Origin: an uncultured delta proteobacterium
GTDB taxonomy: Bacteria; Desulfobacterota; Binatia; UBA9968
Assembly (NCBI GenBank): GCA_963727625.1
Contig: CAVSHR010000004.1
Span: 1,582,780-1,646,779 of the forward strand
Direction of reading: 5' to 3'
DNA: 64,000 bases
Part shown: positions 1 to 64,000 of the stretch, in pieces
How positions within the stretch are numbered: position 1 is the stretch's first letter
Layout of the letters: every line of letters begins with the position of its first letter
Position numbers and translations under genes: made by a program
The notes under the pieces: model-generated
Database searches by the model: none
Told to the model about the DNA's origin: nothing
The model's input: the letters and a program-made list of their open reading frames with translations, nothing else

Positions 1-1286
1 TCGATGATCGCCATATTCCGGTCGACGACGCCCTGATTTCTGGTCACCAGCGCGCAGGCTTTTCGGCCCATTTCCGCCGCTACTTCCGGTGCGCCGATGA
101 GGTGCTCGATATGGCCGGCCAACTCCGCGCCGCTGTGAACGCGAATCGCCGCCCCTTCCCGTTCCGTCGTTTCAGCAATACTGCTGTAGTTTTCCATATG
201 CGGACCGAAGAAAAGCGGTTTACCCCAGGCCGCCGGTTCGAGGATATTATGGCCGCCGCGCTGGATGAAGCTGCCGCCGACGAAAACAAAGTGAGCCAGG
301 CCGTAAAGTCTCGGCAGGTTGCCCACCGAATCGACCAGCGCAATGTGATCGGGCTGCCAGGCTTCGAACGCCGACCAGCGCTGCGACGCATAGCCGAGCC
401 GACGGATCAACCCTTCCACCGTCGCGAGCCGTTCCAGATGGCGCGGCGCGATCATGAGAAATACTTCGTGTTTATTTCCGCGCAACCGGCGGTAGCAGTC
501 GAGCAGCTCTTCCTCCTCGCCAGGATGTGTGCTGCCGGCGATCAACAATACCGCTCCCGGCGGCAACGGGTAGCGTCCATCTTCCAGCGGTGGCGCGTCG
601 AGCTGGCCGAGGGCCTGGGCGAATTTTAAATTGCCGGTGACGCTTATCTTGCTGGGAGGGACGCCGATCTTGAGCAACCGCTCGGCGTCGACTTCGGTTT
701 GCACGCAAATATGATTGAGCAGACCGAACACCGAGCGAAAGAAGAAGCGGAACTTCACCCGGCGTTGCGAGATGCGGCCGTTTACCAGTACCGACGGCAC
801 GTTATGCCGGGCCAGACACTGCAGCAGCGCCGGCCAGAGATCGGTTTCGACGATCAAGAATATCGTCGGCGCGACTTTAGCGACCACGCGTCGAACCACC
901 CAAGCCGCATCGAGAGGACAATAAAAGACTCGATCCGCGGCGATCCGATTGGCTACCGAAACCGCCCGGCCTGCGGGCGTCGCAGTCGAAAACATGATGC
1001 AACTTCGCGGGTAGCGCGCGCGAATGGCGCCAACGAGCGGAATTGCCGCCGTCACCTCGCCTGCGGAAACCGCGTGCAGCCAGAAACACGGCGCCGCTGG
1101 TTCCGCGCATTCCGAGCCGGGGACATGAGCCGGCGCCCCGTTCTCGCCCACCGCTATTCTATCTATTTTACCGAAGCGCTCGGAAAAGCTCGCTAAGTAA
1201 TCGCGCCGGCGCACGAGCTTGATCAACAACCAAAGCAGGATCAGCGGCAAAAACAGCAGAACCAACATGTGGTATAAAATAAACAT
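1..1286 (-). CDS. waaA: 3-deoxy-D-manno-octulosonic acid (Kdo) transferase, 3' end runs off the window
   Basis: Not in the ORF track (no stop inside window). Manual translation from ATG 1286: MFILYHMLVLLFLPLIL..ERFG..FWLHAVSAGEV..FSTATPAG..YCPLD..IVETDLWP..LVNGRIS..TGNLKF, typical of KdtA/WaaA. Confidence 0.9.
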   Translation of the reverse strand, partial: MFILYHMLVLLFLPLILLWLLIKLVRRRDYLASFSERFGKIDRIAVGENGAPAHVPGSECAEPAAPCFWLHAVSAGEVTAAIPLVGAIRARYPRSCIMFSTATPAGRAVSVANRIAADRVFYCPLDAAWVVRRVVAKVAPTIFLIVETDLWPALLQCLARHNVPSVLVNGRISQRRVKFRFFFRSVFGLLNHICVQTEVDAERLLKIGVPPSKISVTGNLKFAQALGQLDAPPLEDGRYPLPPGAVLLIAGSTHPGEEEELLDCYRRLRGNKHEVFLMIAPRHLERLATVEGLIRRLGYASQRWSAFEAWQPDHIALVDSVGNLPRLYGLAHFVFVGGSFIQRGGHNILEPAAWGKPLFFGPHMENYSSIAETTEREGAAIRVHSGAELAGHIEHLIGAPEVAAEMGRKACALVTRNQGVVDRNMAII

Positions 1287-1402
1287 CGAACGATCGTCGT
1301 CAATCTTCCGGACGCCGCTCTGCGAAAGCCCTCCGGTTGCTGGCCGGCTCATTCAACCCGTTCGTGAATACCTGCCTCGGCAAATTCATCGGCTTCGCTG
1401 CG

Positions 1403-2821
1403 CTAATTGAGCTGCGGCAAATCGACCATTTCATGGATATTGCCGCGGACCCGCGCGGCGTGAAATCCATCCTCGTGCTCGGCAACAATCATCGGCAGAC
1501 CGTAGCGCGGCACCATGGTTACTTGAAAGGCCCGTTCGACTCTTGCTCCTTCGACCATGCGAAAACTGAACCGCGGCAGGATAGCGCCGAGCACCTGCTT
1601 CATCATCCGCATGGCGAAGACCGGACCGATGCATTGCCGCGGCCCGGCGCTGAACGGAATATATTCATAGTGGCCCGGATTAATCGTGCGCCAACGCTGC
1701 GGATCGAAGCGGTTCGGATTGGGATAACGCTCCGGAATTCTATGGGTTAGGTAATGACTGCAAATAACCCGGTCGCCCCTGCGCAGGACCAAATTCATCA
1801 GCTCCGTGGGCGTCGTCACGGCCCGCAAGGTCAACGCCACCGCGGGCAAAACACGCATCGACTCCTTGATTACCGCATCCAGCAACGGCAAATTTTCCAA
1901 ATCGCGGTCGCACGCCGCGCTTATTTCGTCGCGCAAGGCTAGAGCCACCATCGGAAACTGCGCCAGCAAAAACAATGTCCAGCTAAGAGTCGTCGCGGTG
2001 GTTTCAAAGCTCGCGGCAAATAAAATCGCCGCTTGTCCGAATAAATCGTTTTCAGTGACGTGAGCCCTACCCTCATCGCGCGCTCTGATCAGCACGGACA
2101 AGACATCGCCGCGGTGATTTTTATCAGCCCGCCGGCGCCGGATCATTTCCTGGATCACCCCGGCTAAACGCTCGGCGTACTTGAGCAAACCGTGAAAAGA
2201 AGTACCAGGGCAGTCGACCGGGAAGTAGGTCGATCCAAAGGTGTAGCTGCGCTGAAACCACTCATCCACCATGGAACCGAAGGATAAAGAGGATTCGCCG
2301 CCGGTTTCGCCGAAAAGAGTCTCTCCGGAAATCCGCATGGTGATGCGGCGCATCTCCTCGTCCATGTCAACGACACCGCCGGCCCGCCAGCGGCCGAGCT
2401 CGTCGGCGATAATCGCCTGCATGATCGGTGTATAGCGATCCACCGCGCTTTTCATCACCGCCGGCATCACCAGCTGGCGCTGCAAACGATGTTTCGGCTC
2501 TTTCATGCGCGTCAAGCCTTGGCGCAGCTTGCTTTGCCATGAGCCGCGCGGACCGGGTATGCCCTGACCGCCGGTGCGGAACAACTCGGGATGACCGAGG
2601 ACTTCTTGGTTCCACACCGGTCCGAAGGCAAAGACGGTAGTTCTGCGCGGACCGCCCAAGGGCAAGGGCGGCCGCAGCGCGCAAAAGTCGCCGTAGCGCT
2701 TTTGCACCGCGATGAGGCAACCGATCGGATCGCGTAAATAGTATAGATACCACCGCCAGGTGGCAGTGCCCCGCAAAAGCACTGCGGCACCGACGCTTGA
2801 ATTGGCTGACGAGTCGCGCAC
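1403..2821 (-). CDS. Cytochrome P450
   Basis: I-helix AASFETT, K-helix ESMR (ExxR), meander FDPQRW, heme-ligand motif FSAGPRQCIG. Confidence 0.93.
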   Translation of the reverse strand: MRDSSANSSVGAAVLLRGTATWRWYLYYLRDPIGCLIAVQKRYGDFCALRPPLPLGGPRRTTVFAFGPVWNQEVLGHPELFRTGGQGIPGPRGSWQSKLRQGLTRMKEPKHRLQRQLVMPAVMKSAVDRYTPIMQAIIADELGRWRAGGVVDMDEEMRRITMRISGETLFGETGGESSLSFGSMVDEWFQRSYTFGSTYFPVDCPGTSFHGLLKYAERLAGVIQEMIRRRRADKNHRGDVLSVLIRARDEGRAHVTENDLFGQAAILFAASFETTATTLSWTLFLLAQFPMVALALRDEISAACDRDLENLPLLDAVIKESMRVLPAVALTLRAVTTPTELMNLVLRRGDRVICSHYLTHRIPERYPNPNRFDPQRWRTINPGHYEYIPFSAGPRQCIGPVFAMRMMKQVLGAILPRFSFRMVEGARVERAFQVTMVPRYGLPMIVAEHEDGFHAARVRGNIHEMVDLPQLN

Positions 2822-2829
2822 TTTAGCGG

Positions 2830-2858
2830 ATATTATGTCCGGTAAACGTGAGCGTCAA
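2830..2858 (-). promoter_or_regulatory. Putative sigma70 promoter for P450-waaA
   Basis: Minus strand TTGACG-N17-TAATAT just upstream of the P450 GTG (near-leaderless). Confidence 0.5.
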
Positions 2859-2904
2859 CCGAAATGACCGTTAATTTGGCGGTGGCAAAGATAATAATAT
2901 TGTT

Positions 2905-4470
2905 TCAAATTTCCCGGGACAGCTTGACAATCCGGCGAAAAAACTTTCGCGGCTGCGCGCCGGCGCGTTCACCGAGATAAGACTTTACAAATCTTAGCCG
3001 ATCCGCCGCCGTGAATGACTGGCAGGAGGCAACAGCACGCAGCAAGCGCGCGCTATTTTTTGCTCGTACTCGCCATGACACCGCTTTGCAAATAAAGCCG
3101 TCAAAGTCAATAATCTTGAGATTGTAGCGGTTTTCGCTGCCTTGCTGAACCATGATGTTTTCCGCTTTGAGATCGCGGTGCGCGACGCCGCGGTCATGCA
3201 TCCGTCTGAGCATCAATGCCAGCGCTCGGATCAGCTCTAGCTTGGCGCGCCGATCGTCGCTTTGGCGCGCCAAAACCTCCGACAATTCGTTCCCCGCAGC
3301 CTCGCTGGTGATCAAATAGCTCTCCCGTAGTACCCGCCAGCGACGGCGCTCGATATAGGCTACGGGAAGCGCCACACCGACACCGCGCATGAAGCAACTA
3401 TTGCCGGCGCGCCACACTCGCTTGGCCCGCGAGGCGCGAAGGAAATCTTTCAGCGCGTACGCGACACCTTGATAGTTGTAGCGCTTAACGAACAACGCAT
3501 GTTCCGCGAGCGCTACCTCTCCGACGGTCGTGGTGCGGGAGTCCTTGACGATGGAGGCCTTGGAAAATAGCCTGCCGGGATTGGCAAGCAAAGATTGCAA
3601 TTCGTCATTCCACGCGCCGCGTCGGACAAAACCCCTGAATTCGCCGTTTCGAAACCGGGAGAATTCTCGATTGTCGGCCAGGCAGCGCTTTTGCCTCGAG
3701 CGCCAAACATCGAGGCGATGACGCTGCCCCGCCTTATCCAAGTGCCGCGTCAAGCGCCGCTCATCGATGGCCAAGATCGGACGCAAAGATAGATAAGCCT
3801 TCAGGAAACGGCGGCGATCGGTCCGACTCGCACTAACGCATCCGCCATGCAGCGCGGCGAGGTCTCGCCAGCGCTTGGCGGTTGCGCGCAGAGCATCGAT
3901 ATTGACTCTTTGCAGATCGAGGAGAAACAGTTGGGACTTGGCCCCGCAGTCGCGATAGAGCAGATTGCCGAGATGAAGATCGCGCTGATAAAAGCCCTCG
4001 TCGTGCATGGCTCGGATCGACAGCGCCGCTTGGCGCAAGATTCGCCATTTTTTTGACGGCGGCTCTTGGCCGCCAAAAAGTTCTTCCAGGGACACCGCAT
4101 CATCGACAAACTCGGTCACCAACAAGCTCTGCCGTGTCGATCCCTGACGCCGCCAGCCGAGGGCAAGAGCCTTGGGCACGGCCAGGCCGCGCCGTTCGGC
4201 TTCGCGCAGGGCGCGCCACTCGCGCAGCGCCGGCGCGCCGCGCCAGAAATTTTTCACTTGATCGAGCACGCCGCGGTGAAAAAATTGCTTGACGATCAGC
4301 GCCGGCCGACCGGGAACATACAAGACGCGCCGGCGCTGGGTGTAGCGAAGAATTCGACAGGGCAGCTTCGGCGGCAAATGGACAATCGCGCGGGCAGCGG
4401 CGCAGTCGGCGAGTTCGCCCCAGATAACGCCTTCAAGATCGAGCTCGCAAGCCCGGTACGCCTCATCCAT
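2905..4470 (-). CDS. Tandem two-domain LPS kinase (Kdo/WaaP/InaA family)
   Basis: Two kinase-like halves: VKQF..YQRDLHLGN..LLDL and VKRY..HRDLKAEN..IIDFD; ATG 4470 overlaps the upstream gene's 3' end. Confidence 0.88.
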   Translation of the reverse strand: MDEAYRACELDLEGVIWGELADCAAARAIVHLPPKLPCRILRYTQRRRVLYVPGRPALIVKQFFHRGVLDQVKNFWRGAPALREWRALREAERRGLAVPKALALGWRRQGSTRQSLLVTEFVDDAVSLEELFGGQEPPSKKWRILRQAALSIRAMHDEGFYQRDLHLGNLLYRDCGAKSQLFLLDLQRVNIDALRATAKRWRDLAALHGGCVSASRTDRRRFLKAYLSLRPILAIDERRLTRHLDKAGQRHRLDVWRSRQKRCLADNREFSRFRNGEFRGFVRRGAWNDELQSLLANPGRLFSKASIVKDSRTTTVGEVALAEHALFVKRYNYQGVAYALKDFLRASRAKRVWRAGNSCFMRGVGVALPVAYIERRRWRVLRESYLITSEAAGNELSEVLARQSDDRRAKLELIRALALMLRRMHDRGVAHRDLKAENIMVQQGSENRYNLKIIDFDGFICKAVSWRVRAKNSARLLRAVASCQSFTAADRLRFVKSYLGERAGAQPRKFFRRIVKLSREI

Positions 4471-5236
4471 CTTTCCGTCCGGCGGATGACTTTTTGAGCG
4501 CGCGGCCAAGCCGCTGGAAGCGGCAGGTAAAATCATAGAGTGACGAGAGTCGTCTCTGAAAGCGCTTGAGGGAAGTGAATTCGTCTACCGGAACCCTTTT
4601 CAGACGAAACTGATCCCGCCGCGCGTGCAGGTTGCCCCGGCGGATCGAACAAGCGAGCCGGTAACCGGCCTCCGCGGCGAGGCTTTGCGCCAGCGCATTA
4701 TGATCGCCGTAGGGATAGGCGAAGCTGGTTGCGGCAACGCCGAGCTTTTCTTCGAGCTCGAGTCGTGAGTGCAAAAGCTCCCGCCTGGCTTCGTCCAGCG
4801 GCACCCGCGTGAGGCGCGGATGGCTGATCGTATGCGAAGCGATTTCAATGCCATGCCGGCTGATTTCCTTAATCTGCGACCAACTCATCAACGGAGTTTG
4901 GCAGCCGCCGTCCCACCGGCTCGCGCCACCCACCTCGCGGGTGACGACAAACACCGTCGCGACAAAATTATGACGCGATAAAATCGGATATGCGTGTTGG
5001 TAGAAATTGTCGTAGCCGTCATCAAAAGTGAGCGCGGCGATTTTGTTGTTTTCGCCGCCCTGACCGAGAATGATTGGCAAGGCCTCGCGCAGGCTGACGC
5101 AGCGGTAGCCGGCGCGCGCCAGATAATCCATTTGCTCGGCGAAGCGCTCGCTAGAAACCCACAAGCGGCGGTGCCCGAGCGGCTCCCGTTTCACGCCGAC
5201 GTGGTGATAATAGAAAATCGGTAAGAGTCTCGCCAT
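4463..5236 (-). CDS. Polysaccharide deacetylase (CE4/NodB-like)
   Basis: YHHV, LTFDDGY, SHTISH, FAYPYG motifs; start 5236 via TGATG overlap with GT4 stop. Confidence 0.88.
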   Translation of the reverse strand: MARLLPIFYYHHVGVKREPLGHRRLWVSSERFAEQMDYLARAGYRCVSLREALPIILGQGGENNKIAALTFDDGYDNFYQHAYPILSRHNFVATVFVVTREVGGASRWDGGCQTPLMSWSQIKEISRHGIEIASHTISHPRLTRVPLDEARRELLHSRLELEEKLGVAATSFAYPYGDHNALAQSLAAEAGYRLACSIRRGNLHARRDQFRLKRVPVDEFTSLKRFQRRLSSLYDFTCRFQRLGRALKKSSAGRKDG

Positions 5237-6420
5237 CACGCTTCCGGTCGCGACGCTGCGCCGCTTTCCGTTACGGTGAAATCCGCGCGCTGCCCGTTTA
5301 GCAGCGCTTGATAGAGCTCCAGATGGCGCCTGGCCACCCTGTTCCAATGGAATTTGTCCACCCAGCGGCGCGCTTGCTCGCCCATGCGCTGGACGCCGGC
5401 CGAGTCGTCAAGCATGGTTGCCAACGCTTCGGTGAGCGCGGAGACGGAATCGGGCTCGAAGAGCACGCCGGTTTGGCCGTCGACGACGAGCTCTTTCAAT
5501 CCAGAAACGGCACTGCCGGCCACGGCTCGTCCCGCCGCGTAACTCTCCAATGCGACCAGGCCGAACGCCTCATCGAGCCGCGACGGGATAACGCTAAACA
5601 GCGCGTTCTGCAGCAGATAGGCCTTAGTCGCACCGTCGACCCAACCGACGAAGCAACACCGATCGGCCAATCCTAACTCCTTTGCCTGCGTTAAAAGCGC
5701 CGGGCCGTCGTCTCCCTCGCCGGCAATCACCAGTTGACATGAACGCTCCGTCGAGGCTTTAGCGAATGCGGCCAACAGGCAGTCCACGCCTTTTCTAACC
5801 CGCAAGCGGCCGAGGTAAAGAATATAGTTGCCTGCTTGGACTCTGTCATCGAGCCCAACGGGCCGTTTATGGAGCCCACTCCAGCGTTCGATGTCGACGC
5901 CGTTGGGAATCCGCACAATCGACCGCACTGCCGGACAAAGGCGCCGATACTCCGCTTCCATCGACTCGCTGAGGGCCACCAGAACGTCGGCTTGGGCCAA
6001 CGCTTCGAGGTAGCGACCGCGAATCTGGCGTTTGGCCAGGCGCACATTTTCCTTGCCGAGCCCTCCCTCGTGGTTGGTCACGACGACGGGAACCGGCATC
6101 GCCGCGCGACAAAGCGCGGCGATGTATCCAGGCGGATAGATGCCGTGGCAGTGCAACAAGTCGAAGCCTTCGCGCCGATAGAGCCGCAGCAAAGAACCCC
6201 GATACCAGCTCACAAATTTGTGGGTGGAATAAAACCGCGGATGGCGCACAACAGCGTAAGGAAGAGCCTTGTCCAGTGCCTTGAGCGGCCGGCGCGGCCG
6301 CGGCGCCAACACAACGACCTGGTGGCCCATGGCCGACATCGCTCGCCCCAGGGCGTCGACCACCACCTCTTGGCCGCCGCGTTTGGGCATCGCGGTGCTG
6401 GTGTAATAACAGATTTTCAG
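5236..6420 (-). CDS. Glycosyltransferase family 4
   Basis: IPNGVD, GRLRVRKG, EAFGLVALES; frame extends to CTG at 6420 (LKICYYTS..) behind AAGGAG, ATG 6390 is the alternative start. Confidence 0.88.
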   Translation of the reverse strand: MKICYYTSTAMPKRGGQEVVVDALGRAMSAMGHQVVVLAPRPRRPLKALDKALPYAVVRHPRFYSTHKFVSWYRGSLLRLYRREGFDLLHCHGIYPPGYIAALCRAAMPVPVVVTNHEGGLGKENVRLAKRQIRGRYLEALAQADVLVALSESMEAEYRRLCPAVRSIVRIPNGVDIERWSGLHKRPVGLDDRVQAGNYILYLGRLRVRKGVDCLLAAFAKASTERSCQLVIAGEGDDGPALLTQAKELGLADRCCFVGWVDGATKAYLLQNALFSVIPSRLDEAFGLVALESYAAGRAVAGSAVSGLKELVVDGQTGVLFEPDSVSALTEALATMLDDSAGVQRMGEQARRWVDKFHWNRVARRHLELYQALLNGQRADFTVTESGAASRPEA

Positions 6421-6451
6421 ATCGATGCTCCTTGGCGGCGTACGATCGCTT

Positions 6452-7810
6452 TCATACGCGAGCCGGTCGAAAAGACTTTAGCACCATCACGGCGACGGTC
6501 GCGAAGTACCCGGGGCGCAAGATGCCATGGGGCGGAAAGGGCGAACCGACCAGGGCGGTCAACCGACCGGTCTCGGAATTAACGGCATAACCCGAGACGG
6601 TGTCCACCTCGCGATTGACTAGATAGAGGAATCGGCCGGCCGGGTCGATGATCGGCTCGCGCGGATGACTGCCGGGCAAAAATTTCGAACCCGAGCTAAA
6701 CGGCGCTCCGGCGATCGGGGTCAAAACGCCGCTGTTCTCATCGACCATAAAAGCGGAAATATCTCCCGAGCGGTAATTGTTGACGTAGAGGAATTTGCCC
6801 GATGGATGAAAAATCGGCCACACCGGATAGATGCCGGCCGCGAATGGCGATCCGGGCAATTCCGCGAGCGCGCCGCCGCCATCGATGGCGAAAGCCGACA
6901 GCGTATTAAAACGCAAATTGGTCACGTACCCGAACCGGCCGCTCGGATGAATCGTAAAGGCAAAGGGGCGCTTGCCGACGGCGCGGGGCGAATTCGCCAG
7001 CGGCAGCAAACGCCCCGTGCTCCCGTCGATGGTGAAAAGCGATAAATCGTTGGAGCCACGATTGGTGACGTAGAGAAATCTGCCGCTCGGGTCGATGTTG
7101 ATCGACCTTGGGTCATTGCCCACCTTGACCGGCGAATCGGCGAGGGGCTTGAGCGCGCCGTTTTCCAAGTCGATCGCATAAGCGGAAATGGTGTCGGCGC
7201 CCTGATGGGCCGCATAGGCAAAGCGACCGAACGGATCGATGACCGTGTAGCGCGTGCGCTGACCGGCGGGAACTTGGCCGGCCGGCTCAAGTGCGCCCGA
7301 CTGCTGATCCACGGTGAATACCGAGATGCTGTGGAAATCACGATTGGAGACGAAAGCCAGCCGGCCCGAAGGATGGAGCCTCACGTTGCGCGGCCGGGCC
7401 CCGGTCGGAAACGGGGAACCCGGAATCGGCTTGAGTTGGCCGGTCTCGGAATTGATCTGAAAGCCGGAAATGGATTGCCCGTCCCAATTGGCGGCATAAA
7501 GAAAACGGCCATCGCCATCCACGGTCACCGCCCGCGGATGCTTGCCCGTGCGAAACGGCGATTGCGGCACTGCCGCGAGCCGGCCAGTGTGGGGCTCGAT
7601 GGCGTAAGCGGAAATCGCTGCCAAATCCCAATTAGCCGCGTAAAAAAAGTTTCCGCTGGGCTCGACCAGCGAAAGCCGCGGGCCGAACCAATCGGAAACG
7701 TAGGTGTAACTCGAACTCAACAAGCTGCTCGGCGTAGACAATTGCGATTGCGGCCTCGTGGAAAATCTTTCTTCGGGAAGTTTGACTAGCCGTTGGAATG
7801 GAAATATCAC
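6452..7810 (-). CDS. Lactonase-family (6-phosphogluconolactonase-like) beta-propeller protein
   Basis: Repeated blades (D/H)PSGRFLY..N..IS.F.ID..TG.L..GSPF; no clear signal peptide. Confidence 0.8.
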   Translation of the reverse strand: MIFPFQRLVKLPEERFSTRPQSQLSTPSSLLSSSYTYVSDWFGPRLSLVEPSGNFFYAANWDLAAISAYAIEPHTGRLAAVPQSPFRTGKHPRAVTVDGDGRFLYAANWDGQSISGFQINSETGQLKPIPGSPFPTGARPRNVRLHPSGRLAFVSNRDFHSISVFTVDQQSGALEPAGQVPAGQRTRYTVIDPFGRFAYAAHQGADTISAYAIDLENGALKPLADSPVKVGNDPRSINIDPSGRFLYVTNRGSNDLSLFTIDGSTGRLLPLANSPRAVGKRPFAFTIHPSGRFGYVTNLRFNTLSAFAIDGGGALAELPGSPFAAGIYPVWPIFHPSGKFLYVNNYRSGDISAFMVDENSGVLTPIAGAPFSSGSKFLPGSHPREPIIDPAGRFLYLVNREVDTVSGYAVNSETGRLTALVGSPFPPHGILRPGYFATVAVMVLKSFRPARV

Positions 7811-7831
7811 GCGGCGTTTTTTCCTGTCAAT

Positions 7832-8815
7832 CTACCGGCCGTGAAACCGGTCGTTCGTCGCGCGATCATAATATTTGCAGGACCGGCGTGACCTGAAAAA
7901 AAACTCAGCTGCGCGCGCGCCGGCTGCCATAGGTCCGGCGTTGGCGCCGCGACGACATTTTTTGTAGCGATTGTAGTTCCAATAATATTGGTCGGGATAG
8001 CGGCGCACCAGGTTCTCGATGGCAAGATTGAGCTTGGTTTCGTCGAAATCATCGGCCGCCAGCGGCTCGAAATGCAGCCGGAAGCCTTTGCCACCGGGCA
8101 ATCGCTCACCGAATGTCAGCATGAAGGCCGCACCGCTCAATTGTTGCAACTTGCGCGGCAGTGTCGCCGTGAACGCCGGTTTGCCGAAAAAGTCGGCCCA
8201 CACCCCCTCGCCGATGCCCGGCGCATGATCCGGCAATAGCCCGATCGACTCGCCGCGACGCAAGGCTTGGCAGAGCATCTTGACCCCTTTGAAGCTGGTC
8301 GGCGCCAAAGGCATCTGCCGATAAGTTCGGCCGCTGAGCATTAATTCATCGAGCCGTTTCGACCTTTGCGGCCGATACATCACCGCTAGCGGGAACTGGG
8401 TAGCCACATAACGGGCGGCGATTTCGAAGCAGCCCATATGAGGCGACAGGAAAATGATGCTCTGTCCTTGGCGGTGCAAGGATTCTACTTTATCCCAGCC
8501 ACGGAGCTCGACGACAAGGCGGGTGAAGGCTTTTTCATCTCTGAACCAGACTGCCGGCAATTCCATCAAAGCACGGCCGTCTTGCGCGATCACGGCATGC
8601 AAGAGCTTACGGTACGACTGCGCATCGCCGCCGAGACCGCTGATGGCGAGATTACTTTGCATGCGCCGCGCATAGCCCGAAGAAAACCAGTACACCAGCC
8701 AACCGACCGCAACTCCATAGGCATGTAACCATTGCAGCGGAATCCTGCTCGTCAGGCGAAGAAACGACAACAACAACGAATCCACACTCCGGCTCCCGTC
8801 GACGATAACGTTCAA
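7832..8815 (-). CDS. Lipid A secondary acyltransferase (LpxL/HtrB family)
   Basis: HMGCFE, LLPDH, ADFFG, PDQYYWNYNRYK motifs. Confidence 0.88.
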   Translation of the reverse strand: MNVIVDGSRSVDSLLLSFLRLTSRIPLQWLHAYGVAVGWLVYWFSSGYARRMQSNLAISGLGGDAQSYRKLLHAVIAQDGRALMELPAVWFRDEKAFTRLVVELRGWDKVESLHRQGQSIIFLSPHMGCFEIAARYVATQFPLAVMYRPQRSKRLDELMLSGRTYRQMPLAPTSFKGVKMLCQALRRGESIGLLPDHAPGIGEGVWADFFGKPAFTATLPRKLQQLSGAAFMLTFGERLPGGKGFRLHFEPLAADDFDETKLNLAIENLVRRYPDQYYWNYNRYKKCRRGANAGPMAAGARAAEFFFRSRRSCKYYDRATNDRFHGR

Positions 8816-9025
8816 GGATGGCGCGACCGGCGCGCGGCCAAGGCGAATCGAGGCGTCCGGCGGCGCGGCAACCCAATAACTAGATTTTTCGATGCGCTGT
8901 TTTTGAGGCTAGCCGACAGCCGCGAACTATGTCAAGTTGGTGACGTTGTACCGAGGATTCCCGGTCTGAATTGGTTATTTTTGCATCGTGCGAGCTGCTC
9001 AGGCGATAAGAATGTCGCTCAAATC

Positions 9026-10090
9026 ATGACCATGAAGTTGCTCGAACTCGGCTGTCTTTGTCTCACCGTTCCGCACTTGAAAGAATTCATGGAGATCGCC
9101 GGATATCCCGGCAAGGGCCTCATCGCCGCACTCACCGGAGTATTTTTGTTCGCCTATGGTTACTATCGCGCCGACGACAAAGCAAAACGGCTCGGCTGGG
9201 CGATCCTGATTTCGTTATCAGCGGTGGCCGTCCTGACAGTTCTCCTGAAGTATAGCCTGCGGTTTCCCCGGCCGACGCCGCGCGCCGGCTTCGGTTTTCC
9301 ATCCGGCGATAGCGCGACAGCCTTCAGTCTCGCCGCCGCGGCTGGCACGGCTTATCCGACCGCAGCGCCGGTGTTTTTTCTCGCCGCCACCTTGGCCGCG
9401 ATTTCACGACTCTACTTTCGCGCTCATTTTGTCTGGGACGTACTCGGCGGCGCATTACTCGGATGCGCTTGCAGCTATTGGTCGGCGCGCAAGCTTTTAC
9501 CGGATCGGCAGAACGTGGGTCATTCCATTCTATGGTTTCTCGGCTGGCTTCCATGCGCCATCCTTGGGGTCGCCGCGTTGTCGTTCTTCTGGTCCCTCGA
9601 GCGACAAATCGGCGCGCACAAACTGCCGCATGAACAGCGGAGGACGCCAAGGGTGTCCACGCTGTCGATTGAGTTCGGCACGGCCCCGGCAAGGCAGCAT
9701 TTGCTGAACGGCTGGTCGACCGACCGGGTCTGGCCCGGGGAAAAGATTCCCTTCAACTGGGTCGAAGGCTCACACGCTGCGGTGAGGGTAGGCGTGGCAA
9801 CGCCGCGACAGTCGCGAATGTTGATTCGCGCTTATCCGTACCGGCCTCACGGGTTCCTGTGCCAGCGGGCAAATATCGCTCTTAACGGCAATGCTCTGGT
9901 AGCCGCGTGGCTGGAGCAGGACTGGCAGACCTACCAACTTGAAGTCCCGGCAGGTTTATTCCATGTCGGCGAGAATCGTATTGACTTTGGATTCCCCTAT
10001 TCGGACAAAAGCAATTGGCATGGGATGAATCCCGATCAAAAACCCCTGAGTGTCGCGTTTCACTGGCTGCGCCTAGCGCCCAGCCCATAG
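9026..10090 (+). CDS. PAP2-family membrane phosphatase fused to a C-terminal extracytoplasmic beta domain
   Basis: KYSLRFPRP, FPSGD, SRLYFRAHFVWD motifs with TM helices; start moved to ATG 9026 to avoid overlap with the divergent gene. Confidence 0.75.
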   Translation: MTMKLLELGCLCLTVPHLKEFMEIAGYPGKGLIAALTGVFLFAYGYYRADDKAKRLGWAILISLSAVAVLTVLLKYSLRFPRPTPRAGFGFPSGDSATAFSLAAAAGTAYPTAAPVFFLAATLAAISRLYFRAHFVWDVLGGALLGCACSYWSARKLLPDRQNVGHSILWFLGWLPCAILGVAALSFFWSLERQIGAHKLPHEQRRTPRVSTLSIEFGTAPARQHLLNGWSTDRVWPGEKIPFNWVEGSHAAVRVGVATPRQSRMLIRAYPYRPHGFLCQRANIALNGNALVAAWLEQDWQTYQLEVPAGLFHVGENRIDFGFPYSDKSNWHGMNPDQKPLSVAFHWLRLAPSP

Positions 10091-10132
10091 TGCGTGTTGC
10101 TTGAGTGAATAACCTGAGCTCGGATTGATTCT

Positions 10133-11668
10133 ATGGCCAAGAACGCATCCGCCGGGGCAACCAACGCAATTAAAATGTCAAAGCGCCCGTTCGAATTCCG
10201 GCGCGCGCTATCCGGCGACCTCTCGGCGACTTTTTACCTGGTGATTCTCGCATCGTTTTTGCTGATTCAAGTAAGCTCTTCTTGGATTCCGACGCGGGAC
10301 GGCGCCGCTTATTTATCGATTGCCAGAAGCCTTGCCTCTGGCAACGGACTGCAACGCTTCGGCAATCCCCATCTGCATTTTGCCCCGGGATACCCGGTGC
10401 TGATCGCTCCGGCATTCTTTTTTTCCGACCAGCCGTTCTTGCTGATTTCATCAATTCACTGGCTCTTTTTGGTGGCATTCATCTGGGGAATTTATCTCTG
10501 GTCCAAGCGCCAGCTGCCCGAGCATGCGCTGCTACTCACCGCGCTTTGCGCCGTCAACGTCGGTGTTTTGTACTATTTTCGCCGCACCCTGTCCGAAGCG
10601 GCGTTCATGCCGCTGCTGATTTGGACCGCGGTGTTCATGGATCGAGCGATCGACGCTCGCGACCGTACGGAGGCCGTTCTCTTTGCGCTCGCTGCCGCGC
10701 TGTTGGCCGGCTATCTTTGTACCGTGCGCCTGGCCGGCGTCACCCTCGCCGCCGGCTTTGCTCTCCTGCTTTTTGTTAAAGCGATAAAGCGGGAAATAAC
10801 CGGGATACGAGCCGCCTCCTGTGCCAGCCTGGTCCTCGCCACGGCACTCGGCGCAACCTTGCTGCTGATTGAATACGATCGTACCATGGCCTTAGCAAGT
10901 GGCGTCGCGAGCAGCTACTACGACGAACTCGCTCGCAGCAAAATAAACGTCTATCAAAGAATTCTGCTCGGGATTCTCTGGCGGGTTCAAGAAATCGGCA
11001 GATTGACCATTCCCGGTGCGTTTAAAGCTTACGGCGGTTGGACGAATCCGATTATGCTAGTTTACTTGCCGGTCTTTGTTGCGTTCATTATCGGTTGGTA
11101 CCGGGCAATCTCCCGACGCCCGAGCGCGCTGCTTTTTGCCTTCCCATTTTATTTCGGTCTCTATGTCATTTGGCTCGGCCATGGAACACGCTTCATGACC
11201 CCTATGATACCCGTGCTCTGGCTGTCGCTACTAGAATTCAGAACCCAATCCCGCTGGAAAGCGCTTATCCCCGGTTTTCCCGGCTGGCTTTTTATTGCAT
11301 GCCTGGTCACGAGCTTGACCTATTTCACCGCGGATCGGCTCGAGACAAAAAAACTCAACGCCTATTGGGATATCGTTAACACAATCTCTACAATCTTTCC
11401 CACACATGCTCCTATCGGCTTCATCCGCACCTCGGGTTCATTCTCCGCAAATTCTTTCGGCCCCATCTGCACGGTAAAATTCGACCGTCGATGTGAAGAA
11501 ATCCACGACCAAACAGCGCGCGCCCTCGATCCGCAATTGGAATACATAGTAATCCTAGGACCGCGTTTGGCCGTAACCGGGTTTGCACTCGTGCTCCAAA
11601 CCGAACAGCTGACTATGTTTCGGCGCATCCAGCCATTGGCAAGGCATCTACCATCCGAGCACGATTGA
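10133..11668 (+). CDS. ArnT/PMT-like (GT-C fold) membrane glycosyltransferase
   Basis: D..YLSIARSL..G, PGYP, LSEA, RF..P motifs and many hydrophobic segments. Confidence 0.75.
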   Translation: MAKNASAGATNAIKMSKRPFEFRRALSGDLSATFYLVILASFLLIQVSSSWIPTRDGAAYLSIARSLASGNGLQRFGNPHLHFAPGYPVLIAPAFFFSDQPFLLISSIHWLFLVAFIWGIYLWSKRQLPEHALLLTALCAVNVGVLYYFRRTLSEAAFMPLLIWTAVFMDRAIDARDRTEAVLFALAAALLAGYLCTVRLAGVTLAAGFALLLFVKAIKREITGIRAASCASLVLATALGATLLLIEYDRTMALASGVASSYYDELARSKINVYQRILLGILWRVQEIGRLTIPGAFKAYGGWTNPIMLVYLPVFVAFIIGWYRAISRRPSALLFAFPFYFGLYVIWLGHGTRFMTPMIPVLWLSLLEFRTQSRWKALIPGFPGWLFIACLVTSLTYFTADRLETKKLNAYWDIVNTISTIFPTHAPIGFIRTSGSFSANSFGPICTVKFDRRCEEIHDQTARALDPQLEYIVILGPRLAVTGFALVLQTEQLTMFRRIQPLARHLPSEHD

Positions 11669-11751
11669 TAGAAGCAATCTGCCAAAAATCGCTATCGCTT
11701 GACATCTCAGAACTTTGTCAGTTTGACAACCACGCAGTTGAAGTTCGAAAA

Positions 11752-12429
11752 CTAGTGATAATCAAGCAATCGCTCGCAATTCACGTCCAGCCAATTGGCT
11801 TCCCGGCGTTTAAACAACTCGACATCGGCAGGCGCCCACTCATCGGGCCTAACTCGATAACCTTGTTGGGTGTTAAATTCCATTAAGCGCCGCGTTCCGC
11901 ACTCTGCACCTCTCTCCCGAGCGATGACAACATCGCGGCCGCCATCGCACATTTCCATGGCGACTCCACAGGCCACTCGGTTTTCGTAGCATGCCTGATA
12001 TCCCAGCTCTGACGAAGCATCGACGAGCGTTGAACCGAAGGGTAGGAATATGCTTTGCAAGCCGCCCGGAGTAAATTGGCCGCCAACTGCCATGAAATTG
12101 TTGAGGACACAAAGGTTACCATCCGGATAGCGATTATTTTCCTGCAATGCGGAGCCCCGTGACTCTTCTAGGCTCAATTGGTTTTTGATCTGGCGTTGTG
12201 TCCACTCTGGGACCATCAGCGCCCATGCGCTGGAGCGTCCGCAACCATCGGAGAGCTGCGGGATGAGATCAAAGTGAACCCCGGCATGGAGGCTTAATTG
12301 ACAAAACCGCCGGCCTAGGACAAGCTGAGAAAATTCGGAGCCTAAGCGCGACAGGTCTGCCGCGGATGCATGGTTCGAGCTTCGTTCCCCTACCGCAATG
12401 ACGCAACGCGCCAGGAATAATAGCCTCAT
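11752..12429 (-). CDS. Hypothetical protein, possibly a degenerate gene
   Basis: 225-aa ORF filling the gap; no recognised motif. Confidence 0.25.
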   Translation of the reverse strand: MRLLFLARCVIAVGERSSNHASAADLSRLGSEFSQLVLGRRFCQLSLHAGVHFDLIPQLSDGCGRSSAWALMVPEWTQRQIKNQLSLEESRGSALQENNRYPDGNLCVLNNFMAVGGQFTPGGLQSIFLPFGSTLVDASSELGYQACYENRVACGVAMEMCDGGRDVVIARERGAECGTRRLMEFNTQQGYRVRPDEWAPADVELFKRREANWLDVNCERLLDYH

Positions 12430-12463
12430 ACGACGGTTCTGCTAAGCAATACGAGGGCACCCG

Positions 12464-13357
12464 ATGGCGCTTCGATGCGTTCGACAACCGATTATTTTGA
12501 TGGGTATGGCGAGGTCCGGAACCACGCTGTTGACCGATTTACTTCATCGACTCGGACTCTTCATCGGCCATAAACGAATTGTCGTCGACCAGGAAGCCAA
12601 ATATTTCGTTTCGGTCAACGATACGCTGCTTAAACGGGTGCATGGCTACTGGGACAATCCCGCGCCCATGCGCGCATTTCTTAAGGAGGAAGACGCCGTG
12701 GAGTCGACTGCGCGCCGCATGGAGGAAGACATCCGCTCGCCGCGCATCGCCGGCTTTCTTGGCTGGAAACAATATTTGGCGTACCATTCCGTCGAAGCCT
12801 TCGACAAGCCCTGGGGTTGGAAAGATCCGCGCAACGTTTTCACCCTGCCCTTATGGCTCCGGCTTTTTCCCGAGGCGAAAATTATTTACATCATACGCAA
12901 CGGCGTTGACGTAGCCGACAGCCTCTTGACCCTGGAACGTAAAGTCATCGCGCAAAGAGAAATAAGAAACGAGCGAGCCGCCCGGCGCATCAGCTTGCGC
13001 AGCCGTCTGGAGCGCGGCGGTTTCAAAGGCGCCGCGCGCTGTCTCGACCTCAGCGGCGGCTTCAGCCTGTGGGAAGAATACGTCGCTCAAGCCGAAGAGC
13101 TGCTGCCGGCCATAAGCAACGACCGCAAGGTGCTTCGCTACGAAGACTTTCTCGTCAATCCCGCCGATCGGCTTGCGGAACTAGCCGGCTTCTGCGATCT
13201 GAACGGCGCCTCTCGGCAAAAAATTGCCGAAGTCATCCCGTTGATCGACCGGAGCAGAAGTTGTGCATTTCTAGCCAACCCGGCATTGCAGACTTTTTAT
13301 CAGCAGGTCAAGAATACCCCCTGGATGGCGCGTCACAAATACGCCGATCTCGCATGA
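12464..13357 (+). CDS. PAPS-dependent sulfotransferase
   Basis: GMARSGTT 5'-PSB loop, WGWKDPR, IIRNGVDVADS, RYEDF. Confidence 0.88.
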   Translation: MALRCVRQPIILMGMARSGTTLLTDLLHRLGLFIGHKRIVVDQEAKYFVSVNDTLLKRVHGYWDNPAPMRAFLKEEDAVESTARRMEEDIRSPRIAGFLGWKQYLAYHSVEAFDKPWGWKDPRNVFTLPLWLRLFPEAKIIYIIRNGVDVADSLLTLERKVIAQREIRNERAARRISLRSRLERGGFKGAARCLDLSGGFSLWEEYVAQAEELLPAISNDRKVLRYEDFLVNPADRLAELAGFCDLNGASRQKIAEVIPLIDRSRSCAFLANPALQTFYQQVKNTPWMARHKYADLA

Positions 13358-13461
13358 GACGCTGGACCAATCTTTCACGGCCAAACTTGCGGCGCGAACC
13401 GGACGGTAGGAAACTTGACGGCAATCGTTGTGGCGAAACACGTCTGTGAGGTAAGACCGCA

Positions 13462-14340
13462 ATGCCACACGTCAGCGTCGTCATACCAACGTACAATCGC
13501 CGAACCTTCCTAATCGAGGCGCTCCAGTCAGTTTTTGCCCAAACTTTTCGCGATTTTGAGGCGATCGTTATCGACGATGGTTCGAGCGACGGCACCGAGC
13601 AGGCGCTGCGCTCGTTCGAAGCTCGTGTGCGCTACTTTTACAAACCCAACGGCGGGGTGTCGAGCGCGCGCAACGAGGGCATCCGGCAGGCCACCGGAAG
13701 CCTTATCGCTTTTCTCGATTCCGACGACCTTTGGGAAGCGAATTTCCTCGAAGTCACCGTCGGCTATCTCGAAAATAATCCTGACGCGGCAATGGTCTCC
13801 ACCGGCTGGCGCACCCTGCCCAGCGGCCATCGCTGGCCGCCGATCAAAGAACCGCTGCTGCAAGGTCGTTTGCTGCCGCGCTTGCTCCAAACCAGAATGG
13901 TCAGAACTTCGGCCGTCGTCGTTCGTAAAACCGCCCTACTGGGGGCGGGGCTGTTCGATGAAAGACTCGATGTCGCGGAAGATCTAGACATGTGGTTAAA
14001 ACTGGCCGCGCGTTATCCTACCGCCTTCTTAAACGTTCATTTGAGTTGGGGCCGGCGCCACGATGATCGGCTGAGCAAGAATCGTCGGCTCCACCTCGAG
14101 CGTCAGCTTCAAGTGCTTGAGGCTCGCGATGATCCGGCTCTCGCTGCAAAGACCATTTTCAATCGACGGCGCGCGCAATTGTATGTCGAACTTGGACAAA
14201 GCCATTTCAAAGTCAACGATTTTTCGGCGGCCAGAGCTTGCTATAAACAGGCTCTGGCGCTCAACCCGTATTCTGTCCGCGCCCGCCGCCACCTGGTAAA
14301 AACACTTTTTGCCCGGCGCAAGCGTTCGGAGCAGGTCTGA
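13462..14340 (+). CDS. Glycosyltransferase family 2 with TPR-like C-terminus
   Basis: VSVVIPTYN, DDGSSD, ARNEG, FLDSDD, EDLD. Confidence 0.88.
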   Translation: MPHVSVVIPTYNRRTFLIEALQSVFAQTFRDFEAIVIDDGSSDGTEQALRSFEARVRYFYKPNGGVSSARNEGIRQATGSLIAFLDSDDLWEANFLEVTVGYLENNPDAAMVSTGWRTLPSGHRWPPIKEPLLQGRLLPRLLQTRMVRTSAVVVRKTALLGAGLFDERLDVAEDLDMWLKLAARYPTAFLNVHLSWGRRHDDRLSKNRRLHLERQLQVLEARDDPALAAKTIFNRRRAQLYVELGQSHFKVNDFSAARACYKQALALNPYSVRARRHLVKTLFARRKRSEQV

Positions 14341-14465
14341 GAAGTCTCAACCTGTTCCGCTCCAGGCGGGCGACTTCATGGGGCCGCGAAGGATAGTTTG
14401 GTTGCTTTGAATTTGGTTCGGCGCGCGGGTAATAATCTCGAAAAAAGGTCGACCGATCCCCACCG

Positions 14466-15428
14466 ATGAACGCCGTCGATTTATCCATCTGCATCGTCAA
14501 CTGGAATCGCTGCGAGCTGCTCCGCAATTTGCTACTTTCCTTGCAACCCGCTTACGCCGGCTTGGCCGCGGAGGTGATCGTCGTCGACAACGCCTCGACC
14601 GACGGCTCGGCGAAGATGGTCGCCGTGGAATTTCCCGAGGTTCAGTTGACGCGCAATGGGCAGAATCTCGGCTTTTCGAAGGCGAATAATCAAGCGGTGG
14701 CCAAAGCCCGAGGCCGCTATGTATTGTTCCTGAACAACGACACGATCGTGCGCCAGGGCGCGCTCGAACAGATGACAACGTTGTTGGACAAGCGGCCTGA
14801 CATCGTGGCGGTGGGGCCGCGCTTGAATGGTATCGACGGCCGGCCGCGCGATCGTTATATATGCCTGCCGACGTTGCCGGCGCTGCTCGACCGCGTCCGA
14901 CTGTTGCATTGGACGCGCCTGTTCCGCAGAGCTTACCGCGCCTACCGGCGTGGCAGCTTCAATGCAGCCGAGTCGCAAACAGTCGAACAGGTGCCGGGCT
15001 CGGCGGTGATGGTGCGCCGCGAGCCATTCTTGGCCAGCGGCGGATGGGATGAGGGCTTTGACTTTGGCTGCGAGGACTTTGATCTTTCAGCGCGTTTGAA
15101 ACGGCTCGGTTTGTTGTACTATCTGGCCAGCGCCGAGATCATCCATTTGGGCGGCAGAAGCTCCCGTGCCAACACGAGCTTTGTCTATCGCGGTTATGAA
15201 TGCGGCTGCGCCCGCTATCTGGCGAAGCATTCACGGTGGCGCGCGGCGGCGTGGATCTATAAACTGCTGGTCACCCTGGACATGCCGGTCCGAATCATAG
15301 CTTTGGCGGCGCGCTATACCGCGACGCGTTTTCGGCTGAATCAAGAGCGGGCGGAGCGCAGATGGCTTCACCTAACGGCGGCAAGCCGGTTCATGTTTTT
15401 CGATCTACCGCGCTTCTGGCGCGCTTGA
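14466..15428 (+). CDS. Glycosyltransferase family 2 (WbbL/rhamnosyltransferase-like)
   Basis: IVNWN, VDNASTD, NLGFSKANN, LNND, GWDEGF..EDFD. Confidence 0.85.
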   Translation: MNAVDLSICIVNWNRCELLRNLLLSLQPAYAGLAAEVIVVDNASTDGSAKMVAVEFPEVQLTRNGQNLGFSKANNQAVAKARGRYVLFLNNDTIVRQGALEQMTTLLDKRPDIVAVGPRLNGIDGRPRDRYICLPTLPALLDRVRLLHWTRLFRRAYRAYRRGSFNAAESQTVEQVPGSAVMVRREPFLASGGWDEGFDFGCEDFDLSARLKRLGLLYYLASAEIIHLGGRSSRANTSFVYRGYECGCARYLAKHSRWRAAAWIYKLLVTLDMPVRIIALAARYTATRFRLNQERAERRWLHLTAASRFMFFDLPRFWRA

Positions 15429-15457
15429 TTGAACGTCGGGTTCGAGAATCCACGACC

Positions 15458-16429
15458 ATGCGCCGCGTGAGTGTTATCATACCTGTTTTCAACGATGAAC
15501 GTTTCATCGGTGCGGCCATCGAAAGCGTGCAAAGACAACAATTCCGCCCGCTCGAAATTATCGTCATAGACGATGGTTCGACGGACGGCACCAAGGACGC
15601 CGTCGACCGCTCTAGCGGACCCGTGCCGGTATCTTATCATTATCAAAAAAATCAGGGGCCCGGCGTCGCCCGCAACCTGGGCGTATCGCGGGCGCAAGGT
15701 GACTGGATCGCGTTTCTCGACGCGGATGATATCTGGTATCCGCAAAAGCTCGCCGTGCAGTTGGAGCAGATCGAGGTTCACCCGGAGGCGGGCTTGGTCT
15801 ATTCCGATTTCGACGTCCTGCTACCAGAAGGCGCGATCGCACCGCGGACTACCGTCAGGCAATTTACCCGTCCGTCCAAGGATGAATGGAAAAAGCTCGC
15901 CAATGTCGTATTTGACGGCCGGCCCTTTCCCTTCCCTTCGACGGTCCTAGTGCGCCGAGATGTTTTTGAAGGGTTGGGCGGCTTTCGCGCGGATATGCGG
16001 CAATATTTCGAGGACTTCGAATTGTTTGCCCGTGTGGCAAAGAGCTTTTCGCTTTTTTACATTGGACAGAACCTCGTGCTCTATCGGCTCACGCCGAAAT
16101 CCCAACGAGAACTTCAAGACACTCCGAATCTGTTGATTCTATTGGCGTCGTTGTGGCAGCTATGGGAGGATCAACCGGAACGGCAACCAATTTTGATTAA
16201 ACAGTATGCTTACCACTATGCGCTGTTAGCCAAATACGCCCTTCAGGACGGGAACTTCGAACAAGCCCGGGAGTACTATCGGTTGTCGTTTGCCTATTCG
16301 CCCGCTCTTTATTACCCATGGTCCTGGAAAAACCTGCGCCGCTGGGCGCTGTGCTACTTGCCCGGTCTCAGATACCTATACACTAGGGAGACCCGTCGAC
16401 GGGCGAGTATCGCGTCGCAATCAAAGTGA
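15458..16429 (+). CDS. Glycosyltransferase family 2
   Basis: VSVIIPVFN, DDGSTD, FLDADD, EDFE. Confidence 0.88.
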   Translation: MRRVSVIIPVFNDERFIGAAIESVQRQQFRPLEIIVIDDGSTDGTKDAVDRSSGPVPVSYHYQKNQGPGVARNLGVSRAQGDWIAFLDADDIWYPQKLAVQLEQIEVHPEAGLVYSDFDVLLPEGAIAPRTTVRQFTRPSKDEWKKLANVVFDGRPFPFPSTVLVRRDVFEGLGGFRADMRQYFEDFELFARVAKSFSLFYIGQNLVLYRLTPKSQRELQDTPNLLILLASLWQLWEDQPERQPILIKQYAYHYALLAKYALQDGNFEQAREYYRLSFAYSPALYYPWSWKNLRRWALCYLPGLRYLYTRETRRRASIASQSK

Positions 16430-16614
16430 CTCGCGAATTTAACAATGGGCTTCGAACATCCTAGTGCGGTCATGGCGGTAGAATGCAAAAGAAATCGTCC
16501 CGCGATTGAGATCCCAGCTCGGCTTATTCGACGATGAAGCCTAAGCGAAACATAGTCGATGGCTACATTAGGCAAGATTTGGGCGCCGCGGGTTCTGATT
16601 AGGTTCGTCACGCC

Positions 16615-17577
16615 ATGATCTCCGTCAGCGTCGTTGTTCCGGTCTACAACGGTCGGCAATTTATCCGCAGGGCGCTTCGTAGCGCCGTAGAGCAAACCCT
16701 CCGTCCGATGGAGATCATCGTGATTGATGACGGCTCCACCGACGAGACGCGCAAGGAGCTTGAGTCCTACGCGGTGCGCTATCAGCGACAGGAGCATCAA
16801 GGTGCGGGGGCGGCACGCAATTTGGGAGTATCATTGGCGCGCGGCGAGTGGGTGGCCTTTCTTGACGCGGACGATGTCTGGCATCCCGATAAGCTCGAAA
16901 TCCAGTGGCGACACATGGAAAACTATCCCGAAGTGGAGTTCGTCTATTCCGACGTGGATCTCGTTGACGACTCGGGAAAGGTGCTCAGAAAACATTGGGC
17001 GAGCGCCGAATTTGTTCAAAAGAAACCCAACAGCCGGCAGCAGCTGAGCCGGAGAGTCTTCGACGGCCGGCCGTTTCCTCTGCCTTCGACGGTCATGCTG
17101 AAGCATAAACTAATCGAACGGAGCGGCGGCTTTAGCAGCGCTTTTAAGGGCAAATACCACGAGGATTTCGAATTTTTTGCCCGTCTGGCCCAGCTGGTTT
17201 CGCCGCATTTTATTCCACAAAGCCTTGCGCAACACCGTCGGCACAACATTCACACGGCCGCGGATGCGGAAATGGACCGTCAAAACTGGCTGACTTTTCT
17301 GAATTGCCTGTGGCAGCTTTGGCAAAGTTCCCCGAGCAAGCAGGCAAGTTTGACCAGACACTTTGCCAAATATTATGCCAACGAAGGCAAACGCGCTTTG
17401 CGCACGGGCAATTACCTCGAAGCGCGCCGGCTTTGCCGGTTAGCTCATTCCTATTGGCCCTTTGCCACGGCCAATATACGTCATTGGATATTGAGTTATT
17501 TACCGGGGCTGCGCGAGCTCTATCGCCGACGAGCGGCCAAGCGCGGCTCCAAGCAGCCTCGAGCCTGCGGGGCTTGA
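16615..17577 (+). CDS. Glycosyltransferase family 2, paralog of the preceding gene
   Basis: Same GT2 motifs; shares VFDGRPFP.PSTV, LWQLW and YLPGLR with 15458..16429. Confidence 0.88.
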   Translation: MISVSVVVPVYNGRQFIRRALRSAVEQTLRPMEIIVIDDGSTDETRKELESYAVRYQRQEHQGAGAARNLGVSLARGEWVAFLDADDVWHPDKLEIQWRHMENYPEVEFVYSDVDLVDDSGKVLRKHWASAEFVQKKPNSRQQLSRRVFDGRPFPLPSTVMLKHKLIERSGGFSSAFKGKYHEDFEFFARLAQLVSPHFIPQSLAQHRRHNIHTAADAEMDRQNWLTFLNCLWQLWQSSPSKQASLTRHFAKYYANEGKRALRTGNYLEARRLCRLAHSYWPFATANIRHWILSYLPGLRELYRRRAAKRGSKQPRACGA

Positions 17578-17648
17578 GCGTCGGGCGCGCATCGACCGAC
17601 CGACGGTGTTGACGAATTCCGAGAAATTGAAGTGGCACGGAGCCATCA

Positions 17649-18710
17649 ATGAAATTTCTTTTCGCCACAGGCGGAACGCACCTGCCGGACCAGGTCGGCG
17701 GCGCGGAATGGTCGGCGCACACCCTCCTTAAGCTACTTTGTGAAAACGGCCATGAATGCGAAGCGGTCGTCGGTCTGCGCCGCGGCTGGCGCCGCAGGAT
17801 GGTGCGTCACGCGCACTTTTTTTCCGCCGGCCAGCTACTCCGCCTCACCGATCGCCACAATGGTTATCCCACCCACCGAACCGCTGCTTGGCTGATACCC
17901 AAATTGACGCGTCACCGTCTACGTAAGTTTCAGCCCGACCTCGTGATCACGCAGCTTGAGCGCAGTAACGAAATCGCCGAGACTGCCCTCGCCCACGCAA
18001 CCCGAGTGGCGCTGATGGTCAGAAATGCCGAGTTCGATCGGCAGCTCCGGCCTAGACCGTCTCCGGGATTGAAATATATCAGTAATTCGAATTTCATAGC
18101 CGCCCGTGTGCGCGAGCGCTTCAACCTGGAAAGCGAGGTGATTTACGGAATCATCCGCCTGGAGCGCTATCGCGTCGAAACTCACAACCCTGAGTATTTG
18201 ACCTTCATCAACCCACTCCCTCTAAAAGGACTCGATCTGGCGCTTGCCCTGGCTGCGCTGCTGCCGCAGCGGCGGTTTCTATTCGTTGAGGGCTGGCGTA
18301 TGGCGGCGCGGCTTCGCCAAGAGCTCGAATCACGACTCGAATCCGTACCTAATGTAACACTCTCGCCTTGGACTTCCGATATGCGGCAGGTCTATACGCG
18401 CACCGCGATTTTGCTGGTGCCATCTCAGTGGGAGGAAGCTTTCGGTAGAGTGGCATTGGAAGCCCAAGTGAGCGGCATTCCGGTGATTGGCCGCGATATC
18501 GGTGGCCTCAGCGAAGTTCTCCAAGAGAGCGGCACGCTGCTTGCCCGGGATGCACCGCCCCAAGTCTGGGCTGACACCGTGGAACGGCTGCTCAGCCACA
18601 CCGCATTATATGCGGCACTCTCTGCTGCGGCGAAGGCGAATGCAGAGCGGCCGATCTTCGATCCACATCGTCAATTGAAACGTTTCCTTGAGCTCGTGTC
18701 CCATTGGTGA
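17649..18710 (+). CDS. Glycosyltransferase family 4
   Basis: GGAE, NSNF, KG, PSQWEEAFGRVALEA. Confidence 0.87.
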   Translation: MKFLFATGGTHLPDQVGGAEWSAHTLLKLLCENGHECEAVVGLRRGWRRRMVRHAHFFSAGQLLRLTDRHNGYPTHRTAAWLIPKLTRHRLRKFQPDLVITQLERSNEIAETALAHATRVALMVRNAEFDRQLRPRPSPGLKYISNSNFIAARVRERFNLESEVIYGIIRLERYRVETHNPEYLTFINPLPLKGLDLALALAALLPQRRFLFVEGWRMAARLRQELESRLESVPNVTLSPWTSDMRQVYTRTAILLVPSQWEEAFGRVALEAQVSGIPVIGRDIGGLSEVLQESGTLLARDAPPQVWADTVERLLSHTALYAALSAAAKANAERPIFDPHRQLKRFLELVSHW

Positions 18711-18829
18711 CGCAGTCTGAGCGTTTGACCCGCCTAATAGCAAAGAACCTTCGAGTCGCTGCGGCCGCGGTAACGGGCATCGCCGCTCTTGGGGCATTCA
18801 CAACTAACTTCACTCGCCGAAATTCCGCG

Positions 18830-18997
18830 CTAACCGACTGGACGGGAGAGGCTCACGAACGGCGCAGCCTGGTGCATGGACAATTTCACTGCATCGTCAG
18901 CAAACACCCAGCGTGCCAGCCAATGCTCCCGCTCGATAGAATTCTGTTGACGCCATGCTTGCCAGAAAAGCGGCCAATCAATTTCGGCTATTTTCAT
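18830..18997 (-). CDS. Small Trp-rich protein (55 aa), not in ORF track
   Basis: G-rich SD-like run, then MKIAEIDWPLFWQAWRQQNSIEREHWLARWVFADDAVKLSMHQAAPFVSLSRPVG. Confidence 0.55.
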   Translation of the reverse strand: MKIAEIDWPLFWQAWRQQNSIEREHWLARWVFADDAVKLSMHQAAPFVSLSRPVG

Positions 18998-19036
18998 CTA
19001 ATTCCCCCCTGTAATTCCCAGCAACAGCCTCGCTCG

Positions 19037-19210
19037 CTATGCACCGCGAAAATTAGCTTTTGCGCTGCGCAAATAAAACAACCGCGCCTGGAACCAGGTG
19101 CCTTCCGGCCAGCGCCAGTTTTGGCCAGACAGCGAATCGCCGCCGTAGAATCCGCCGTAGAATCCGTCGTTGACCCGGCTTTGTCGGAAAATCGATTCCC
19201 ACGCATTCAT
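19037..19210 (-). CDS. Small aromatic-rich protein (57 aa), not in ORF track
   Basis: Strong SD AAAGGAGG, then MNAWESIFRQSRVNDGFYGGFYGGDSLSGQNWRWPEGTWFQARLFYLRSAKANFRGA; contains a 12-bp in-frame tandem duplication. Confidence 0.6.
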   Translation of the reverse strand: MNAWESIFRQSRVNDGFYGGFYGGDSLSGQNWRWPEGTWFQARLFYLRSAKANFRGA

Positions 19211-19257
19211 TGATAAACCTCCTTTAAGAACCTGCTTGCAAAAAATTTTGCTTTTGG

Positions 19258-19680
19258 TTATCCCGCCAGTTTTTCTGCGTCGACGTGGCGCGAGGGCCGC
19301 GTCGCTTTGTCATTTTTTTCCTTCCAGCGCAGCAGTCCCTGGCGTAAATACTCGGGACTCAAGCCCAGGGCATCGCAGACGTTGGCAAAAGAAAAAACCC
19401 AGTCGCTATCGGCGTCGACGATCCATGCCGCCGCTTCGTCGAAGTCGCGTTCTCTCTTGCCGTGACTCGCGGTCAGGTTATCCTGGTAGCTGTGGATGCC
19501 ATCCTCGAGGATCGCCAGCATTAGCCGCTTCTCCGGCTCAAAGAGCGTTTTCCGACGGAGATTGTCAAAGTATTGCGCCGAGAGCTGCGCATCCGGCTGG
19601 AACAGCGACGCGATTCTATCGTCATGCACGACACCCGTGGTCTCATTTTCGTAGCTCGAACTCTGCCGCTCTGCGTCCAT
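19258..19680 (-). CDS. Conserved hypothetical protein
   Basis: SD GGAGG; EKRLMLAILED..W..D..W.FSF..VC..LGL....R..L pattern I recall from uncharacterised proteins. Confidence 0.7.
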   Translation of the reverse strand: MDAERQSSSYENETTGVVHDDRIASLFQPDAQLSAQYFDNLRRKTLFEPEKRLMLAILEDGIHSYQDNLTASHGKRERDFDEAAAWIVDADSDWVFSFANVCDALGLSPEYLRQGLLRWKEKNDKATRPSRHVDAEKLAG

Positions 19681-19690
19681 CGCTATCCTC

Positions 19691-20038
19691 CTAGTTGCCG
19701 CTGTTGCCGATGTGATATTCGACTTTGCGGGAGATCTCGGTTTTGCTCACCGCGCCAGGCAAGCGCTCCACTTCCTCGCCATCCTGGAACAGAATCAGCG
19801 TCGGTATGGCACGCACGCCGTAACGCTCGATGATTGCCGGGCTGGCATCGACATTGAGCTTGACCACATGGGCCCGATCCGCCCAACTCTGTGCCACCGC
19901 CTCAACCGTCGGCGCGAGCGCCAGGCAGGGACCGCACCACTCGGTTCAAAAATCCACCAAGACCGGCCGCTCCGATTGCAGAACCGTCTCTTGGAAATTG
20001 CTATCGTTCACTTCGCGAACCAGTTTGCTCATTGTCAT
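19691..20038 (-). pseudogene. trxA: Thioredoxin with in-frame TGA at 19946-19948
   Basis: [54 protein letters not shown]; TGA at the usual DF(W) position. Confidence 0.85.
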
Positions 20039-20304
20039 CCTCTCCGCTTGACTTGCTCGAGGATCGCCTTGGTCATACATCCTTCGCCCGCTATCTCTGC
20101 TCCGCTTCGACATAACTCCGCCAGTAATTGTTTTCCGGCGTCGTCGATAAATGTCACCTGTTTCAAAACCAGCCCAACCTCCCCCTGCGCCGCCACAAGG
20201 CACTGCCAGCAGTCTCGCAGCTCAGCAACCCAAGGCCCGCTAAGCCGTCCTTCGAGCTCCAAGATCGTGGTTGATCCCTGCCCATGCGCGGTGATTTTCA
20301 GCAT
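20035..20304 (-). CDS. STAS-like domain protein
   Basis: MLKIT..LELEGRLSGPWVAEL..L..VTFIDDAG. Confidence 0.75.
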   Translation of the reverse strand: MLKITAHGQGSTTILELEGRLSGPWVAELRDCWQCLVAAQGEVGLVLKQVTFIDDAGKQLLAELCRSGAEIAGEGCMTKAILEQVKRRG

Positions 20305-20320
20305 AGTTTACAACGCCGCC

Positions 20321-20734
20321 TTACATTAGATCGCCGTCGACAACGGCGACAAAAACCCCTTCGAGCCGACCTTTGCCTTCGACAAACGCCCGATCCATCG
20401 CGAACCGCTCGATGCCATAACGATCGAACCAGGCCACCGCCACCAGACCGCCGTCACTGTCGTAGAGATCGAGATAATCGGCCAATCTCGACGTCGCCGG
20501 ATCGTCGTACAAAACCACCGTACCAAGCCGCATGCCGCCGGCGACAAGCGGCGAAAACTTGACGATGCTGGACGGCCGCCGCGGCAGCTCCGACGCGGCA
20601 ATGAGATAATGCTTCCCTGTCTCGAATTCGCCGGCGCTGGCAGTCACCGCGGCAACTGTCACAAAGATGATTGCGCCCAAAACAAGCATCCCGACTTTGA
20701 CCCCGCTTGTTGGAAACTGTTTTTTAAGTGCCAT
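20321..20734 (-). CDS. Hypothetical exported protein
   Basis: SD GGGGAG, hydrophobic N-terminus ending ..TASA; co-oriented in operon. Confidence 0.6.
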   Translation of the reverse strand: MALKKQFPTSGVKVGMLVLGAIIFVTVAAVTASAGEFETGKHYLIAASELPRRPSSIVKFSPLVAGGMRLGTVVLYDDPATSRLADYLDLYDSDGGLVAVAWFDRYGIERFAMDRAFVEGKGRLEGVFVAVVDGDLM

Positions 20735-20786
20735 CGCCAGTTCTCCCCATTTGATCGCATTCCCCCGCACTTCTTGCGGCGCCCGC

Positions 20787-20951
20787 TCAACGCACATTGC
20801 GGACAAGATTCGCCGCCGCCCGTACGGCGCCAAGTCCGTACTCCGCCGTCACTGAAATCAGTGCTGCCTCAAAACCTTGTATCTGCACTCGTGCCAGCAG
20901 CGCCGCGCCGACCGACAACAAACCCGTTAGCATCGATATTTCGAATTTCAT
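20787..20951 (-). CDS. Small hydrophobic protein (54 aa), not in ORF track
   Basis: SD GGAGG, then MKFEISMLTGLLSVGAALLARVQIQGFEAALISVTAEYGLGAVRAAANLVRNVR; first gene after the sigma54 promoter. Confidence 0.55.
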   Translation of the reverse strand: MKFEISMLTGLLSVGAALLARVQIQGFEAALISVTAEYGLGAVRAAANLVRNVR

Positions 20952-20996
20952 TGGTTCCTCCGACTTCGCTTTCTGTTTGCGTCGACATTCAATATG

Positions 20997-21012
20997 GCAA
21001 GTTGAATGCCAA
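20997..21012 (-). promoter_or_regulatory. Sigma54 (-24/-12) promoter
   Basis: Minus strand TTGGCATTCAACTTGC: GG-N10-GC with TTGC. Confidence 0.72.
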
Positions 21013-21394
21013 CCGCCGGGGTTGGTTTCCGTGAAGCCAAGTGATGAAAATCACGCAAGTTGTTCGCCATTTAGATTCGTTGAGAAGCCGCCGTGACGAA
21101 TATAGCGTGACGACCATTCGGCACGCGCCGAAATCCAGGCTCAATTCCAAGCCTCGCCAGCTGATTAGGCGGGGAATAAGTTAACGATGCTGACGAGCCT
21201 TACTCGCCGCCCCGCTGTCAGGATTTTTATAGACACTGCCATTGAAGCTCGCGCCTGGGGAAGGACACGCTCGAAAACCGGCTTGGCGGCGCTCGCAGGA
21301 GGCGCTGTAGACCGGCGGTCAAAACGACACGGGGCCGAATCAACTGCTCGCCAGCCGAAGCTCTGTAAAACCTCGTTGAAAAGCAGGCAAAGCG

Positions 21395-21461
21395 TGCCGC
21401 ACTCGTCGAGCATCCAATGGGTGATCACCGCGCGGCTTTGGAAATTGTAGTATAGCCTCAT
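21395..21461 (-). pseudogene. N-terminal remnant of a glutathione S-transferase
   Basis: SD GAGGTG + MRLYYNFQSRAVITHWMLDECG, then similarity is lost. Confidence 0.55.
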
Positions 21462-21876
21462 CGCGTCACCTCTCATCGAAAAGAATGAGCCGACTGTCTT
21501 TTTTCAGCGTGTGAAGGAAACGGTTAGGATCAACCCATTGCGGCAAACTTAATTTAGACCCGGGGTTGGCGCCGCAAAGTCTGACGTTGAAGTCCCCGTC
21601 CCAGCGGTGAGGACCGTATTGATCTTCGGCCGGTCCGACCGTTCACAAATCCTCGGATTTTGGTTAATCTAGAAGCCGAGAGGAAAACAATCATGCGCCA
21701 CAAAAGGATTGGCTTCCGGCCGGCCGCTGGAACTCAGCGCTGGCGGCTTCGAGAATCGGAGCTTGAGCGAAATTTTCTCAATGATTTTGGATTCCCTCGA
21801 TGCGTCTCGAACTCATCGCCGGATTCCTGGAAAAGTCTTTCAGCAGCGGCCTCGTGAATAGTTGAAGGAGTCTGGT

Positions 21877-22476
21877 ATGTGGAGGCACCCGGCCGTCAAT
21901 TTGGGTTTTCTCATCCTCGTATTAATCTTCTTCTCGCTCCAACATCCCGCCACGGAATTTGGCCCCTCCGCGCCTAGCCGGGCCGTGACCGACAGCGGCG
22001 CGCAGCAGATATCCGAGTGGATATTGGGCGGTCAGTTTCCACGGAGCTTGCACGCGACCGAAGACTTCAACCGCGCCGCCGACATGGTCAAGCAAACCTG
22101 GCACCGGGTCGAGATTTTTAACGAATGGATGATGGAGTACAACACGTCCCAGTGGAAAATTTATCGCGCATCGAGCAGCGCCGAGACGGATCTTCTCGAG
22201 ACAAGATATCACGTCGCCAACGCCGAGGTTTTCACCGAGGCGTTGGGCGAGAAAAAGCGCGCAATCAAAGAACTCGGCCGCGCCGAACAATCTCTCCAGG
22301 CAGCGCAAAAAATGGTCAAGAGCTATTTATCTCCCCAACTGACTACCATCCAAGACGAGATCAAGGCCGAAGAAATCAACGAACAAACCGCAGAGACTTT
22401 CTCCGCCCAACCGTTCGACGCGATCAAAGCGAACCTGGACCACGTGATCGAGAGCCTGCGCTTGTCAAGAACATGA
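21877..22476 (+). CDS. Hypothetical membrane-anchored helical protein
   Basis: SD AAGGAG, N-terminal hydrophobic helix, long open frame. Confidence 0.6.
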   Translation: MWRHPAVNLGFLILVLIFFSLQHPATEFGPSAPSRAVTDSGAQQISEWILGGQFPRSLHATEDFNRAADMVKQTWHRVEIFNEWMMEYNTSQWKIYRASSSAETDLLETRYHVANAEVFTEALGEKKRAIKELGRAEQSLQAAQKMVKSYLSPQLTTIQDEIKAEEINEQTAETFSAQPFDAIKANLDHVIESLRLSRT

Positions 22477-22794
22477 GAGCAGTCGAATCCCGCCATTCCC
22501 ATCCAAGGTCAAGAGCTCGGAGCTTCCACGCTGGAGTCCGCCCAAGAGATAGGGTAAAATTTTAACTCTGCGCGCTCAGTGCCTCTGCGGTGAGAATGCC
22601 GTCGCAGTAAAAATAGTGACGGGTTTATCCGATCGACAAGATTCCCCGAGCAATCCACTTGCCGGATAATTCGATCGTGCGCCCAACCGCAGGTTTGCCG
22701 AGTGACGCTTGACATTCAAGCTGATAAACTAATTGAATTTACTAGCCAAACCCTATGATGAATGCGCCTTTATCTTTAAGGGAAAATCATCACC

Positions 22795-24549
22795 GTGATT
22801 AACATCAACCAACTTTCCAAGTCGTATTTCGCCCGCGAGCTCTTCACCGACGTCACTTTGCAGATGAATGCAGGCGAGCGCCTGGCCTTGGTCGGACGAA
22901 ACGGCCACGGCAAATCCACCCTCTTTAAACTCATTTTAGGACAAGAAGAGCCCGACTCCGGAGCGATCACGATCCCGCGAAACTATCGCATCGGCCATCT
23001 CGATCAGCATCTCCACTTTATCCAGCCGACGATTTTGGAAGAAGCGGCGTTAGGGTTGCCGGACGAAGAGTCCCATTCCATCTACAAGGTCGAAGCGATC
23101 TTGTTCGGTCTGGGATTCTCCCATGCTGATCTCGAAAAAGCGCCTCGCGAGTTTTCCGGCGGTTTTCAAATTCGCATCAACCTGGCGAAACTCCTGCTCT
23201 CCGAGCCCAACTTGCTATTGCTTGACGAACCGACCAACTACCTCGACATCACGTCGGTCCGTTGGATCGCCAGATTTTTGACGAATTTTAGAGGCGAGAT
23301 GATTTTGATTTCCCACGATCGCGACTTTCTGGACAGCGTCACGACCCACACCGCGGTGATCCATCGCCAGAAAATCCGCAAATTCGAGGGCGGCACCGCC
23401 AAGGCCTACGCGCAAATCGTTCTCGAAGATGAGATTCACGAAAAGACCCGCGCCAACGAGGATCGCAAACGGGCTCATGCCGCGGCTTTTATCAACCGGT
23501 TTCGCGCCCAAGCCTCAAAGGCCAAAATGGTGCAGTCGCGCATCAAGATGCTCGAAAAACTCCCCAAACTCGACGGGCTGGCCGATATCGAGTCCTTGGA
23601 CTTCGAATTTCGCCACGCCGTCTTTGCCGCCAAAACCTTGCTCGAGGCACGCAATCTATCGTTCGGCTACACGCCCGGTCATCCTTTATTTCGCCACATC
23701 AACCTGACCGTCAACGCGCGCGACCGATTCGGCGTGATCGGCAACAACGGCAAGGGCAAATCGACTTTGTTAAATGTCCTGTCCGGCGGCCTTAAACCGG
23801 CGACCGGCGAGCTCAAGGCTCATCCTGACATGAAACTGGGATACTTCGGCCAAACCAATATTCAACGGCTCAATCACAAGTTGACCATCGAACAAGAAAT
23901 CGAACAGACCAATCCGGCACTGACGCGCACCCAGGTGCGAAACATCTGCGGCACGATGATGTTCGGCGGCGACTTGGCGTTAAAGAAAGTCTCCGTGCTG
24001 TCCGGCGGCGAGAAAAGCCGAGCCCTCCTGGGCAAGATCCTCGCGCACCCTTCCAACTTGCTTCTGTTGGACGAGCCCAACAACCACCTCGACATGGAAT
24101 CTATCGATGCCTTGATCGAGAGCCTGCAAGACTTCCCCGGTGCGCTGTTGATCGTCACCCATAACGAACGGATTCTTCGCGCCCTGGCCACCAAGCTGAT
24201 CGTCTTTCACCGCGGCAAGGTCGATGTTTTCGACACGGGTTACGACGAATTTCTGGAAAAGATCGGCTGGGAAAATGAAAACGACGGGAACGGCGCACGG
24301 AAGAAGCCGACGACGCGCAATGATTACAACGAGAAAAAAGAACGGGAGAAAGCGGAGCGCAGGGAAAAAGCCAGAATCGAGAAGATCGAGGCCCAGATCC
24401 TGAAAAGTGAAAACGTGTTAAAGCAATATAACGATCAACTGGTAATCGAAGCCAATCGTCAGAATCTCGCTCAGATGACCGACCTGTCCAAGAAAATCGG
24501 CCAGGTAAAACAGGAAATCGAGGATTTGTATCGCGAGTACGCGAGGTAG
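22795..24549 (+). CDS. ABC-F family ATPase (Uup/YheS-like)
   Basis: Two ABC domains (GRNGHGKST/FSGG/LLLDEPTN and GNNGKGKST/LSGGE/LLLDEPNN), no TM, coiled-coil tail. Confidence 0.92.
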   Translation: MININQLSKSYFARELFTDVTLQMNAGERLALVGRNGHGKSTLFKLILGQEEPDSGAITIPRNYRIGHLDQHLHFIQPTILEEAALGLPDEESHSIYKVEAILFGLGFSHADLEKAPREFSGGFQIRINLAKLLLSEPNLLLLDEPTNYLDITSVRWIARFLTNFRGEMILISHDRDFLDSVTTHTAVIHRQKIRKFEGGTAKAYAQIVLEDEIHEKTRANEDRKRAHAAAFINRFRAQASKAKMVQSRIKMLEKLPKLDGLADIESLDFEFRHAVFAAKTLLEARNLSFGYTPGHPLFRHINLTVNARDRFGVIGNNGKGKSTLLNVLSGGLKPATGELKAHPDMKLGYFGQTNIQRLNHKLTIEQEIEQTNPALTRTQVRNICGTMMFGGDLALKKVSVLSGGEKSRALLGKILAHPSNLLLLDEPNNHLDMESIDALIESLQDFPGALLIVTHNERILRALATKLIVFHRGKVDVFDTGYDEFLEKIGWENENDGNGARKKPTTRNDYNEKKEREKAERREKARIEKIEAQILKSENVLKQYNDQLVIEANRQNLAQMTDLSKKIGQVKQEIEDLYREYAR

Positions 24550-24632
24550 ATTCTCCCGATTGGACGTACCCCCCCACGGAGATTTCCAAACGGAAAATTT
24601 GTTTAGATTTACAGGCAAAACCTTAAATAGGC

Positions 24633-25928
24633 TTAGCGCTTGGCCGGCGGCGTTATGCGCAGGATCTGCCCGTCGCCAGAGTCGGTGAGAAGATAGAGCG
24701 AGCCATCCGGCGCCTGGCGTACGTCGCGGATGCGCTCTCGTAGATCTCCCAGGTAACGTTCTTCCTGCGCCACTTTGCCGTCCTTTATAACCAGCCGCAC
24801 CAACCCACCCGGCGTGAGCGAGCCGACGAGAAAGTTGTTCTTCCAGCCCGCGAACAGATCGCCCGTGTAGATGGTCATGCCAGAGGGTGCGATCACCGGA
24901 TCCCAATAGTAGACCGGCTGCTCCATCCCTGGTTTCGCCGTGCCTTCGCCGATTTTCAAAAGGGTATAGTGGGTGCCATAGGAGATGACGGGCCAGCCGT
25001 AATTTTTGCCGGCTTCCGGATGATTCAGCTCGTCGCCGCCGCGCGCGCCATGCTCCACGGTCCAGAGCTGGCCGGTCTCGGGATCGAGCGCGGCGGCTTG
25101 GACGTTGCGATGCCCATAGGACCAGATCTCCGGCCGCGCGCCGTCGCGATTGACGAACGGGTTGTCGCGCGGCGCCGAGCCGTCTGGGTTGATCCGCACG
25201 ACTTTGCCGAGCGTCGCGGACAGATCCTGAGCCCTCTCGGAGTGATTGAATCGTTCCCCCAATGTCACGAACAGCGTGCCGTCCGGACGAAAAACGATTC
25301 TCGATCCCCAGTGGTTGGAGCCGCCGACTTTGGGTTGCTGACGCCAAATCACCTGCGTGTTTTCCAACCCGCGACTGCCGAGCCGCCCGCGGGCGACTGC
25401 TGTACCTGCACCGCCTTCGCCGGCTTCGGCAAAAGAGAGATAAACAAGCCGATCCCTGTCGAAGGTCGGACTCAGCGCTATGTCTAAAAGCCCACCTTGC
25501 CCGCTCGCATAGACCTGCGGCACACCGCCGAGCGGTTCAGAGAGCCGTCCGTCCGTTTCCACGATGCGCAAGCGCCCCGGACGTTCGGTGACGAGCATCC
25601 GCTTGTCCGGCAAGAATTCGAGCCCCCAGGGATGATCGAGCCCTTTGGCGATCGTCTGCACTTGAACAACGCCTGTTACCGACTCCGGCGCCGGCGAGCG
25701 CGGCGCCTGCCCTTGCACCGGCCCCGGCGCACACCCCGTGAGCCAAACAACCAGCAGGGACAGTCTCAGGCAATCGGCGATCAGCGACGAGCAATAGGGT
25801 TTCGACTTCAACCGCGTGACACGGGTGGTCCCGAACGAAACAGCACGTTTACCCAGTAGCATGCATTTTACTCCTTGGATAACCCACACTGTTGAAATTG
25901 GGTTCGGTGCGAACATGGTCTCTGCCAT
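24633..25928 (-). CDS. PQQ-dependent aldose sugar dehydrogenase (GSDH/YliI family), start uncertain
   Basis: [54 protein letters not shown]; possible lipobox LTGC. Confidence 0.9.
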
Positions 25929-25974
25929 TTCTCTGAAAGCATAAAACGGGAAATATGGCGGTTCAACCAGCGAA

Positions 25975-26185
25975 TTGAATGATAATGCGCGCCGCGAAGA
26001 AGAAATCGAGACGTGACAAAGCCGAGTACAGGGAAAAGGCAGAATCGAAAAGCTCGAAGCCCAGTCCTAAAAAGCGAAAACACGTTAAAGAAACAGGGCG
26101 AGCAACTCGGCAGCGAAGCGAATGGTAATAATCTCATCCGGATTGCCGAACTGCCCAGGAAAGTCAGCCAGGTGAAACAAGTCCA
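25975..26185 (+). pseudogene. Degenerate copy of the ABC-F 3' end
   Basis: Aligns with ~24316-24515 (LKSENTLKKQGEQLGSEAN..KVSQVKQ vs LKSENVLKQYNDQLVIEAN..KIGQVKQ) with indels. Confidence 0.8.
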
Positions 26186-26430
26186 GACTGATTTTGCTGA
26201 AAAAGTCCGGTTTCAAAAATTCCGGGGAAATTATTTCGCTCACAGATGCTTTCTAACGCACGATTAGAGCTTGGTTACTCATTCTTTTCATCCCGAGTTT
26301 TCGTGAATAGGTGTTTTTCAGCAGAATCGATAACTCGACTATCGTTCATTCGCCTAGCGCCGATCGCCCGACGGCTATAGACTGCCATCACGCTTATCAC
26401 CGCAAACATACCTTACCTCTCCCAACCGTG

Positions 26431-26580
26431 TCAGAGACGACTCATTCTTCTTCTCCGCCAACTGCGCGCGCAGGCGCTCTTCTTGCTTTCGCAGTTCGGG
26501 AGTGAAGTCGTCACCGAAGTCCTCCGGTTCCAACACCGGGCAAATTTCGATCTCGGTGTCTTCGTTATGCGGGTTGGGGT
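26431..26580 (-). pseudogene. C-terminal remnant of a YciI/DGPF-family protein
   Basis: PNPHNEDTEIEICPVLEPEDFGDDFTPELRKQEERLRAQL; 5' part absent. Confidence 0.6.
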
Positions 26581-26584
26581 GCTC

Positions 26585-26848
26585 TCAGCCGTCGACCAGA
26601 AAGACCGCCTCCGGCAACTTGGCGTTGGGATCATGCCGGCGGGCTTGGGCGTGGATGCTCGCCATCTTCTGCTTGCAGCGAATCCGATCGTCGATGCGAA
26701 AGAGAAAGAATACTTCGTTCGGCTCATCGTCATTTAACCAGAGGTCTTCCATGACCCAGCCGTCCTCGGCATGGGCGGCGGCATCGATCTCGATCTGCCG
26801 TTTGACGTTTGCGATCTTGACGCCGGTAAGCTGCAACACGTGAGCCAT
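26585..26848 (-). CDS. Small hypothetical protein (87 aa)
   Basis: SD AGGAGG before ATG 26848; LWLNDDEPNEVFFLF suggests a ferredoxin-like alpha/beta fold. Confidence 0.6.
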   Translation of the reverse strand: MAHVLQLTGVKIANVKRQIEIDAAAHAEDGWVMEDLWLNDDEPNEVFFLFRIDDRIRCKQKMASIHAQARRHDPNAKLPEAVFLVDG

Positions 26849-26915
26849 CGCGAATAACCTCCTAATGACCAACTGAGGTATAAGAATGGGACGGAAAATT
26901 GCGCCGTCGGTAGGA

Positions 26916-29002
26916 TTAGTTTGCGCGGGCGATGCCGAGCTTCTTCATCCGCGACTGCAGCGTGGTGCGCTTCATGCCGAGCCTGACCGCGGCGCCGGTC
27001 GGGCCGCCGATCACCCAATCGGTCTCCGCCAAGCGCGTGATATGCTCTCGCTCGGCGTGCTCCAGGGTGGCAAGACCGTTGGAAGAAACCATCGGCGCGG
27101 CGTTGGCTCTTTGCTTCAGCTCGGCAAGCGGAACTTGCAGCTCCGCGCCGCGCGAAAGGATGACCGCGCGTTCAATAAAGTTTTCCAGTTCGCGTATGTT
27201 GCCGGGCCAGTGATACTCGGTCAGCGCCGTCATCGACTTTGCCGGTATCGTGTCGATCGATTTCTTCATGCGGCGCGCGTATTTCTGCGCGAAGTAGCGC
27301 ACCAGCAGCGGGATATCTTCGCGGCGCTCGCGCAGCGGCGGGATCACGATGGGAAAAACGTTGAGCCGGTAGTAGAGGTCGGCGCGGAATTGATTGTCAG
27401 CGACCTTGCGGGCCAGATCCACGTTGGTGGCGGCCACCAGGCGGACGTCCACGTGGAGGGTGCGCCCGCTGCCCAAGCGCTCGAACTCCTGCTCCTGAAG
27501 AACCCGCAAAAGTTTCGGCTGCAGCTCGAGCGGAATGTCGCCTACCTCGTCGAGAAACAGCATGCCGCGATGGGCCAGCTCGAAACGGCCGACCCGTTGC
27601 GCGATGGCGCCGGTAAATGCGCCCTTCTCATGGCCGAACAACTCGCTTTCCAGCAACCCGGTCGGAATCGCCGCGCAATTGACTTTGACCAGGGTGCGTT
27701 CGCGCCGCGCGCTCAAATCATGGATGGCGCGGGCGATCAGCTCCTTACCCGTGCCGGTCTCGCCGAGGATGAGGATGGTCGAATCGGTCGGCGCCACGGT
27801 TTGCAACTGCTCTAAAATATTTCTCAAGGCCGGACTGTCGCCGATGATCTCTTCGAAATCGTATTTCGAGCGGATCTCATCCTGCAAGTAAAGCTTCTCT
27901 TCCCTGAGTTTGTCGGCCCGCTCCACTTCGCGGCGATAGGCCAGCGAATTTTCCACCGCGATGGAAATCTGCTTGGCCACGTGCTCCAGCAAGCGCGCAT
28001 CCTTCTCGGGAAACACGTCGTCGGTCAGGCTGGCGACCACCAAGGTACCCAGCGGCCTGCCGTGCGAAATCAGCGGCAGGCAGTAGGCGGACTTGAGTCC
28101 CTCCGCGAGAATGCGCCGGGCGATGTCGGAGCCGAACTGCTCGATGTCCGCTCGGCTGATGTACACCGGCCGGCGGGTTTTGATCGCCCGGCCGGTGGGC
28201 GACCCTTCGACGGGGACTTTCAGCCCCTCCTGAAGCATTCCCTTGCTCACCGAAAAATCCAACGCATGAATTTGCAGGCTGTCGGTTTCCGCGTCATAGA
28301 GCGAAAGACTCGCGTATTCATGGGCCATCAGACGCCGCAGCGAACCCGACACGGCGTTGAGCAGCTCGTGCAGATCGAGCACCGAGACAATGGCATTGTT
28401 CACTTCCAGCAGGATGCCGAGCCGGTCGCGTTCCTCTTTGAGCTGGTCCTGCACCGATTGCGCCTGTTCGAAGTTGAGCGCGTTATCCACCGCCACCGCC
28501 ACCTGGCGCGCGACCTGTTGCAAAAAAATCACGTCGCTTTCTGAATAGGCGCCAGCCGTCCTGCTGCCAAAAGCCAGCGCGCCGAGCGTTCTCAGCGCGG
28601 TGGTCACCGGCACAATGCAGAGCGATTGAACGCCCCGGTCGCTGAGCCACTGGGAAAGCTCCGGGAATCGGCCGTCGCCGGCGAGTTGAGCGGCAACCCA
28701 GGGTTTCTGGTTCTGCCAGCCCCACTCGCCGGCGGGTTCCATGGGGCATGCGCCGTCGGGGCAACTGCAAGAAGGATCCGACGTTTCCAGAACGTGGAAT
28801 TTCATTAACTTACGCATCGGTTCGTGAAGTATCAGATTGGCAAAATCAAAACGCACGACACTATGCAAATGCGGCGCGAGCTGGTTGAAGAGCTGGCCTA
28901 AATCTCTTTGCGACGCGATCGCGCTTCGGAAATCTCGAGGGGCGCCTGATACTGGCTGTGCAGAGGATCCACAAGCCGTTGGTCGATAGTATCGTCCTTC
29001 AC
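26916..29002 (-). CDS. FhlA-like sigma54 activator (2xGAF-AAA-HTH), probable frameshift near 28920
   Basis: GETGTGKE, GAFTGA, FLDEVG, WPGNIREL, HTH; natural N-terminus (GTG 29002 ..YQAPLEISEA) is out of frame with the main ORF (IASQRDL..). Confidence 0.85.
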
Positions 29003-29354
29003 GCCGAACGGAGTGTACAACGATCACCCGGCGAGCAAAACGGCCGGCGCAGTAAGCGCATTACTCTTAACCAACGATTAACCGTCAATCGCCGCTGTGG
29101 GAGGCGATATCAGCCGCTCTGCAAGGCACGCGTCTCTGGTACGAACACACGAGATATTTGCCGCGCACCGGCGCTGCTCTTAGCAAACACGATCCGGAGA
29201 TTTCACCGCGTCGACCGCCAGCCTTACCGCTCGGTGCAAACATTGCGCCGGCGCTGTTCAAACACCGGCGAGCTGGAGATATTTTCTCTTCCTGACTCGT
29301 TGCCCAAGACTGCACAGTTAAAGTCCGGCTCTATCTTTTCTACCCACTTCCTTA

Positions 29355-31292
<1,938 letters not shown>

Positions 31293-31514
31293 GGATGCCC
31301 TTTCCCCTATGATAAGCAAAGCACTTTGAACGAGACCCAACAAGAGGGATTACGCCGCCAGCGGCAAGCCGGAGCGGCAAGGATGAGGCTCAAGGATGGG
31401 GTTAATCCGATCGGTCAGCCGGCGGCAAGACCAGTCTTTAAAATCGATCGCTTCCGCGCGAGCGCATACCCATCGCAGGGTAAAAACACCGCATCTCTCC
31501 GGCATTGCCAAGCG

Positions 31515-31920
31515 CTACAAGTTCATTTTTCCCAGCGCCTCTTGCAGCTGCGTCGAGGCTTCTTTTTCAGCCGCCGCCGTAGCCTTGGTTTACTTGACCT
31601 GGTCTTTTGCTGCCGCGGCGATCTCTGTCAACTGTTCGCCAAGCTCAGGCGACTGAGCAGAAAAGTCTTTCAACTCACGGTTCTTTAATAGTTCGTTGTC
31701 AGCCGCCGCGGCTTGATTCTCGCTCTGCGCCGACCGGCCAATGACATCGCCAAATTCTTTGAGCGCAAGTTTAAGCGGCGCGTTTAGCTCCACACCGATG
31801 CCGGCAGTTTGCGTCGCCTTGAGCGGCGGGCTTTCCGGCAAATCGGGGATCACGATCAGCGTCCCCTCCCGGCATTGTCGAAAGATCGCGGATATGCGGG
31901 TTAGCCTTCAGCTGCGTATT
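31515..31920 (-). pseudogene. Remnant of a hypothetical protein with a LysM-like segment
   Basis: ANPHIRDLSTMPGG/LIVIPDLP followed by a helical tail; frameshift plus in-frame TAA at 31590-31592. Confidence 0.4.
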
Positions 31921-31924
31921 CCGG

Positions 31925-32467
31925 TCTTTTCCGGTCGCCTTCGCCGCCCGCGAAATGTTTCCGTTAGGCTCGGCCAGCGGGTTGGCGACGTAGCCGCTCT
32001 CGAACTCCCCCATAACAAGGGTCTTCGCACGCTGCAGAGATTCGTGCGCTAATAGGTCACGCGATGTTCCCTCAAGAAGTTCGATATCTGCGCGTGCAAT
32101 GCATCACTCCTGTTCAAGAGCAAGGCTCTCCGAATCACTCCGTCAAGTTCGCGAACGTTGCCAGGCCAAGTATAGTTGAGTCATTTTTGCCGCGCCGCTG
32201 CCGACAGATGAGGGCGACCGCCATTGCCCCGGGCGGCATAGAGGTCAGAAAGGGCTCGGCCAAATGGAGCGCGTCCGTACCGCGCTCCCGTAATGACGAC
32301 ACTGAAACGGTCAAGACATTCAAGCAGTAAAACAAATCTTCGTGAAACTGCTTGAGGACTACTTCTTCCTTTAAGTTTGAATTGGTCGCGGCTATCACCC
32401 GGACATCGGCAATCATCGAACGCGAAGAGCCTAACGGCCTATACTCGCCATCTTGGAGAAACCGCAC
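31925..32467 (-). pseudogene. Degenerate C-terminal half of a sigma54 activator
   Basis: RFLQDGEYRPLG..VRVIAATN..DLFY, WPGNVREL and GNISRAAK split across frames. Confidence 0.75.
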
Positions 32468-32742
32468 ATGAGTTCCGTATCGATACTGGAGCAGTAGACA
32501 AAGTCATCCGCCTCCGACACCGTTAAGTTCTAGCCAAGTGTGCGCTCCCGCCGGAATCTTATTGTACCGAGTCATGATCTGACGGATTCATTTTGGTGAA
32601 GGAAAGAAACGCGTTGCCGACTTCAACTGTCTCTTAAAATCCGTAAAGTGCTGCCGGGACAATGGTGATTCGAAGCGGAAGCAAGTCGAGAACAATGAGA
32701 CAATCGCACATCATGGCGACGTCGCCCGCCGAACGAATTCGT

Positions 32743-32755
32743 TGACACTGTGTCA
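32743..32755. promoter_or_regulatory. Palindromic operator overlapping a TTGACA -35 box
   Basis: TGACAC-T-GTGTCA just upstream of the GAF-sigma54 activator. Confidence 0.4.
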
Positions 32756-32777
32756 GCGATTATGTAAGGCAACGGTA

Positions 32778-34343
32778 ATGCAATCGAGCAATGCAAACAA
32801 TCTGGAGGAATCCGCCAACAGCGCCAGCCGAGAACACCTACAAAAACTTCGCACCGTGATTAACATCTGCCGGCGCATGAGCGCGATGACCGATCTGGCG
32901 TCGCTCCAAGCCCTGATCATCCGCGATGCCAAGAAACTCTTGCAGGCGGAAAGGGTCAGCGTTTTCCTTTTTGACCGCGAGAATTGCGAACTTTGGTCGG
33001 CGATTTCCCAGGAAGGCAAGATCATGCGCTTCGACGCCCGGCTCGGTATCGCCGGCGCCGTCGCCATGTCGGGTCAGCCAATCAATGTCGCGGATGCCTA
33101 CGAGCATCCGCTGTTTTATAAAGAAGTCGACATTGAAACCGGCTACCGTACCCGTACGCTTCTCGCCGTGCCGCTGCATAGCCTCGATGGCGCGGTGATC
33201 GGCGTCGGTGAAGCGAGCAACAAAGTCAACGGCGTTTTTACCGATCAAGATGCCGAAATTTTGGCTACCGTGGCGGCACAGCTCGCCGACATTATTGAAA
33301 ACTCGCCCATTGCAACGGAGCTGAAAGCGCAAAAACCCAAACCCAACCGCTACCCGGCGGCCCAAATCATTAACGGCTTTTCGACGCAATACATCGTCGG
33401 CATGAGTGATCGCATTCAATCGATCATCAGGCTTATCGACCAAATCCGGCCGAGCTCAGTGGATGTCCTGATTCAAGGCGAAAGCGGCACCGGCAAAGAG
33501 TTGATCGCCAAAGCCTTGCATTCCAACAGTCGGCGCGCAAAGCAGCCTTTTGTCGCGGTGAACTGCGCTGCCCTGCCGGACAACCTCGTCGAGACCGAGC
33601 TCTTCGGCATCGAAAAAGGGGTTGCGACCGGCGTCGATCGGCGCCTCGGCAAATTTGAGACCGCGCAGGGCGGCACCCTATTCCTCGACGAGATCGGCGA
33701 TCTTAGCCTTTCAACTCAAGCAAAAATCCTGCGCGTATTGCAAGAGCGCTCGATTGACCGCGTTGGCGGCCGCAATCCGGTGCCGATCGACGTGCGCATC
33801 ATCGCCGCGACCAATCGTGACTTGGAATTCTGCATGCGCGATAAGCAATTCCGCGACGATTTGTACTACCGGTTGAGCGTAGTGCGTATCCAAACTCCGG
33901 CATTGCGCGATATTGCTGAGGATATTCCGATACTCGCCAACTATTTTTTGCACAAACAGTGCGCCGCCATGGCCGTCGAACCCAAGCACTTCGCACCCGA
34001 AGCGATGGATCGCTTGGCGCGTTACGATTGGCCGGGAAACGCCCGGCAGCTGGAAAACGAAGTTAAACGCCTGCTGGCCTCCGTGCGGGAAAAGACGATC
34101 ATGGAAGATCACTTAGCGATCAAGCCTAATCGGGAAATCGCCGTAGAGCCGGAAGCCCCTCGGTCTTCGGCCGAGGAATCGCTCCACGATACCGTCGAGG
34201 CGCTCGAGCGGCGGATGATTCAAGACGCTTTAATTGCCTGCGGCGGCAACAAGCTCAAGACGGCGCAGCGTCTCGGTCTGAGCCGGCAGGGCCTGTTTAA
34301 AAAGCTCAAGAAACTCGGCGTGCCCACACGTGAATTAAAATGA
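32778..34343 (+). CDS. Sigma54 activator with N-terminal PDE/CyaB-type GAF domain
   Basis: GAF: GIAG..INVADAY..F..EVD..TGYRT..LAVPL..NK..FT..D; AAA: GESGTGKE, GVATGV, FLDEIG, WPGNARQL; Fis-type HTH. Confidence 0.9.
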   Translation: MQSSNANNLEESANSASREHLQKLRTVINICRRMSAMTDLASLQALIIRDAKKLLQAERVSVFLFDRENCELWSAISQEGKIMRFDARLGIAGAVAMSGQPINVADAYEHPLFYKEVDIETGYRTRTLLAVPLHSLDGAVIGVGEASNKVNGVFTDQDAEILATVAAQLADIIENSPIATELKAQKPKPNRYPAAQIINGFSTQYIVGMSDRIQSIIRLIDQIRPSSVDVLIQGESGTGKELIAKALHSNSRRAKQPFVAVNCAALPDNLVETELFGIEKGVATGVDRRLGKFETAQGGTLFLDEIGDLSLSTQAKILRVLQERSIDRVGGRNPVPIDVRIIAATNRDLEFCMRDKQFRDDLYYRLSVVRIQTPALRDIAEDIPILANYFLHKQCAAMAVEPKHFAPEAMDRLARYDWPGNARQLENEVKRLLASVREKTIMEDHLAIKPNREIAVEPEAPRSSAEESLHDTVEALERRMIQDALIACGGNKLKTAQRLGLSRQGLFKKLKKLGVPTRELK

Positions 34344-34453
34344 AAAGACTTCTAACCACAAAATCGGCCGAAACCCGATGCCGGAGCGTCACCGCGAATC
34401 GGCCGCATCGCCGTTAATCCGCACCGGCGAAGAGCGCGAATCCTCTGATCGTC

Positions 34454-34684
34454 TTATTTCATCTTGTTGAAAATGCCCTTGGCCGCTTGTTGGAGCAGCG
34501 GGTTTCGCACGATCACCTTCGAGATCGCGCTGCGCAGCTTGGCCTCGCTACTTTTGGCTTTTGAAGCCTTCTTCTGGGCGTTGACCGCCGCCTGCAAGTC
34601 TTTGTTCTGCTTGATCAACGCGCGAATCGCCTTGCGCATCTTGGCGGCTTTCGCTTCCGATAGTTTCGGTCCGCTTTTGCCCAT
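34454..34684 (-). CDS. Small basic Lys/Ala-rich protein (76 aa)
   Basis: SD GGAGG; last gene of the NRPS-strand run; internal two-fold repeat. Confidence 0.7.
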   Translation of the reverse strand: MGKSGPKLSEAKAAKMRKAIRALIKQNKDLQAAVNAQKKASKAKSSEAKLRSAISKVIVRNPLLQQAAKGIFNKMK

Positions 34685-34742
34685 GCAACACCTCCGTGTG
34701 ATTGTCAAAGTTTTCCTGCGCTAGTCACGCTCCGGTTCCCTG

Positions 34743-36527
34743 TCAAGAATTATTTCCGCACTGCGCGGCGATCGCCGAATCGTCAGTGCGGTCGCTGACT
34801 TTGAGTTTTTGCAGTTTCATTTTTATTTTTGCATCGCTGCGAAATCGCGTCGGTTTCGATGACATCTTGATGAAATCTTCCAGCAGGCTTGCGAACCGCT
34901 TGCTCCAACTCGATGGATCGGAGCCCTCGTAAAGATTGGCGATGCTCACGTCATGGCCCAAACCGCGGAATTCGAGCAACACGCGGCTGCCGTCCTTCAG
35001 TCCGTAGGTCAAAAAGTCCTCGGCCTGGCAACCTGCAACAACCGTGTCGCGGCTTCCTTTAATCAGCAGCGTCGGCACTTCATGGCGATAATCCGCGGGA
35101 TTCCATGGGCAGATTTTTTCATCCTCGACAATACCGATTTTTTTAGCCTGGTCCCGGCCGAATTTCTTGGCGTCGCCCGATTGATTCGCGAATCTCTCGA
35201 GATCTTTCCCGTAAAAGCAGCCCTTCGCGCCCATCATCACCGATATCCAGCGAGCCACGCCGTCGTACACGCCGAATACATAACTGCCCCGGCGCGACTC
35301 TCGCCCGCCAAGCCGGGCCCGCAGCTCTTCCTTAGCAGCCTTGAACCGCTCGCAATATTCGCATTCCGAATCCGTGCCGCCGAAGAGCCCGCTCTTTACG
35401 GTGCAGCGGCCGGGATTGTCCGAAATCAGATAATAGGCAATCACCAACGCCGCGTTAATCCGATTGCGGCTGTCCGCGACGAAAACCAGTGCGTTTTTCT
35501 CCGGCGCACCGGCCATTTGCAGGTAGCGCACGGCGGCAAAAAATTCTATGGGGAATTGTCCGAACGCGGCTCGAAAGCGCTTGTCATCCTTCTTCAACTG
35601 GGCATAGTTGTCAACGACAAAATCGGCGGAGCCGTAGTTTTCGTCGATCTGAGGCAGGATTTTTTCCAGTCGCTGGGCGATCTTGTCGGCGGCTTCCGTT
35701 TTCAAAAAGCAAAAATTGTCGCTCGGCCCCAGCCGGTTATCGAAAATCGTAATTTGCGGATCGGCATAATCGGTGACCAATCTTTTCAAGAACGAAGCGG
35801 AAGCGCAGGTGCAATCGGTGGCGCCTTGCGTGCGGTAATAACTAATAATCGCTTTGAGATTATCGATAGTCATACGGGTGCGCGCCTCGTGAGTGTCGGT
35901 CCGGTGGCGATCCACCGGCCCCGACAAGATCAAGCTCGTCACTTTGGGATTGGCATCGTTGGGCTTGCCATACCTGGCCGCGTAGCGCTGCGCGATCACC
36001 GTGCCCCAACTATGCGCATAGATCGCATCCCAAGCCCTCCCCTTCAGCACCTCTTGGCGCAGCCGCTCGATGTCTTCGACGACGTAATCGGCGCGCAAAA
36101 ACTGATCGTACACCTTGCTGCCGTCGATCGCGCTTGCCGCCATGCCGCGCGGGTGAAAGTAAACCACGTTGTGCTTTTTCTCCAAAAGCCGCAGCGCCGA
36201 GGTCCTGCTGCCGGTATCGACGATCGCACCCGGACCGCCGGGAATAAAGAGAATGTTCAGTCGTTGTTTCTTGCTCAAGTCGAAACCATCGGCAAGAAAG
36301 TAAGCGAGGTCGAATTGGCAAGCTGCCGGTTTTTCGCTGCAATGCAAGCCGGCCGGATAAGTTTTACCTGGAGGCAATAACGGCAATCGGAGCGACGCGC
36401 CTTCCGCGTCACCGGGCTCGCCCATTTCTTTGGGCGTCCACTTCTCGCCGGAGACTTCGCCGGCGGGCGCCGCTTGCGTCCAAACAACAACGAATAGACA
36501 GCCGATTCCGATCAGGATGTGCTTCAT
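34743..36527 (-). CDS. Secreted alpha/beta hydrolase (peptidase S33/TAP-like)
   Basis: Signal peptide, PGGPG, HPRG, AHSWG (Ser), GSRD (Asp), GLGH (His). Confidence 0.8.
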   Translation of the reverse strand: MKHILIGIGCLFVVVWTQAAPAGEVSGEKWTPKEMGEPGDAEGASLRLPLLPPGKTYPAGLHCSEKPAACQFDLAYFLADGFDLSKKQRLNILFIPGGPGAIVDTGSRTSALRLLEKKHNVVYFHPRGMAASAIDGSKVYDQFLRADYVVEDIERLRQEVLKGRAWDAIYAHSWGTVIAQRYAARYGKPNDANPKVTSLILSGPVDRHRTDTHEARTRMTIDNLKAIISYYRTQGATDCTCASASFLKRLVTDYADPQITIFDNRLGPSDNFCFLKTEAADKIAQRLEKILPQIDENYGSADFVVDNYAQLKKDDKRFRAAFGQFPIEFFAAVRYLQMAGAPEKNALVFVADSRNRINAALVIAYYLISDNPGRCTVKSGLFGGTDSECEYCERFKAAKEELRARLGGRESRRGSYVFGVYDGVARWISVMMGAKGCFYGKDLERFANQSGDAKKFGRDQAKKIGIVEDEKICPWNPADYRHEVPTLLIKGSRDTVVAGCQAEDFLTYGLKDGSRVLLEFRGLGHDVSIANLYEGSDPSSWSKRFASLLEDFIKMSSKPTRFRSDAKIKMKLQKLKVSDRTDDSAIAAQCGNNS

Positions 36528-36545
36528 AGGCTCCAATCCATTTTG

Positions 36546-39500
36546 CTATGTCAGCGCGATATCGGCGATGCGCTGCTCACGATCCGTAACCATCCGCGCC
36601 AAGATCGCCGAATAGTTCTTTAACAGCCGTGCGATCCCGGCAGAATCGAATAGATCAGTCTTGTAGTTGACAGCTCCCGTCAACTTCGCTGACAGCTCGC
36701 GTAAATGAAAGTTGACATCCAGCCGCGAAATCCCGATGCCGGGGTCACTTAAGCGGTTGTTGTCGTTCCAAGAAGCAATTGTAAGACCATTCACCTGCTT
36801 ACTCGCTGTCGATTGGTTTCGGTAATTAAGCATTACCTGATAGAGCGGCGCGCTGGTTTTTTTCCGCCGCCTTTCAAGCAGCGTTTCGAGATATTCGAAG
36901 GGCAACTCTTGATGGGCATACGCGGCGATACAGCACTCCCGCACGGCCCGAATTAACTCGGCAAACGTCATCTTCCCCTCAACCGCCGTGCGCAGCACCA
37001 GCGCGTTGACGAAGTAGCCGATCAGCCCTTCGGTTCCAGCGAGCCCTCGGTTAGCCGATAGCGTGCCGATCGAAATGTCCTTTTGCCCCGTGTAATGATG
37101 GATGAGAGCGCTCAGGGCCGCGACGAAGATCATGAAAGGCGTGCAGTTCTGCTCGCGGGCGAATGACTTTACCCGGCTGAATAGTTCGGCGTCAAACTCC
37201 ACCGGCCGCCGCGAGCTATGGTAACGCGGAGGGGTTTTGCTCTTGCTCCGGCGAAATTCGAGCGCGGGACCGAGCCCGTCGAGCTGCTTTTTCCAGTAGG
37301 AAATCTGCGGCTCGAAATGCCCTTTGCTGAGCGACGCCCTCTGCCAGCGCGCAAAGTCGGAATGTTGGATCTCCGGCTCGGGCAAAGGCGACGGTCGGTC
37401 TTTTGAGAACGCGTCGTAAAGCGCGGTCAGTTCGCGGCGAAACACTCCCATCGACCACTGGTCCGTAATCAGGTGATGCATGGTCAATAGTAAGACATGC
37501 CGCTCGGCGGCGAGGCGAACCAGCTTGACTCTTATGAGCGGCGGCTCCTCCACGTCGAAGCTTTGTGTCGCATCCTGCTTTGAGATCCGCTCCAGTGTAA
37601 GGTCTCGCTCCGCCGCCGGTAGCCGTGTCAAATCGATGAGAGGAAACTTCACCCGTAGCCTTTGACGAATGAATTGCCTGGCTCCGTTTTCGGTCTCTCT
37701 AAAGCCCGTGCGCAGCGCGGCATGGCGTCCAACGATCTCGGCGAGCACTCGCTGTAATGCCGGCAGGTTTAAAGAACCGCTGAGCCGATAGGCGTAGGGC
37801 ATGTTGAGGAAATCGCCGCCGCCGAACAATTGACTAAAGAGAAATAGCGGCTCCTGGCTCAAGGACAACGGCAGCCCGCCCCGCCGCGGCGCCGGTTTGA
37901 TCGGCAATAGCTCCACACCGTCGCCGTTGTGAAACATTTTTTCCACCGTCGCCGCGAAACCGGCCACCGTGGGCGCTTCGAAGAGATCGCGCACCGGCAC
38001 CGGCCGGCCCAGGGCGTCGCGCAGCCTGGCCGCGACTTCGGCGGCCAACAGCGAATGGCCGCCAAGCTCGAAAAAATTATCGTGAACGCCGATCGCCTCG
38101 ACCCCTAAGACTTTCTCCCATACCTGTGCCACAAGGCCTTCTAATTCCGTGCGCCGCTTGGAAAGAGTAGCGGCGGCGATCGGCGCAGCGGGCGCCGGCA
38201 ACGCGCCCCGATCGATTTTGCCATTGGGCAACAGCGGCAGGGCATCGAGAAAGACGAAACCTGCTGGAAGCATAAAATCCGGCAATCGCTCTTTCAGAAA
38301 AGTTCGGAGCTCGCGTGCAGCCGGCGGGCATTCGCGTGCCACGACATAGGCAACGATGAATGGCTCAGATTTTGGATTATCGGATTTCCGTCGCTTCCCT
38401 AAATGCACAACCACGGAGCATTCGCGCACATCTGGATGTCGGCTGAGAGCGAATTCGACTTCGCCGAGCTCGACCCGGCAACCGCGGATCTTGACCTGCT
38501 GATCGAGACGGCCCAAAAACTCGATGTTGCCGTCGGCACAGTAGCGCGCCAGGTCGCCGGTGCGATACAGGCGCACACCGGCCCTTGCGGGAAAAGGATC
38601 GGCGATGAACCGATTCGCGGTCAACTCCGGACGAGCGTGATAGCCGCGCGCGAGATTTTCGCCGCCGACGTAGAGTTCGCCGCGCACCCCCACGGGCACC
38701 GGCTGCATCTGATCGTCGAGGAGATAAATCTGCGTATTATCGATGGGCCGGCCGATCGGAACCGCAGCATCGCAATGGTCATCGCCGACTTCGTAATAAG
38801 TCGCGTCCCCGGCCACCTCGGAAGAGCCGTACAGATTGATCAACCGGCAAAAGGGCAAGCTCTCACAAAACTTCCGAGCGATTTCAGTCGACAGCGTTTC
38901 GCCGCTGCTGAAACAATAGTTAAGAGCACGCAATTGCTTCGGCGCATCGCGGCAGTGTTCGAGCATTTCTTTCAAGAATGATGGAACCAACACCAGCCGT
39001 GTTACCCCGCACTCGGATAAATAATTGACGAAAAGCTGGGGATCTTTCGCGGCTGAATCGGGAACGATCGCCGTCGGGACGCCCTGCAGCAAGGCACCGA
39101 AGATCTCCCAAACCGAATCAACAAAGCTCAGCGAAGTCTTTTGGCAGCTCTTTTCGCCCGTGCCGAACGGGTAGCGCCGCCACATCCAGGCGAAACGATT
39201 GAGCACACCGCGATGGGGTGCGACAACACCCTTCGGTGTCCCCGTCGAACCTGAGGTGTAGATGACACACATGGCGTTTTCGGCGCGAGCCTGTTTCTTG
39301 AGATTGGCCGCGGCGCCGGACCGGTCGCGCAGCAACTGCTCGATCGACACTTTTTTACCGATGAAATCTGCAATTCGACCGGCGTATTTTTCCTGGGTCA
39401 ACAAAACTGCAGCTCGGCTGTCGGCCAACATGAACCTGAGACGCTCTTCCGGGTAAGCCGGATCCAACGGCAGATAGGCGCCGCCGGCCTTGAGAATCGC

Positions 39501-41300
39501 CAACAACGCGACAACCGTTTCCATGGACCGATCAGCCATCACGCCGACGAGCTGTTCGGCAGCCACGCCGAGGGTTCGAAGCTCGCGGGCCAATCGGTTC
39601 GCCCGGGAGTTAAGCTCCCGATAGGTCAATTTCTCGCCAGCGCATTCCAGCGCGACTCGCTCCGGCGTGCGCACCGCCTGGGCTTCGAATAGTTCATGGA
39701 TACACGAGTCTTTGGGAAATTCCGCCGCCCCGTCGTTCCACTCGACGAGCAACTGCGCGCGCTCCGCTTCCGAGAGCAGCGGCAACGCGGCAATCGAGCG
39801 CTCAGGATCGGCGACGATACCCTCGAGCAAAGTTTGGAAATGGCCCGTCACCCGTTCGATCGTCGCGCGCTCGAAGAGCTCGGTCGAGTATTCGACAAAG
39901 CCGATTAACCGGCGGCGCCGCTCGCGCAGGTAAAGCGACAAGTCGAACTGCGCCGTTCCGCTGTCGATCTCACACGAGTGCAATGTCAAGCCGGCCGGCT
40001 GGATTGACCGGACCGGGGTATTCTGCAAAACGAACATGACCTGAAACAGCGGCTGGCGGTTGAGCTCGCGCCGCGGCGCCAACTCTTGCACCAACATTTC
40101 GAAGGGCACCGCCTGATGCGCGAAGGCGCCGAGACAAACTTCGCGCGCGCGGCCGAGCAACCGGCGAAAGCTCGGCGCGCCGGTCAAATCCAGGCGCAAC
40201 GCCAGGGTGTTGACGAACAGGCCGACAACGCCTTCAAGCACGCTCGCCTTCCGGTCGGCCGCCGGCGCGCCGACGACGACATCGTCTTGCCCGGAGTAGC
40301 GGCTGAGCAGCACCTGAAACGCCGCGAGCAGCGTCATGAACAGAGTCGCGCCCTCGCGCCGGCTCAGCTCGTTGAGCCTCACGGTCAATGCTTCGCTCAG
40401 AGCAAATTCGATTTTTGCCCCGGCAAAACTCGGCGTCATCGGACGCGGACGGTCCGTGGGCAGGTCGAGCAGCGGCGCCTCGGTCAGCCGTTCGCGCCAA
40501 TAGTCGAGCTGAGGTTTGAGCCCGTCATCCTGCAACCGGGCGCACTGCCAAGCGGCGTAATCGCGATAACGGCAGGTAAGCTCGGGGAGCCGCGGTGTCT
40601 GAGTGGAACAAAAATTTTCGTAGAGCGTCCAGAGCTCGCGCGTGAGGACGCCCATCGACCAAGCGTCAACGACCAGGTGGTGGGTTAAAAGCGCTAGGAT
40701 ATGCTCTGCGTCGCCGAGACGGAGCAAACGGATGCGCAGCAACCGGCCGTCACTAAGAGCGAAAGGTTCTTGCACGGCTTCGCGAATCAGACGCGCCGCT
40801 TCGACTTCCCGAGCGGCCTTTGCAAGCGGCCGGAGATCCACTGGGTGGAGCGACAATGCCGTAAACGGCTGAACCCTCTGAAACGGCCGTCCGTCGACGG
40901 CGCTGAACTCCGTGCGCAGTGCTTCGTGGCGCCGCGCGAGTTCATTGATACCGGACTGCAATGCGGCAGGACGGAACGGCCCAAGAATGCGCGTTGCCCG
41001 GCAAAGATTGAACACCCCGCAACCCGGCGCCAATTGCTCCAGGAACCACAATCGCTCCTGAGCGAACGACAAGGGCGCGGGCTGATCGTCGGCGAGCCGA
41101 GGAATCGACGGCTCGCCGCCATTGGATTCGGCATTGCAATTGTTCAGTAGCGAGAGGATGACGTCTTTTTGTTCGGCAATCTGGCCGCGAAGCTCGGCAG
41201 TGAGCCGGCCCTTGGGCGCATTGACCCGCAGCCGCTCGCCGTCGGCAACGAGCCGCACATCGAGTGCCTGGAGCCGGTCCATCAATTCGCTGGCGTTTAT
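36546..41300 (-). CDS. NRPS 2: TubC-N docking domain-C-A-T-C(terminal)
   Basis: LRVNAPKG..L (TubC_N-like), HHLVVDAWS, YTSGSTGTPKG, LGGHSL, HHLITDQWS; start ATA 41300, TTG 41285 or ATG 41282. Confidence 0.93.
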   Translation of the reverse strand: MNASELMDRLQALDVRLVADGERLRVNAPKGRLTAELRGQIAEQKDVILSLLNNCNAESNGGEPSIPRLADDQPAPLSFAQERLWFLEQLAPGCGVFNLCRATRILGPFRPAALQSGINELARRHEALRTEFSAVDGRPFQRVQPFTALSLHPVDLRPLAKAAREVEAARLIREAVQEPFALSDGRLLRIRLLRLGDAEHILALLTHHLVVDAWSMGVLTRELWTLYENFCSTQTPRLPELTCRYRDYAAWQCARLQDDGLKPQLDYWRERLTEAPLLDLPTDRPRPMTPSFAGAKIEFALSEALTVRLNELSRREGATLFMTLLAAFQVLLSRYSGQDDVVVGAPAADRKASVLEGVVGLFVNTLALRLDLTGAPSFRRLLGRAREVCLGAFAHQAVPFEMLVQELAPRRELNRQPLFQVMFVLQNTPVRSIQPAGLTLHSCEIDSGTAQFDLSLYLRERRRRLIGFVEYSTELFERATIERVTGHFQTLLEGIVADPERSIAALPLLSEAERAQLLVEWNDGAAEFPKDSCIHELFEAQAVRTPERVALECAGEKLTYRELNSRANRLARELRTLGVAAEQLVGVMADRSMETVVALLAILKAGGAYLPLDPAYPEERLRFMLADSRAAVLLTQEKYAGRIADFIGKKVSIEQLLRDRSGAAANLKKQARAENAMCVIYTSGSTGTPKGVVAPHRGVLNRFAWMWRRYPFGTGEKSCQKTSLSFVDSVWEIFGALLQGVPTAIVPDSAAKDPQLFVNYLSECGVTRLVLVPSFLKEMLEHCRDAPKQLRALNYCFSSGETLSTEIARKFCESLPFCRLINLYGSSEVAGDATYYEVGDDHCDAAVPIGRPIDNTQIYLLDDQMQPVPVGVRGELYVGGENLARGYHARPELTANRFIADPFPARAGVRLYRTGDLARYCADGNIEFLGRLDQQVKIRGCRVELGEVEFALSRHPDVRECSVVVHLGKRRKSDNPKSEPFIVAYVVARECPPAARELRTFLKERLPDFMLPAGFVFLDALPLLPNGKIDRGALPAPAAPIAAATLSKRRTELEGLVAQVWEKVLGVEAIGVHDNFFELGGHSLLAAEVAARLRDALGRPVPVRDLFEAPTVAGFAATVEKMFHNGDGVELLPIKPAPRRGGLPLSLSQEPLFLFSQLFGGGDFLNMPYAYRLSGSLNLPALQRVLAEIVGRHAALRTGFRETENGARQFIRQRLRVKFPLIDLTRLPAAERDLTLERISKQDATQSFDVEEPPLIRVKLVRLAAERHVLLLTMHHLITDQWSMGVFRRELTALYDAFSKDRPSPLPEPEIQHSDFARWQRASLSKGHFEPQISYWKKQLDGLGPALEFRRSKSKTPPRYHSSRRPVEFDAELFSRVKSFAREQNCTPFMIFVAALSALIHHYTGQKDISIGTLSANRGLAGTEGLIGYFVNALVLRTAVEGKMTFAELIRAVRECCIAAYAHQELPFEYLETLLERRRKKTSAPLYQVMLNYRNQSTASKQVNGLTIASWNDNNRLSDPGIGISRLDVNFHLRELSAKLTGAVNYKTDLFDSAGIARLLKNYSAILARMVTDREQRIADIALT

Positions 41301-44300
41301 AACTCGATCTCCTCGCGTTGTTGGCTACGCGCAAATTCAACCCCGCCCCCCGAACTTTCAATGCACCGGCAAATCCCCGCCACCGTGGGCGCTTTTAGAA
41401 AGGCGCGCAAATCCAACTCGACACCGAAAGTTTCGCGGATGCGAGCCGCCGCTTGCGCGGCGAGAAGCGAGTGGCCGCCGAGCTCGAAAAAATGCTCGTT
41501 TCGACCGACGCGCTCGAGATGCAAAAGTGCCGCGAGAATCTTGCCGACGGTTGCTTCGGGCGCGCTTAGCGGCTGTTCGTACGAACGATCCGGTGCGGGT
41601 TCGAGCGGCGGCCGCTTCGCCAACGCGACGTAGTCGATTTTTCCGCTAGGATTCAACGGCAAGCGCTCCAAGATAGAAATGTGCGCAGGTATCATATAAT
41701 GGGGCAGTTGCGCGCTTAGGAAGCGGCGCAACTTCTCGGCGTCCACGGCAGAGCTATTGCCACATGCAACGTATGCAATCAGCTGCGCATCTTCGGGCGC
41801 CGCGCCGGCACGAACGACCAGCGCCGCGCCGCGCACGCCGGGATGACGTTGCAGCGCCGTTTCCACTTCAGCGAGTTCGACGCGAAAACCGCGGATACTG
41901 GCGCGCCGCTCCTTTCGACCCACCCACTCCACCACCCCGTCCGGCTGGTACCGGCCCATCTCACCCGTGCGATACAAACGGTCGCGCTCCCGGCCGGTGA
42001 ACGGATTGACGATGAAATTCGCCGCCGCCAGAGCGCGGTCGTTCAAATAGCCCGCCGCCAGATGGGGACTGCGAATATACAATTCTCCAAGCTCGCCGAT
42101 GCCGGCCAACTGATCGTTCGCGGTTAACAGTAGCAACTGCACATCGCGCGCGCCGCGCCCGGTCGGCACGAATGGGCTCGCATGATTCTTTTCGCTCGCT
42201 GCCGCGTCGACAACGGCATACCCGACCGCGCGCTGAGTTTCGGTGGCGCCGTAGAAACTCGTAATCATCGCTCGCGGAGCAAGCGCGCGCATCGCCGCCG
42301 CATCCCGGCGCGACAAGAGATCGCCGCCGAAAAAAATCCGCCGCAAGGCGGGCAAGGTTTGACCTCGGACCGTTTGCAGGAGCCGTCCCAGCGCCGGAGT
42401 GAGGTGAAGCATCGAAATTTTCCTGCGCCGCAGCCACGGCACCAGCTGCTCGGGATCTTGTAATTCTTCCGCGTGCGGAACGTACAGGGCCGCACCGGTC
42501 GCCAGGGCCGTGAACAGATCCCGATGCAGGTGATTATAGCCGAGACCGGACAGCAGCGCGTAGCGGTCCGATTCTTTGAGGTCGAAGGTTTTCCGTTGCC
42601 AGGGCAAGAAATGAGTCATCGGGCCATGACGGCATAAGACTCCCTTGGGCTCTCCCGTCGAGCCGGAAGTGAAGGCGATATACGCGGGATCGTCGGCGCT
42701 GAGAGGGATAGGCAAAGTCTCCTCCGGCCATTTTCCCAGCTGTTTGGCAATTTCTCTCTTGCCGCGCGGCAGCATCACGCGCAGAAAATTCTTTTTGCCT
42801 TCGACGCACGCAGCAATTTCCGCCGGCAGTTCCCCTGCTCCGGCCATCTGCACCATTCCCTTCGGTGCGGCGATACGTAGGTAGTCGCGCAAACGCGCCG
42901 GCGGATAGGCCGGATCCAGAATGGTGAAAACCGCGCCCGCCTTGAGCACGGCGAGAATGGCCAAGGTGATCGTCGCGTCACGATGCGCGTAGATGGCGAC
43001 CACATCTTGGGGCCGTATCCCGCCGCATACGAGCCTATGGGCCAGCCGGTTGCTCAATTGGTCGAGCTCTCGATAATTCCAGCTTTCTTGATCGTCGGCG
43101 AGGGCGACTTTTTCCGGGCGCAGCGCCGCTTGGCGCTCGACCAGCTCATGAACCGCGCCGAACCAAGTGTCATCGAACCGCTCGCGCGGATCCGGCAGCA
43201 GCGCCTGCGCCGCCGGCGTCAGAAGGGAAAATTGCTCGATTCGCTGCGCCGGGCCGGCGGCGACCTGAGCCAACAGGCTCGCCCATTGCTCCAGCATGGA
43301 TTGCGCGCGTGTCTCGCTAAAGAGATCGGGATTGTAAACCAGCGTAAGCTCGATGCCGTCGTCAAACTCGGGCGCCTGGAAAACCAGATCGAATTTCGCG
43401 CCGGGCGCGGCGCGGCGTAATTTGACCACATCGCAGCCGGGCAATTGAAACTCGCGCTCCGCGATATCCGCCATGTTGAACAGCACCTGGAAAAGCGGGT
43501 TGCGGCCGAGGTCGCGCTCAGGGGCGACCTCCTCGACGACCCGCTCGAAGGGCAAGTCCTGGTATGTGTATGCAGCCAGGCAGACTTCGCGCACGCGCCC
43601 GAGCAGATCGACAACGCTCGGATTGCCGGACAAGTCGACGCGCAACGCCACCGGGTTGATAAAAAATCCGATGATATTTTCAATTTCCGGCCGATTGCGC
43701 CCGGCAAGGGTCGAGCCGACGACGATATCTTCCTGTCCCGACAAGCGCGACAGCAAAATTTGTAACGCCGTTAAGAGCGTCATAAACAAGGTCACGTTCT
43801 CAGTCCGGCTCAATTTTTTAAGCGCGTTGCTGAGCTCGGCCGACAATCGATGGGTCAGCTTCACGCCCCGATAGTTCGGCGCGTCAGCGCGTGCGTAGTC
43901 GCGAGGCAGGTCAATGGAGCGCAAGCCGGCGAGTTGGCGCTTCCAGTAACCCGTTTCCGTTGCCAGCTCGCCTTCGCGCAGAGATTGAACTTGCCACCAA
44001 GCAAAATCGCCGTACTGCAACGCGAGCGGCGCGAGAGAAATCTCCCGCCTGGCGAGCAGCGCTTCGTAGCGCCCGGCCAGCTCCCGAAAAAACAGCGCCA
44101 GCGAGCTGCCATCGCAGACGATATGATGAATATTCAACAACAGCACATGCTCGTCACCGGCCAAGCGGAGAACTTTGGCGCGCAGCAGCGGCGCACGCTG
44201 AAGCTCGAAGGGCTGCTCGGCATCTTCAGCAGCATAGCGGGCAATTTCCCGTTCCGTTTGCTTCCTTGGGAAACTACTCAAATCAACGACCGGCACGGCC

Positions 44301-47300
44301 AATCGCACCGCCGGCAGGATTTCTTGCGCTGGCTCGCCGCCGATCTCGACAATCGCGCTGCGCAGCGCCGCGTGGCGCTGAATAATCCCATTGAGCGCCG
44401 CTTGGAATGCCGCAAAATCGAAAGACCCCTTGACGCGATAGGCCGAAGGCATGTTGTATGCGGTTAAATCACCCTCGAGCTGATGCAAAAACCAAAGCCG
44501 CCGCTGGGCGAACGAAAGCGGCGCCCGCCGCTGATCCGGCGCCGCAACGATCGGGGCGATCGCCACGCCGCTGCGCTCGCGGCGCAAGGCTTCGACATGC
44601 CGCGCCAAGCCGGCGACGGTCGGCAGCTCGAACAGCTTACGCAAAGCCAATTCGACGCGCAGCTTCGCCCGCAGGCGCGACGCCACCCGCGTGGCCAGCA
44701 GCGAATGGCCGCCGAGGTCGAAGAAATTGTCGAATATGCCGACTCTCTCGATACCGAGCACTTCACGCCAGATTTGCGCGATCCACTCTTGGGTTTCCGT
44801 GCGCGGCGCGAGGAACTCTGCGGTCGACCGAACATTGCGGAAATTCAGCCGCGGCAGCGCCAAGCGATCCACTTTGCCGTTGGGCGTGAGCGGCAGTGCG
44901 TCGACCGGCAGGAAGACCGACGGCAACATGAACTCCGGCAATTTTTGCCGCAGCCAGTCGCGCAGCTCGGAAGCGGCAGGCAGCGCCCGCGAGTTGCCCA
45001 CGATGTATGCGACAAGCTGCCGATCTGATTTTGGATTTTGGATTTTCGCCTTTGGATTAGAAGGCAACTTCGGCTCAGCAGCAGAAACCTCACGCACAGC
45101 GGCGACGCATTGGCGAATCGCCGGATGCTCGGCAAACGCCGCCTCGAGTTCGCCGAGCTCGATGCGATAGCCGCGGATCTTTACCTGGTTGTCGGCGCGG
45201 CCGAGATACTCGATATTGCCGTTGGCAAAGTAGCGCGCCAGATCGCCGGTGCGGTACATGCGCGCGCCGCGCTTCTTGGCGAAAGGATCACGGAGAAATC
45301 TCTCCGCGGTCAACTCCGGCCGGCGCAGGTAGCCGCGCGCCACACCGGCGCCGCCGATATAAAGCTCGCCGGGCACGCCCACCGGAACGGGTTGCAGCGC
45401 CGCGTCGAGCAAATAAATTTTCGTGTTGGCGATGGGCCGGCCGATGGTGGCCTTGCCATCGGCGCGGCGCAAGGTAAAAGTCGAATAGGTGGTGGTTTCC
45501 GACGGCCCATAGAGGTCGTAAACTTTCTCGACCCGTCCCGTGGCGTAGAGCCGGCGCACTAGATCCGGCTTCAACGGTTCGCCCGCCAGGTTGACCGTCC
45601 GCACCGAGCGCGGCAAAGCGCCGGCGTCGAGCAATTCGGCGATGGCCGAGGGAACGGTGTTGATCAGCGTGACATCTTCGCGGTCGATCAAATCGGCGGC
45701 CCCGAGCGCGTCTCGGACTAAAATCACCTTGCCGCCTCGGCTCAGAGGCGCAAATAATTCGAAGACCGACAAATCGAAACAGATCGAAGTCGACGCCAAA
45801 ACGCCGGCGAGCCCGGCCGGTGAAAACACCCGACGGGCCCACTGCAAGAAAGCCGCCGCGTTGCGATGCTCGATCGCCGCGCCCTTGGGCCTTCCCGTGG
45901 AGCCGGAAGTGTAAATGACGTAGGCGAGATTGCGCGCGGCTGCGGTTTTGCCAAGGTTTTTCGCCGATTCTTTTTCGATCGCGGGCCCATCCCGGTCGAC
46001 ACAAACGACTTGCATATCGAGCTCTGCCGCCAGAGGTGCGATTGTGTGAGAGCGCTTGTCCGCGGCAAACTTCTGCTGGGTGAGCAGCAAGTCAGCGCGG
46101 GCATCGTCGACCATGAACACAATGCGCTGGCGCGGATAGTGCGGATCCAGCGGCAGGTAGGCACCGCCGGATTTGAGGATCGCCAGCAATGCGATCACCA
46201 TTTCCGGCGACCGTTCCAGGCGGACACCGACCAGCTTTTCCGGGCCGATGCCGCGTTTTCGTAAATAGCGCGCCAAGCGATTGGCCCGGCCATTGAGCTC
46301 CCGGTAAGTCAGCTGCCTGCCGGCGCACTCCAGCGCCACGGCATCGGGCGCGCGCCTGACTTGGGCTTCGAATAATTCATGAACACAGCGATTGCGCGCC
46401 ATCGCCGTATCGGTCCGGTTCCAATCGACAAGAATTTGCCGGCGCTCGGCGGCCTCGAGCAACGGCAAATCCGCGATGCTCCGGTCCGGATCGGCAGCGC
46501 TGCCGCGCAGTAAACAAACCAAATGGCGCGCCAATCCTGCGATCGTCGAACGGTCGAACAGATCGCTGCTATACTCTATAAAGCCGCTTAAGTCCCCGGC
46601 CTCCTCGGTCAGCGAAAGCGTCAGATCGAACTTTGACGTGCACGACTCCAGGTCCAAGGCATCAACCTTGAGTCCGGGAAAGTCGACATTCGCAGCGGGA
46701 TAATTCTGACAGGCAAACATCACTTGAAACAACGGATTGCGGCTTAAGTCGCGCTCGCGCTGCAGCTCTTCAACCAACCGGTCGAAGGGCAGCCCTTGAT
46801 GCGCCAGCGCGCCACGGCAATGCCCGCGCACCTGTTTGAGCAGTTGGCGAAAAGTCGGTCGTCCCGACAGGTCCGTCCGCAACACCAGCGTATTGACGAA
46901 ACATCCAATGAGGTTTTGCCTGTCGCGCGCATTGCGATTGGCCGCGGGAAAACCGACCGAGATGTCATCTTGACCGCTGTAGCGCCAGAGCAGCACGTTA
47001 AACGCCGCCATCAGCACCATGAACATCGTCGCGCGCGCTTCGGCGCCGACGCCTCGCAGTTTGCCGGCCAGCGATGCGTTAATGGTCAGCGGCAATCGAC
47101 CGCCGCGAAAGCTTTGCAGCGCCGGCCGCGGCCGATCGGTCGCCAGAGCAATAGCGGATAGATTGTTTTCCAGCCGCTTCTTCCAGTAGGCCAAATCGTC
47201 CTGGAGTGAGCAATGTTCCAACTGCGCCCGCTCCTGCGCCGCGTAGTCGCGGTATTGAATCTGGATCTCAGGCAGCGCCGGCGCCTTGTCGCTGACAAGG

Positions 47301-49795
47301 GAGCGATACGAAAGCGCCAGCTCGCGCAGCAACAGATTCATTGACCAGCCGTCGCACACCAGCTGGTGCAAAACCAAAAGCAGAACATGATGTTTGTCGG
47401 CAAGTTTGATCAAATCCGCGCGCAAGAGCGGGGCGCGCTCGAGCGCGAACGGCGCCGCGGTTTTTTCCGCAAGCCGGCGGGATAGCTCAGCGCGCTTCAC
47501 AGCCGGCGCCAGCTCGGTTAAATCGACGAGTTCCAGCGTCAACTCGAGCGCAGGCGCAACCACTTGAGCTGGCCTGTCGTCGACGCAGGAAAACACCGTG
47601 CGGAGAATTTCGTGCCTCTCGATAAGTGCATTCATCGCCTGGTTCAGGGCATCGCAATCCAAACGGCCCTGCAGCCGCAGCGCGCGGGAAATATGGTAAA
47701 CCGAACTTTGTGGTTCGAGCTGGTGAAGAAACCAAAGGCGCTCTTGGGAGATTGACAAAGGCGCCGCCTGAGCGCCCTTGGGCGCTTCAACCGAGCCATG
47801 AGTTGGAAGCTCGATTCCCTGCGCTTCAAGCAACGTGGCTAGAAGCTTGTGCCGGGCGTTAGCCATCACTTGAGCGCCCCCGTCTTTTCTTAAAACCTTT
47901 TCAACCTCGTTGTCGGACATCGATTCGATTTGCAAATAAGCGGTCGCGATCTTTTCCGCCTGACCGGGTTTGGCTTCATGCACGAGAATGAATTTTGCCA
48001 AGGCCGCGATGGACGGCCCCTGCGCCAGCGTAACCAACGGCTCGGTAAGCGGAAAGAGTTCTTGGACGCGCGCGAGGATTTGCGCGGCCTGAAGCGAATC
48101 GCCGCCAAGCTCGATAAAATCTTCGTCAACGGCGAGAAATTCAAGATTCAAGGCATCGCGCCAAAATTCCAATAGCAGCTTTTCGAGCCCGTTCCTCGGC
48201 ACGACCGAACGATCGCCCGGCTTGCTGGGCGTTTTTTTAAACCCCGGCAAGGCGCGCCGGTCGATCTTGCCGCCGGCGCTGACCGGCAAGCGGTCCAGAA
48301 CCACGAACCGCGCGGGCACCATGTATGCGGGCAGACGCGTTATAAGTTGCGCGCGCCAGCCGGTGCTCCGAACCGCGCGCTTTCGCTTAGGGACCACGTA
48401 GGCGATCAACCGGTTGCCATTCGCGCCGTCGTATTCGCTCACGACGACCGCTTGCTTGACCGACGGGATATCGTGCAAGGCAGCCTCCACCGCACTCGGC
48501 TCCACCCGGTGTCCCCTGATCTTGGCTTGAAAATCCTTGCGGCCGACATGAACCAGGCAGCCGTCCGAAAGCCTATAGCCGAGATCGCCGGTGCGGTAGG
48601 TGCGCAAGTTTCTCCTCGCGGGCTCGGCGAGAAATTTGGCGCGGGTCAATTCGGGCTGGCGCCAATATCCCAGCGCGAGATAGGGGCTGCGCACGGCGAT
48701 CTCGCCCACCGCCCGCGGGCCGAGGGGTTCACCCCTCTCATCGAGAATCAGCACCTCGTTGCCGTCCAACGGATAACCGACCGGCACTCGTTCTTCATCG
48801 ATCTCGCTTTGCTTGTCGAGAAAAAAATAGGAAACCGCCTGGGTTTCGCTGATGCTGTAGCGGTTGACGAACAAACAATCGTCGCGAAAGCAGCGCTTAT
48901 AGGATTCCACGTCGGCCTTGAAGACCGGTTCGCCGCCGATATGGATCAGCCGGACGCTGGGAAAACTATCGCTGCCGGTCACGACCCGCACCGCGTGGCG
49001 AAACACGGTCGCCACGCAGCTGAACACGCTGATCTCCCCATCGCGAAGCCACCCTGGCAGGGAAGCCAGGCCGGCTTCGTCGATATCGAGGGTGAGCAAC
49101 GCCGCGCCGTTGAGCAGTGCGAGAAACATATCCCGCGCCGCACCGACGTTGTTGGCGCGCAGCAGACTGATGCGATCCTCGGCCGCGATATGCAAGGCAT
49201 TGGTTTTCGTGCGAATGCCGAAAAGCTCGTGGCGGTGATTCCACACCACGCCTTTGGGCTCGCCGGTGGTGCCGGACGTAAAGTTAATATAAGCGATCGA
49301 CTCCGGCGAAAGCGCGAGAGTGGGATTTGACGATAGGTTGCCTCGCAGCAGCTCGATGTTGATCGAGCGTACGCCGGTGGCGGTCAAGGCCTTGGCAGCA
49401 CCGCGAGATTTCTCGTCGGTGAGCAGGAAGCGGGCTTCGAGATTGGCCAAAATCTCTACGATTTTATTTTTTGGCAACCGCCGATCCAGCGGCACAAAGG
49501 CTTTGCCGGCCTTAAGCACTCCCAGGGCGGCGATCGTCGTCGACAGGCCTGCGCCGCAAAGCAGCGCTACCGGCTCATGCCCAGCGCCGGCTCGGTCGAG
49601 CAGTGCGTAGGCGAGTCGATTGGCCGCGCGGTTAAGCTCGTCGTAACTCAGCGCTGTTCCTTGGCTTTTAATCGCGAGCCGGTTCGGGTAGCGGCGCGCC
49701 TGGTGCTCGAACCGCTCGGACAGAGTCTGCAAGGTGTCTTGGAGGCGAAATTCGTTAAACCGGTTGGTGGGACGCGCTGCTGGGCTCGAGCTCAT
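41297..49795 (-). CDS. NRPS 1: A-T-C-A-T-C-A-T
   Basis: Three TSG(T/S)TG.PKG A domains, T motifs GGDSL/GGHSL/GGHSL, C motifs HQLVCDG and HHIVCDG, C-terminal REEIEL docking motif. Confidence 0.95.
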   Translation of the reverse strand: MSSSPAARPTNRFNEFRLQDTLQTLSERFEHQARRYPNRLAIKSQGTALSYDELNRAANRLAYALLDRAGAGHEPVALLCGAGLSTTIAALGVLKAGKAFVPLDRRLPKNKIVEILANLEARFLLTDEKSRGAAKALTATGVRSINIELLRGNLSSNPTLALSPESIAYINFTSGTTGEPKGVVWNHRHELFGIRTKTNALHIAAEDRISLLRANNVGAARDMFLALLNGAALLTLDIDEAGLASLPGWLRDGEISVFSCVATVFRHAVRVVTGSDSFPSVRLIHIGGEPVFKADVESYKRCFRDDCLFVNRYSISETQAVSYFFLDKQSEIDEERVPVGYPLDGNEVLILDERGEPLGPRAVGEIAVRSPYLALGYWRQPELTRAKFLAEPARRNLRTYRTGDLGYRLSDGCLVHVGRKDFQAKIRGHRVEPSAVEAALHDIPSVKQAVVVSEYDGANGNRLIAYVVPKRKRAVRSTGWRAQLITRLPAYMVPARFVVLDRLPVSAGGKIDRRALPGFKKTPSKPGDRSVVPRNGLEKLLLEFWRDALNLEFLAVDEDFIELGGDSLQAAQILARVQELFPLTEPLVTLAQGPSIAALAKFILVHEAKPGQAEKIATAYLQIESMSDNEVEKVLRKDGGAQVMANARHKLLATLLEAQGIELPTHGSVEAPKGAQAAPLSISQERLWFLHQLEPQSSVYHISRALRLQGRLDCDALNQAMNALIERHEILRTVFSCVDDRPAQVVAPALELTLELVDLTELAPAVKRAELSRRLAEKTAAPFALERAPLLRADLIKLADKHHVLLLVLHQLVCDGWSMNLLLRELALSYRSLVSDKAPALPEIQIQYRDYAAQERAQLEHCSLQDDLAYWKKRLENNLSAIALATDRPRPALQSFRGGRLPLTINASLAGKLRGVGAEARATMFMVLMAAFNVLLWRYSGQDDISVGFPAANRNARDRQNLIGCFVNTLVLRTDLSGRPTFRQLLKQVRGHCRGALAHQGLPFDRLVEELQRERDLSRNPLFQVMFACQNYPAANVDFPGLKVDALDLESCTSKFDLTLSLTEEAGDLSGFIEYSSDLFDRSTIAGLARHLVCLLRGSAADPDRSIADLPLLEAAERRQILVDWNRTDTAMARNRCVHELFEAQVRRAPDAVALECAGRQLTYRELNGRANRLARYLRKRGIGPEKLVGVRLERSPEMVIALLAILKSGGAYLPLDPHYPRQRIVFMVDDARADLLLTQQKFAADKRSHTIAPLAAELDMQVVCVDRDGPAIEKESAKNLGKTAAARNLAYVIYTSGSTGRPKGAAIEHRNAAAFLQWARRVFSPAGLAGVLASTSICFDLSVFELFAPLSRGGKVILVRDALGAADLIDREDVTLINTVPSAIAELLDAGALPRSVRTVNLAGEPLKPDLVRRLYATGRVEKVYDLYGPSETTTYSTFTLRRADGKATIGRPIANTKIYLLDAALQPVPVGVPGELYIGGAGVARGYLRRPELTAERFLRDPFAKKRGARMYRTGDLARYFANGNIEYLGRADNQVKIRGYRIELGELEAAFAEHPAIRQCVAAVREVSAAEPKLPSNPKAKIQNPKSDRQLVAYIVGNSRALPAASELRDWLRQKLPEFMLPSVFLPVDALPLTPNGKVDRLALPRLNFRNVRSTAEFLAPRTETQEWIAQIWREVLGIERVGIFDNFFDLGGHSLLATRVASRLRAKLRVELALRKLFELPTVAGLARHVEALRRERSGVAIAPIVAAPDQRRAPLSFAQRRLWFLHQLEGDLTAYNMPSAYRVKGSFDFAAFQAALNGIIQRHAALRSAIVEIGGEPAQEILPAVRLAVPVVDLSSFPRKQTEREIARYAAEDAEQPFELQRAPLLRAKVLRLAGDEHVLLLNIHHIVCDGSSLALFFRELAGRYEALLARREISLAPLALQYGDFAWWQVQSLREGELATETGYWKRQLAGLRSIDLPRDYARADAPNYRGVKLTHRLSAELSNALKKLSRTENVTLFMTLLTALQILLSRLSGQEDIVVGSTLAGRNRPEIENIIGFFINPVALRVDLSGNPSVVDLLGRVREVCLAAYTYQDLPFERVVEEVAPERDLGRNPLFQVLFNMADIAEREFQLPGCDVVKLRRAAPGAKFDLVFQAPEFDDGIELTLVYNPDLFSETRAQSMLEQWASLLAQVAAGPAQRIEQFSLLTPAAQALLPDPRERFDDTWFGAVHELVERQAALRPEKVALADDQESWNYRELDQLSNRLAHRLVCGGIRPQDVVAIYAHRDATITLAILAVLKAGAVFTILDPAYPPARLRDYLRIAAPKGMVQMAGAGELPAEIAACVEGKKNFLRVMLPRGKREIAKQLGKWPEETLPIPLSADDPAYIAFTSGSTGEPKGVLCRHGPMTHFLPWQRKTFDLKESDRYALLSGLGYNHLHRDLFTALATGAALYVPHAEELQDPEQLVPWLRRRKISMLHLTPALGRLLQTVRGQTLPALRRIFFGGDLLSRRDAAAMRALAPRAMITSFYGATETQRAVGYAVVDAAASEKNHASPFVPTGRGARDVQLLLLTANDQLAGIGELGELYIRSPHLAAGYLNDRALAAANFIVNPFTGRERDRLYRTGEMGRYQPDGVVEWVGRKERRASIRGFRVELAEVETALQRHPGVRGAALVVRAGAAPEDAQLIAYVACGNSSAVDAEKLRRFLSAQLPHYMIPAHISILERLPLNPSGKIDYVALAKRPPLEPAPDRSYEQPLSAPEATVGKILAALLHLERVGRNEHFFELGGHSLLAAQAAARIRETFGVELDLRAFLKAPTVAGICRCIESSGGGVEFARSQQREEIEL

Positions 49796-49802
49796 TGAAC
49801 TC

Positions 49803-52800
49803 TTATTCGCGCTGTTGCCTCAATGGGTTTTGCTCGCCGGCAAAGACTTGATTCGCCGGGCTTTCAAACAGAGCCTCGACGCGGTTTTGCCAATGGGTCA
49901 TTTCCATACTGCGAAATTGCTCGCTGGCTGCCACGAACTCTTCCCGCGCTTTTTCGGTGATGCACTGGACCGCATACACCGAACCGATGCCGACATGGCA
50001 ATGAGCGGCGAGCGGCCGCATTCCCAGTTCGCTACCGAGCGCCAAGGCTTTCCGGTAATAAGCTTCCGCTACAGCCGCTTCGCGCTTTTTCCCTTGCAGC
50101 GAAATATCGCCGCTGATTTTCAACGCCCAGGCCTCGTGGCCACGCTCTTTGTACTGGTTAGACAAGTCGACGGCCCGGGCGGCGCAGCGCGCAGCTTCGT
50201 TCACCCGGCCGGAAAACAGATAGCCCTCCGCCAGCGACGCCATGCACAGGGAGGTAAAAGCCATCCGCCCTGAATTGACGGAATCTTCAACGCCCTGCTC
50301 CAGGTAGGTCAGAGCGTCACCGATCCGCCCCGCGTTGGCATAGGCGGAACCCAAGCGCGACGCGGTGAACGGCACGTAGACGGGAATATTTGCGGAGCGG
50401 CAGAGCGCAAAGCTGCGCTCGAGAAGCGGGATCGCTTGATTGAAGTCGCCCTTGAGCAAATAGAGCATGCCGGCGCTGCATAGCATATGGATCAGACTGG
50501 TGGCATGGTCCGCTTCTTCGCCGATTTGGATGCCTTCGCTGCCAAGCTCCCCGCCCTCGGCGAAGCGGCCCATCGCGGCCAGGCACTGCACCAGATGGCT
50601 CCGGCAAATAACCGATAACACCGCCGCAGTGCCGAAGCGCTCGTAGCGATGATCCGCGCCGATGTTTTTGATTCCACGCCGCAGCGCTTCGACGGCAAGC
50701 TCGTATTGGCCGGTCTTGTTGTAAGCTGCGCCCAGGTAGTAATTGGTGACCGTACTGTAGGCGAGATCGGCTTGCACAACGCCCAGCCCGAGCGCGCGCT
50801 GGCCGATTTGAATGGCGTGCTCCGGGTCACCCGCCAGGCCATAATAACTATTGAGAAAATTGAGCACGCGGGCGGTGCGCTGTTCGTCGCCGAGCCGTTC
50901 GGTCAACGCTTCGGCGGCGCTCAAGTGCGCCGCCACCCGCGTCGAGTCGCCGAGCAAGAATAAAATGTTGCGCGCTTCGAGATGAAGATCGATCTGCTGC
51001 GCTATTTTTTCGGGAGCATCAGCGAGATGATCGGTTGCGCGCAACGCCCGCTCGTAACAAGCCAACGCTTCGAAAAACGCCGAATGCGAGGTCGCTTTGG
51101 CGCCGGCACCCAGTAAGTAGGCGACGGCCTTGGGCCAAAGCTCGCCATGGAAAGCATGGTGCGCGAGGGCTTCGATTTCATCGTGCAAATCGTCGCCGCC
51201 GATGCGTTCCAGCGCGCCGACGACGCTCGCGTGCAGCGCGGTTTTTCGTTCGTGCAGCAGCGCCCCGTAGACGACCTCATTGGTCAGCGCATGCCTAAAA
51301 CTGTATTCCGGCTCGGGAAACAAACTGTACTCGTAAATAAATTCCGACGCCTGCAGATTAAACAAATGGCGGTGCAGGTCCTCCGCCGGAAAACCGGCGA
51401 CCTTTTCCAGCAAACGCAACGGCACGACCACGCCGATCACCGCGGCGATCTGCAGCAGTTGCTTCTCGGCGCTTGACAACCGGTCCACGCGATCGGCGAG
51501 CACCGTGCGCACCGTGCTGGGAACGCGGATGCTGTCGACGGCGATTCCCGGCCGATAGCTTCCTTTGGCCCCCACCAGCACACCGGTCTCGGTCAAGGAG
51601 CGGACGATTTCTTCGACGAAGAACGGATTGCCTTCCGTGCGCTTGATCAGAAGCTCCCTGAGCAACGCCAGCTCTTCATTGCCTCCCAAGAGCGACTCGA
51701 TCAACTCGTTGGCTCCGGCCGGCGGCAATGGATCGACCCGAAGCCGAGCGTAGTACTCCTTGCTCGCCCAGGTATGGGTATAACCAGGCCGATAATTGAC
51801 CAATAGATAAATTCGCGCCAGCGGCAGACTTTCCACCAGAAGATCGAGAAACGCCTGGGTCTCGCTGTCGATCCAATGCAGGTCCTCGAAAACCACCAAC
51901 AGCGGCTGCTGCGCGCTTTCGCGCATCAATAGGCGCCGCATCGCGTCGAGGATCTGCGTCCGCCGCTCGCGAGGTTCCAAGCCGTCGAATTTTTCCATGG
52001 CCGCAGCGACTTCGGGGTATTCGAGGAGCTGGCCGCTACCGTCGCTCAAATCTTTCGCCGGCGACAGCGCGTCAAGCAGAGTCAATATCGGCGGGATGGC
52101 GTCGAGTAACTGCCGGTCGAGCGCTAAGATCTTTTGTAAAATCTTCTTGCGCACGCTTTGAGCCTCTTCAGTGGCCGAAATTTCAAAAAAGTGCCGCAAG
52201 AGTTCGATGACCGGCAAGTACGGCGTGGCGGCGCCATAGGACACCGAGAACCCCTGAATCACTTTCCAACCGGGCGGCAGATGGTGCTGGATAAACTCGC
52301 GCACCAGACGCGACTTGCCCATGCCGGCCTCGCCGGCCAGAGCTAAAATTCGCCCCGTCCTCGTCTCGGCGGTAAATTGCCGGAACGCTTCAATCTCCGC
52401 TTGTCGCCCAACGAAGATCGAAAGCCCGCGTTCGCCCTGGGCCTGCAGACGGTTATGTGCCGCGGTTGCGCCGACCAGTTCGAAGGCGTCGATCGGATTG
52501 GTAAAACCTTTAACTTGCAAAGAACCGACGGAACGCACCTCGACAAAGCCCTCGACCTCGCGCAAGGTATCGGCCGTCAACATGATAGCACCCGGCGCCG
52601 CCAGCGCTTCCATGCGCGCAGCCAAATGGGTTGTATGGCCGAGCGCAGCATAGTCAATGTTCAGATCGTTGGTGATCGAGCGCACGACGACCTCGCCGGA
52701 ATTGATGCCGATGCCGATCTTCAATGAAGCCCGAGGCGCCTGACCGCCGTTTTCGGCGGCCCAGCGCATTTCTTCCTGCATGGCGAGCGCGGCGTAACAG

Positions 52801-53282
52801 GCGCGTAGGGCGTGGTCCTCACGGGCCAGTGGAGCGCCGAACAATGCCATGATCCCGTCGCCTAACACTTGATTGACCGTGCCTCCGTATCGGTGCACCG
52901 CGTCCATCATGATCTGTAGAACCGGATCGAAGCGATTGCGCACCTCTTCCGGGTCGAGGTTTTCTACAAGGCTCGTGGAGCCGCGAATATCGGCGAACAG
53001 AACGGTAACCTGTTTGCGCTCGCCTTCGATGAATCGCCGCGTGGAAAGCATTTTTTCAGCGACGAACCTCGGGACGACGGTATTGGCCGCGGCCGGTTGT
53101 GACAAACCGGCGCTGCTCACCGCCGTCGAGTCGACCAACTGCTGGCCGCATTTTTTGCAGAATTTGGCGCCGTGACGATTCGGCTCCCGGCACTGAGAAC
53201 AGAGCGTATCCAACGGCGCGCCGCACTCATCACAAAAGAGCGCGTCCGGGGGGGATTCGGTCTGGCAGTGGGAGCAAATCAT
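49803..53282 (-). CDS. Double zinc ribbon-class III nucleotide cyclase-AAA (STAND)-TPR protein
   Basis: CxxC x4, VTVLFADIRGST, GDGIMALFG, LAARME, GEAGMGKS, FEDLHWID, GNPFF, TPR-like tail. Confidence 0.92.
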   Translation of the reverse strand: MICSHCQTESPPDALFCDECGAPLDTLCSQCREPNRHGAKFCKKCGQQLVDSTAVSSAGLSQPAAANTVVPRFVAEKMLSTRRFIEGERKQVTVLFADIRGSTSLVENLDPEEVRNRFDPVLQIMMDAVHRYGGTVNQVLGDGIMALFGAPLAREDHALRACYAALAMQEEMRWAAENGGQAPRASLKIGIGINSGEVVVRSITNDLNIDYAALGHTTHLAARMEALAAPGAIMLTADTLREVEGFVEVRSVGSLQVKGFTNPIDAFELVGATAAHNRLQAQGERGLSIFVGRQAEIEAFRQFTAETRTGRILALAGEAGMGKSRLVREFIQHHLPPGWKVIQGFSVSYGAATPYLPVIELLRHFFEISATEEAQSVRKKILQKILALDRQLLDAIPPILTLLDALSPAKDLSDGSGQLLEYPEVAAAMEKFDGLEPRERRTQILDAMRRLLMRESAQQPLLVVFEDLHWIDSETQAFLDLLVESLPLARIYLLVNYRPGYTHTWASKEYYARLRVDPLPPAGANELIESLLGGNEELALLRELLIKRTEGNPFFVEEIVRSLTETGVLVGAKGSYRPGIAVDSIRVPSTVRTVLADRVDRLSSAEKQLLQIAAVIGVVVPLRLLEKVAGFPAEDLHRHLFNLQASEFIYEYSLFPEPEYSFRHALTNEVVYGALLHERKTALHASVVGALERIGGDDLHDEIEALAHHAFHGELWPKAVAYLLGAGAKATSHSAFFEALACYERALRATDHLADAPEKIAQQIDLHLEARNILFLLGDSTRVAAHLSAAEALTERLGDEQRTARVLNFLNSYYGLAGDPEHAIQIGQRALGLGVVQADLAYSTVTNYYLGAAYNKTGQYELAVEALRRGIKNIGADHRYERFGTAAVLSVICRSHLVQCLAAMGRFAEGGELGSEGIQIGEEADHATSLIHMLCSAGMLYLLKGDFNQAIPLLERSFALCRSANIPVYVPFTASRLGSAYANAGRIGDALTYLEQGVEDSVNSGRMAFTSLCMASLAEGYLFSGRVNEAARCAARAVDLSNQYKERGHEAWALKISGDISLQGKKREAAVAEAYYRKALALGSELGMRPLAAHCHVGIGSVYAVQCITEKAREEFVAASEQFRSMEMTHWQNRVEALFESPANQVFAGEQNPLRQQRE

Positions 53283-53523
53283 AAGACAAGCAGTGTCTAG
53301 TTTGCCGGCTTAACTTGCCCGATGTGATTTTTTTGGCGGCTCGCTCCCAGCATATATTACCGGTGTGAATTTAAAGCAAGGAGCGCGCGCAACCGGCCGG
53401 GACTCGGGCTGTGGCGCGATTGGGCCGGCGCGGCGTTCGGCCGAATCGAGTTACGATGGCCTGCGGGGGATCGGTCCAGGAGACCTTTGTTTGATCGATT
53501 TGAACGTTTTGAAATCCGCCGAT

Positions 53524-55776
53524 TCAAAACGTTAATCGCTTGTACAATTGCGGCAGGCGGCGCGGCAGCAAACTCACGTCGGCCAGGACTTCATAGCTGA
53601 AGTCGTCCATCATCGTGCGCAGATAATCGTTGCCCTCCTTGTCGACGGTCAGGCAGAACGGATGCAGCCCCTCGCGCCGCGCTTCGATGAGCGCCATGCG
53701 CGTGTCCTGCACGGCGTAGGCTTTCTCGGAATCTTCCTGAGAATAACCGCGGTCCTGCGGCCGCCCATCGCTGATCAGGAACAAAAACTTCGCGCGGGTA
53801 TGTTCCTGTCTTAGCTTCGCCGTGACATGGCGGATTGCCGGCCCCATGCGAGTGGCGTGCAACGGGCTGATCCGGCCGAAACGCTTGGCGATCTCCAGAT
53901 TAAAATCTTCGGCGATGTCTTTGATGACGTAAAATTCCACGTTGTCGCGGCCGTGGCCGGAAAAACCGTAGACCCCGTATCGGTCGCCGATACTTTCCAG
54001 AGCATCCATCATCAGCACGATCGCTTCCTTCTCGACGTCGATGATGCGCCGCTGGGTGCGCTCGCGCGGCGGCGCATCATCGGTCGCCGGCTCCGCCGCG
54101 GTGCCCCCGGCGATCGCTTCCCCGGTGGAGCCGCTCATGTCGAGCAAAAACGCCACCGCCACATCGCGCTCGATTTTATGGTGCCGCCAAAAGACTTTCT
54201 CGGACGGGCTGATGCCGATGCGCAAATCTGTAATCGCTTCGATGGCAGCGTCCAGGTCATGGTCGACGCCGTCCGGCAATCGCTTTTCCTTGCGATAGAT
54301 CTCCGGCATGACTTGCTCGAACTCGCCGCGGATCTGCTTGAGCAGGTCGCCATGGTTCAGCAAGGTATCGCGATAGAATTGGATGTCACCCGCCGGCATG
54401 ATTTTTTCATAGACTTTGCACCAGCGCTCGCGAAAGCGATTCGCGAAAACATCCCACTCGTCATAAAGAAAGGTATTCGGCTGGTTCGCCGACAGCGGCC
54501 CCATATCGTCGTCCGCTTGCTGTGACGGGCGGCGCTGGATGCTGCGCATGCGCGGGTCGCGCCGTTCGAGCTCACGCATTAAATTTTGCACCATTCTCTC
54601 GGTTTGCGGATCTGCCTCTTCGCCGTCCTCATCCGAATCTCTGGGGGTCGGTTCTCTCTGGCTGCGCAGCAAATCGGCCAGCTCCTCGGGCGTCAATGAC
54701 TTCCGCTGCTCACGGGAATTTGCCTTGGCTTGAGTCAACAGCTGGGCCAGCTCCGGCCGAAATTCTCCACGATAGTCCACCCCAGGCGGCGATAGGTACT
54801 CGCGCTCCCGACCGACCAGTGCCGGTAGCTTCAGGTTTACCTGCGACGAATCATCATCCACCCAACGATTGGAACGACTGGAACCACTGGAACGTTTGGA
54901 ACCTATCTGTCGACTTGAACTATTTGAACGTCTTGAACGACTTGAACCCTCTTCCTCCGGTTGTAAAACCGCAAACTCGTTCTTTTCCAAATAGTCGTTT
55001 CTAACCCGGGCCAAACGGGCATAAATTCTTAGCGCCGCTTCTGCGGCGTCCTCGACGGTCGCGCCGCGCTGAAACACCAGCCTCGCCAATCGGTTTATTT
55101 CTCCGGCGAGCCTTAGCCGCCGCCGGGGAATTTTAAGATCGCCTATTTGACCGAGACTCAGTCGAACCAACAGCTCGAGCAACGCTTCCCGCACGGGCAA
55201 CAATGTGATTTCCGGCCGCAAAGTAAGCACACGCCGGCGCATGGCGCGATACACCGGCGCAATGCCGCGGTATTCCTTCATGACCCGGAATTCGACCCGG
55301 CCGCTTTCGAGCACGGAAAAAATATCCAACGCCAAGCGCTTGTTAGGAAATAGTCTGAAGAACCGCGTCAGCTCGGTTGCCGTCGGACGCTCATGGTGGC
55401 CTTCGTGGCCATGATCATGGTCGTGATACTCCGGCGGCGCGGTCAAGCTGAGACGCAGGTCATCGAACCTCGTCGATGGCCGCGCGTATTCAAACTCGAA
55501 GCTGCCGAATTCGATATGGCCGGCCTGCTGCGTCAGCGCGATTTTCAAGAAATCGTAATTGTCGCCTTGCGTTCCAAAACGCTCGACGACCGACGGAAGA
55601 AAAATCGCCGCGCCGTCGCTGGTCGCCGCGTCGCTCTTCGACCAGCCAATGTTTTTATCGACGAGCTGTCCGAGATCTTGCAGCTCCACGCTGCGCTCGG
55701 TCAGCGCGTGGCAGTAGAGCCGCAGCATGTCGCGCAGGGGCGCGATTTCAACAGCAGAGGATTCGGAAATCGACAT
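53524..55776 (-). CDS. NorD/CbbO-like VWA domain protein
   Basis: YDEWD, LDMSGST MIDAS, TRMGPAIRH, SDGRPQD. Confidence 0.87.
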   Translation of the reverse strand: MSISESSAVEIAPLRDMLRLYCHALTERSVELQDLGQLVDKNIGWSKSDAATSDGAAIFLPSVVERFGTQGDNYDFLKIALTQQAGHIEFGSFEFEYARPSTRFDDLRLSLTAPPEYHDHDHGHEGHHERPTATELTRFFRLFPNKRLALDIFSVLESGRVEFRVMKEYRGIAPVYRAMRRRVLTLRPEITLLPVREALLELLVRLSLGQIGDLKIPRRRLRLAGEINRLARLVFQRGATVEDAAEAALRIYARLARVRNDYLEKNEFAVLQPEEEGSSRSRRSNSSSRQIGSKRSSGSSRSNRWVDDDSSQVNLKLPALVGREREYLSPPGVDYRGEFRPELAQLLTQAKANSREQRKSLTPEELADLLRSQREPTPRDSDEDGEEADPQTERMVQNLMRELERRDPRMRSIQRRPSQQADDDMGPLSANQPNTFLYDEWDVFANRFRERWCKVYEKIMPAGDIQFYRDTLLNHGDLLKQIRGEFEQVMPEIYRKEKRLPDGVDHDLDAAIEAITDLRIGISPSEKVFWRHHKIERDVAVAFLLDMSGSTGEAIAGGTAAEPATDDAPPRERTQRRIIDVEKEAIVLMMDALESIGDRYGVYGFSGHGRDNVEFYVIKDIAEDFNLEIAKRFGRISPLHATRMGPAIRHVTAKLRQEHTRAKFLFLISDGRPQDRGYSQEDSEKAYAVQDTRMALIEARREGLHPFCLTVDKEGNDYLRTMMDDFSYEVLADVSLLPRRLPQLYKRLTF
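54864..54948. repeat. Degenerate 9-bp tandem repeat in frame within the VWA gene
   Basis: About nine AACGA(C/T)T(G/T)G-like units encoding SSRSRRSNSSSRQIGSKRSSGSSRSNR. Confidence 0.75.
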
Positions 55777-55815
55777 CGGTTCTATGATGTTGTGATGTTT
55801 TGCCGCTTCTTCATG

Positions 55816-55927
55816 CTCCCCCGCCGACGCAGGGGGAGGAAAGAGGCGAGGGATTGACCGGAGCGCAGCGGTTGAACGGCTTGAACGTTTTGAACCGTCA
55901 TGATGGATGCGTGTCCTTCGTGGTTAA
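55816..55927. repeat. REP-like intergenic element: hairpin plus TTGAAC repeats
   Basis: CTCCCCCGC..GGGGGAG stem followed by TTGAACGGC TTGAACGTT TTGAACCG, then CGTGTCCTTCGTGGT. Confidence 0.6.
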
Positions 55928-55933
55928 ACCTTC

Positions 55934-56827
55934 TTAGGGGAAGATCGCCGCCACCACTTCGTCAAGACTGCGCTGCACCTGGACATCGTCGGTGATGCCC
56001 CAGGTCACCGCGACGTGGCAGGCGCGCCGCGGTGCGATGCCTTCCTTGATCAGCCTTCCGGCGTAAATCAGCACACGGGTGCTCGCGCCTTCTTTGAGCC
56101 CATGCTCGCGCAGGTTGCGCACTTTATGGCCGAGCTTGGCCAGTTGCAGTGCGGTGGCCTCATTGACGCCGGATTCATGGGCGATGATCTTTGCCTCGCG
56201 CTCGGCGTCGGGAAATTGAAAATCCAGGGCGACGAAGCGCTGACGCGTGCTATGTTTCAAATCCTTCAATGCGTTCTGATAACCGGGATTGTAGGACACC
56301 ACCAGGAGAAAATTATCCGCCGCTTCGACCACCTCGCCGAGTTTGTCGATGGTCAGCAGGCGCCGATGATCGGTCAGCGGATGAATGATTACCGTGGTGT
56401 CTTTGCGCGCTTCGACGATTTCGTCGAGATAGCAGATGCCGCCGGCTTTGACCGCACGGGTGAGCGGGCCGTCGATCCAGTGGGTGCCGTTAGCGTCGAG
56501 CAGATAGCGGCCGACCAGATCGCTCGCGGTGAGATCTTCATGGCAAGCCACGGTCACCAGCGGCACCGTGCCGTTGCCGTTCGCACCCTCTGTCGCCGGC
56601 TTGGCGCCGTCCTTGACGATGGTCAGCGGCTGGCCGAGCTTCCATGCCATATATTCGACGAAGCGGGTCTTGCCGGTGCCGGTGGGACCCTTGAGCAAAA
56701 CCGGCACGCGCTGGCGGTAGGCGGCCTCGAAAATCTCGACTTCGTCCGAGCTCGCCATGTAGAACGGCTCGGCTTTGACAATGAATTCTTCAATTCGGTA
56801 CTGCGCGGCGGCTTGCTGGGTCGACAT
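55934..56827 (-). CDS. CbbQ/NirQ/NorQ family MoxR AAA+ ATPase
   Basis: KGPTGTGKTRF, CHEDLTASDLVGR, YLDEIVEAR, SYNPGYQ, STRQRF. Confidence 0.92.
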   Translation of the reverse strand: MSTQQAAAQYRIEEFIVKAEPFYMASSDEVEIFEAAYRQRVPVLLKGPTGTGKTRFVEYMAWKLGQPLTIVKDGAKPATEGANGNGTVPLVTVACHEDLTASDLVGRYLLDANGTHWIDGPLTRAVKAGGICYLDEIVEARKDTTVIIHPLTDHRRLLTIDKLGEVVEAADNFLLVVSYNPGYQNALKDLKHSTRQRFVALDFQFPDAEREAKIIAHESGVNEATALQLAKLGHKVRNLREHGLKEGASTRVLIYAGRLIKEGIAPRRACHVAVTWGITDDVQVQRSLDEVVAAIFP

Positions 56828-56861
56828 TCGTTATTTCACTCTCGCGAAATTATTTCAAAAA

Positions 56862-56890
56862 ACCGTAACCGATGGCCCAACTCCTGTCAA
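56862..56890 (-). promoter_or_regulatory. Putative sigma70 promoter of the AAA/VWA pair
   Basis: TTGACA-N17-TACGGT. Confidence 0.5.
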
Positions 56891-57118
56891 ACCAGCCGTA
56901 GCATCGAAGCGGCAGCCATAACGGAAGAAAAGCGGGAGAGACCGGGGCGGGGGAGCCTATTGCCCCTCGTTTTCTGTGTTATTCTTGACGACCGGGTTGG
57001 TTCCGGCAGCTTGCTCACCTTGAGAGCGCTTGTTCAAGCGGCTCTGAACGAGCGCGCCCGAGTTGCCCCTAGCAGGGATCTCTTATAAGTCATAGCTATT
57101 TTCATGAGGAGTAATGTG

Positions 57119-57577
57119 ATGAATCTCAAAGATCCGGTTCTGCAGACTTATCTGATAGCGGCGTCGTTGATGTGCTTAAAGTTCATGCTGCAAGCTTGGA
57201 TGACCGTCTATCGCATGCTGAAGGTCAACGGCGGCTTCCTGCATCCCGAAGACATCAAGAAAACGCCTCTCAATCCGACTCCGAGCGAAGACCAATTGAA
57301 AACCAACCCCTACGTCGAGCGATCGCGCAGCATGCAGCGGAACGACATGGAAAACATTCCAATATTTCTGGTTGCCGGCTTTTTGTTTGCGCTGACCCAG
57401 CCGGCGCTTTGGGCCGCACAAACTCTGATGTACGGCTACGTCGCCTCCCGCCTGCTCCATGCGTACGCCTTGGGCACCGCTAAAACCCATGATCTAAGGG
57501 CCACATTCTTTACGATCGGTTCGCTCATCGTCATCGGTATGAGCCTGTACACGCTTATCTTTGCGCTCAAAGGATGA
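57119..57577 (+). CDS. MAPEG family protein (microsomal GST1-like)
   Basis: F.HPED..VER.R..RNDMENIP.F, R..H, hydrophobic helices; SD GAGGAG. Confidence 0.85.
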   Translation: MNLKDPVLQTYLIAASLMCLKFMLQAWMTVYRMLKVNGGFLHPEDIKKTPLNPTPSEDQLKTNPYVERSRSMQRNDMENIPIFLVAGFLFALTQPALWAAQTLMYGYVASRLLHAYALGTAKTHDLRATFFTIGSLIVIGMSLYTLIFALKG

Positions 57578-57677
57578 CGATTCAGCAAGGCGCGGATTTT
57601 TAATCGCGGAATAGTCGGCAGGCTTCGCAATAGACCTTACCCGCTGACTCGCCGAACTGGAAAAGGGCAAAGATCAA

Positions 57678-57758
57678 CTCACCGCGAAGGGCACGAAGGT
57701 TTCGGATACGCATTCACCGAGTTCCGAACTTCGTGGTCTTCGTGTCCTTCGTGGTGAG
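57678..57758. repeat. Inverted-repeat element between convergent genes (REP-like or bidirectional terminator)
   Basis: CTCACCGCGAAGGGCACGAAG ... CTTCGTGTCCTTCGTGGTGAG; a half copy sits near 55910. Confidence 0.65.
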
Positions 57759-57792
57759 TCAGAAGGCCGAATGCCAGCCGGCACGCATGGAT

Positions 57793-59475
57793 CTATTGCC
57801 GCGCGGGGTTTGCGCTGCGCGCCACTTTGCCCGGCAATGCGCCGGTGTGCTCGCCCTTTTCGATCAGCACCTGTCCATTCACCACGGTATACTCGATGCC
57901 CTGGGCCAGCTGCTTGCGGCGTCTCGAACCGCCCGGCAGGTCGTAAGCCTCGCCCGGCTCCAGCGGAGCGATGGTCTCGGGATCGAAGATCATCAGATCC
58001 GCCGCCATGCCTTGACGCACCAGACCGCGGTCGTACAAGCCGAAGAGCGATGCCGGAACGAAGGTGAGCTTGCGGATCGCTTCTTCCAGCGACATGATCT
58101 GTTTCTGCCGCACCCAGTGCGAGAACAGATAAGTGGAGTAGCTGTAGTCGGTGCGGAAAACCACATGGGCTCCGCCGTCGGACTGGCCGATGATCGTGTA
58201 CGGGCTCGTCAGCAACGCTTTCATCGCCGCTTCGTCGCAATTCACTTCGCGCCGTTCGAATTCCGTTTCAAGGTTTTCTTCCAGCACCAAATCGAGCATC
58301 GTGTCGAGCACGTCTTTGTTCTGTTCTCGCGCAATCTCGGCGATGCTCTTGCCGATGAGATGTTGGTTTTTCTCTAGCGCCGGCTTGAACACGAACTGCA
58401 AATCCCAGCGCCGCGTGAAGTCGCCGGCGAAGCCGACATTCATCGGCGTCTCGACCGCTTCCTTGTGCAACTTGGCGCGGGTCGCCGGATCGCGGAATGC
58501 TTCCTTGCGCATCTCCAGCGGCAGCAGCATGACGTTTTTCCACGTTGCCATGGCATCGAAGTGCTGCGCGGTCTTGAGCGTGTAGCGCAGGTCGCCGGGC
58601 CGCGGCATGACGAACTGGTAGGCGCGATGCCCCTGGCGCATCAAGCTCTCGGTGTCGTCGAGCTGCTTGCGCCAGCGGTCGGGAGCGACCGCCGCCTGGG
58701 TGATGTTGCCGTAGAAGACCGGGCAACGGCTGTTCATCGCCACCGCCGCGCCGAGCTTGCGGTCGCCGCCGCACTGGATCACGCCGCGCCCCGCTTCGTC
58801 GACCACGCCCGCCACAGCGAGGATTTCCGAATCGGCGGCGAGATTGGTCGGCGCCAGCCGGCCGTCCCAATCGAAATGGCGTGGGTTGCGCTCGAAGGAG
58901 ACGCCCACGGCGCCAGCCTCGATGCCCTCGCGGACGATCGCCTTCATGGCATGGATCTCGTCATCCGTCGCGTGCCGTTCCTGGGACGCATCGCCCATGA
59001 CGTAGCGCCGTACCGCGGAGTGGCCGATGAGCGAGGCGACGTTGAGCCCGAGCTTTTGATCAAGAGAGTCGAGATACTGCGGGATGGTCTCCCACGACCA
59101 TTTTACGCCCGCTTGAATCGCCTCCAGCGGGATCGCCTCGACATGGGATAAAACTCCGGCGAGGTTTTCGCGGTCTTCCTTATGCGCCGGCGCCATCGCC
59201 AGAGAGCAGTTACCGATCACCACGGTGGTCACGCCGTGATAGCAGGAGTAAGTGCAAAGCGGGTCCCAGGTCACCTGGGCATCGTAGTGCGTATGGTTGT
59301 CGATGATGCCGGGAGCGACTACCAACCCATCCGCGTTGATCTCCCGTTTTGCCGCCCCGCTCACCCTCCCCATCTCGACGATCCGCCCGCCGCTCACCGC
59401 GACGTCGCCGTGATAGCCCGGCAAGCCGGAACCGTCGATGATTGTTCCGTTCTTAATGACTAGATCATACGCCAT
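57793..59475 (-). CDS. N-acyl-D-amino-acid deacylase family amidohydrolase
   Basis: PGIIDNHTHYDAQ, GVTTVVIGNC, SDGGAH, G..ADL.IFDP. Confidence 0.9.
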   Translation of the reverse strand: MAYDLVIKNGTIIDGSGLPGYHGDVAVSGGRIVEMGRVSGAAKREINADGLVVAPGIIDNHTHYDAQVTWDPLCTYSCYHGVTTVVIGNCSLAMAPAHKEDRENLAGVLSHVEAIPLEAIQAGVKWSWETIPQYLDSLDQKLGLNVASLIGHSAVRRYVMGDASQERHATDDEIHAMKAIVREGIEAGAVGVSFERNPRHFDWDGRLAPTNLAADSEILAVAGVVDEAGRGVIQCGGDRKLGAAVAMNSRCPVFYGNITQAAVAPDRWRKQLDDTESLMRQGHRAYQFVMPRPGDLRYTLKTAQHFDAMATWKNVMLLPLEMRKEAFRDPATRAKLHKEAVETPMNVGFAGDFTRRWDLQFVFKPALEKNQHLIGKSIAEIAREQNKDVLDTMLDLVLEENLETEFERREVNCDEAAMKALLTSPYTIIGQSDGGAHVVFRTDYSYSTYLFSHWVRQKQIMSLEEAIRKLTFVPASLFGLYDRGLVRQGMAADLMIFDPETIAPLEPGEAYDLPGGSRRRKQLAQGIEYTVVNGQVLIEKGEHTGALPGKVARSANPARQ

Positions 59476-59530
59476 TTGCCCCTCCCGTGTGGCCGGCGAG
59501 TTTGCCGGCGGCGACCTCTATTCTCCCTGG

Positions 59531-59559
59531 AAAGTATTCGTTGCCACACCTGCTGTCAA
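59531..59559 (-). promoter_or_regulatory. Putative sigma70 promoter of the amidohydrolase
   Basis: TTGACA-N17-TACTTT. Confidence 0.55.
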
Positions 59560-59832
59560 CTGAAACTTAGACCACAGGTCTCCCCCCGTGCAGCATCAGC
59601 GCGCTCGCCGCCGTGGAGGACTTCCAGTATGGCCTCCGGAATCTCTCCATTTGGAATTTTCCTCGCTTGGTCGTCTTGGCCTTAATGCCTTCTGGTCGAC
59701 GGATAGCCGGCTAAAAAATCATTGACATCCAGGGTCGTTAGGATGTAGCAGACGTGGCAAACAGCCAATGAAGCGTGTTTCCCGATAGTGTCAGGTATCA
59801 CAAACCGAAGCCCCATTTCAGGAGCGCGTGCA

Positions 59833-60828
59833 ATGAGACTCTCAACGGCTAATTCACTCATACTGTGCGGAGTTGTATTGATTTTTGGCTATCAGCCCGC
59901 GCGCGCCGCAACGGCTCTCACCAAAGTTGTCATGACCACCGGCTCCTTGAGCGAGCGTGAAGGCGCGCTCTACATCGCTCAAGATCAGGGCTTCTTCCGC
60001 AAGTACGGCCTCGACGTCAACCTGGTGCAGGTGCGCAATGGCCCTGTCGGCATGTCCGCCTTGAGCTCCGGCGAGTCCCTCGCGCACTGGGGCTCTGTCT
60101 CTGGCGCGAACCTCGGAGCGATTGCGGAAGGCGCCGACCTGGTCTTTGCCGCCGGCTTCATCAACAAACTGACCGGAACCTTTGTCGCCAACCCGAAAAT
60201 CAAAACCCCGGCGGAATTGAAGGGCAAGAGTCTCGGCGTCAACAGTTTGAGCGGCGGCGCGTGGATCTTCACTATGCTGACGCTGGACCACTGGGGACTG
60301 CGTCCCGACCGGGATAATATTCAGATCCGCGCCCTCGGCGACAATTCGGTGGTCTCGCAGGCGCTATTGGCCGGCAACGTCGACGGCGCCTACTTGGGCT
60401 ACACCTTCAGCAAGATGGTGCAGAGCAAGGGGTTCCGCATGCTCGCCGACATGGCGAAGCTGCCCATCCCCTATCAGGGATCGGGGATCATCACCCGGCG
60501 CAGCGCCATCGCCTCGTCCCCGGCCACGCTCGAAAACGTGATTAGAGCTCTGCTCGACAGCGTCGCCTTTATCCGCAACCCCGAAAACAAGCCGCAGGTG
60601 CTGAAAAGCCTGGCCAAAGGGCTTCGCCTCAAGCGCATCGAGGACGCAGAAGAAGGCTATGAAACCATCGTCGGCATCTACGAGAAAAAAATCTATCCCA
60701 GCGTCGACGGCGTCCGAAACGTCATCCGCCTGCTCGGCGCCACCAACCCAAAGGTCCGCCGCCTCAAGGCCGAGGACTTGGTGGACGACAGCGTGGTGAG
60801 GAAATTAGAAAAGGAAGGCCGGTTCTAG
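59833..60828 (+). CDS. NitT/TauT (SsuA/THI5-like) ABC substrate-binding protein, no permease in window
   Basis: Signal peptide, IAQDQGFFRKYGLDV, ELKGK.LG, LVDDS.V..LEKEG. Confidence 0.85.
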   Translation: MRLSTANSLILCGVVLIFGYQPARAATALTKVVMTTGSLSEREGALYIAQDQGFFRKYGLDVNLVQVRNGPVGMSALSSGESLAHWGSVSGANLGAIAEGADLVFAAGFINKLTGTFVANPKIKTPAELKGKSLGVNSLSGGAWIFTMLTLDHWGLRPDRDNIQIRALGDNSVVSQALLAGNVDGAYLGYTFSKMVQSKGFRMLADMAKLPIPYQGSGIITRRSAIASSPATLENVIRALLDSVAFIRNPENKPQVLKSLAKGLRLKRIEDAEEGYETIVGIYEKKIYPSVDGVRNVIRLLGATNPKVRRLKAEDLVDDSVVRKLEKEGRF

Positions 60829-61016
60829 AGTCAATGGGATCCTGGGATATGAAAAAATTGCAAGCGGGTCTCCGAAAGTGGCTGAGGGGAGAAAATAAGG
60901 GCGCCTTGAACGTTTTCGTGCGTCGTCTACACCCTCATTGAAACGTCATTCCAGGTTAGCGCGCAAAACCTGACGGCCGCTCCGTACGCAAAGTTCTCAA
61001 GGAAGGGAGATATGAG

Positions 61017-61457
61017 ATGGATTTCGCTACCATAACTGGCGCTATTACGAGTGCAAAGGCCGCCGCTGTCATACTTCAAACTTTGGTAAAACTTAAGCTA
61101 GACAATGAGACCTTGGTTCGAATCAACGACGCGCTGCAAAATGTATTCGAGGTGCAACAGCATCTTTTCAGCGCAAATGAACAATTGTTTAGTTTGCAAA
61201 AAGAGAGAGATGAGCTTCTGCAAAAACTCAAAGCGGCAGACGATTGGGACAAAAGAGCCGCTTGTTACAGAATGGTCGAAACGCCGGCCGGGACCTTTCT
61301 CTGGCAATCAGTCGAGAAGGAGCCTCAGCATTACGCTTGCACGGTCTGCTTCGCTCGGCAGTTTATAATTCCGCTCAATAAACTGGGAGACCGCAACCTT
61401 AAGTGCCCTAGCTGTGGCATGACGTATAAGGAAGGGAAACCAAAGCGCCTGACGTAG
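61017..61457 (+). CDS. Hypothetical coiled-coil protein with C-terminal zinc ribbon
   Basis: PQHYACTVC..KCPSC; purine-rich SD; lower GC. Confidence 0.7.
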   Translation: MDFATITGAITSAKAAAVILQTLVKLKLDNETLVRINDALQNVFEVQQHLFSANEQLFSLQKERDELLQKLKAADDWDKRAACYRMVETPAGTFLWQSVEKEPQHYACTVCFARQFIIPLNKLGDRNLKCPSCGMTYKEGKPKRLT

Positions 61458-61558
61458 TCTAGCGCAACAAATACTATTTGAGTAGACACCGTCACACGAG
61501 CAACGATGGCCGATATTGAGGCTATGCAATATCATCACTGCGGCATAGCAGGCACCAC

Positions 61559-62095
61559 TCACGATTGCGGTGGTTCAATAACGGTTATCGAACCTTTACG
61601 GACCTCCAATAGTTCGCTCTCGAATTCCTTAAGAAGCTGCTTTCGCAGATGATCGATTTTATCCGCTAAATTCTGGCTAATTTGTGACGCGACATCTTTT
61701 TGTGCCTTTGACGTGACTCGAATTTTTTCAAACATCACACACCCAAGGTGAATCGCCAACAGCAATTTAACCTCAGTAGGTCTGAACTTTTTAATTAGTT
61801 TCTCCGCTTTATCGATCGCGCCACATTCGATCAGACCTACAATCAGCCAAAATATCCTGAAATCCCGTTCTTCTGCGCTCAACCCTGGTTCGTCCAATTT
61901 TTTTTGAATTTCCCCCGCTCTATCTTCAAGAATGGAAAGCGCCACGGAGTCCTTTGCGAACAAATAATAAACCATAAAGCTCGTCAGAGGGAATTTCTCA
62001 GAAACTTCACCCGCCGAAAGAAACCCGTTTTTACCAGAAGATAGCCCTCTCACAATTTCTTTGAAAAGATTTACTTTCTCATCAACCTTAACTAG
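61559..62095 (-). pseudogene. 3' part of an AT-rich gene interrupted by IS1380
   Basis: Removing the IS and one ACTAG restores an open frame KGSSTLRSIQYRL|VKVDEKVNLF across 63960-64000. Confidence 0.75.
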
Positions 62096-63959
62096 GCCTG
62101 AAATAAGCGCCAAGCGTCTAAAAGTATGCATGGTCGGTTCATAGGGAGATCCTTGACGGTTCGTAAGCCCATCATGAGCATGCGTTTATATCACAAATCG
62201 GAGCCAGTCGGATGTTGTTGGACGATGAACCGAGGTCGAGAGTGATTTTGAGCGCAGCGCGGCGTGCGTCGGCCCGCGGGAGCAGCCGGATGAGGTCGCG
62301 TCGCAACCGTCTGTTAGGTCTGCAATCGAGCATGAGCGGCGAGGATGTCGGGCAAATACCGATGCGATCCGGCCAGCCGCACCACCAAGCTTCTGCCGAG
62401 CTTGAGAACCTTGGCCGCAATGTAGACAAAGTGGCGGCGAAAGCGCTTCCACTCCCAGCGCACTACCTCCTCGGGCAAGACCAGTTGGGCGATCCACTTG
62501 CCCAGATTCCACGCCAGCCGAGCTATTTCCAGCCACGCCGAGTTGCCCATAAACTCCGCCACCGGCATGCGCCACCCCGCAATGCCGTGACCGAATTGCT
62601 CGATGAGGTTTTCCTGGTCGCAGCGCTGATAGGTCAGATCGACGACCCGCTGAGCCGTGTAAGAACGCGGCAGATCGCTCAGCACCAACCGGTAGCGGAA
62701 ATGGCGAAAGAGCACTCCCTGACCATCGCACTCTTCAATCAAAATCCGCCGCACGATCAGGCGACACGGAAAGGGCACCCCGGCGGGCTGATAGTCGATC
62801 TCGCTGATCCACTGCTGAAGCGTGCTCAACGTGCGGTACCCTCGCTGTTGGGCTTTGGTTTTGCGGTAGTTGGGGGTGCGCCCCTCACGACTAGACCCGG
62901 CTGGCTTGTTGCGCTCGGCGCGCGGACAAAATCGCTGCCAACGCTTCTCCGCAATCGCCTCGGCCAGCGCGGCGCGATTGGGATGCAGCTTGGCCCCAAT
63001 GGCAAAGTACGCCCCCTGCTCGATCACCGCCTGGTACACGTCGGCCCGATCAAAGTCGGTATCGCCCCGCACAATGGCGCTTTTGAAATGGCGCTTCACC
63101 CGTGGCAAAACTTCCTTGAGAGCCTCGGCGGCGCCGTCCGCAGCATGCCCGCTGCCTGGCTGATTGACCACCTTGAGGCACTCCCCACTGCCACCCAGCG
63201 TCACCACCAACGGCTGATACGACCAACGCCCGTCGTAGCTAAAATCCGCCCCCTCTTTCTGCACCCCGTACAGGGGCTTGATGTGACCATCGAGATCCAC
63301 CAGCGCCATCTCGTGCTTCTTCCTGTGACGACGTACCGGGGCGGGCAACTTCGACCACACCGCCTCTTGCACCTCGTCGCCCACCCCACTCAACTGCTCC
63401 AAATCTTGTGCGCTCTTAAACCGACGCAGAAAATCTCCCGCCGTCGTCGGGTCCGGAATCCGACACGCTCCCACCAGTCTTCGAATCGCCTCGCTCCCTT
63501 GCAGCACCGCCTGGTCCTCCAGACATGTCCCATCGGCATAAAGCGTGTACATCAGCGCCAGCACATGGTCCGACTCAAAGTAGGGGGCATGACGCCTAAA
63601 CAACACCAGGGCCTGGTCCAACCGCTGCGCAACCCGAAACCGCCGGACAAACTGCTGCGCCAAGACCAAACCTCCATAATGCGTAATGTTACCTCGTGGA
63701 TCGCTCTCAAGATGGAGCAGCGGATGGCGCATCACCCGCCCTTGAGTCTCGGGCCACGGAAGTTCGGCAGGATCGATGCTCGTACCGGAATTGACGTGAC
63801 TTGCACGTCCAAATGCGATAGATATTTTCACTTGGGAGCCCTCTGCTTTTTGGGGTTACGTTGCTGTGTGGCAACTCTTCGTATACCTCATTTCAGAGGG
63901 CTTTTCCCGTTTTTAAATCCACCTCAACAAATTTTCCTGTCCACAGCGCTTATTTGAGG
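62096..63959 (-). mobile_element. IS1380-family insertion sequence
   Basis: Terminal IRs CCTGAAATAAGCGC (62097-62110) and GCGCTTATTTGAGG (63946-63959); 5-bp direct repeat ACTAG at 62091-62095 and 63960-63964. Confidence 0.9.
62314..63831 (-). CDS. IS1380-family DDE transposase
   Basis: ITHYGGL, PDPTT.GDFLRRF, VDLDG, SYQPL, RGD, QR.DQEN.I.Q, N.AW..IA.LAWNL. Confidence 0.9.
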   Translation of the reverse strand: MKISIAFGRASHVNSGTSIDPAELPWPETQGRVMRHPLLHLESDPRGNITHYGGLVLAQQFVRRFRVAQRLDQALVLFRRHAPYFESDHVLALMYTLYADGTCLEDQAVLQGSEAIRRLVGACRIPDPTTAGDFLRRFKSAQDLEQLSGVGDEVQEAVWSKLPAPVRRHRKKHEMALVDLDGHIKPLYGVQKEGADFSYDGRWSYQPLVVTLGGSGECLKVVNQPGSGHAADGAAEALKEVLPRVKRHFKSAIVRGDTDFDRADVYQAVIEQGAYFAIGAKLHPNRAALAEAIAEKRWQRFCPRAERNKPAGSSREGRTPNYRKTKAQQRGYRTLSTLQQWISEIDYQPAGVPFPCRLIVRRILIEECDGQGVLFRHFRYRLVLSDLPRSYTAQRVVDLTYQRCDQENLIEQFGHGIAGWRMPVAEFMGNSAWLEIARLAWNLGKWIAQLVLPEEVVRWEWKRFRRHFVYIAAKVLKLGRSLVVRLAGSHRYLPDILAAHARLQT

Positions 63960-64000
63960 ACTAGTCGATATTGGATCGAACGAAGAGTACTGCTACCCTT

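Follow-up and report, generated by a model that had tools for sequence, protein, structure and literature searches.

In the window, which is the whole 64,000-nucleotide stretch of DNA that was analysed, five co-oriented and tightly packed minus-strand genes converge with a plus-strand gene for a sigma54 activator containing a GAF domain, and all six genes lie at the positions claimed in an earlier note on this DNA:

49803-53282, minus strand: cyclase-STAND-TPR protein of 1159 aa, first gene of the operon
41297-49795, minus strand: nonribosomal peptide synthetase NRPS1, 2832 aa, A-T-C-A-T-C-A-T
36546-41285, minus strand: NRPS2, 1579 aa, C-A-T-C
34743-36527/36536, minus strand: secreted S33-like serine hydrolase, 594/597 aa, with the ATG at 36527 as the likely start
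34454-34684, minus strand: Lys/Ala-rich basic protein, 76 aa
32778-34343, plus strand: GAF-sigma54 activator, in an open reading frame that opens at the TTG at 32742

The cyclase gene is separated from NRPS1 by 7 bp, NRPS1 from NRPS2 by 11 bp (TTG start) or 14 bp (ATG start), NRPS2 from the hydrolase gene by 9 bp (TTG start) or 18 bp (ATG start), and the hydrolase gene from the basic-protein gene by 58 bp. The junctions of 7, 18 and 58 bp that the earlier note had given are thus borne out; NRPS1 and NRPS2, described there as 'overlapping or nearly so', are close but do not overlap because the gap between them is 11 or 14 bp. We looked for a separate promoter or terminator at about 49800, a possibility raised in the same note, and found no promoter-like or terminator-like site around that position, nor any promoter or terminator consensus at the gene junctions of the operon; terminator-like sites in the region 34000-53800 number 24, compared to 28.4 expected from shuffled sequences. 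The claimed absence of a thioesterase, reductase, MbtH protein, PPTase and exporter holds as well for the 32 window ORFs that were scanned with Pfam (ORFs such as 19712-20329, 21862-22476 and 61017-62131 lay outside the scan). Genes for LPS and glycosyltransferases lie to the left of the locus, and CbbQ/VWA genes to its right.

The order of cyclase, two NRPS, hydrolase and basic-protein genes with the convergent activator recurs in related genomes (G006, G018, G025, G027, G019, G029, G003, G017, G026 and G461), and the cluster occurs between at least three distinct sets of flanking genes. Because the arrangement recurs in these genomes and in 80 metagenome loci, it is not due to chance. The genome counts given here and below are not independent because all the compared genomes are kin. 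The synteny comparison also settles a doubt voiced in the earlier note, namely that homologous clusters might usually lack the cyclase and the activator: they usually have both.

The Pfam domains of NRPS1 comprise three adenylation (A), two condensation (C) and three carrier (T) domains, arranged according to Pfam and the core motifs as A1-T1, an internal docking-like linker, and C2-A2-T2-C3-A3-T3. NRPS1 is a single ORF here and is split into two (A1-T1 and the remainder) in G006, G012 and G029. NRPS2 starts with a TubC_N-type docking domain, followed by C4-A4-T4 and a terminal C domain (aa ~1130-1579). All four adenylation domains have AMP-binding and AMP-binding_C matches and retain the A3 (SG[ST]TGxPK) and A10 (PxxxxGK) motifs; the four PP-binding carrier domains contain GGDSL/GGHSL at residues 564, 1695 and 2773 of NRPS1 and 1075 of NRPS2. 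Compared to the HHxxxDG consensus, the condensation domains read HHIVCDG (C3), HHLVVDA (C4) and HHLITDQ (terminal C), and C2 reads HQLVCDG, with a Gln replacing the second His; the type-a orthologues keep this Gln variant. NRPS2 ends with the C domain instead of a thioesterase or reductase domain, neither of which was detected in the 32 Pfam-scanned window ORFs, and this terminal domain resembles ordinary C domains by sequence (Txo1, 5.6e-63). In being distributed over several proteins, with N-terminal docking domains and a C domain at the end in place of a thioesterase, the system resembles the rhabdopeptide/xenortide-type synthetases; however, its four modules are fixed and spread over two (elsewhere three) proteins, in contrast to iterative single modules, and it adds a cyclase, a secreted hydrolase and a basic protein.

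The hydrolase belongs to the Abhydrolase_1/S33 families (Pfam) and has a signal peptide, many cysteines and a large cap insertion. Its Ser176, Asp497, His528 and GGPG motif do not vary among 8 homologues. Of the solved structures, those of proline iminopeptidases come closest (1.4e-10), and the match to the NCBIfam model pro_imino_pep_2, at 36 bits, is below the cut-off. Members of this hydrolase family were found only together with the NRPS cluster, in 12 of 61 relatives, 1 of 401 genomes in a phylum sample and 3 of 301 in a class sample, each count including the window's own genome. The basic protein, whose gene is preceded by a strong GGAGG ribosome-binding site, falls into no family of Pfam, NCBIfam or PADLOC, gave no usable match in the Atlas, and shows 32-84% identity across 7 cluster homologues. 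In all 19 type-a metagenome loci, the terminal C domain is followed by the hydrolase and then by the basic protein. Comparison of these loci and sequences strongly indicates that the two proteins are conserved partners of the cluster. We regard the cluster as an orphan NRPS gene cluster restricted to this lineage. It represents an undescribed peptide pathway of uncultured soil bacteria, in which four modules and a predicted release by the terminal C domain are combined with a secreted S33-type hydrolase of its own and a very small basic protein.

The first gene of the operon encodes a protein with the following domains:

aa 3-46: double zinc ribbon (DZR, Pfam)
aa 89-261 (window ~52500-53018): class III cyclase homology domain (Guanylate_cyc, Pfam)
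aa 290-495 (window ~51798-52415): STAND P-loop NTPase (AAA_16, Pfam, 3.2e-25)
aa ~735-1100: TPR sensor region (TPR_12, TPR_2 and TPR_MalT matches, Pfam)

The NTPase motifs GEAGMGKS and VVFEDLHW are present, and the order of a P-loop NTPase followed by TPRs is that of STAND proteins. Alignment of the cyclase domain with solved cyclases (2W01, 3R5G, 1WC0) shows that both metal-binding Asp residues (FADIRGST, LGDGIM) and the transition-state Arg are kept. In class III cyclases, Lys paired with Asp or Thr specifies ATP, and Glu paired with Cys or Gly specifies GTP. The substrate-specifying pair of the window protein is noncanonical (Lys replaced by Gln in TVNQVLGDG, and Asp/Thr by Ala in DYAALG) and the transition-state Asn is replaced by His (TTHLAARM), so that the protein departs from the canonical residues at three of six catalytic positions. 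These deviations are fixed across the entire zinc ribbon-cyclase-STAND family: the Gln and the His are kept in 22 of the 23 aligned homologues, the exception being a distant paralogue from the same genome that keeps the Asn. Such strict conservation of the Gln and the His suggests selection on the active site.

In the phylogenetic tree of the cyclases, all 12 NRPS-adjacent proteins group in a single clade (SH-aLRT 100) with three second copies that are located within cluster neighbourhoods; outside it fall six cyclases with no NRPS gene within 4 kb and one located at a contig end. The tree topology strongly suggests a cluster-specific clade found only in such NRPS clusters. Together, these observations support the view that the cyclase gene is an integral part of the NRPS operon and its conserved first member.

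As far as is known, nearly every pathway-specific regulator of a natural-product cluster binds DNA. STAND regulators of the LAL and SARP/AfsR types sit in antibiotic clusters and have a DNA-binding output domain. The window protein resembles them as an in-cluster P-loop STAND NTPase with a TPR sensor, that is, a presumed pathway-specific switch, and the AfsR model NF053617 matches its TPR part (1.3e-7); however, its output is a cyclase domain rather than a DNA-binding one. Mycobacterium tuberculosis Rv0386, said to have been described together with Rv1358 and Rv2488c by Castro et al. in 2005, reportedly combines a class III cyclase, an AAA ATPase, TPRs and a LuxR-type HTH. The two proteins would share the order of cyclase, STAND-type ATPase and TPRs as well as the replacement of Lys by Gln that is reported for Rv0386; unlike Rv0386, the window protein lacks a DNA-binding domain, has an N-terminal double zinc ribbon, differs at two more catalytic positions (Ala and His) and heads an NRPS operon, with DNA binding assigned in the model proposed below to a separate cNMP receptor. 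The best NCBIfam match is TIGR03903, 'TOMM system kinase/cyclase fusion protein' (314 bits, 1.8e-93, aa 86-1092), with which the window protein shares the cyclase-STAND-TPR body. This family is named for its natural-product neighbourhood of thiazole/oxazole peptide genes, so that an annotation already links a kindred cyclase-STAND architecture to such genes, but the window protein lacks a kinase domain, scores far below the cut-off of 705.75 and is partnered with an NRPS instead of a ribosomal-peptide cluster; judging by titles and abstract openings, the papers listed for TIGR03903 deal with unrelated subjects and include no functional study of it. If a ligand-sensing cyclase indeed operates in this cluster, second-messenger signalling would join the known controls of secondary metabolism.

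The convergent activator has the layout of an enhancer-binding protein, with a single GAF domain, an AAA+ sigma54-interaction domain and a C-terminal HTH:

~32895-33287, plus strand: GAF domain (Pfam)
~33393-33893, plus strand: AAA+ domain (Sigma54_activat, 5.8e-65; AAA_lid_14; Pfam)
~34194-34316, plus strand: HTH_8 (Pfam, 1.3e-11)

The NK..F...D signature attributed to the GAF domain in the earlier note is present as NKVNGVFTDQDAE. The best solved relatives of this domain are cNMP-binding GAFs, namely CyaB2 (1ykd, 1.7e-33), 4mcw (8e-29) and PDE2A (1mc0, 2.2e-28), followed by PDE10A and PDE5 (2zmf, 1.6e-18; 2k31, 3.2e-16), compared to 1.3e-7 for the GAF domain of the activator Nlh1. The domain is identical to PDE2A at the positions of S424, I458/A459, Y481, D485, T488, T492 and E512; the D439 position is missing, as it is in CyaB2. 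Among 37 homologues, S-V-F, GIAG, FY..VD..TG.RT, GV.E and NK..F...D.E are conserved. In full, the motif reads N-K-x4-F-x3-D-A-E, with four of the five NKFDE residues in register and the Glu off by one; the NKFDE motif of cNMP-binding GAFs is described in PMC4411481. The kinship with Anabaena CyaB2 (1YKD), PDE2A, PDE5 and PDE10A (1.7e-33 to 3e-16) extends to NK..F...D(x)E and the phosphate/ribose pocket, and judging by its sequence, the activator GAF really is of the cyclic-nucleotide-binding type. This putative ligand-binding domain differs from these relatives in having D-A-E in place of D-E and in that it occurs singly and is joined to a sigma54-type AAA+ domain with an HTH rather than to a cyclase or phosphodiesterase. 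The genome encodes one cNMP-type GAF, that of the activator, 15.5 kb from a cyclase gene.

The GAFTGA loop of sigma54 activators contacts sigma54. In the window activator, the L1 loop is GVATGV, with the Phe of GAFTGA replaced, and the same holds for 36 of the 37 homologues. According to PMC4641369, DVUA0100 of Desulfovibrio vulgaris has an identical GVATGV loop, is co-located with sigma54 promoters and is predicted to act at them; it differs from the window activator, the sensor of which is a cNMP-type GAF, in having a long N-terminal region without a named domain and in being a predicted regulator of type III secretion. The literature searches brought up no report of a cNMP-gated enhancer-binding protein. 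The window activator is a concrete candidate for a cNMP-gated sigma54 activator and, if the prediction is correct, would provide the first demonstrated case of an enhancer-binding protein under cyclic-mononucleotide control.

The following promoter-like elements and gene remnant were located:

53354-53379, minus strand: sigma70-like promoter of the cyclase gene, TTGCTT ... TAATAT
34718-34746, minus strand: promoter-like element of the basic-protein gene, TTGACA, 17 nt, TAGCGC
31915-32467, minus strand: EBP2 remnant (second sigma54 activator), located by tblastn with the intact EBP2 of G018a, G025a and G027 and by a Pfam fragment

The cyclase promoter recurs as TTGCTT...TA(A/T)ATAT in G006, G027, G018b and G025b, with similar sequences in G018a and G025a. 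The TTGACA of the basic-protein gene overlaps the hydrolase stop codon; the element is not sigma54-like and is kept as TTGAC[ACT]-N17-TAGC in G006, G025a and G027. Hence the cluster genes carry predicted sigma70-like promoters in the window and in the relatives. No sigma54 promoter (TGGCAC-N5-TTGCW, up to two mismatches) was found in the intergenic regions preceding the cyclase or basic-protein gene, and across 10 related loci none recurs at the same place ahead of a cluster gene. In 10 related genomes and three metagenome loci, a canonical TGGCAC-N5-TTGCT instead lies divergent from the activator; in the relatives, the activator-adjacent sigma54 promoters precede EBP2, a haem-oxygenase-like enzyme (HDO) or a small secreted (cysteine) protein, and 19 of the 22 usable rows have such a promoter before the small secreted gene Y that adjoins the activator. 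The window contains no recognisable local sigma54 target, and no sigma54 promoter precedes the two Y paralogues of the genome. Of EBP2, the window retains only residues 272-456 of 473, interrupted by frame breaks and by an in-frame stop codon; its 5' part is gone, as is the sigma54 promoter that precedes EBP2 in the relatives. The usual local target of the activator is deleted here, and because the local targets are lost, this genome is a poor choice for studying the relay.

The linkage between cluster and activator was assessed in metagenome loci baited with the hydrolase, a bait that biases the activator tree. A match to the activator follows the hydrolase in 36 of 55 loci with at least 700 bp downstream, in 22 of 26 with at least 2.2 kb (the other 4 show none) and in all 16 with at least 3.5 kb, which supports the activator as a near-constant neighbour of this cluster family.

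We read the observed gene content, conservation, cyclase clade structure, GAF kinship and promoter positions, with about even odds (a probability of roughly 0.5), as an orphan NRPS operon the sensor cyclase of which signals to the cNMP-GAF activator, which in turn serves adjacent sigma54 promoters and not the NRPS operon. Under this reading, in which the cyclase activity, the nucleotide produced, its binding by the GAF and the direction of signalling are inferred, a sigma70-type promoter would drive a single operon headed by a cytoplasmic zinc ribbon-cyclase-STAND-TPR sensor. The two NRPS would build a tetrapeptide on four modules, to be released by the terminal condensation domain rather than by a thioesterase, through transfer to an amine or cyclisation; the secreted serine hydrolase probably acts on the exported product by trimming or activating it, or else protects the producing cell, and the small basic protein would be expressed from its own promoter. 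The cyclase is likely to be the cluster's own signalling device: a ligand bound by the TPR/STAND part would cause oligomerisation, pairing the cyclase domains and yielding a cyclic nucleotide. This signal would most probably be received by the adjoining activator, with its GAF pocket of the cAMP/cGMP-binding type; the activator would act at the sigma54 promoters beside its own gene, which in relatives belong to EBP2, the haem-oxygenase-like enzyme or the small secreted cysteine protein and are lost in the window, without switching on the NRPS operon. Targets are therefore to be sought beside the activator, not at the NRPS promoter, and the trigger of the cluster might emerge from added cyclic nucleotides or from expression of the cyclase. 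Only tentatively do we go further and propose a private second-messenger relay, in which the STAND cyclase would sense the peptide, a precursor or an outside cue and, through cAMP, cGMP or another nucleotide, the GVATGV activator would switch on accessory proteins that are secreted, together with a regulatory cascade, and not the synthetase.

The single circuit proposed in the earlier note survives in part. The cyclase is integral, the hydrolase and the basic protein are conserved, the GAF is cNMP-type and the activator is a near-constant neighbour, but the activator also occurs without the cluster, the cluster genes lack sigma54 promoters and the activator's local target is deleted; the cNMP link between the two proteins is hypothetical.

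A competing explanation, which we consider possible although well short of even odds, is that the cluster and a resident activator are merely old neighbours through descent from one insertion, with the activator answering other cyclases or another ligand and regulating its own divergent gene, and the cluster cyclase signalling locally or via other receptors. Indeed, activator orthologues (66-77% identity) that keep their own divergent sigma54 promoter are found without the cluster at the locus in G014, G021 and G030. In G014 and G021, the activator lies between a cupin operon and HDO, and in G019/G003, a 19-kb cluster is inserted between the same flanks; G030 has only the activator and EBP2. 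Moreover, G030 and G022 possess the activator and no cluster-type cyclase (best cyclase matches 2.1e-23 and 1.2e-25), and about 200 cyclase-domain matches (1e-23 to 1e-38), several paralogues per genome, are spread across 61 relative genomes. Conversely, the clusters of G018b, G025b and G012 retain only C-terminal fragments of the activator, and G012 has no cNMP-type GAF at E<=1e-15. The absence of sigma54 promoters from the cluster genes fits this explanation as well. Against it, the adjacency outlasts deep divergence, with hydrolase identity dropping to 34% while the adjoining activator stays at 53-75%, as well as three or more changes of flanks; when clusters were duplicated, the 3' end of the activator gene was copied with them; and the sole cNMP-type GAF of the genome lies 15.5 kb from a cyclase gene.

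It is less probable still, and on balance improbable, that the cyclase domain is a poor enzyme or none, serving as a dimerisation or output module of a STAND protein that, through protein contacts and without a second messenger, regulates the NRPS or acts as its scaffold. The family-wide deviation at three of six catalytic positions would fit, as would the lack of a phosphodiesterase among the 32 window ORFs scanned with Pfam, but both metal-binding Asp residues and the transition-state Arg are kept, the strictly conserved Gln and His suggest active-site selection, and Rv0386 is reportedly an active cyclase in spite of a Gln in place of the substrate-defining Lys.

The standard NRPS domains would also suit an ordinary antibiotic or siderophore cluster to which the cyclase, hydrolase, basic protein and activator are unrelated; the 7-bp gap, the cluster-specific cyclase clade, the constant order downstream of the terminal C domain and the restriction of the hydrolase family to the cluster make this very unlikely. 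Anti-phage defence of the STAND/Avs or Pycsar kind, with the cyclase as effector and the NRPS and hydrolase as passengers, is the least credible alternative: the STAND NTPase-TPR-cyclase architecture and PADLOC matches of the cyclase domain to PycC models (3.8e-16 to 3.8e-4) evoke it, but these matches reflect class III cyclase homology at the domain level, no Pycsar effector or other defence model in PADLOC matches the hydrolase or the basic protein, genomes have several paralogues of the cyclase family, the cyclase clade has evolved together with a 13-kb NRPS and the flanks are not a defence island. The defence circuit suggested in the earlier note accordingly finds no support, the PADLOC matches being generic PycC homology (best 3.8e-16) and, for the activator, AAA+ homology. 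Pycsar/Avs membership is not supported either: in the operon, PADLOC matches the cyclase domain alone, with no cognate effector and no full-length Avs-type STAND match among its hits.

One more feature lies just upstream of the activator gene:

32732-32747, plus strand: palindrome AACGAATTCGTT, abutting a TTGACA -35-like hexamer

The ACGAATTCGT core of this palindrome occurs once in the window, and the element is possibly the activator's own promoter or operator.

The open reading frames and Pfam matches bear out the layout that the earlier note had described, that is, five co-oriented genes with a sigma54 activator gene converging on them. These genes and two adjacent features that become relevant below are as follows.

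49803-53282, minus strand: cyclase-STAND-TPR gene (ORF, 1159 aa)
41297-49795, minus strand: NRPS1 (ORF, 2832 aa)
36546-41285, minus strand: NRPS2 (ORF, 1579 aa)
34743-36536, minus strand: hydrolase (597 aa from TTG; 594 aa from a better-placed ATG at 36527)
34454-34684, minus strand: basic protein (ORF, 76 aa)
32778-34343, plus strand: GAF-Sigma54_activat-HTH_8 activator (Pfam), converging on the basic gene
31915-32467, minus strand: pseudogene of EBP2, a second sigma54 activator (retaining residues 272-456 of 473, interrupted by frame breaks and a stop)
32732-32743, plus strand: perfect palindrome AACGAATTCGTT, abutting a TTGACA hexamer upstream of the activator gene

The gaps between the five genes are, in order, 7 bp, 11 bp (14 bp to the ATG), 9 or 18 bp and 58 bp, in agreement with the tight junctions proposed previously; the one difference is that there is no overlap between NRPS1 and NRPS2. 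The cyclase gene encodes a double zinc ribbon, Guanylate_cyc (2.5e-21), AAA_16 (3.2e-25) and TPR repeats; the domain order is A-T-C-A-T-C-A-T in NRPS1 and C-A-T-C, preceded by a TubC_N docking domain, in NRPS2; and the hydrolase belongs to the Abhydrolase_1/S33 family. As the earlier note had it, no thioesterase, reductase, MbtH, PPTase or exporter was detected among the 32 ORFs of the window scanned with Pfam. The left part of the window carries LPS/Kdo and glycosyltransferase genes, and the right part VWA, CbbQ and amidohydrolase genes. The source genome (6.6 Mb in 15 contigs) contains further NRPS loci, one about 32 kb before the start of the window (G000:C4:1535490-1550405) and others on contigs C7, C2 and C10, with 14 condensation-domain matches in all.

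C2, the first condensation domain of NRPS1 (aa 802-812, window ~47370-47390), reads HQLVCDG, with the catalytic second His replaced by Gln, and this HQxxxDG variant is kept in five orthologues from clusters of the same version as that of the window (type-a); the terminal C domain has an intact HHxxxD motif and resembles ordinary C domains. NRPS1 carries the loading module A1-T1 joined to the following module at aa ~640-650 (window ~47860-47900); in the related genomes G006, G012 and G029, A1-T1 is a separate ORF that overlaps or abuts the next one, and the part that follows opens with a docking-like helix. The hydrolase has a signal peptide, and its Ser176/Asp497/His528 triad and GGPG motif are invariant; its solved relatives, proline iminopeptidases, are all distant (1.4e-10). 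For the basic protein, no family was found in Pfam, NCBIfam or PADLOC and no usable match in Atlas. The basic gene is preceded by a conserved promoter-like element of its own, TTGACA-N17-TAGC; a sigma54 promoter at this position was considered and rejected, the element lacking the GG-N10-GC register in G025a and G027 (separate cluster copies are denoted a and b) when inspected by eye.

The hydrolase is a specific marker. A search of 61 related genomes detected it in 12, including the source genome, all from the genus of the window; in a sample of 301 genomes from across the class it was detected in 3, again within the genus only, and in one of 401 genomes from across the phylum in the source genome alone. 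When a single contig carries both hydrolase and cyclase, the two genes share a strand and are 13-15 kb apart. Among ten regions examined, the full set, including the basic protein and the convergent activator, is present in G006, G018, G025, G027, G019, G029 and G003; the more divergent G018b, G025b and G012 keep the cyclase, NRPS and hydrolase, with C-terminal fragments only of the activator. Three more complete clusters were identified in G017, G026 and G461. In the relatives, 18-76 bp separate the cyclase gene from the first NRPS gene, and the flanks represent at least three unrelated contexts. Many of the relatives' assemblies contain frame breaks in long genes, and the counts of related genomes overstate the independent support because the genomes are all kin to one another. 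A real, conserved, lineage-restricted cluster of cyclase, NRPS, hydrolase and basic protein genes is confirmed, and a literature search returned no published description of such a layout. A decayed remnant, consisting of an A-T module and a frame-broken cyclase beside an amidohydrolase gene, is found in G014 (L050, G014:C12:134000-153999), where the intact activator is on a different contig.

Maximum-likelihood analysis of 22 full-length homologues yielded one cyclase clade (SH-aLRT 100, branch length 0.47) that takes in all 12 NRPS-followed cyclases along with three second copies located shortly after a cluster's hydrolase; of the seven cyclases outside it, six have no NRPS gene within 4 kb and the seventh lies at the end of a contig. 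Beyond the window, the source genome encodes one other full-length zinc-ribbon-cyclase-STAND protein. We consider it highly probable (about 0.85) that the cyclase belongs functionally to the cluster. Upstream of the cyclase gene, the relatives share a sigma70-like element, TTGCTT...TAATAT (window 53354-53379). Alignment with the solved cyclases 2W01, 3R5G and 1WC0 indicates that both metal-binding Asp residues and the transition-state Arg are kept, with the substitutions Lys to Gln at the substrate position, Asp/Thr to Ala and Asn to His; the Gln and His are constant in 22 of 23 aligned homologues, NRPS-linked or not, the exception being the distant paralogue in the source genome. Rv0386 of M. 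tuberculosis has the same cyclase-ATPase-TPR order, likewise carries Gln in place of the Lys, and is active as an adenylyl cyclase of somewhat relaxed specificity. Among the NCBIfam models, TIGR03903 ('TOMM system kinase/cyclase fusion protein') scores highest for the cyclase, at 314 bits against a cut-off of 705.75, so that a kindred architecture is already tied by annotation to peptide natural-product clusters; no functional study of TIGR03903-type proteins was found in a search of titles and abstract starts. At L027 (in G461) and at L131, a second cluster-type cyclase gene lies between hydrolase and activator, in G461 after an IS630-like transposase.

The GAF domain of the activator had been assigned to the cNMP-binding type, and this assignment gains strength from the nearest structures and the pocket residues. 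When activator residues 1-202 were searched against all solved structures, the best match was CyaB2 of Anabaena (1.7e-33), along with the GAF-HD phosphohydrolase 4MCW (8e-29), PDE2A GAF-B (2e-28), PDE10A (1.6e-18) and PDE5 (3e-16); the match to the GAF of the activator Nlh1 was weaker (1.3e-7). At the positions aligned with the PDE2A cGMP pocket, the domain has identical residues, namely the Ser of SVF, the backbone pair of GIAG and the Tyr, Asp, Thr, Thr and Glu in FY..VD..TG.RT....GV.E, and the guanine-reading Asp of PDE2A falls in a gap, as it does in the cAMP-specific CyaB2. The pocket residues are conserved across 37 homologues, and the domain is unique in the source genome, where the next match is 27% identical (3e-8). 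The NKFDE motif, described as conserved in most characterised cNMP-binding GAFs (PMC4411481), has the counterpart NK-x4-F-x3-D-A-E. We consider it probable that the domain binds a cyclic nucleotide. PexR, a GAF-bearing activator that senses metal/H2O2 and has a normal GAFTGA (PMC12754779), was considered as a precedent and rejected as not being a functional relative.

The sigma54-contacting L1 loop of this putative sigma54 activator (window 33500-33560) reads GVATGV, with the conserved Phe lost, instead of GAFTGA, as it does in 36 of 37 homologues. The only relevant paper identified for this variant describes it in DVUA0100 of Desulfovibrio vulgaris, which its authors judge, on the strength of regulon prediction, still to act at sigma54 promoters (PMC4641369); the co-location of the present activator family with candidate sigma54 promoters agrees with that prediction.

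The activator is a near-constant companion of the cluster, yet separable from it. A GAF-bait search of the 61 genomes recovered 13 activator orthologues of at least 69% identity, nine beside a cluster, one on a short contig and three away from a cluster; conversely, G012 has the cluster and no such GAF at E<=1e-15. G014 and G021 show, in order, a cupin operon, the activator, its promoter and a gene for a haem-oxygenase-like enzyme, with no cluster at that place; G019 and G003 share these flanks, but there the 19-kb cluster separates the cupin operon from the activator as an insertion; and in G030 the activator and EBP2 have no adjoining cluster. The activator tree, in which use of the hydrolase as bait introduces a bias, places the G014/G021 pair within the cluster-adjacent activators, a position that fits one secondary loss. 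Of the single circuit proposed in the earlier note, the cNMP-type GAF and the near-constant association stand, but the activator is separable and no sigma54 promoter was found at a conserved place before the synthetase genes. That the cyclase of the cluster feeds the neighbouring activator is a tentative proposal, to which we give slightly less than even odds.

Direct control of NRPS transcription by the activator appears very improbable. Allowing two mismatches at most, the pattern TGGCAC-N5-TTGCW was matched at 30 sites vs 30.5 expected and at none in 53283-53523 or 34685-34742, and no sigma54 promoter occupies a conserved place before any cluster gene in ten related clusters. A canonical TGGCAC-N5-TTGCT lies 150-530 bp beyond the 5' end of the activator gene, oriented away from it, in G018, G025, G027, G019, G003, G014, G021, G030, G022 and G017 and in three metagenome loci. 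Its targets are of two kinds, EBP2 (~470-490 aa in G018a and G025a, with the loop GAFTDA) and a 253-aa haem-oxygenase-like/PqqC-like protein. EBP2 is intact, with the sigma54 promoter ahead of it, in G017, G018, G025, G027 and G030; in the window, only the C-terminal 40% is left and the promoter is missing. By this promoter evidence, it is the adjacent genes, not those for the synthetases, on which the activator would act. In the stretch from the activator to the divergent promoter, five relatives share no 10-14-nt word at 1-3 mismatches that could represent an enhancer site; the palindrome AACGAATTCGTT, unique in the window, is possibly an operator. A second, double-GAF sigma54 activator gene (window 26916-29027, minus strand, 703 aa) has a normal GAFTGA and is directly followed by a sigma54 promoter with one mismatch, TGGCTCACGTGTTGCA (26832-26847, minus strand). 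The defence circuit suggested earlier is without support because PADLOC gives only domain-level similarities to PycC and AAA+.

A metagenome scan with the hydrolase alignment produced 80 loci, some of them near-duplicates. An activator match follows the hydrolase in all 16 loci that extend at least 3.5 kb downstream; the corresponding figures are 22 of 26 for loci with 2.2 kb or more and 36 of 55 for those with 700 bp or more. Where the cluster is of a divergent type, a gene for a small secreted protein, Y, often lies between hydrolase and activator.

Genes downstream of the hydrolase in metagenome loci with at least 700 bp of downstream sequence, by hydrolase identity to that of the window
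Identity at least 50%: 19 loci; basic gene 19, activator 18, Y 0
Identity below 50%: 36 loci; basic gene 9, activator 18, Y 17

Y (~104 aa; L094:3480-3861, with equivalents at L093, L126, L123, L111, L131, L016 of G012, and G025b) has a signal peptide, two Cys and the motif ..YCH.KFP...DFYGPCDHDPLG.., and no Pfam family was found for it. Its gene has a conserved leader and, after the stop, a GGGGAGGG...CCCTCCCC hairpin. A canonical sigma54 promoter precedes the start codon in 19 of 22 usable rows, always at a set distance of 52-69 nt, the others being one partial match and two paralogues on other contigs of the source genome, which lack this promoter. The sister clusters would therefore have a sigma54-dependent secreted protein directly between the secreted hydrolase and the activator, and Y with its predicted promoter is the best sequence-level tie between activator and cluster. 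ACGAA(A/T)TT-like words were seen by eye ~100 nt upstream of several Y promoters, and in G461 two copies of Y flank the activator.

Follow-up and report, generated by a model that had tools for sequence, protein, structure and literature searches.

Ebony couples beta-alanyl-S-T to amines through an amine-selecting domain that is not a C domain. In pyoverdine biosynthesis, the nonribosomal peptide synthetase (NRPS) PvdL takes a fatty acid as its starter by way of an acyl-ligase-type module and then adds an acidic residue linked through its side-chain carboxyl; the acyl cap is cut off in the periplasm, after export, by PvdQ, an Ntn hydrolase. SidE, a fungal NRPS of two modules, has the architecture A-T-C-A-T-C with a terminal C domain. 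It is described as the fumarylalanine synthetase of Aspergillus fumigatus, linking a dicarboxylic acid to L-Ala (PMC6737921). The rhabdopeptide/xenortide NRPSs carry a terminal C domain (C_term) instead of a thioesterase (TE), and their products are reported to bear a C-terminal amine such as phenylethylamine (bioRxiv 10.1101/349555). Module 2 of the microcystin synthetase McyA (solved as a C-A-PCP unit, 8jbr), for which L-Ala activation has been demonstrated, has an epimerization domain and makes D-Ala. Fungal Lys2 is an L-aminoadipate-semialdehyde dehydrogenase and is represented by the family TIGR03443.

The NRPSs described here belong to an uncharacterized, widespread family. They lie within a 64,000-nucleotide stretch of a contig from an uncultured delta proteobacterium (hereafter, the window). 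Taken jointly with the whole of the pathway proposed below, we slightly favor the view that they form part of a functional, horizontally scattered cluster of five genes, coding for a STAND regulator, two NRPSs, an exported hydrolase and a sigma-54 activator. The second adenylation domain, A2, is by far closest to that of McyA module 2, although no E domain is present here, and the best family for A3 is Lys2. As in PvdL, a non-amino-acid starter would be followed by an acidic residue linked through its side-chain carboxyl, but PvdL uses an acyl-ligase-type module for its fatty acid, and the PvdL A domain (186 bits against A3) is no nearer than other A domains. The likeness to SidE would lie in the coupling of a dicarboxylic acid, perhaps fumarate, to L-Ala. 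The terminal C4 domain occupies the position of a TE as in the rhabdopeptide/xenortide NRPSs, at 25-26% identity to the Photorhabdus C domains found, which may or may not be C_term domains. The hydrolase encoded next to the NRPS genes is S33-type, in contrast to PvdQ.

Architecture, condensation domains and the terminal C domain

Two NRPS genes occupy the minus strand of the window, at 41297..49795 (P0001, 2832 aa) and 36546..41285 (P0002, 1579 aa), with open reading frames as first described; the true start of P0002 is likely the ATG at 41282. Pfam matches fall in the order A-T-C-A-T-C-A-T in P0001 and TubC_N docking domain-C-A-T-C in P0002, which agrees with the module order of the original prediction, and all motif strings quoted there were located in the two translations. 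With motif locations added, the genes read A1-T1-(fused docking linker)-C1-A2-T2-C2-A3-T3 and TubC_N-C3-A4-T4-C4. The Pfam scan returned four AMP-binding plus AMP-binding_C matches, in which core motifs A3, A5, A7, A8 and A10 were located, and no E, KR or reductase domain in either protein. The four carrier sites across the assembly line read GG[DH]SL and lie in T1 (47966..48178, approximate limits; GGDSL, Ser567), T2 (44594..44788; best Pfam stretch, residues 1670-1734), T3 (41360..41554, approximate limits; GGHSL) and T4 (37947..38132; Pfam, residues 1052-1113), and the genome contains two PF01648 matches for PPTases. Eleven homologues of P0002 have an identical architecture at 60-76% identity, and in the orthologous locus L001 A1-T1 is a gene of its own, overlapping the start of the next. 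Pocket codes and motifs are kept in orthologous loci at 50-75% identity, as well as in 120 (A1) and 42 (A3) database homologues, and are thus not due to chance.

The internal condensation domains were placed by Pfam and motif location at 46430..47770 (C1), 43196..44527 (C2, approximate limits) and 39747..41078 (C3), all on the minus strand. C2 has the full HHxxxDG motif (HHIVCDGSS), whereas C3 (HHLVVDAWS) and C4 (HHLITDQ) retain HH and D. In C1 the motif is HQLVCDGWS (47342-47368), with Gln replacing the second His, a residue usually considered catalytic; this substitution was missed in the original prediction. It is kept in 4/4 orthologous loci and in 38/42 proteins of the A3 clade, and HQ occurs in none of approximately 300 HHxxxDG-site (C3 motif) sequences of other NRPSs, making C1 a natural test of the role of the second His. 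By sequence, C1 is classed as an elongation-type C domain. A starter (lipo-initiation) identity was rejected (Txo2, 2e-94; CDA C1, 1.7e-17).

C4 (36549..37874, minus strand; Pfam and C-domain matches) carries HHLITDQWS at 37452-37478, corresponding to P0002 residues 1270-1278. It is full-length, and P0002 stops where a C-A linker would start. As predicted, a C domain stands in the thioesterase's place: C4 is the last domain in 5/5 orthologues, with the stop 1-9 aa past the domain, and neither the Pfam scan nor a genome search with PF00975 placed a TE within the cluster. A C-terminal C domain with no A domain after it and no TE in the cluster is the layout of bacterial C_term. In 5/5 orthologues, Gln takes the place of the Gly in HHxxxDG, and the terminal C domain of L013 has Tyr there. 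A trans-acting thioesterase was rejected as a candidate, as all 13 PF00975 matches in the genome are outside the window and none is conserved with the cluster; those that were placed adjoin other NRPS or A-T genes. A literature search by PDB id (8XJZ; 8Z0Q, "Special condensation domain"; 8WWW) returned no relevant paper, 8xjz being entitled "Peptide synthetase".

These features bear on how the chain is released. C4 might free it by hydrolysis, as a free acid, or by intramolecular cyclization, with no external amine involved. Across the orthologous loci, the cluster contains no conserved gene for an amine-forming or amine-activating enzyme, and the bulky Gln in place of Gly could shut the tunnel for the acceptor carrier. 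Fungal terminal C domains, described as having an SHxxxDx motif, do release their products by cyclization (PMC10510592). C4, however, lacks that motif and matches the fungal TqaA at an E value of only ~4e-6, as opposed to 5.7e-63 for ordinary elongation C domains (Txo1/Txo2, TycC), so that classification as a fungal-type C_T domain was rejected; cyclization moreover requires a free nucleophile on the first or third unit of the chain. We consider release without an external amine unlikely, and prefer transfer of the chain by C4 to a separate nucleophile.

Substrate pockets of the adenylation domains

Pocket codes were extracted by motif anchoring and read VGRSHGRAVK (A1), DLFNNALTYK (A2), NHRHFGFRAK (A3) and VDWVFSLGDK (A4). 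Pocket positions follow what we take to be GrsA numbering, anchored here on LgrA and the core motifs.

The A2 domain (44846..46372, minus strand) gave the code predicted for Ala letter for letter. Its closest solved relative is McyA2, at 553.8 bits, whereas other solved entries reach at most 408.8 bits, LgrA excepted, for which the best single domain scores 325.5. Both the code and the match to McyA2 support L-Ala as the A2 substrate.

The A4 domain (38196..39689, minus strand) was predicted to have a shifted V-D motif. The string KTSLSFVDSVW is found at P0002 residues 716-726 (39108-39140), and alignment to both LgrA A domains gives V-D-W with Val at the position of the Asp of the FD motif; A4 therefore lacks Asp at 235 and has Asp at 236, the arrangement expected for beta-amino acids. 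The shift is kept in 5/5 orthologues, V-D-W is common to 12/12 homologues, the predicted code was reproduced in full, and the counterpart in L028 reads VDWVISLADK. Asp at 236 is presumably the beta-Ala signature, and A4 is probably of the beta-amino-acid type, with beta-Ala as its substrate. Searching the literature for the pocket codes as strings gave no match, so the Ala, beta-Ala and Lys2 assignments stand without a published code table behind them, although supplementary files may bear on them; the main text of the kasichelin and bolagladin papers contains no beta-Ala code.

A1 (48236..49723, minus strand; approximately residues 25-520) has all of core motifs A3, A5, A7, A8 and A10. The original prediction that it lacks Asp235 held up: ANNVGAARD spans P0001 residues 214-222 (49130-49156), and HMMER alignment to LgrA puts Val where the Asp of the FD motif would be, with V/G/R at 235/236/239; a one-residue gap leaves positions 330/331 as either A,V or Q,A. 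The code is kept in 3/3 orthologous loaders. Across 120 homologues, which are mostly stand-alone A-T loaders, the Arg/His-lined pocket is nearly invariant (V 117, G 120, R 118, H 119, R 120, K 120) and Asp235 is gone from every one. A1 scores 303.5 bits against TIGR01733, under the cut-off of 317.4, and is absent from the TIGR03443 matches at E<=1e-40. Its closest solved structures are amino-acid A domains, and the best 60 include neither an aryl-acid ligase nor a fatty-acyl ligase. The R-D and SETQ-AVSY features of the A3 type also occur in A1, an observation overlooked in the original prediction.

Asp235 is held to contact the alpha-amino group (PMC11355689) and is reported in ~92% of A domains, variation at this position marking beta-amino acids (bioRxiv 10.64898/2026.06.15.732251). 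Keto-acid A domains are described as having a hydrophobic residue in its place, and V219D killed the activity of one such domain (PMC13643306), indicating that this position discriminates between substrates. A1, with Val at 235, conforms to this pattern, shared with the 2-keto-acid A domains (Ak/KAL) of CrpD-M2 and Dol15D-M2. The latter belong to elongation modules with a KR domain, whereas A1 is a loader with no KR and a cationic pocket. From Val235 and the keto-acid rule we infer that A1 recognizes its substrate, X, as a carboxylic acid by means other than an alpha-ammonium group. X probably carries a second anionic group as well, given a pocket lined by Arg239, His299 and Arg322, and our best guess is a 2-oxo- or dicarboxylic acid, for example 2-oxoglutarate, succinate or fumarate.

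A3 (41621..43153, minus strand) was predicted to be Lys2-like with Asp replaced by Asn, and profiles and the LgrA alignment agree. The two strings on which this was based, LSGLGYNHLHRDLF (P0001 residues 2415-2428; 42512-42553) and YGATETQRAVGY (residues 2515-2526; 42218-42253), are present, and HMMER places Asn at the FD Asp position. TIGR03443 is the best family for A3, at 423.7 bits versus 353.5 for TIGR01733, whereas A2 and A4 reach 191.9 and 216.2 bits against TIGR03443; the P0001 total of 1004.2 bits over five stretches is under the family cut-off of 1030.1. L001, L002 and L012 have exactly this code, L003 has Ser at 235, and position 278 is His by motif anchoring and Leu by HMM alignment. 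Among 119 proteins surveyed, 42 belong to the A3 clade, all of which are missing Asp235, and 59 have D-P-R-H-type codes and form a sister clade that keeps it. The consensus of a sample of 20 of these 59 (LSGLaHDPLqRD, YGSTETQRAVgy) agrees with the Lys2 motifs given in the original prediction. A3 and the bacterial D-P-R-H clade share R239, H278, F299, R330, A331, LSGL..RD and TETQRAVGY, and on sequence A3 is a derived branch of this Lys2-like clade that has lost Asp235.

A3 departs from Lys2 and the D-P-R-H clade in its position between C2 and C3 in an elongation module, with no reductase domain, in its score under the family cut-off and in several motifs. Asn-His replaces Asp235-Pro236, core motif A4 being Y-N-H versus H-D-P in the bacterial sister clade; core motif A7 (YRTGE) has Glu for Asp, and motifs A8 and A10 (GKIDY) are altered. 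The unusual A7, A8 and A10 motifs could reflect altered or weaker adenylation chemistry. Fungal Lys2 reportedly retains Asp235 despite activating the distal carboxyl, and loss of this Asp in A3 is therefore no proof of a substrate other than an alpha-amino acid. An internal module linking Glu via its gamma-carboxyl has been described (PMC6206403).

A1 and A3 might instead take ordinary alpha-amino acids, for instance acidic ones, without Asp235, giving a plain tetrapeptide that ends in beta-Ala. Both domains are closest overall to amino-acid A domains, their Arg-rich pockets would fit Asp, Glu or aminoadipate side chains, and the sister clade of A3 retains the Asp. Against this are the role ascribed to Asp235 and its prevalence, its fixed loss throughout the A1 homologues and the A3 clade, and the effect of V219D in a keto-acid domain. 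We therefore regard ordinary substrates for both domains as quite improbable, and retain a non-amino X for A1. In all, 3/4 of the A domains fall outside the ~92% that carry Asp235, so code-based predictors will misread this widespread family. The A1 and A3 ligands, once worked out, would be two new specificity-code entries, and A3 would show whether a Lys2-type pocket can work within an elongation module.

Proposed product and chain release

With three of the four A domains lacking the usual amino-group anchor, the product is probably a small acidic pseudo-peptide. The assembly line would build a four-unit chain, X-Ala-Y-betaAla. A1-T1 would load X, which C1, despite Gln for its second His, would join to the L-Ala loaded by A2. 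A3, with Arg239, His278, Phe299, Arg330, Ala331 and Asn235, would load Y, an acidic unit resembling aminoadipate or glutamate. Y may be activated at its distal carboxyl, its alpha-amine serving as the acceptor for C2 and forming a PvdL-like isopeptide link; alternatively, Y may be a 2-hydroxy analogue joined through an ester. A4 would then load beta-alanine, and C4 would hand the chain to a nucleophile not encoded by the cluster, a free cellular amine being the likeliest, after which the product would leave the cytoplasm and might be trimmed in the periplasm by the S33 hydrolase. No exporter gene is conserved in the cluster across the orthologous loci. Domain order, pocket residues, conservation and conserved neighbors are observed, and on these grounds we lean, by a little, toward the pathway as a whole, in which X, Y, the acceptor, the export step and the function of the hydrolase are putative.

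The lipid or glycan acceptor put forward in the original prediction found no support, as glycosyltransferase genes are at least 16 kb off, and the glycosyltransferase, Kdo-kinase and lipid A acyltransferase genes in the surroundings (1.4-18.7 kb) are not conserved beside orthologous clusters. That the assembly line continues past C4, which would then be the C portion of a divided module and couple the chain to an amino acid carried on a separate A-T or A-T-TE protein, is very unlikely: the elongation-type sequence of C4 means that it could serve a trans-acting carrier protein, proteins ending in a C domain with a short charged tail occur in L015, L017, L018 and L020, and the genome has many stand-alone A-T and A-T-TE paralogues, but C4 ends without a docking tail in 5/5 orthologues, the loader is the sole A-T gene conserved beside the cluster, and the conserved DQ of C4 contrasts with DG, DA or DN in C domains located internally in related loci.

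Under the favored reading, transfer of X-Ala-Y-betaAla to a nucleophile, the product would be a small acidic peptide of uncultured soil-type bacteria, and C4 with its DQ, together with the exported hydrolase, may represent a thioesterase-free route of release and maturation. A more far-reaching version is a long shot: a large family with a fixed three-part core (a non-amino acid loader, Gly/Ala/beta-Ala and a Lys2-type acidic unit without Asp235), in which a C domain working with Gln for the catalytic His joins the loader unit, would make polyanionic pseudo-peptides, with an elongation module that activates an amino-dicarboxylate at its distal carboxyl. The acyl-(Ala/Gly)-gamma-Glu-like chain would mimic the start of the peptidoglycan stem peptide, be released by C4 onto an amine and undergo extracytoplasmic maturation by a novel S33-type hydrolase, with pro-drug or signal logic.

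Conserved hydrolase and regulators

P0004 (34743..36536, minus strand) starts 10-19 nt past the NRPS stop and encodes a Cys-rich alpha/beta serine hydrolase of the S33 type, as assigned by profiles, alignment and Foldseek. Its N-terminus resembles a signal peptide by eye, and the protein may thus be exported. The gene follows the NRPS genes in all 4/4 loci that reach that far (L001, L002, L003 and L012), with 80% identity in L001. G100-G103 (the GGPG oxyanion motif), S176, D497 and H528 are invariant among 40 sequences. The best Foldseek matches are tricorn factor F1, prolyl aminopeptidases and Hip1, with TM-scores normalized to the query of 0.26-0.43, which are low owing to a lid of 270 residues without counterpart. 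P0004 scores 36.1 against TIGR01250, under the cut-off of 167.65, and 27.1 against Pfam Hydrolase_4, for which the cut-off is 27.

Upstream, P0003 (49803..53282, minus strand) stops 7 nt before the NRPS start and, by Pfam, combines a double zinc ribbon, an adenylate/guanylate cyclase domain, a STAND AAA_16 ATPase and TPRs. In L040, L041 and L042, a homologue immediately precedes the loader gene, and L003 has a copy with 53% identity. A contractile injection system link was rejected, tail-sheath genes flanking the cluster in L002 and L012 and not here.

A search for sigma-54 promoters (TGGCAC-N5-TTGCW, <=2 mismatches) gave 30 matches versus 30.5 expected, with none before the operon, and a stricter pattern gave none upstream of the loader genes here or in L040, L041, L042 and L044. 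Convergent with the operon lies a gene for a sigma-54 enhancer-binding protein (32742..34343, plus strand) with a GAF-AAA+-HTH_8 layout by Pfam. Its product is 86% and 72% identical to the neighbors in L001 and L002, respectively, and ORFs of its size are present in L012 and L003. The exported hydrolase and the two regulators, all conserved neighbors of the NRPS genes, had been overlooked in the original prediction.

Layout and substrate pockets of the synthetases

The two NRPS genes lie on the minus strand of contig C4, of which the window is part, in a genome of 6.6 Mb, and encode P0001 (41297-49795, 2832 aa) and P0002 (36546-41285, 1579 aa). Pfam assigns three AMP-binding/AMP-binding_C, three PP-binding and two Condensation domains to P0001, and a TubC_N docking domain, two Condensation domains, one A and one T domain to P0002. 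Motif positions give the order A1-T1-C1-A2-T2-C2-A3-T3 and dock-C3-A4-T4-C4, and every motif string quoted in the original prediction was found in the translations.

HMMER alignment with the two A domains of LgrA placed Val-Gly-..-Arg in the Asp235/236/239 columns of A1, Asn-His-..-Arg in those of A3 and Val-Asp-..-Trp in those of A4. With GrsA numbering (its structure 1AMU ranked only 9th to 24th among structure matches of the A domains) and the remaining positions anchored on core motifs, the codes are VGRSHGRAVK (A1), DLFNNALTYK (A2), NHRHFGFRAK (A3) and VDWVFSLGDK (A4), a one-residue alignment choice making A3 position 278 H or L and A1 positions 330/331 AV or QA. The A2 and A4 codes agree letter for letter with those originally predicted. 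Three of the four domains (A1, A3 and A4) lack Asp235, the residue described as binding the alpha-amino group (PMC11355689); Asp is reported at 235 in ~92% of A domains, variation there being a mark of beta-amino-acid domains (bioRxiv 10.64898/2026.06.15.732251).

A2 matched the McyA C-A-PCP structure 8jbr at 553.8 bits, with the next entries at or below 408.8 bits except LgrA, whose 633.8 bits are a sum over two domains (325.5 + 303.3). Activation of L-Ala is reported for this McyA2 construct (bioRxiv 10.1101/2023.11.13.566838). Ala as the predicted substrate of A2 is well supported. The V-D-W of A4 is invariant or nearly so in all 12 homologues of the same architecture (I for V in one) and in five loci. 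Code variants across loci are IDWVFSLGDK, VDWVFSLADK, VDWVTSLADK and VDWVISLADK, the last of which we take to be the textbook beta-Ala code.

The A1 loader and the Lys2-like A3 domain

A1 scored 303.5 against TIGR01733, below the cut-off of 317.4; among solved structures it is closest to amino-acid A domains, and the 60 best matches include neither an aryl-acid nor a fatty-acyl ligase. A length-matched search listed 120 homologues (51-75% identity), of which 114 are stand-alone A-T proteins of ~580-680 aa and six have an extra C domain. Across these 120 the pocket is almost fixed, with V at P0001 residue 217 (GrsA 235) in 117, G at 218 (236) in 120, R at 221 (239) in 118, S or T at 259 (278) in 119, H at 285 (299) in 119, and G at 287 (301), R at 312 (322) and K at 510 (517) in all. 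The loader is fused to the rest of the NRPS in P0001 and in its relative P0259; in the orthologous locus L001 it is a gene of its own, with a stop that overlaps the beginning of the gene for C1. Domains activating 2-keto acids are described as marked by a hydrophobic residue at 235, and V219D killed activity in one of them (PMC13643306). The two Arg and the His of the A1 pocket suggest an anionic side chain on the substrate and, taken with the hydrophobic residue 235, lead us to infer that X, the unit loaded by A1, would be a 2-oxo- or dicarboxylic acid.

Many A1-family paralogues occur in the genome (34-40% identity, all lacking Asp at 235; e.g. C2:796404-798893, C5:863018-865582 and C9:508473-510872), and several directly precede thioesterase matches, forming 'NRPS-like' A-T-TE enzymes that stand alone and measure 919-940 aa. 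A second NRPS locus, outside the window and ~27-51 kb before its start (contig C4:1531347-1555495), contains three loader-like A domains of the A1 family, a TE, C domains of the HH type and two MbtH genes, together with one A domain whose pocket resembles the A3 type, xNRHFGFRGK.

Scanned alone against NCBIfam, A3 was best matched by the fungal Lys2 model TIGR03443 (423.7 bits vs 353.5 for the generic A-domain model); this model gave 191.9 bits on A2 and 216.2 on A4, and A1 was absent from its listed matches. A search with the A3 region returned 119 other NRPSs, which were grouped by the code of the best-matching A domain of each. Forty-two form the A3 clade (47-77% identity to A3), with N/S/G at 235 followed by x-R-H-(F/L/S)-(G/A)-(F/R/V)-R-(A/G)-K. 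One outlier also lacks Asp235 (44%, NPRNMVLRAK), 59 Lys2-like proteins keep it (41-49%, D-P-R-H/N-...) and 17 are unrelated (32-37%, various codes). In a 20-protein sample of the 59, the consensus is LSGLaHDPLqRD and YGSTETQRAVgy, the very motifs that the original prediction gave for Lys2. The A3 clade departs from its Asp235-keeping sister at core motifs A4 (Y-N/S-H instead of H-D-P), A7 (YRTGE, Glu replacing a near-universal Asp in the 42 relatives and in A3 itself, 41621-43153), A8 (R-r-v-n where the sister has q-Q-V-K) and A10 (GKvDY where the sister has GKvDR). The proposed likeness to Lys2 holds in the TIGR03443 match and the pocket residues; Lys2 orthology does not, because A3 has no reductase domain, a score under the cut-off and no Asp235. 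Judged by sequence, A3 is a derived form of the Lys2-type pocket that keeps both Arg, His278, Phe299 and Ala331.

All 42 A3-clade proteins follow a common plan: a loader lacking Asp235 (TGQHRGATIK-like, TGxHNGETFK, AGRTYGRTVK or VGRTHGRAVK), C1, a small residue, C2 and an A3-type domain. The middle A domain is the variable part, its code being Gly-type (DILQLGLIWK or one change) in 25, V-D type in 11, Ala in three and DLSHLGLIWK in three. In the otherwise orthologous locus L003 the middle code is Gly, A3 carries S235 and the loader is another one (39% identity). Given this variable middle module, including the swap in L003, the elements that stay constant are the acid loader, condensation at an HQ domain and a unit of the A3 type.

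Condensation domains and proposed assembly

C1 is of elongation type (2e-94 to Txo2 vs 1.7e-17 to the CDA starter C), and its motif is HQLVCDGWS, in which Gln aligns with the second His of Txo2. HQ is present at C1 in all four orthologous loci and in 38 of the 42 A3-clade proteins (HH in three and HF in one of the others), and HQxxxDGWS occurs once in the genome, in C1 of this cluster. HQ was found at core motif C3 in none of 119 other NRPSs from a separate search, where 298 motif-pattern matches were HH; two Q matches to the pattern lay in core motif C1 instead. The second C domain reads DHxxLDGWS (first His to Asp) in 12 of the 42 A3-clade proteins.

C4, whose motif is HHLITDQWS, is a full-length C domain, nearest to those of Txo1/Txo2, 5u89 and TycC. 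All five orthologues share its Gly-to-Gln change, as do 10 of another 11 listed homologues; the eleventh has Glu. The stop falls 1-9 residues beyond C4 in all five orthologous loci; 25 of 34 other related loci continue past the C domain, mostly into a C-A linker and A domain.

In the proposed chain X-Ala-Y-betaAla, Y, loaded by A3, may be joined through its distal carboxyl (isopeptide), as is described for Glu in PvdL, coupled by its gamma-carboxy group (PMC6206403), or as a 2-hydroxy acid, whose ester, if real, would be an obvious bond for a serine hydrolase to cut. C4 would then release the chain onto an amine, following the C_term logic described for rhabdopeptide synthetases (bioRxiv 10.1101/349555). 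Alternatively, C4 could release the chain by hydrolysis, cyclise it or pass it on to a carrier protein acting in trans. The observation is conserved and real, and the originally predicted module identities were largely borne out. The cluster is an uncharacterised, widespread NRPS variant rather than a new kind of system, and it departs from canonical rules at several testable points.

Hydrolase, neighbours and distribution

The gene immediately following P0002 encodes P0004 (34743-36536, minus strand), whose N-terminus, judged by eye, resembles a signal peptide. P0004 is an alpha/beta hydrolase with Pfam matches to Abhydrolase_1 and Hydrolase_4 (S33), and proline iminopeptidase is a weak further match. 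With 311 representatives at E<=0.001 out of 1.84 billion, the family is a small one; GGPG, Ser176, Asp497 and His528 are invariant in 40 sequences, and of four Cys, C73 is present in 40/40 and the others in at least 90%. The AlphaFold2 model (mean pLDDT 87.1) best matches tricorn factor F1, prolyl aminopeptidases and Hip1, with query-normalised TM-scores of 0.26-0.43 that are low because a ~270-residue lid is unmatched. The hydrolase follows the NRPS in L001 (80% identity), L002, L003 and L012, and a sample of 400 further genomes from the same phylum yielded no P0004 homologue.

The GAF-type sigma-54 activator adjoining P0004 is conserved in L001 (86% identity) and L002 (72%), and the upstream cyclase-STAND-TPR regulator is kept in L040-L042 and L003. 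No conserved thioesterase, exporter or precursor gene was found with the cluster. All 13 PF00975 matches in the genome lie outside the window, MbtH genes are sited elsewhere in the genome, and PPTases are present. Orthologous clusters occur in MAGs labelled Chloroflexota, delta proteobacterium and Syntrophobacter, a patchy distribution that suggests movement by horizontal transfer.

The NRPS genes of L002 and L012 are split into several ORFs, probably by assembly frameshift errors. In both loci (L002:15947-21157, L012:15769-19039) a second sigma-54 activator lies beyond the cluster, along with genes resembling phage tail sheaths (contractile injection system), an arrangement that the window does not show. 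Beside the conserved activator, a 110-aa ORF (32135-32467, minus strand) whose match to the sigma-54 interaction domain is confined to the final third of that domain is probably the remnant of a third activator gene. Adjoining the cluster's regulator is a NorQ/NorD-like pair (53524-56827, minus strand), a CbbQ/NorQ-type AAA ATPase (297 aa) and then a 750-aa VWA protein whose long middle region is acidic and rich in Ser and Arg. A DDE transposase (DDE_Tnp_1_4; 62314-63831, minus strand) is overlapped by an antisense 581-aa ORF (62212-63957, plus strand) with no family match. A cell-envelope glycan/LPS-type block (1403-18710) encodes a P450, a Kdo/WaaP-family kinase, a polysaccharide deacetylase, a lipid A acyltransferase, a PAP2 protein, a sulfotransferase, and four GT2 and two GT4 glycosyltransferases.
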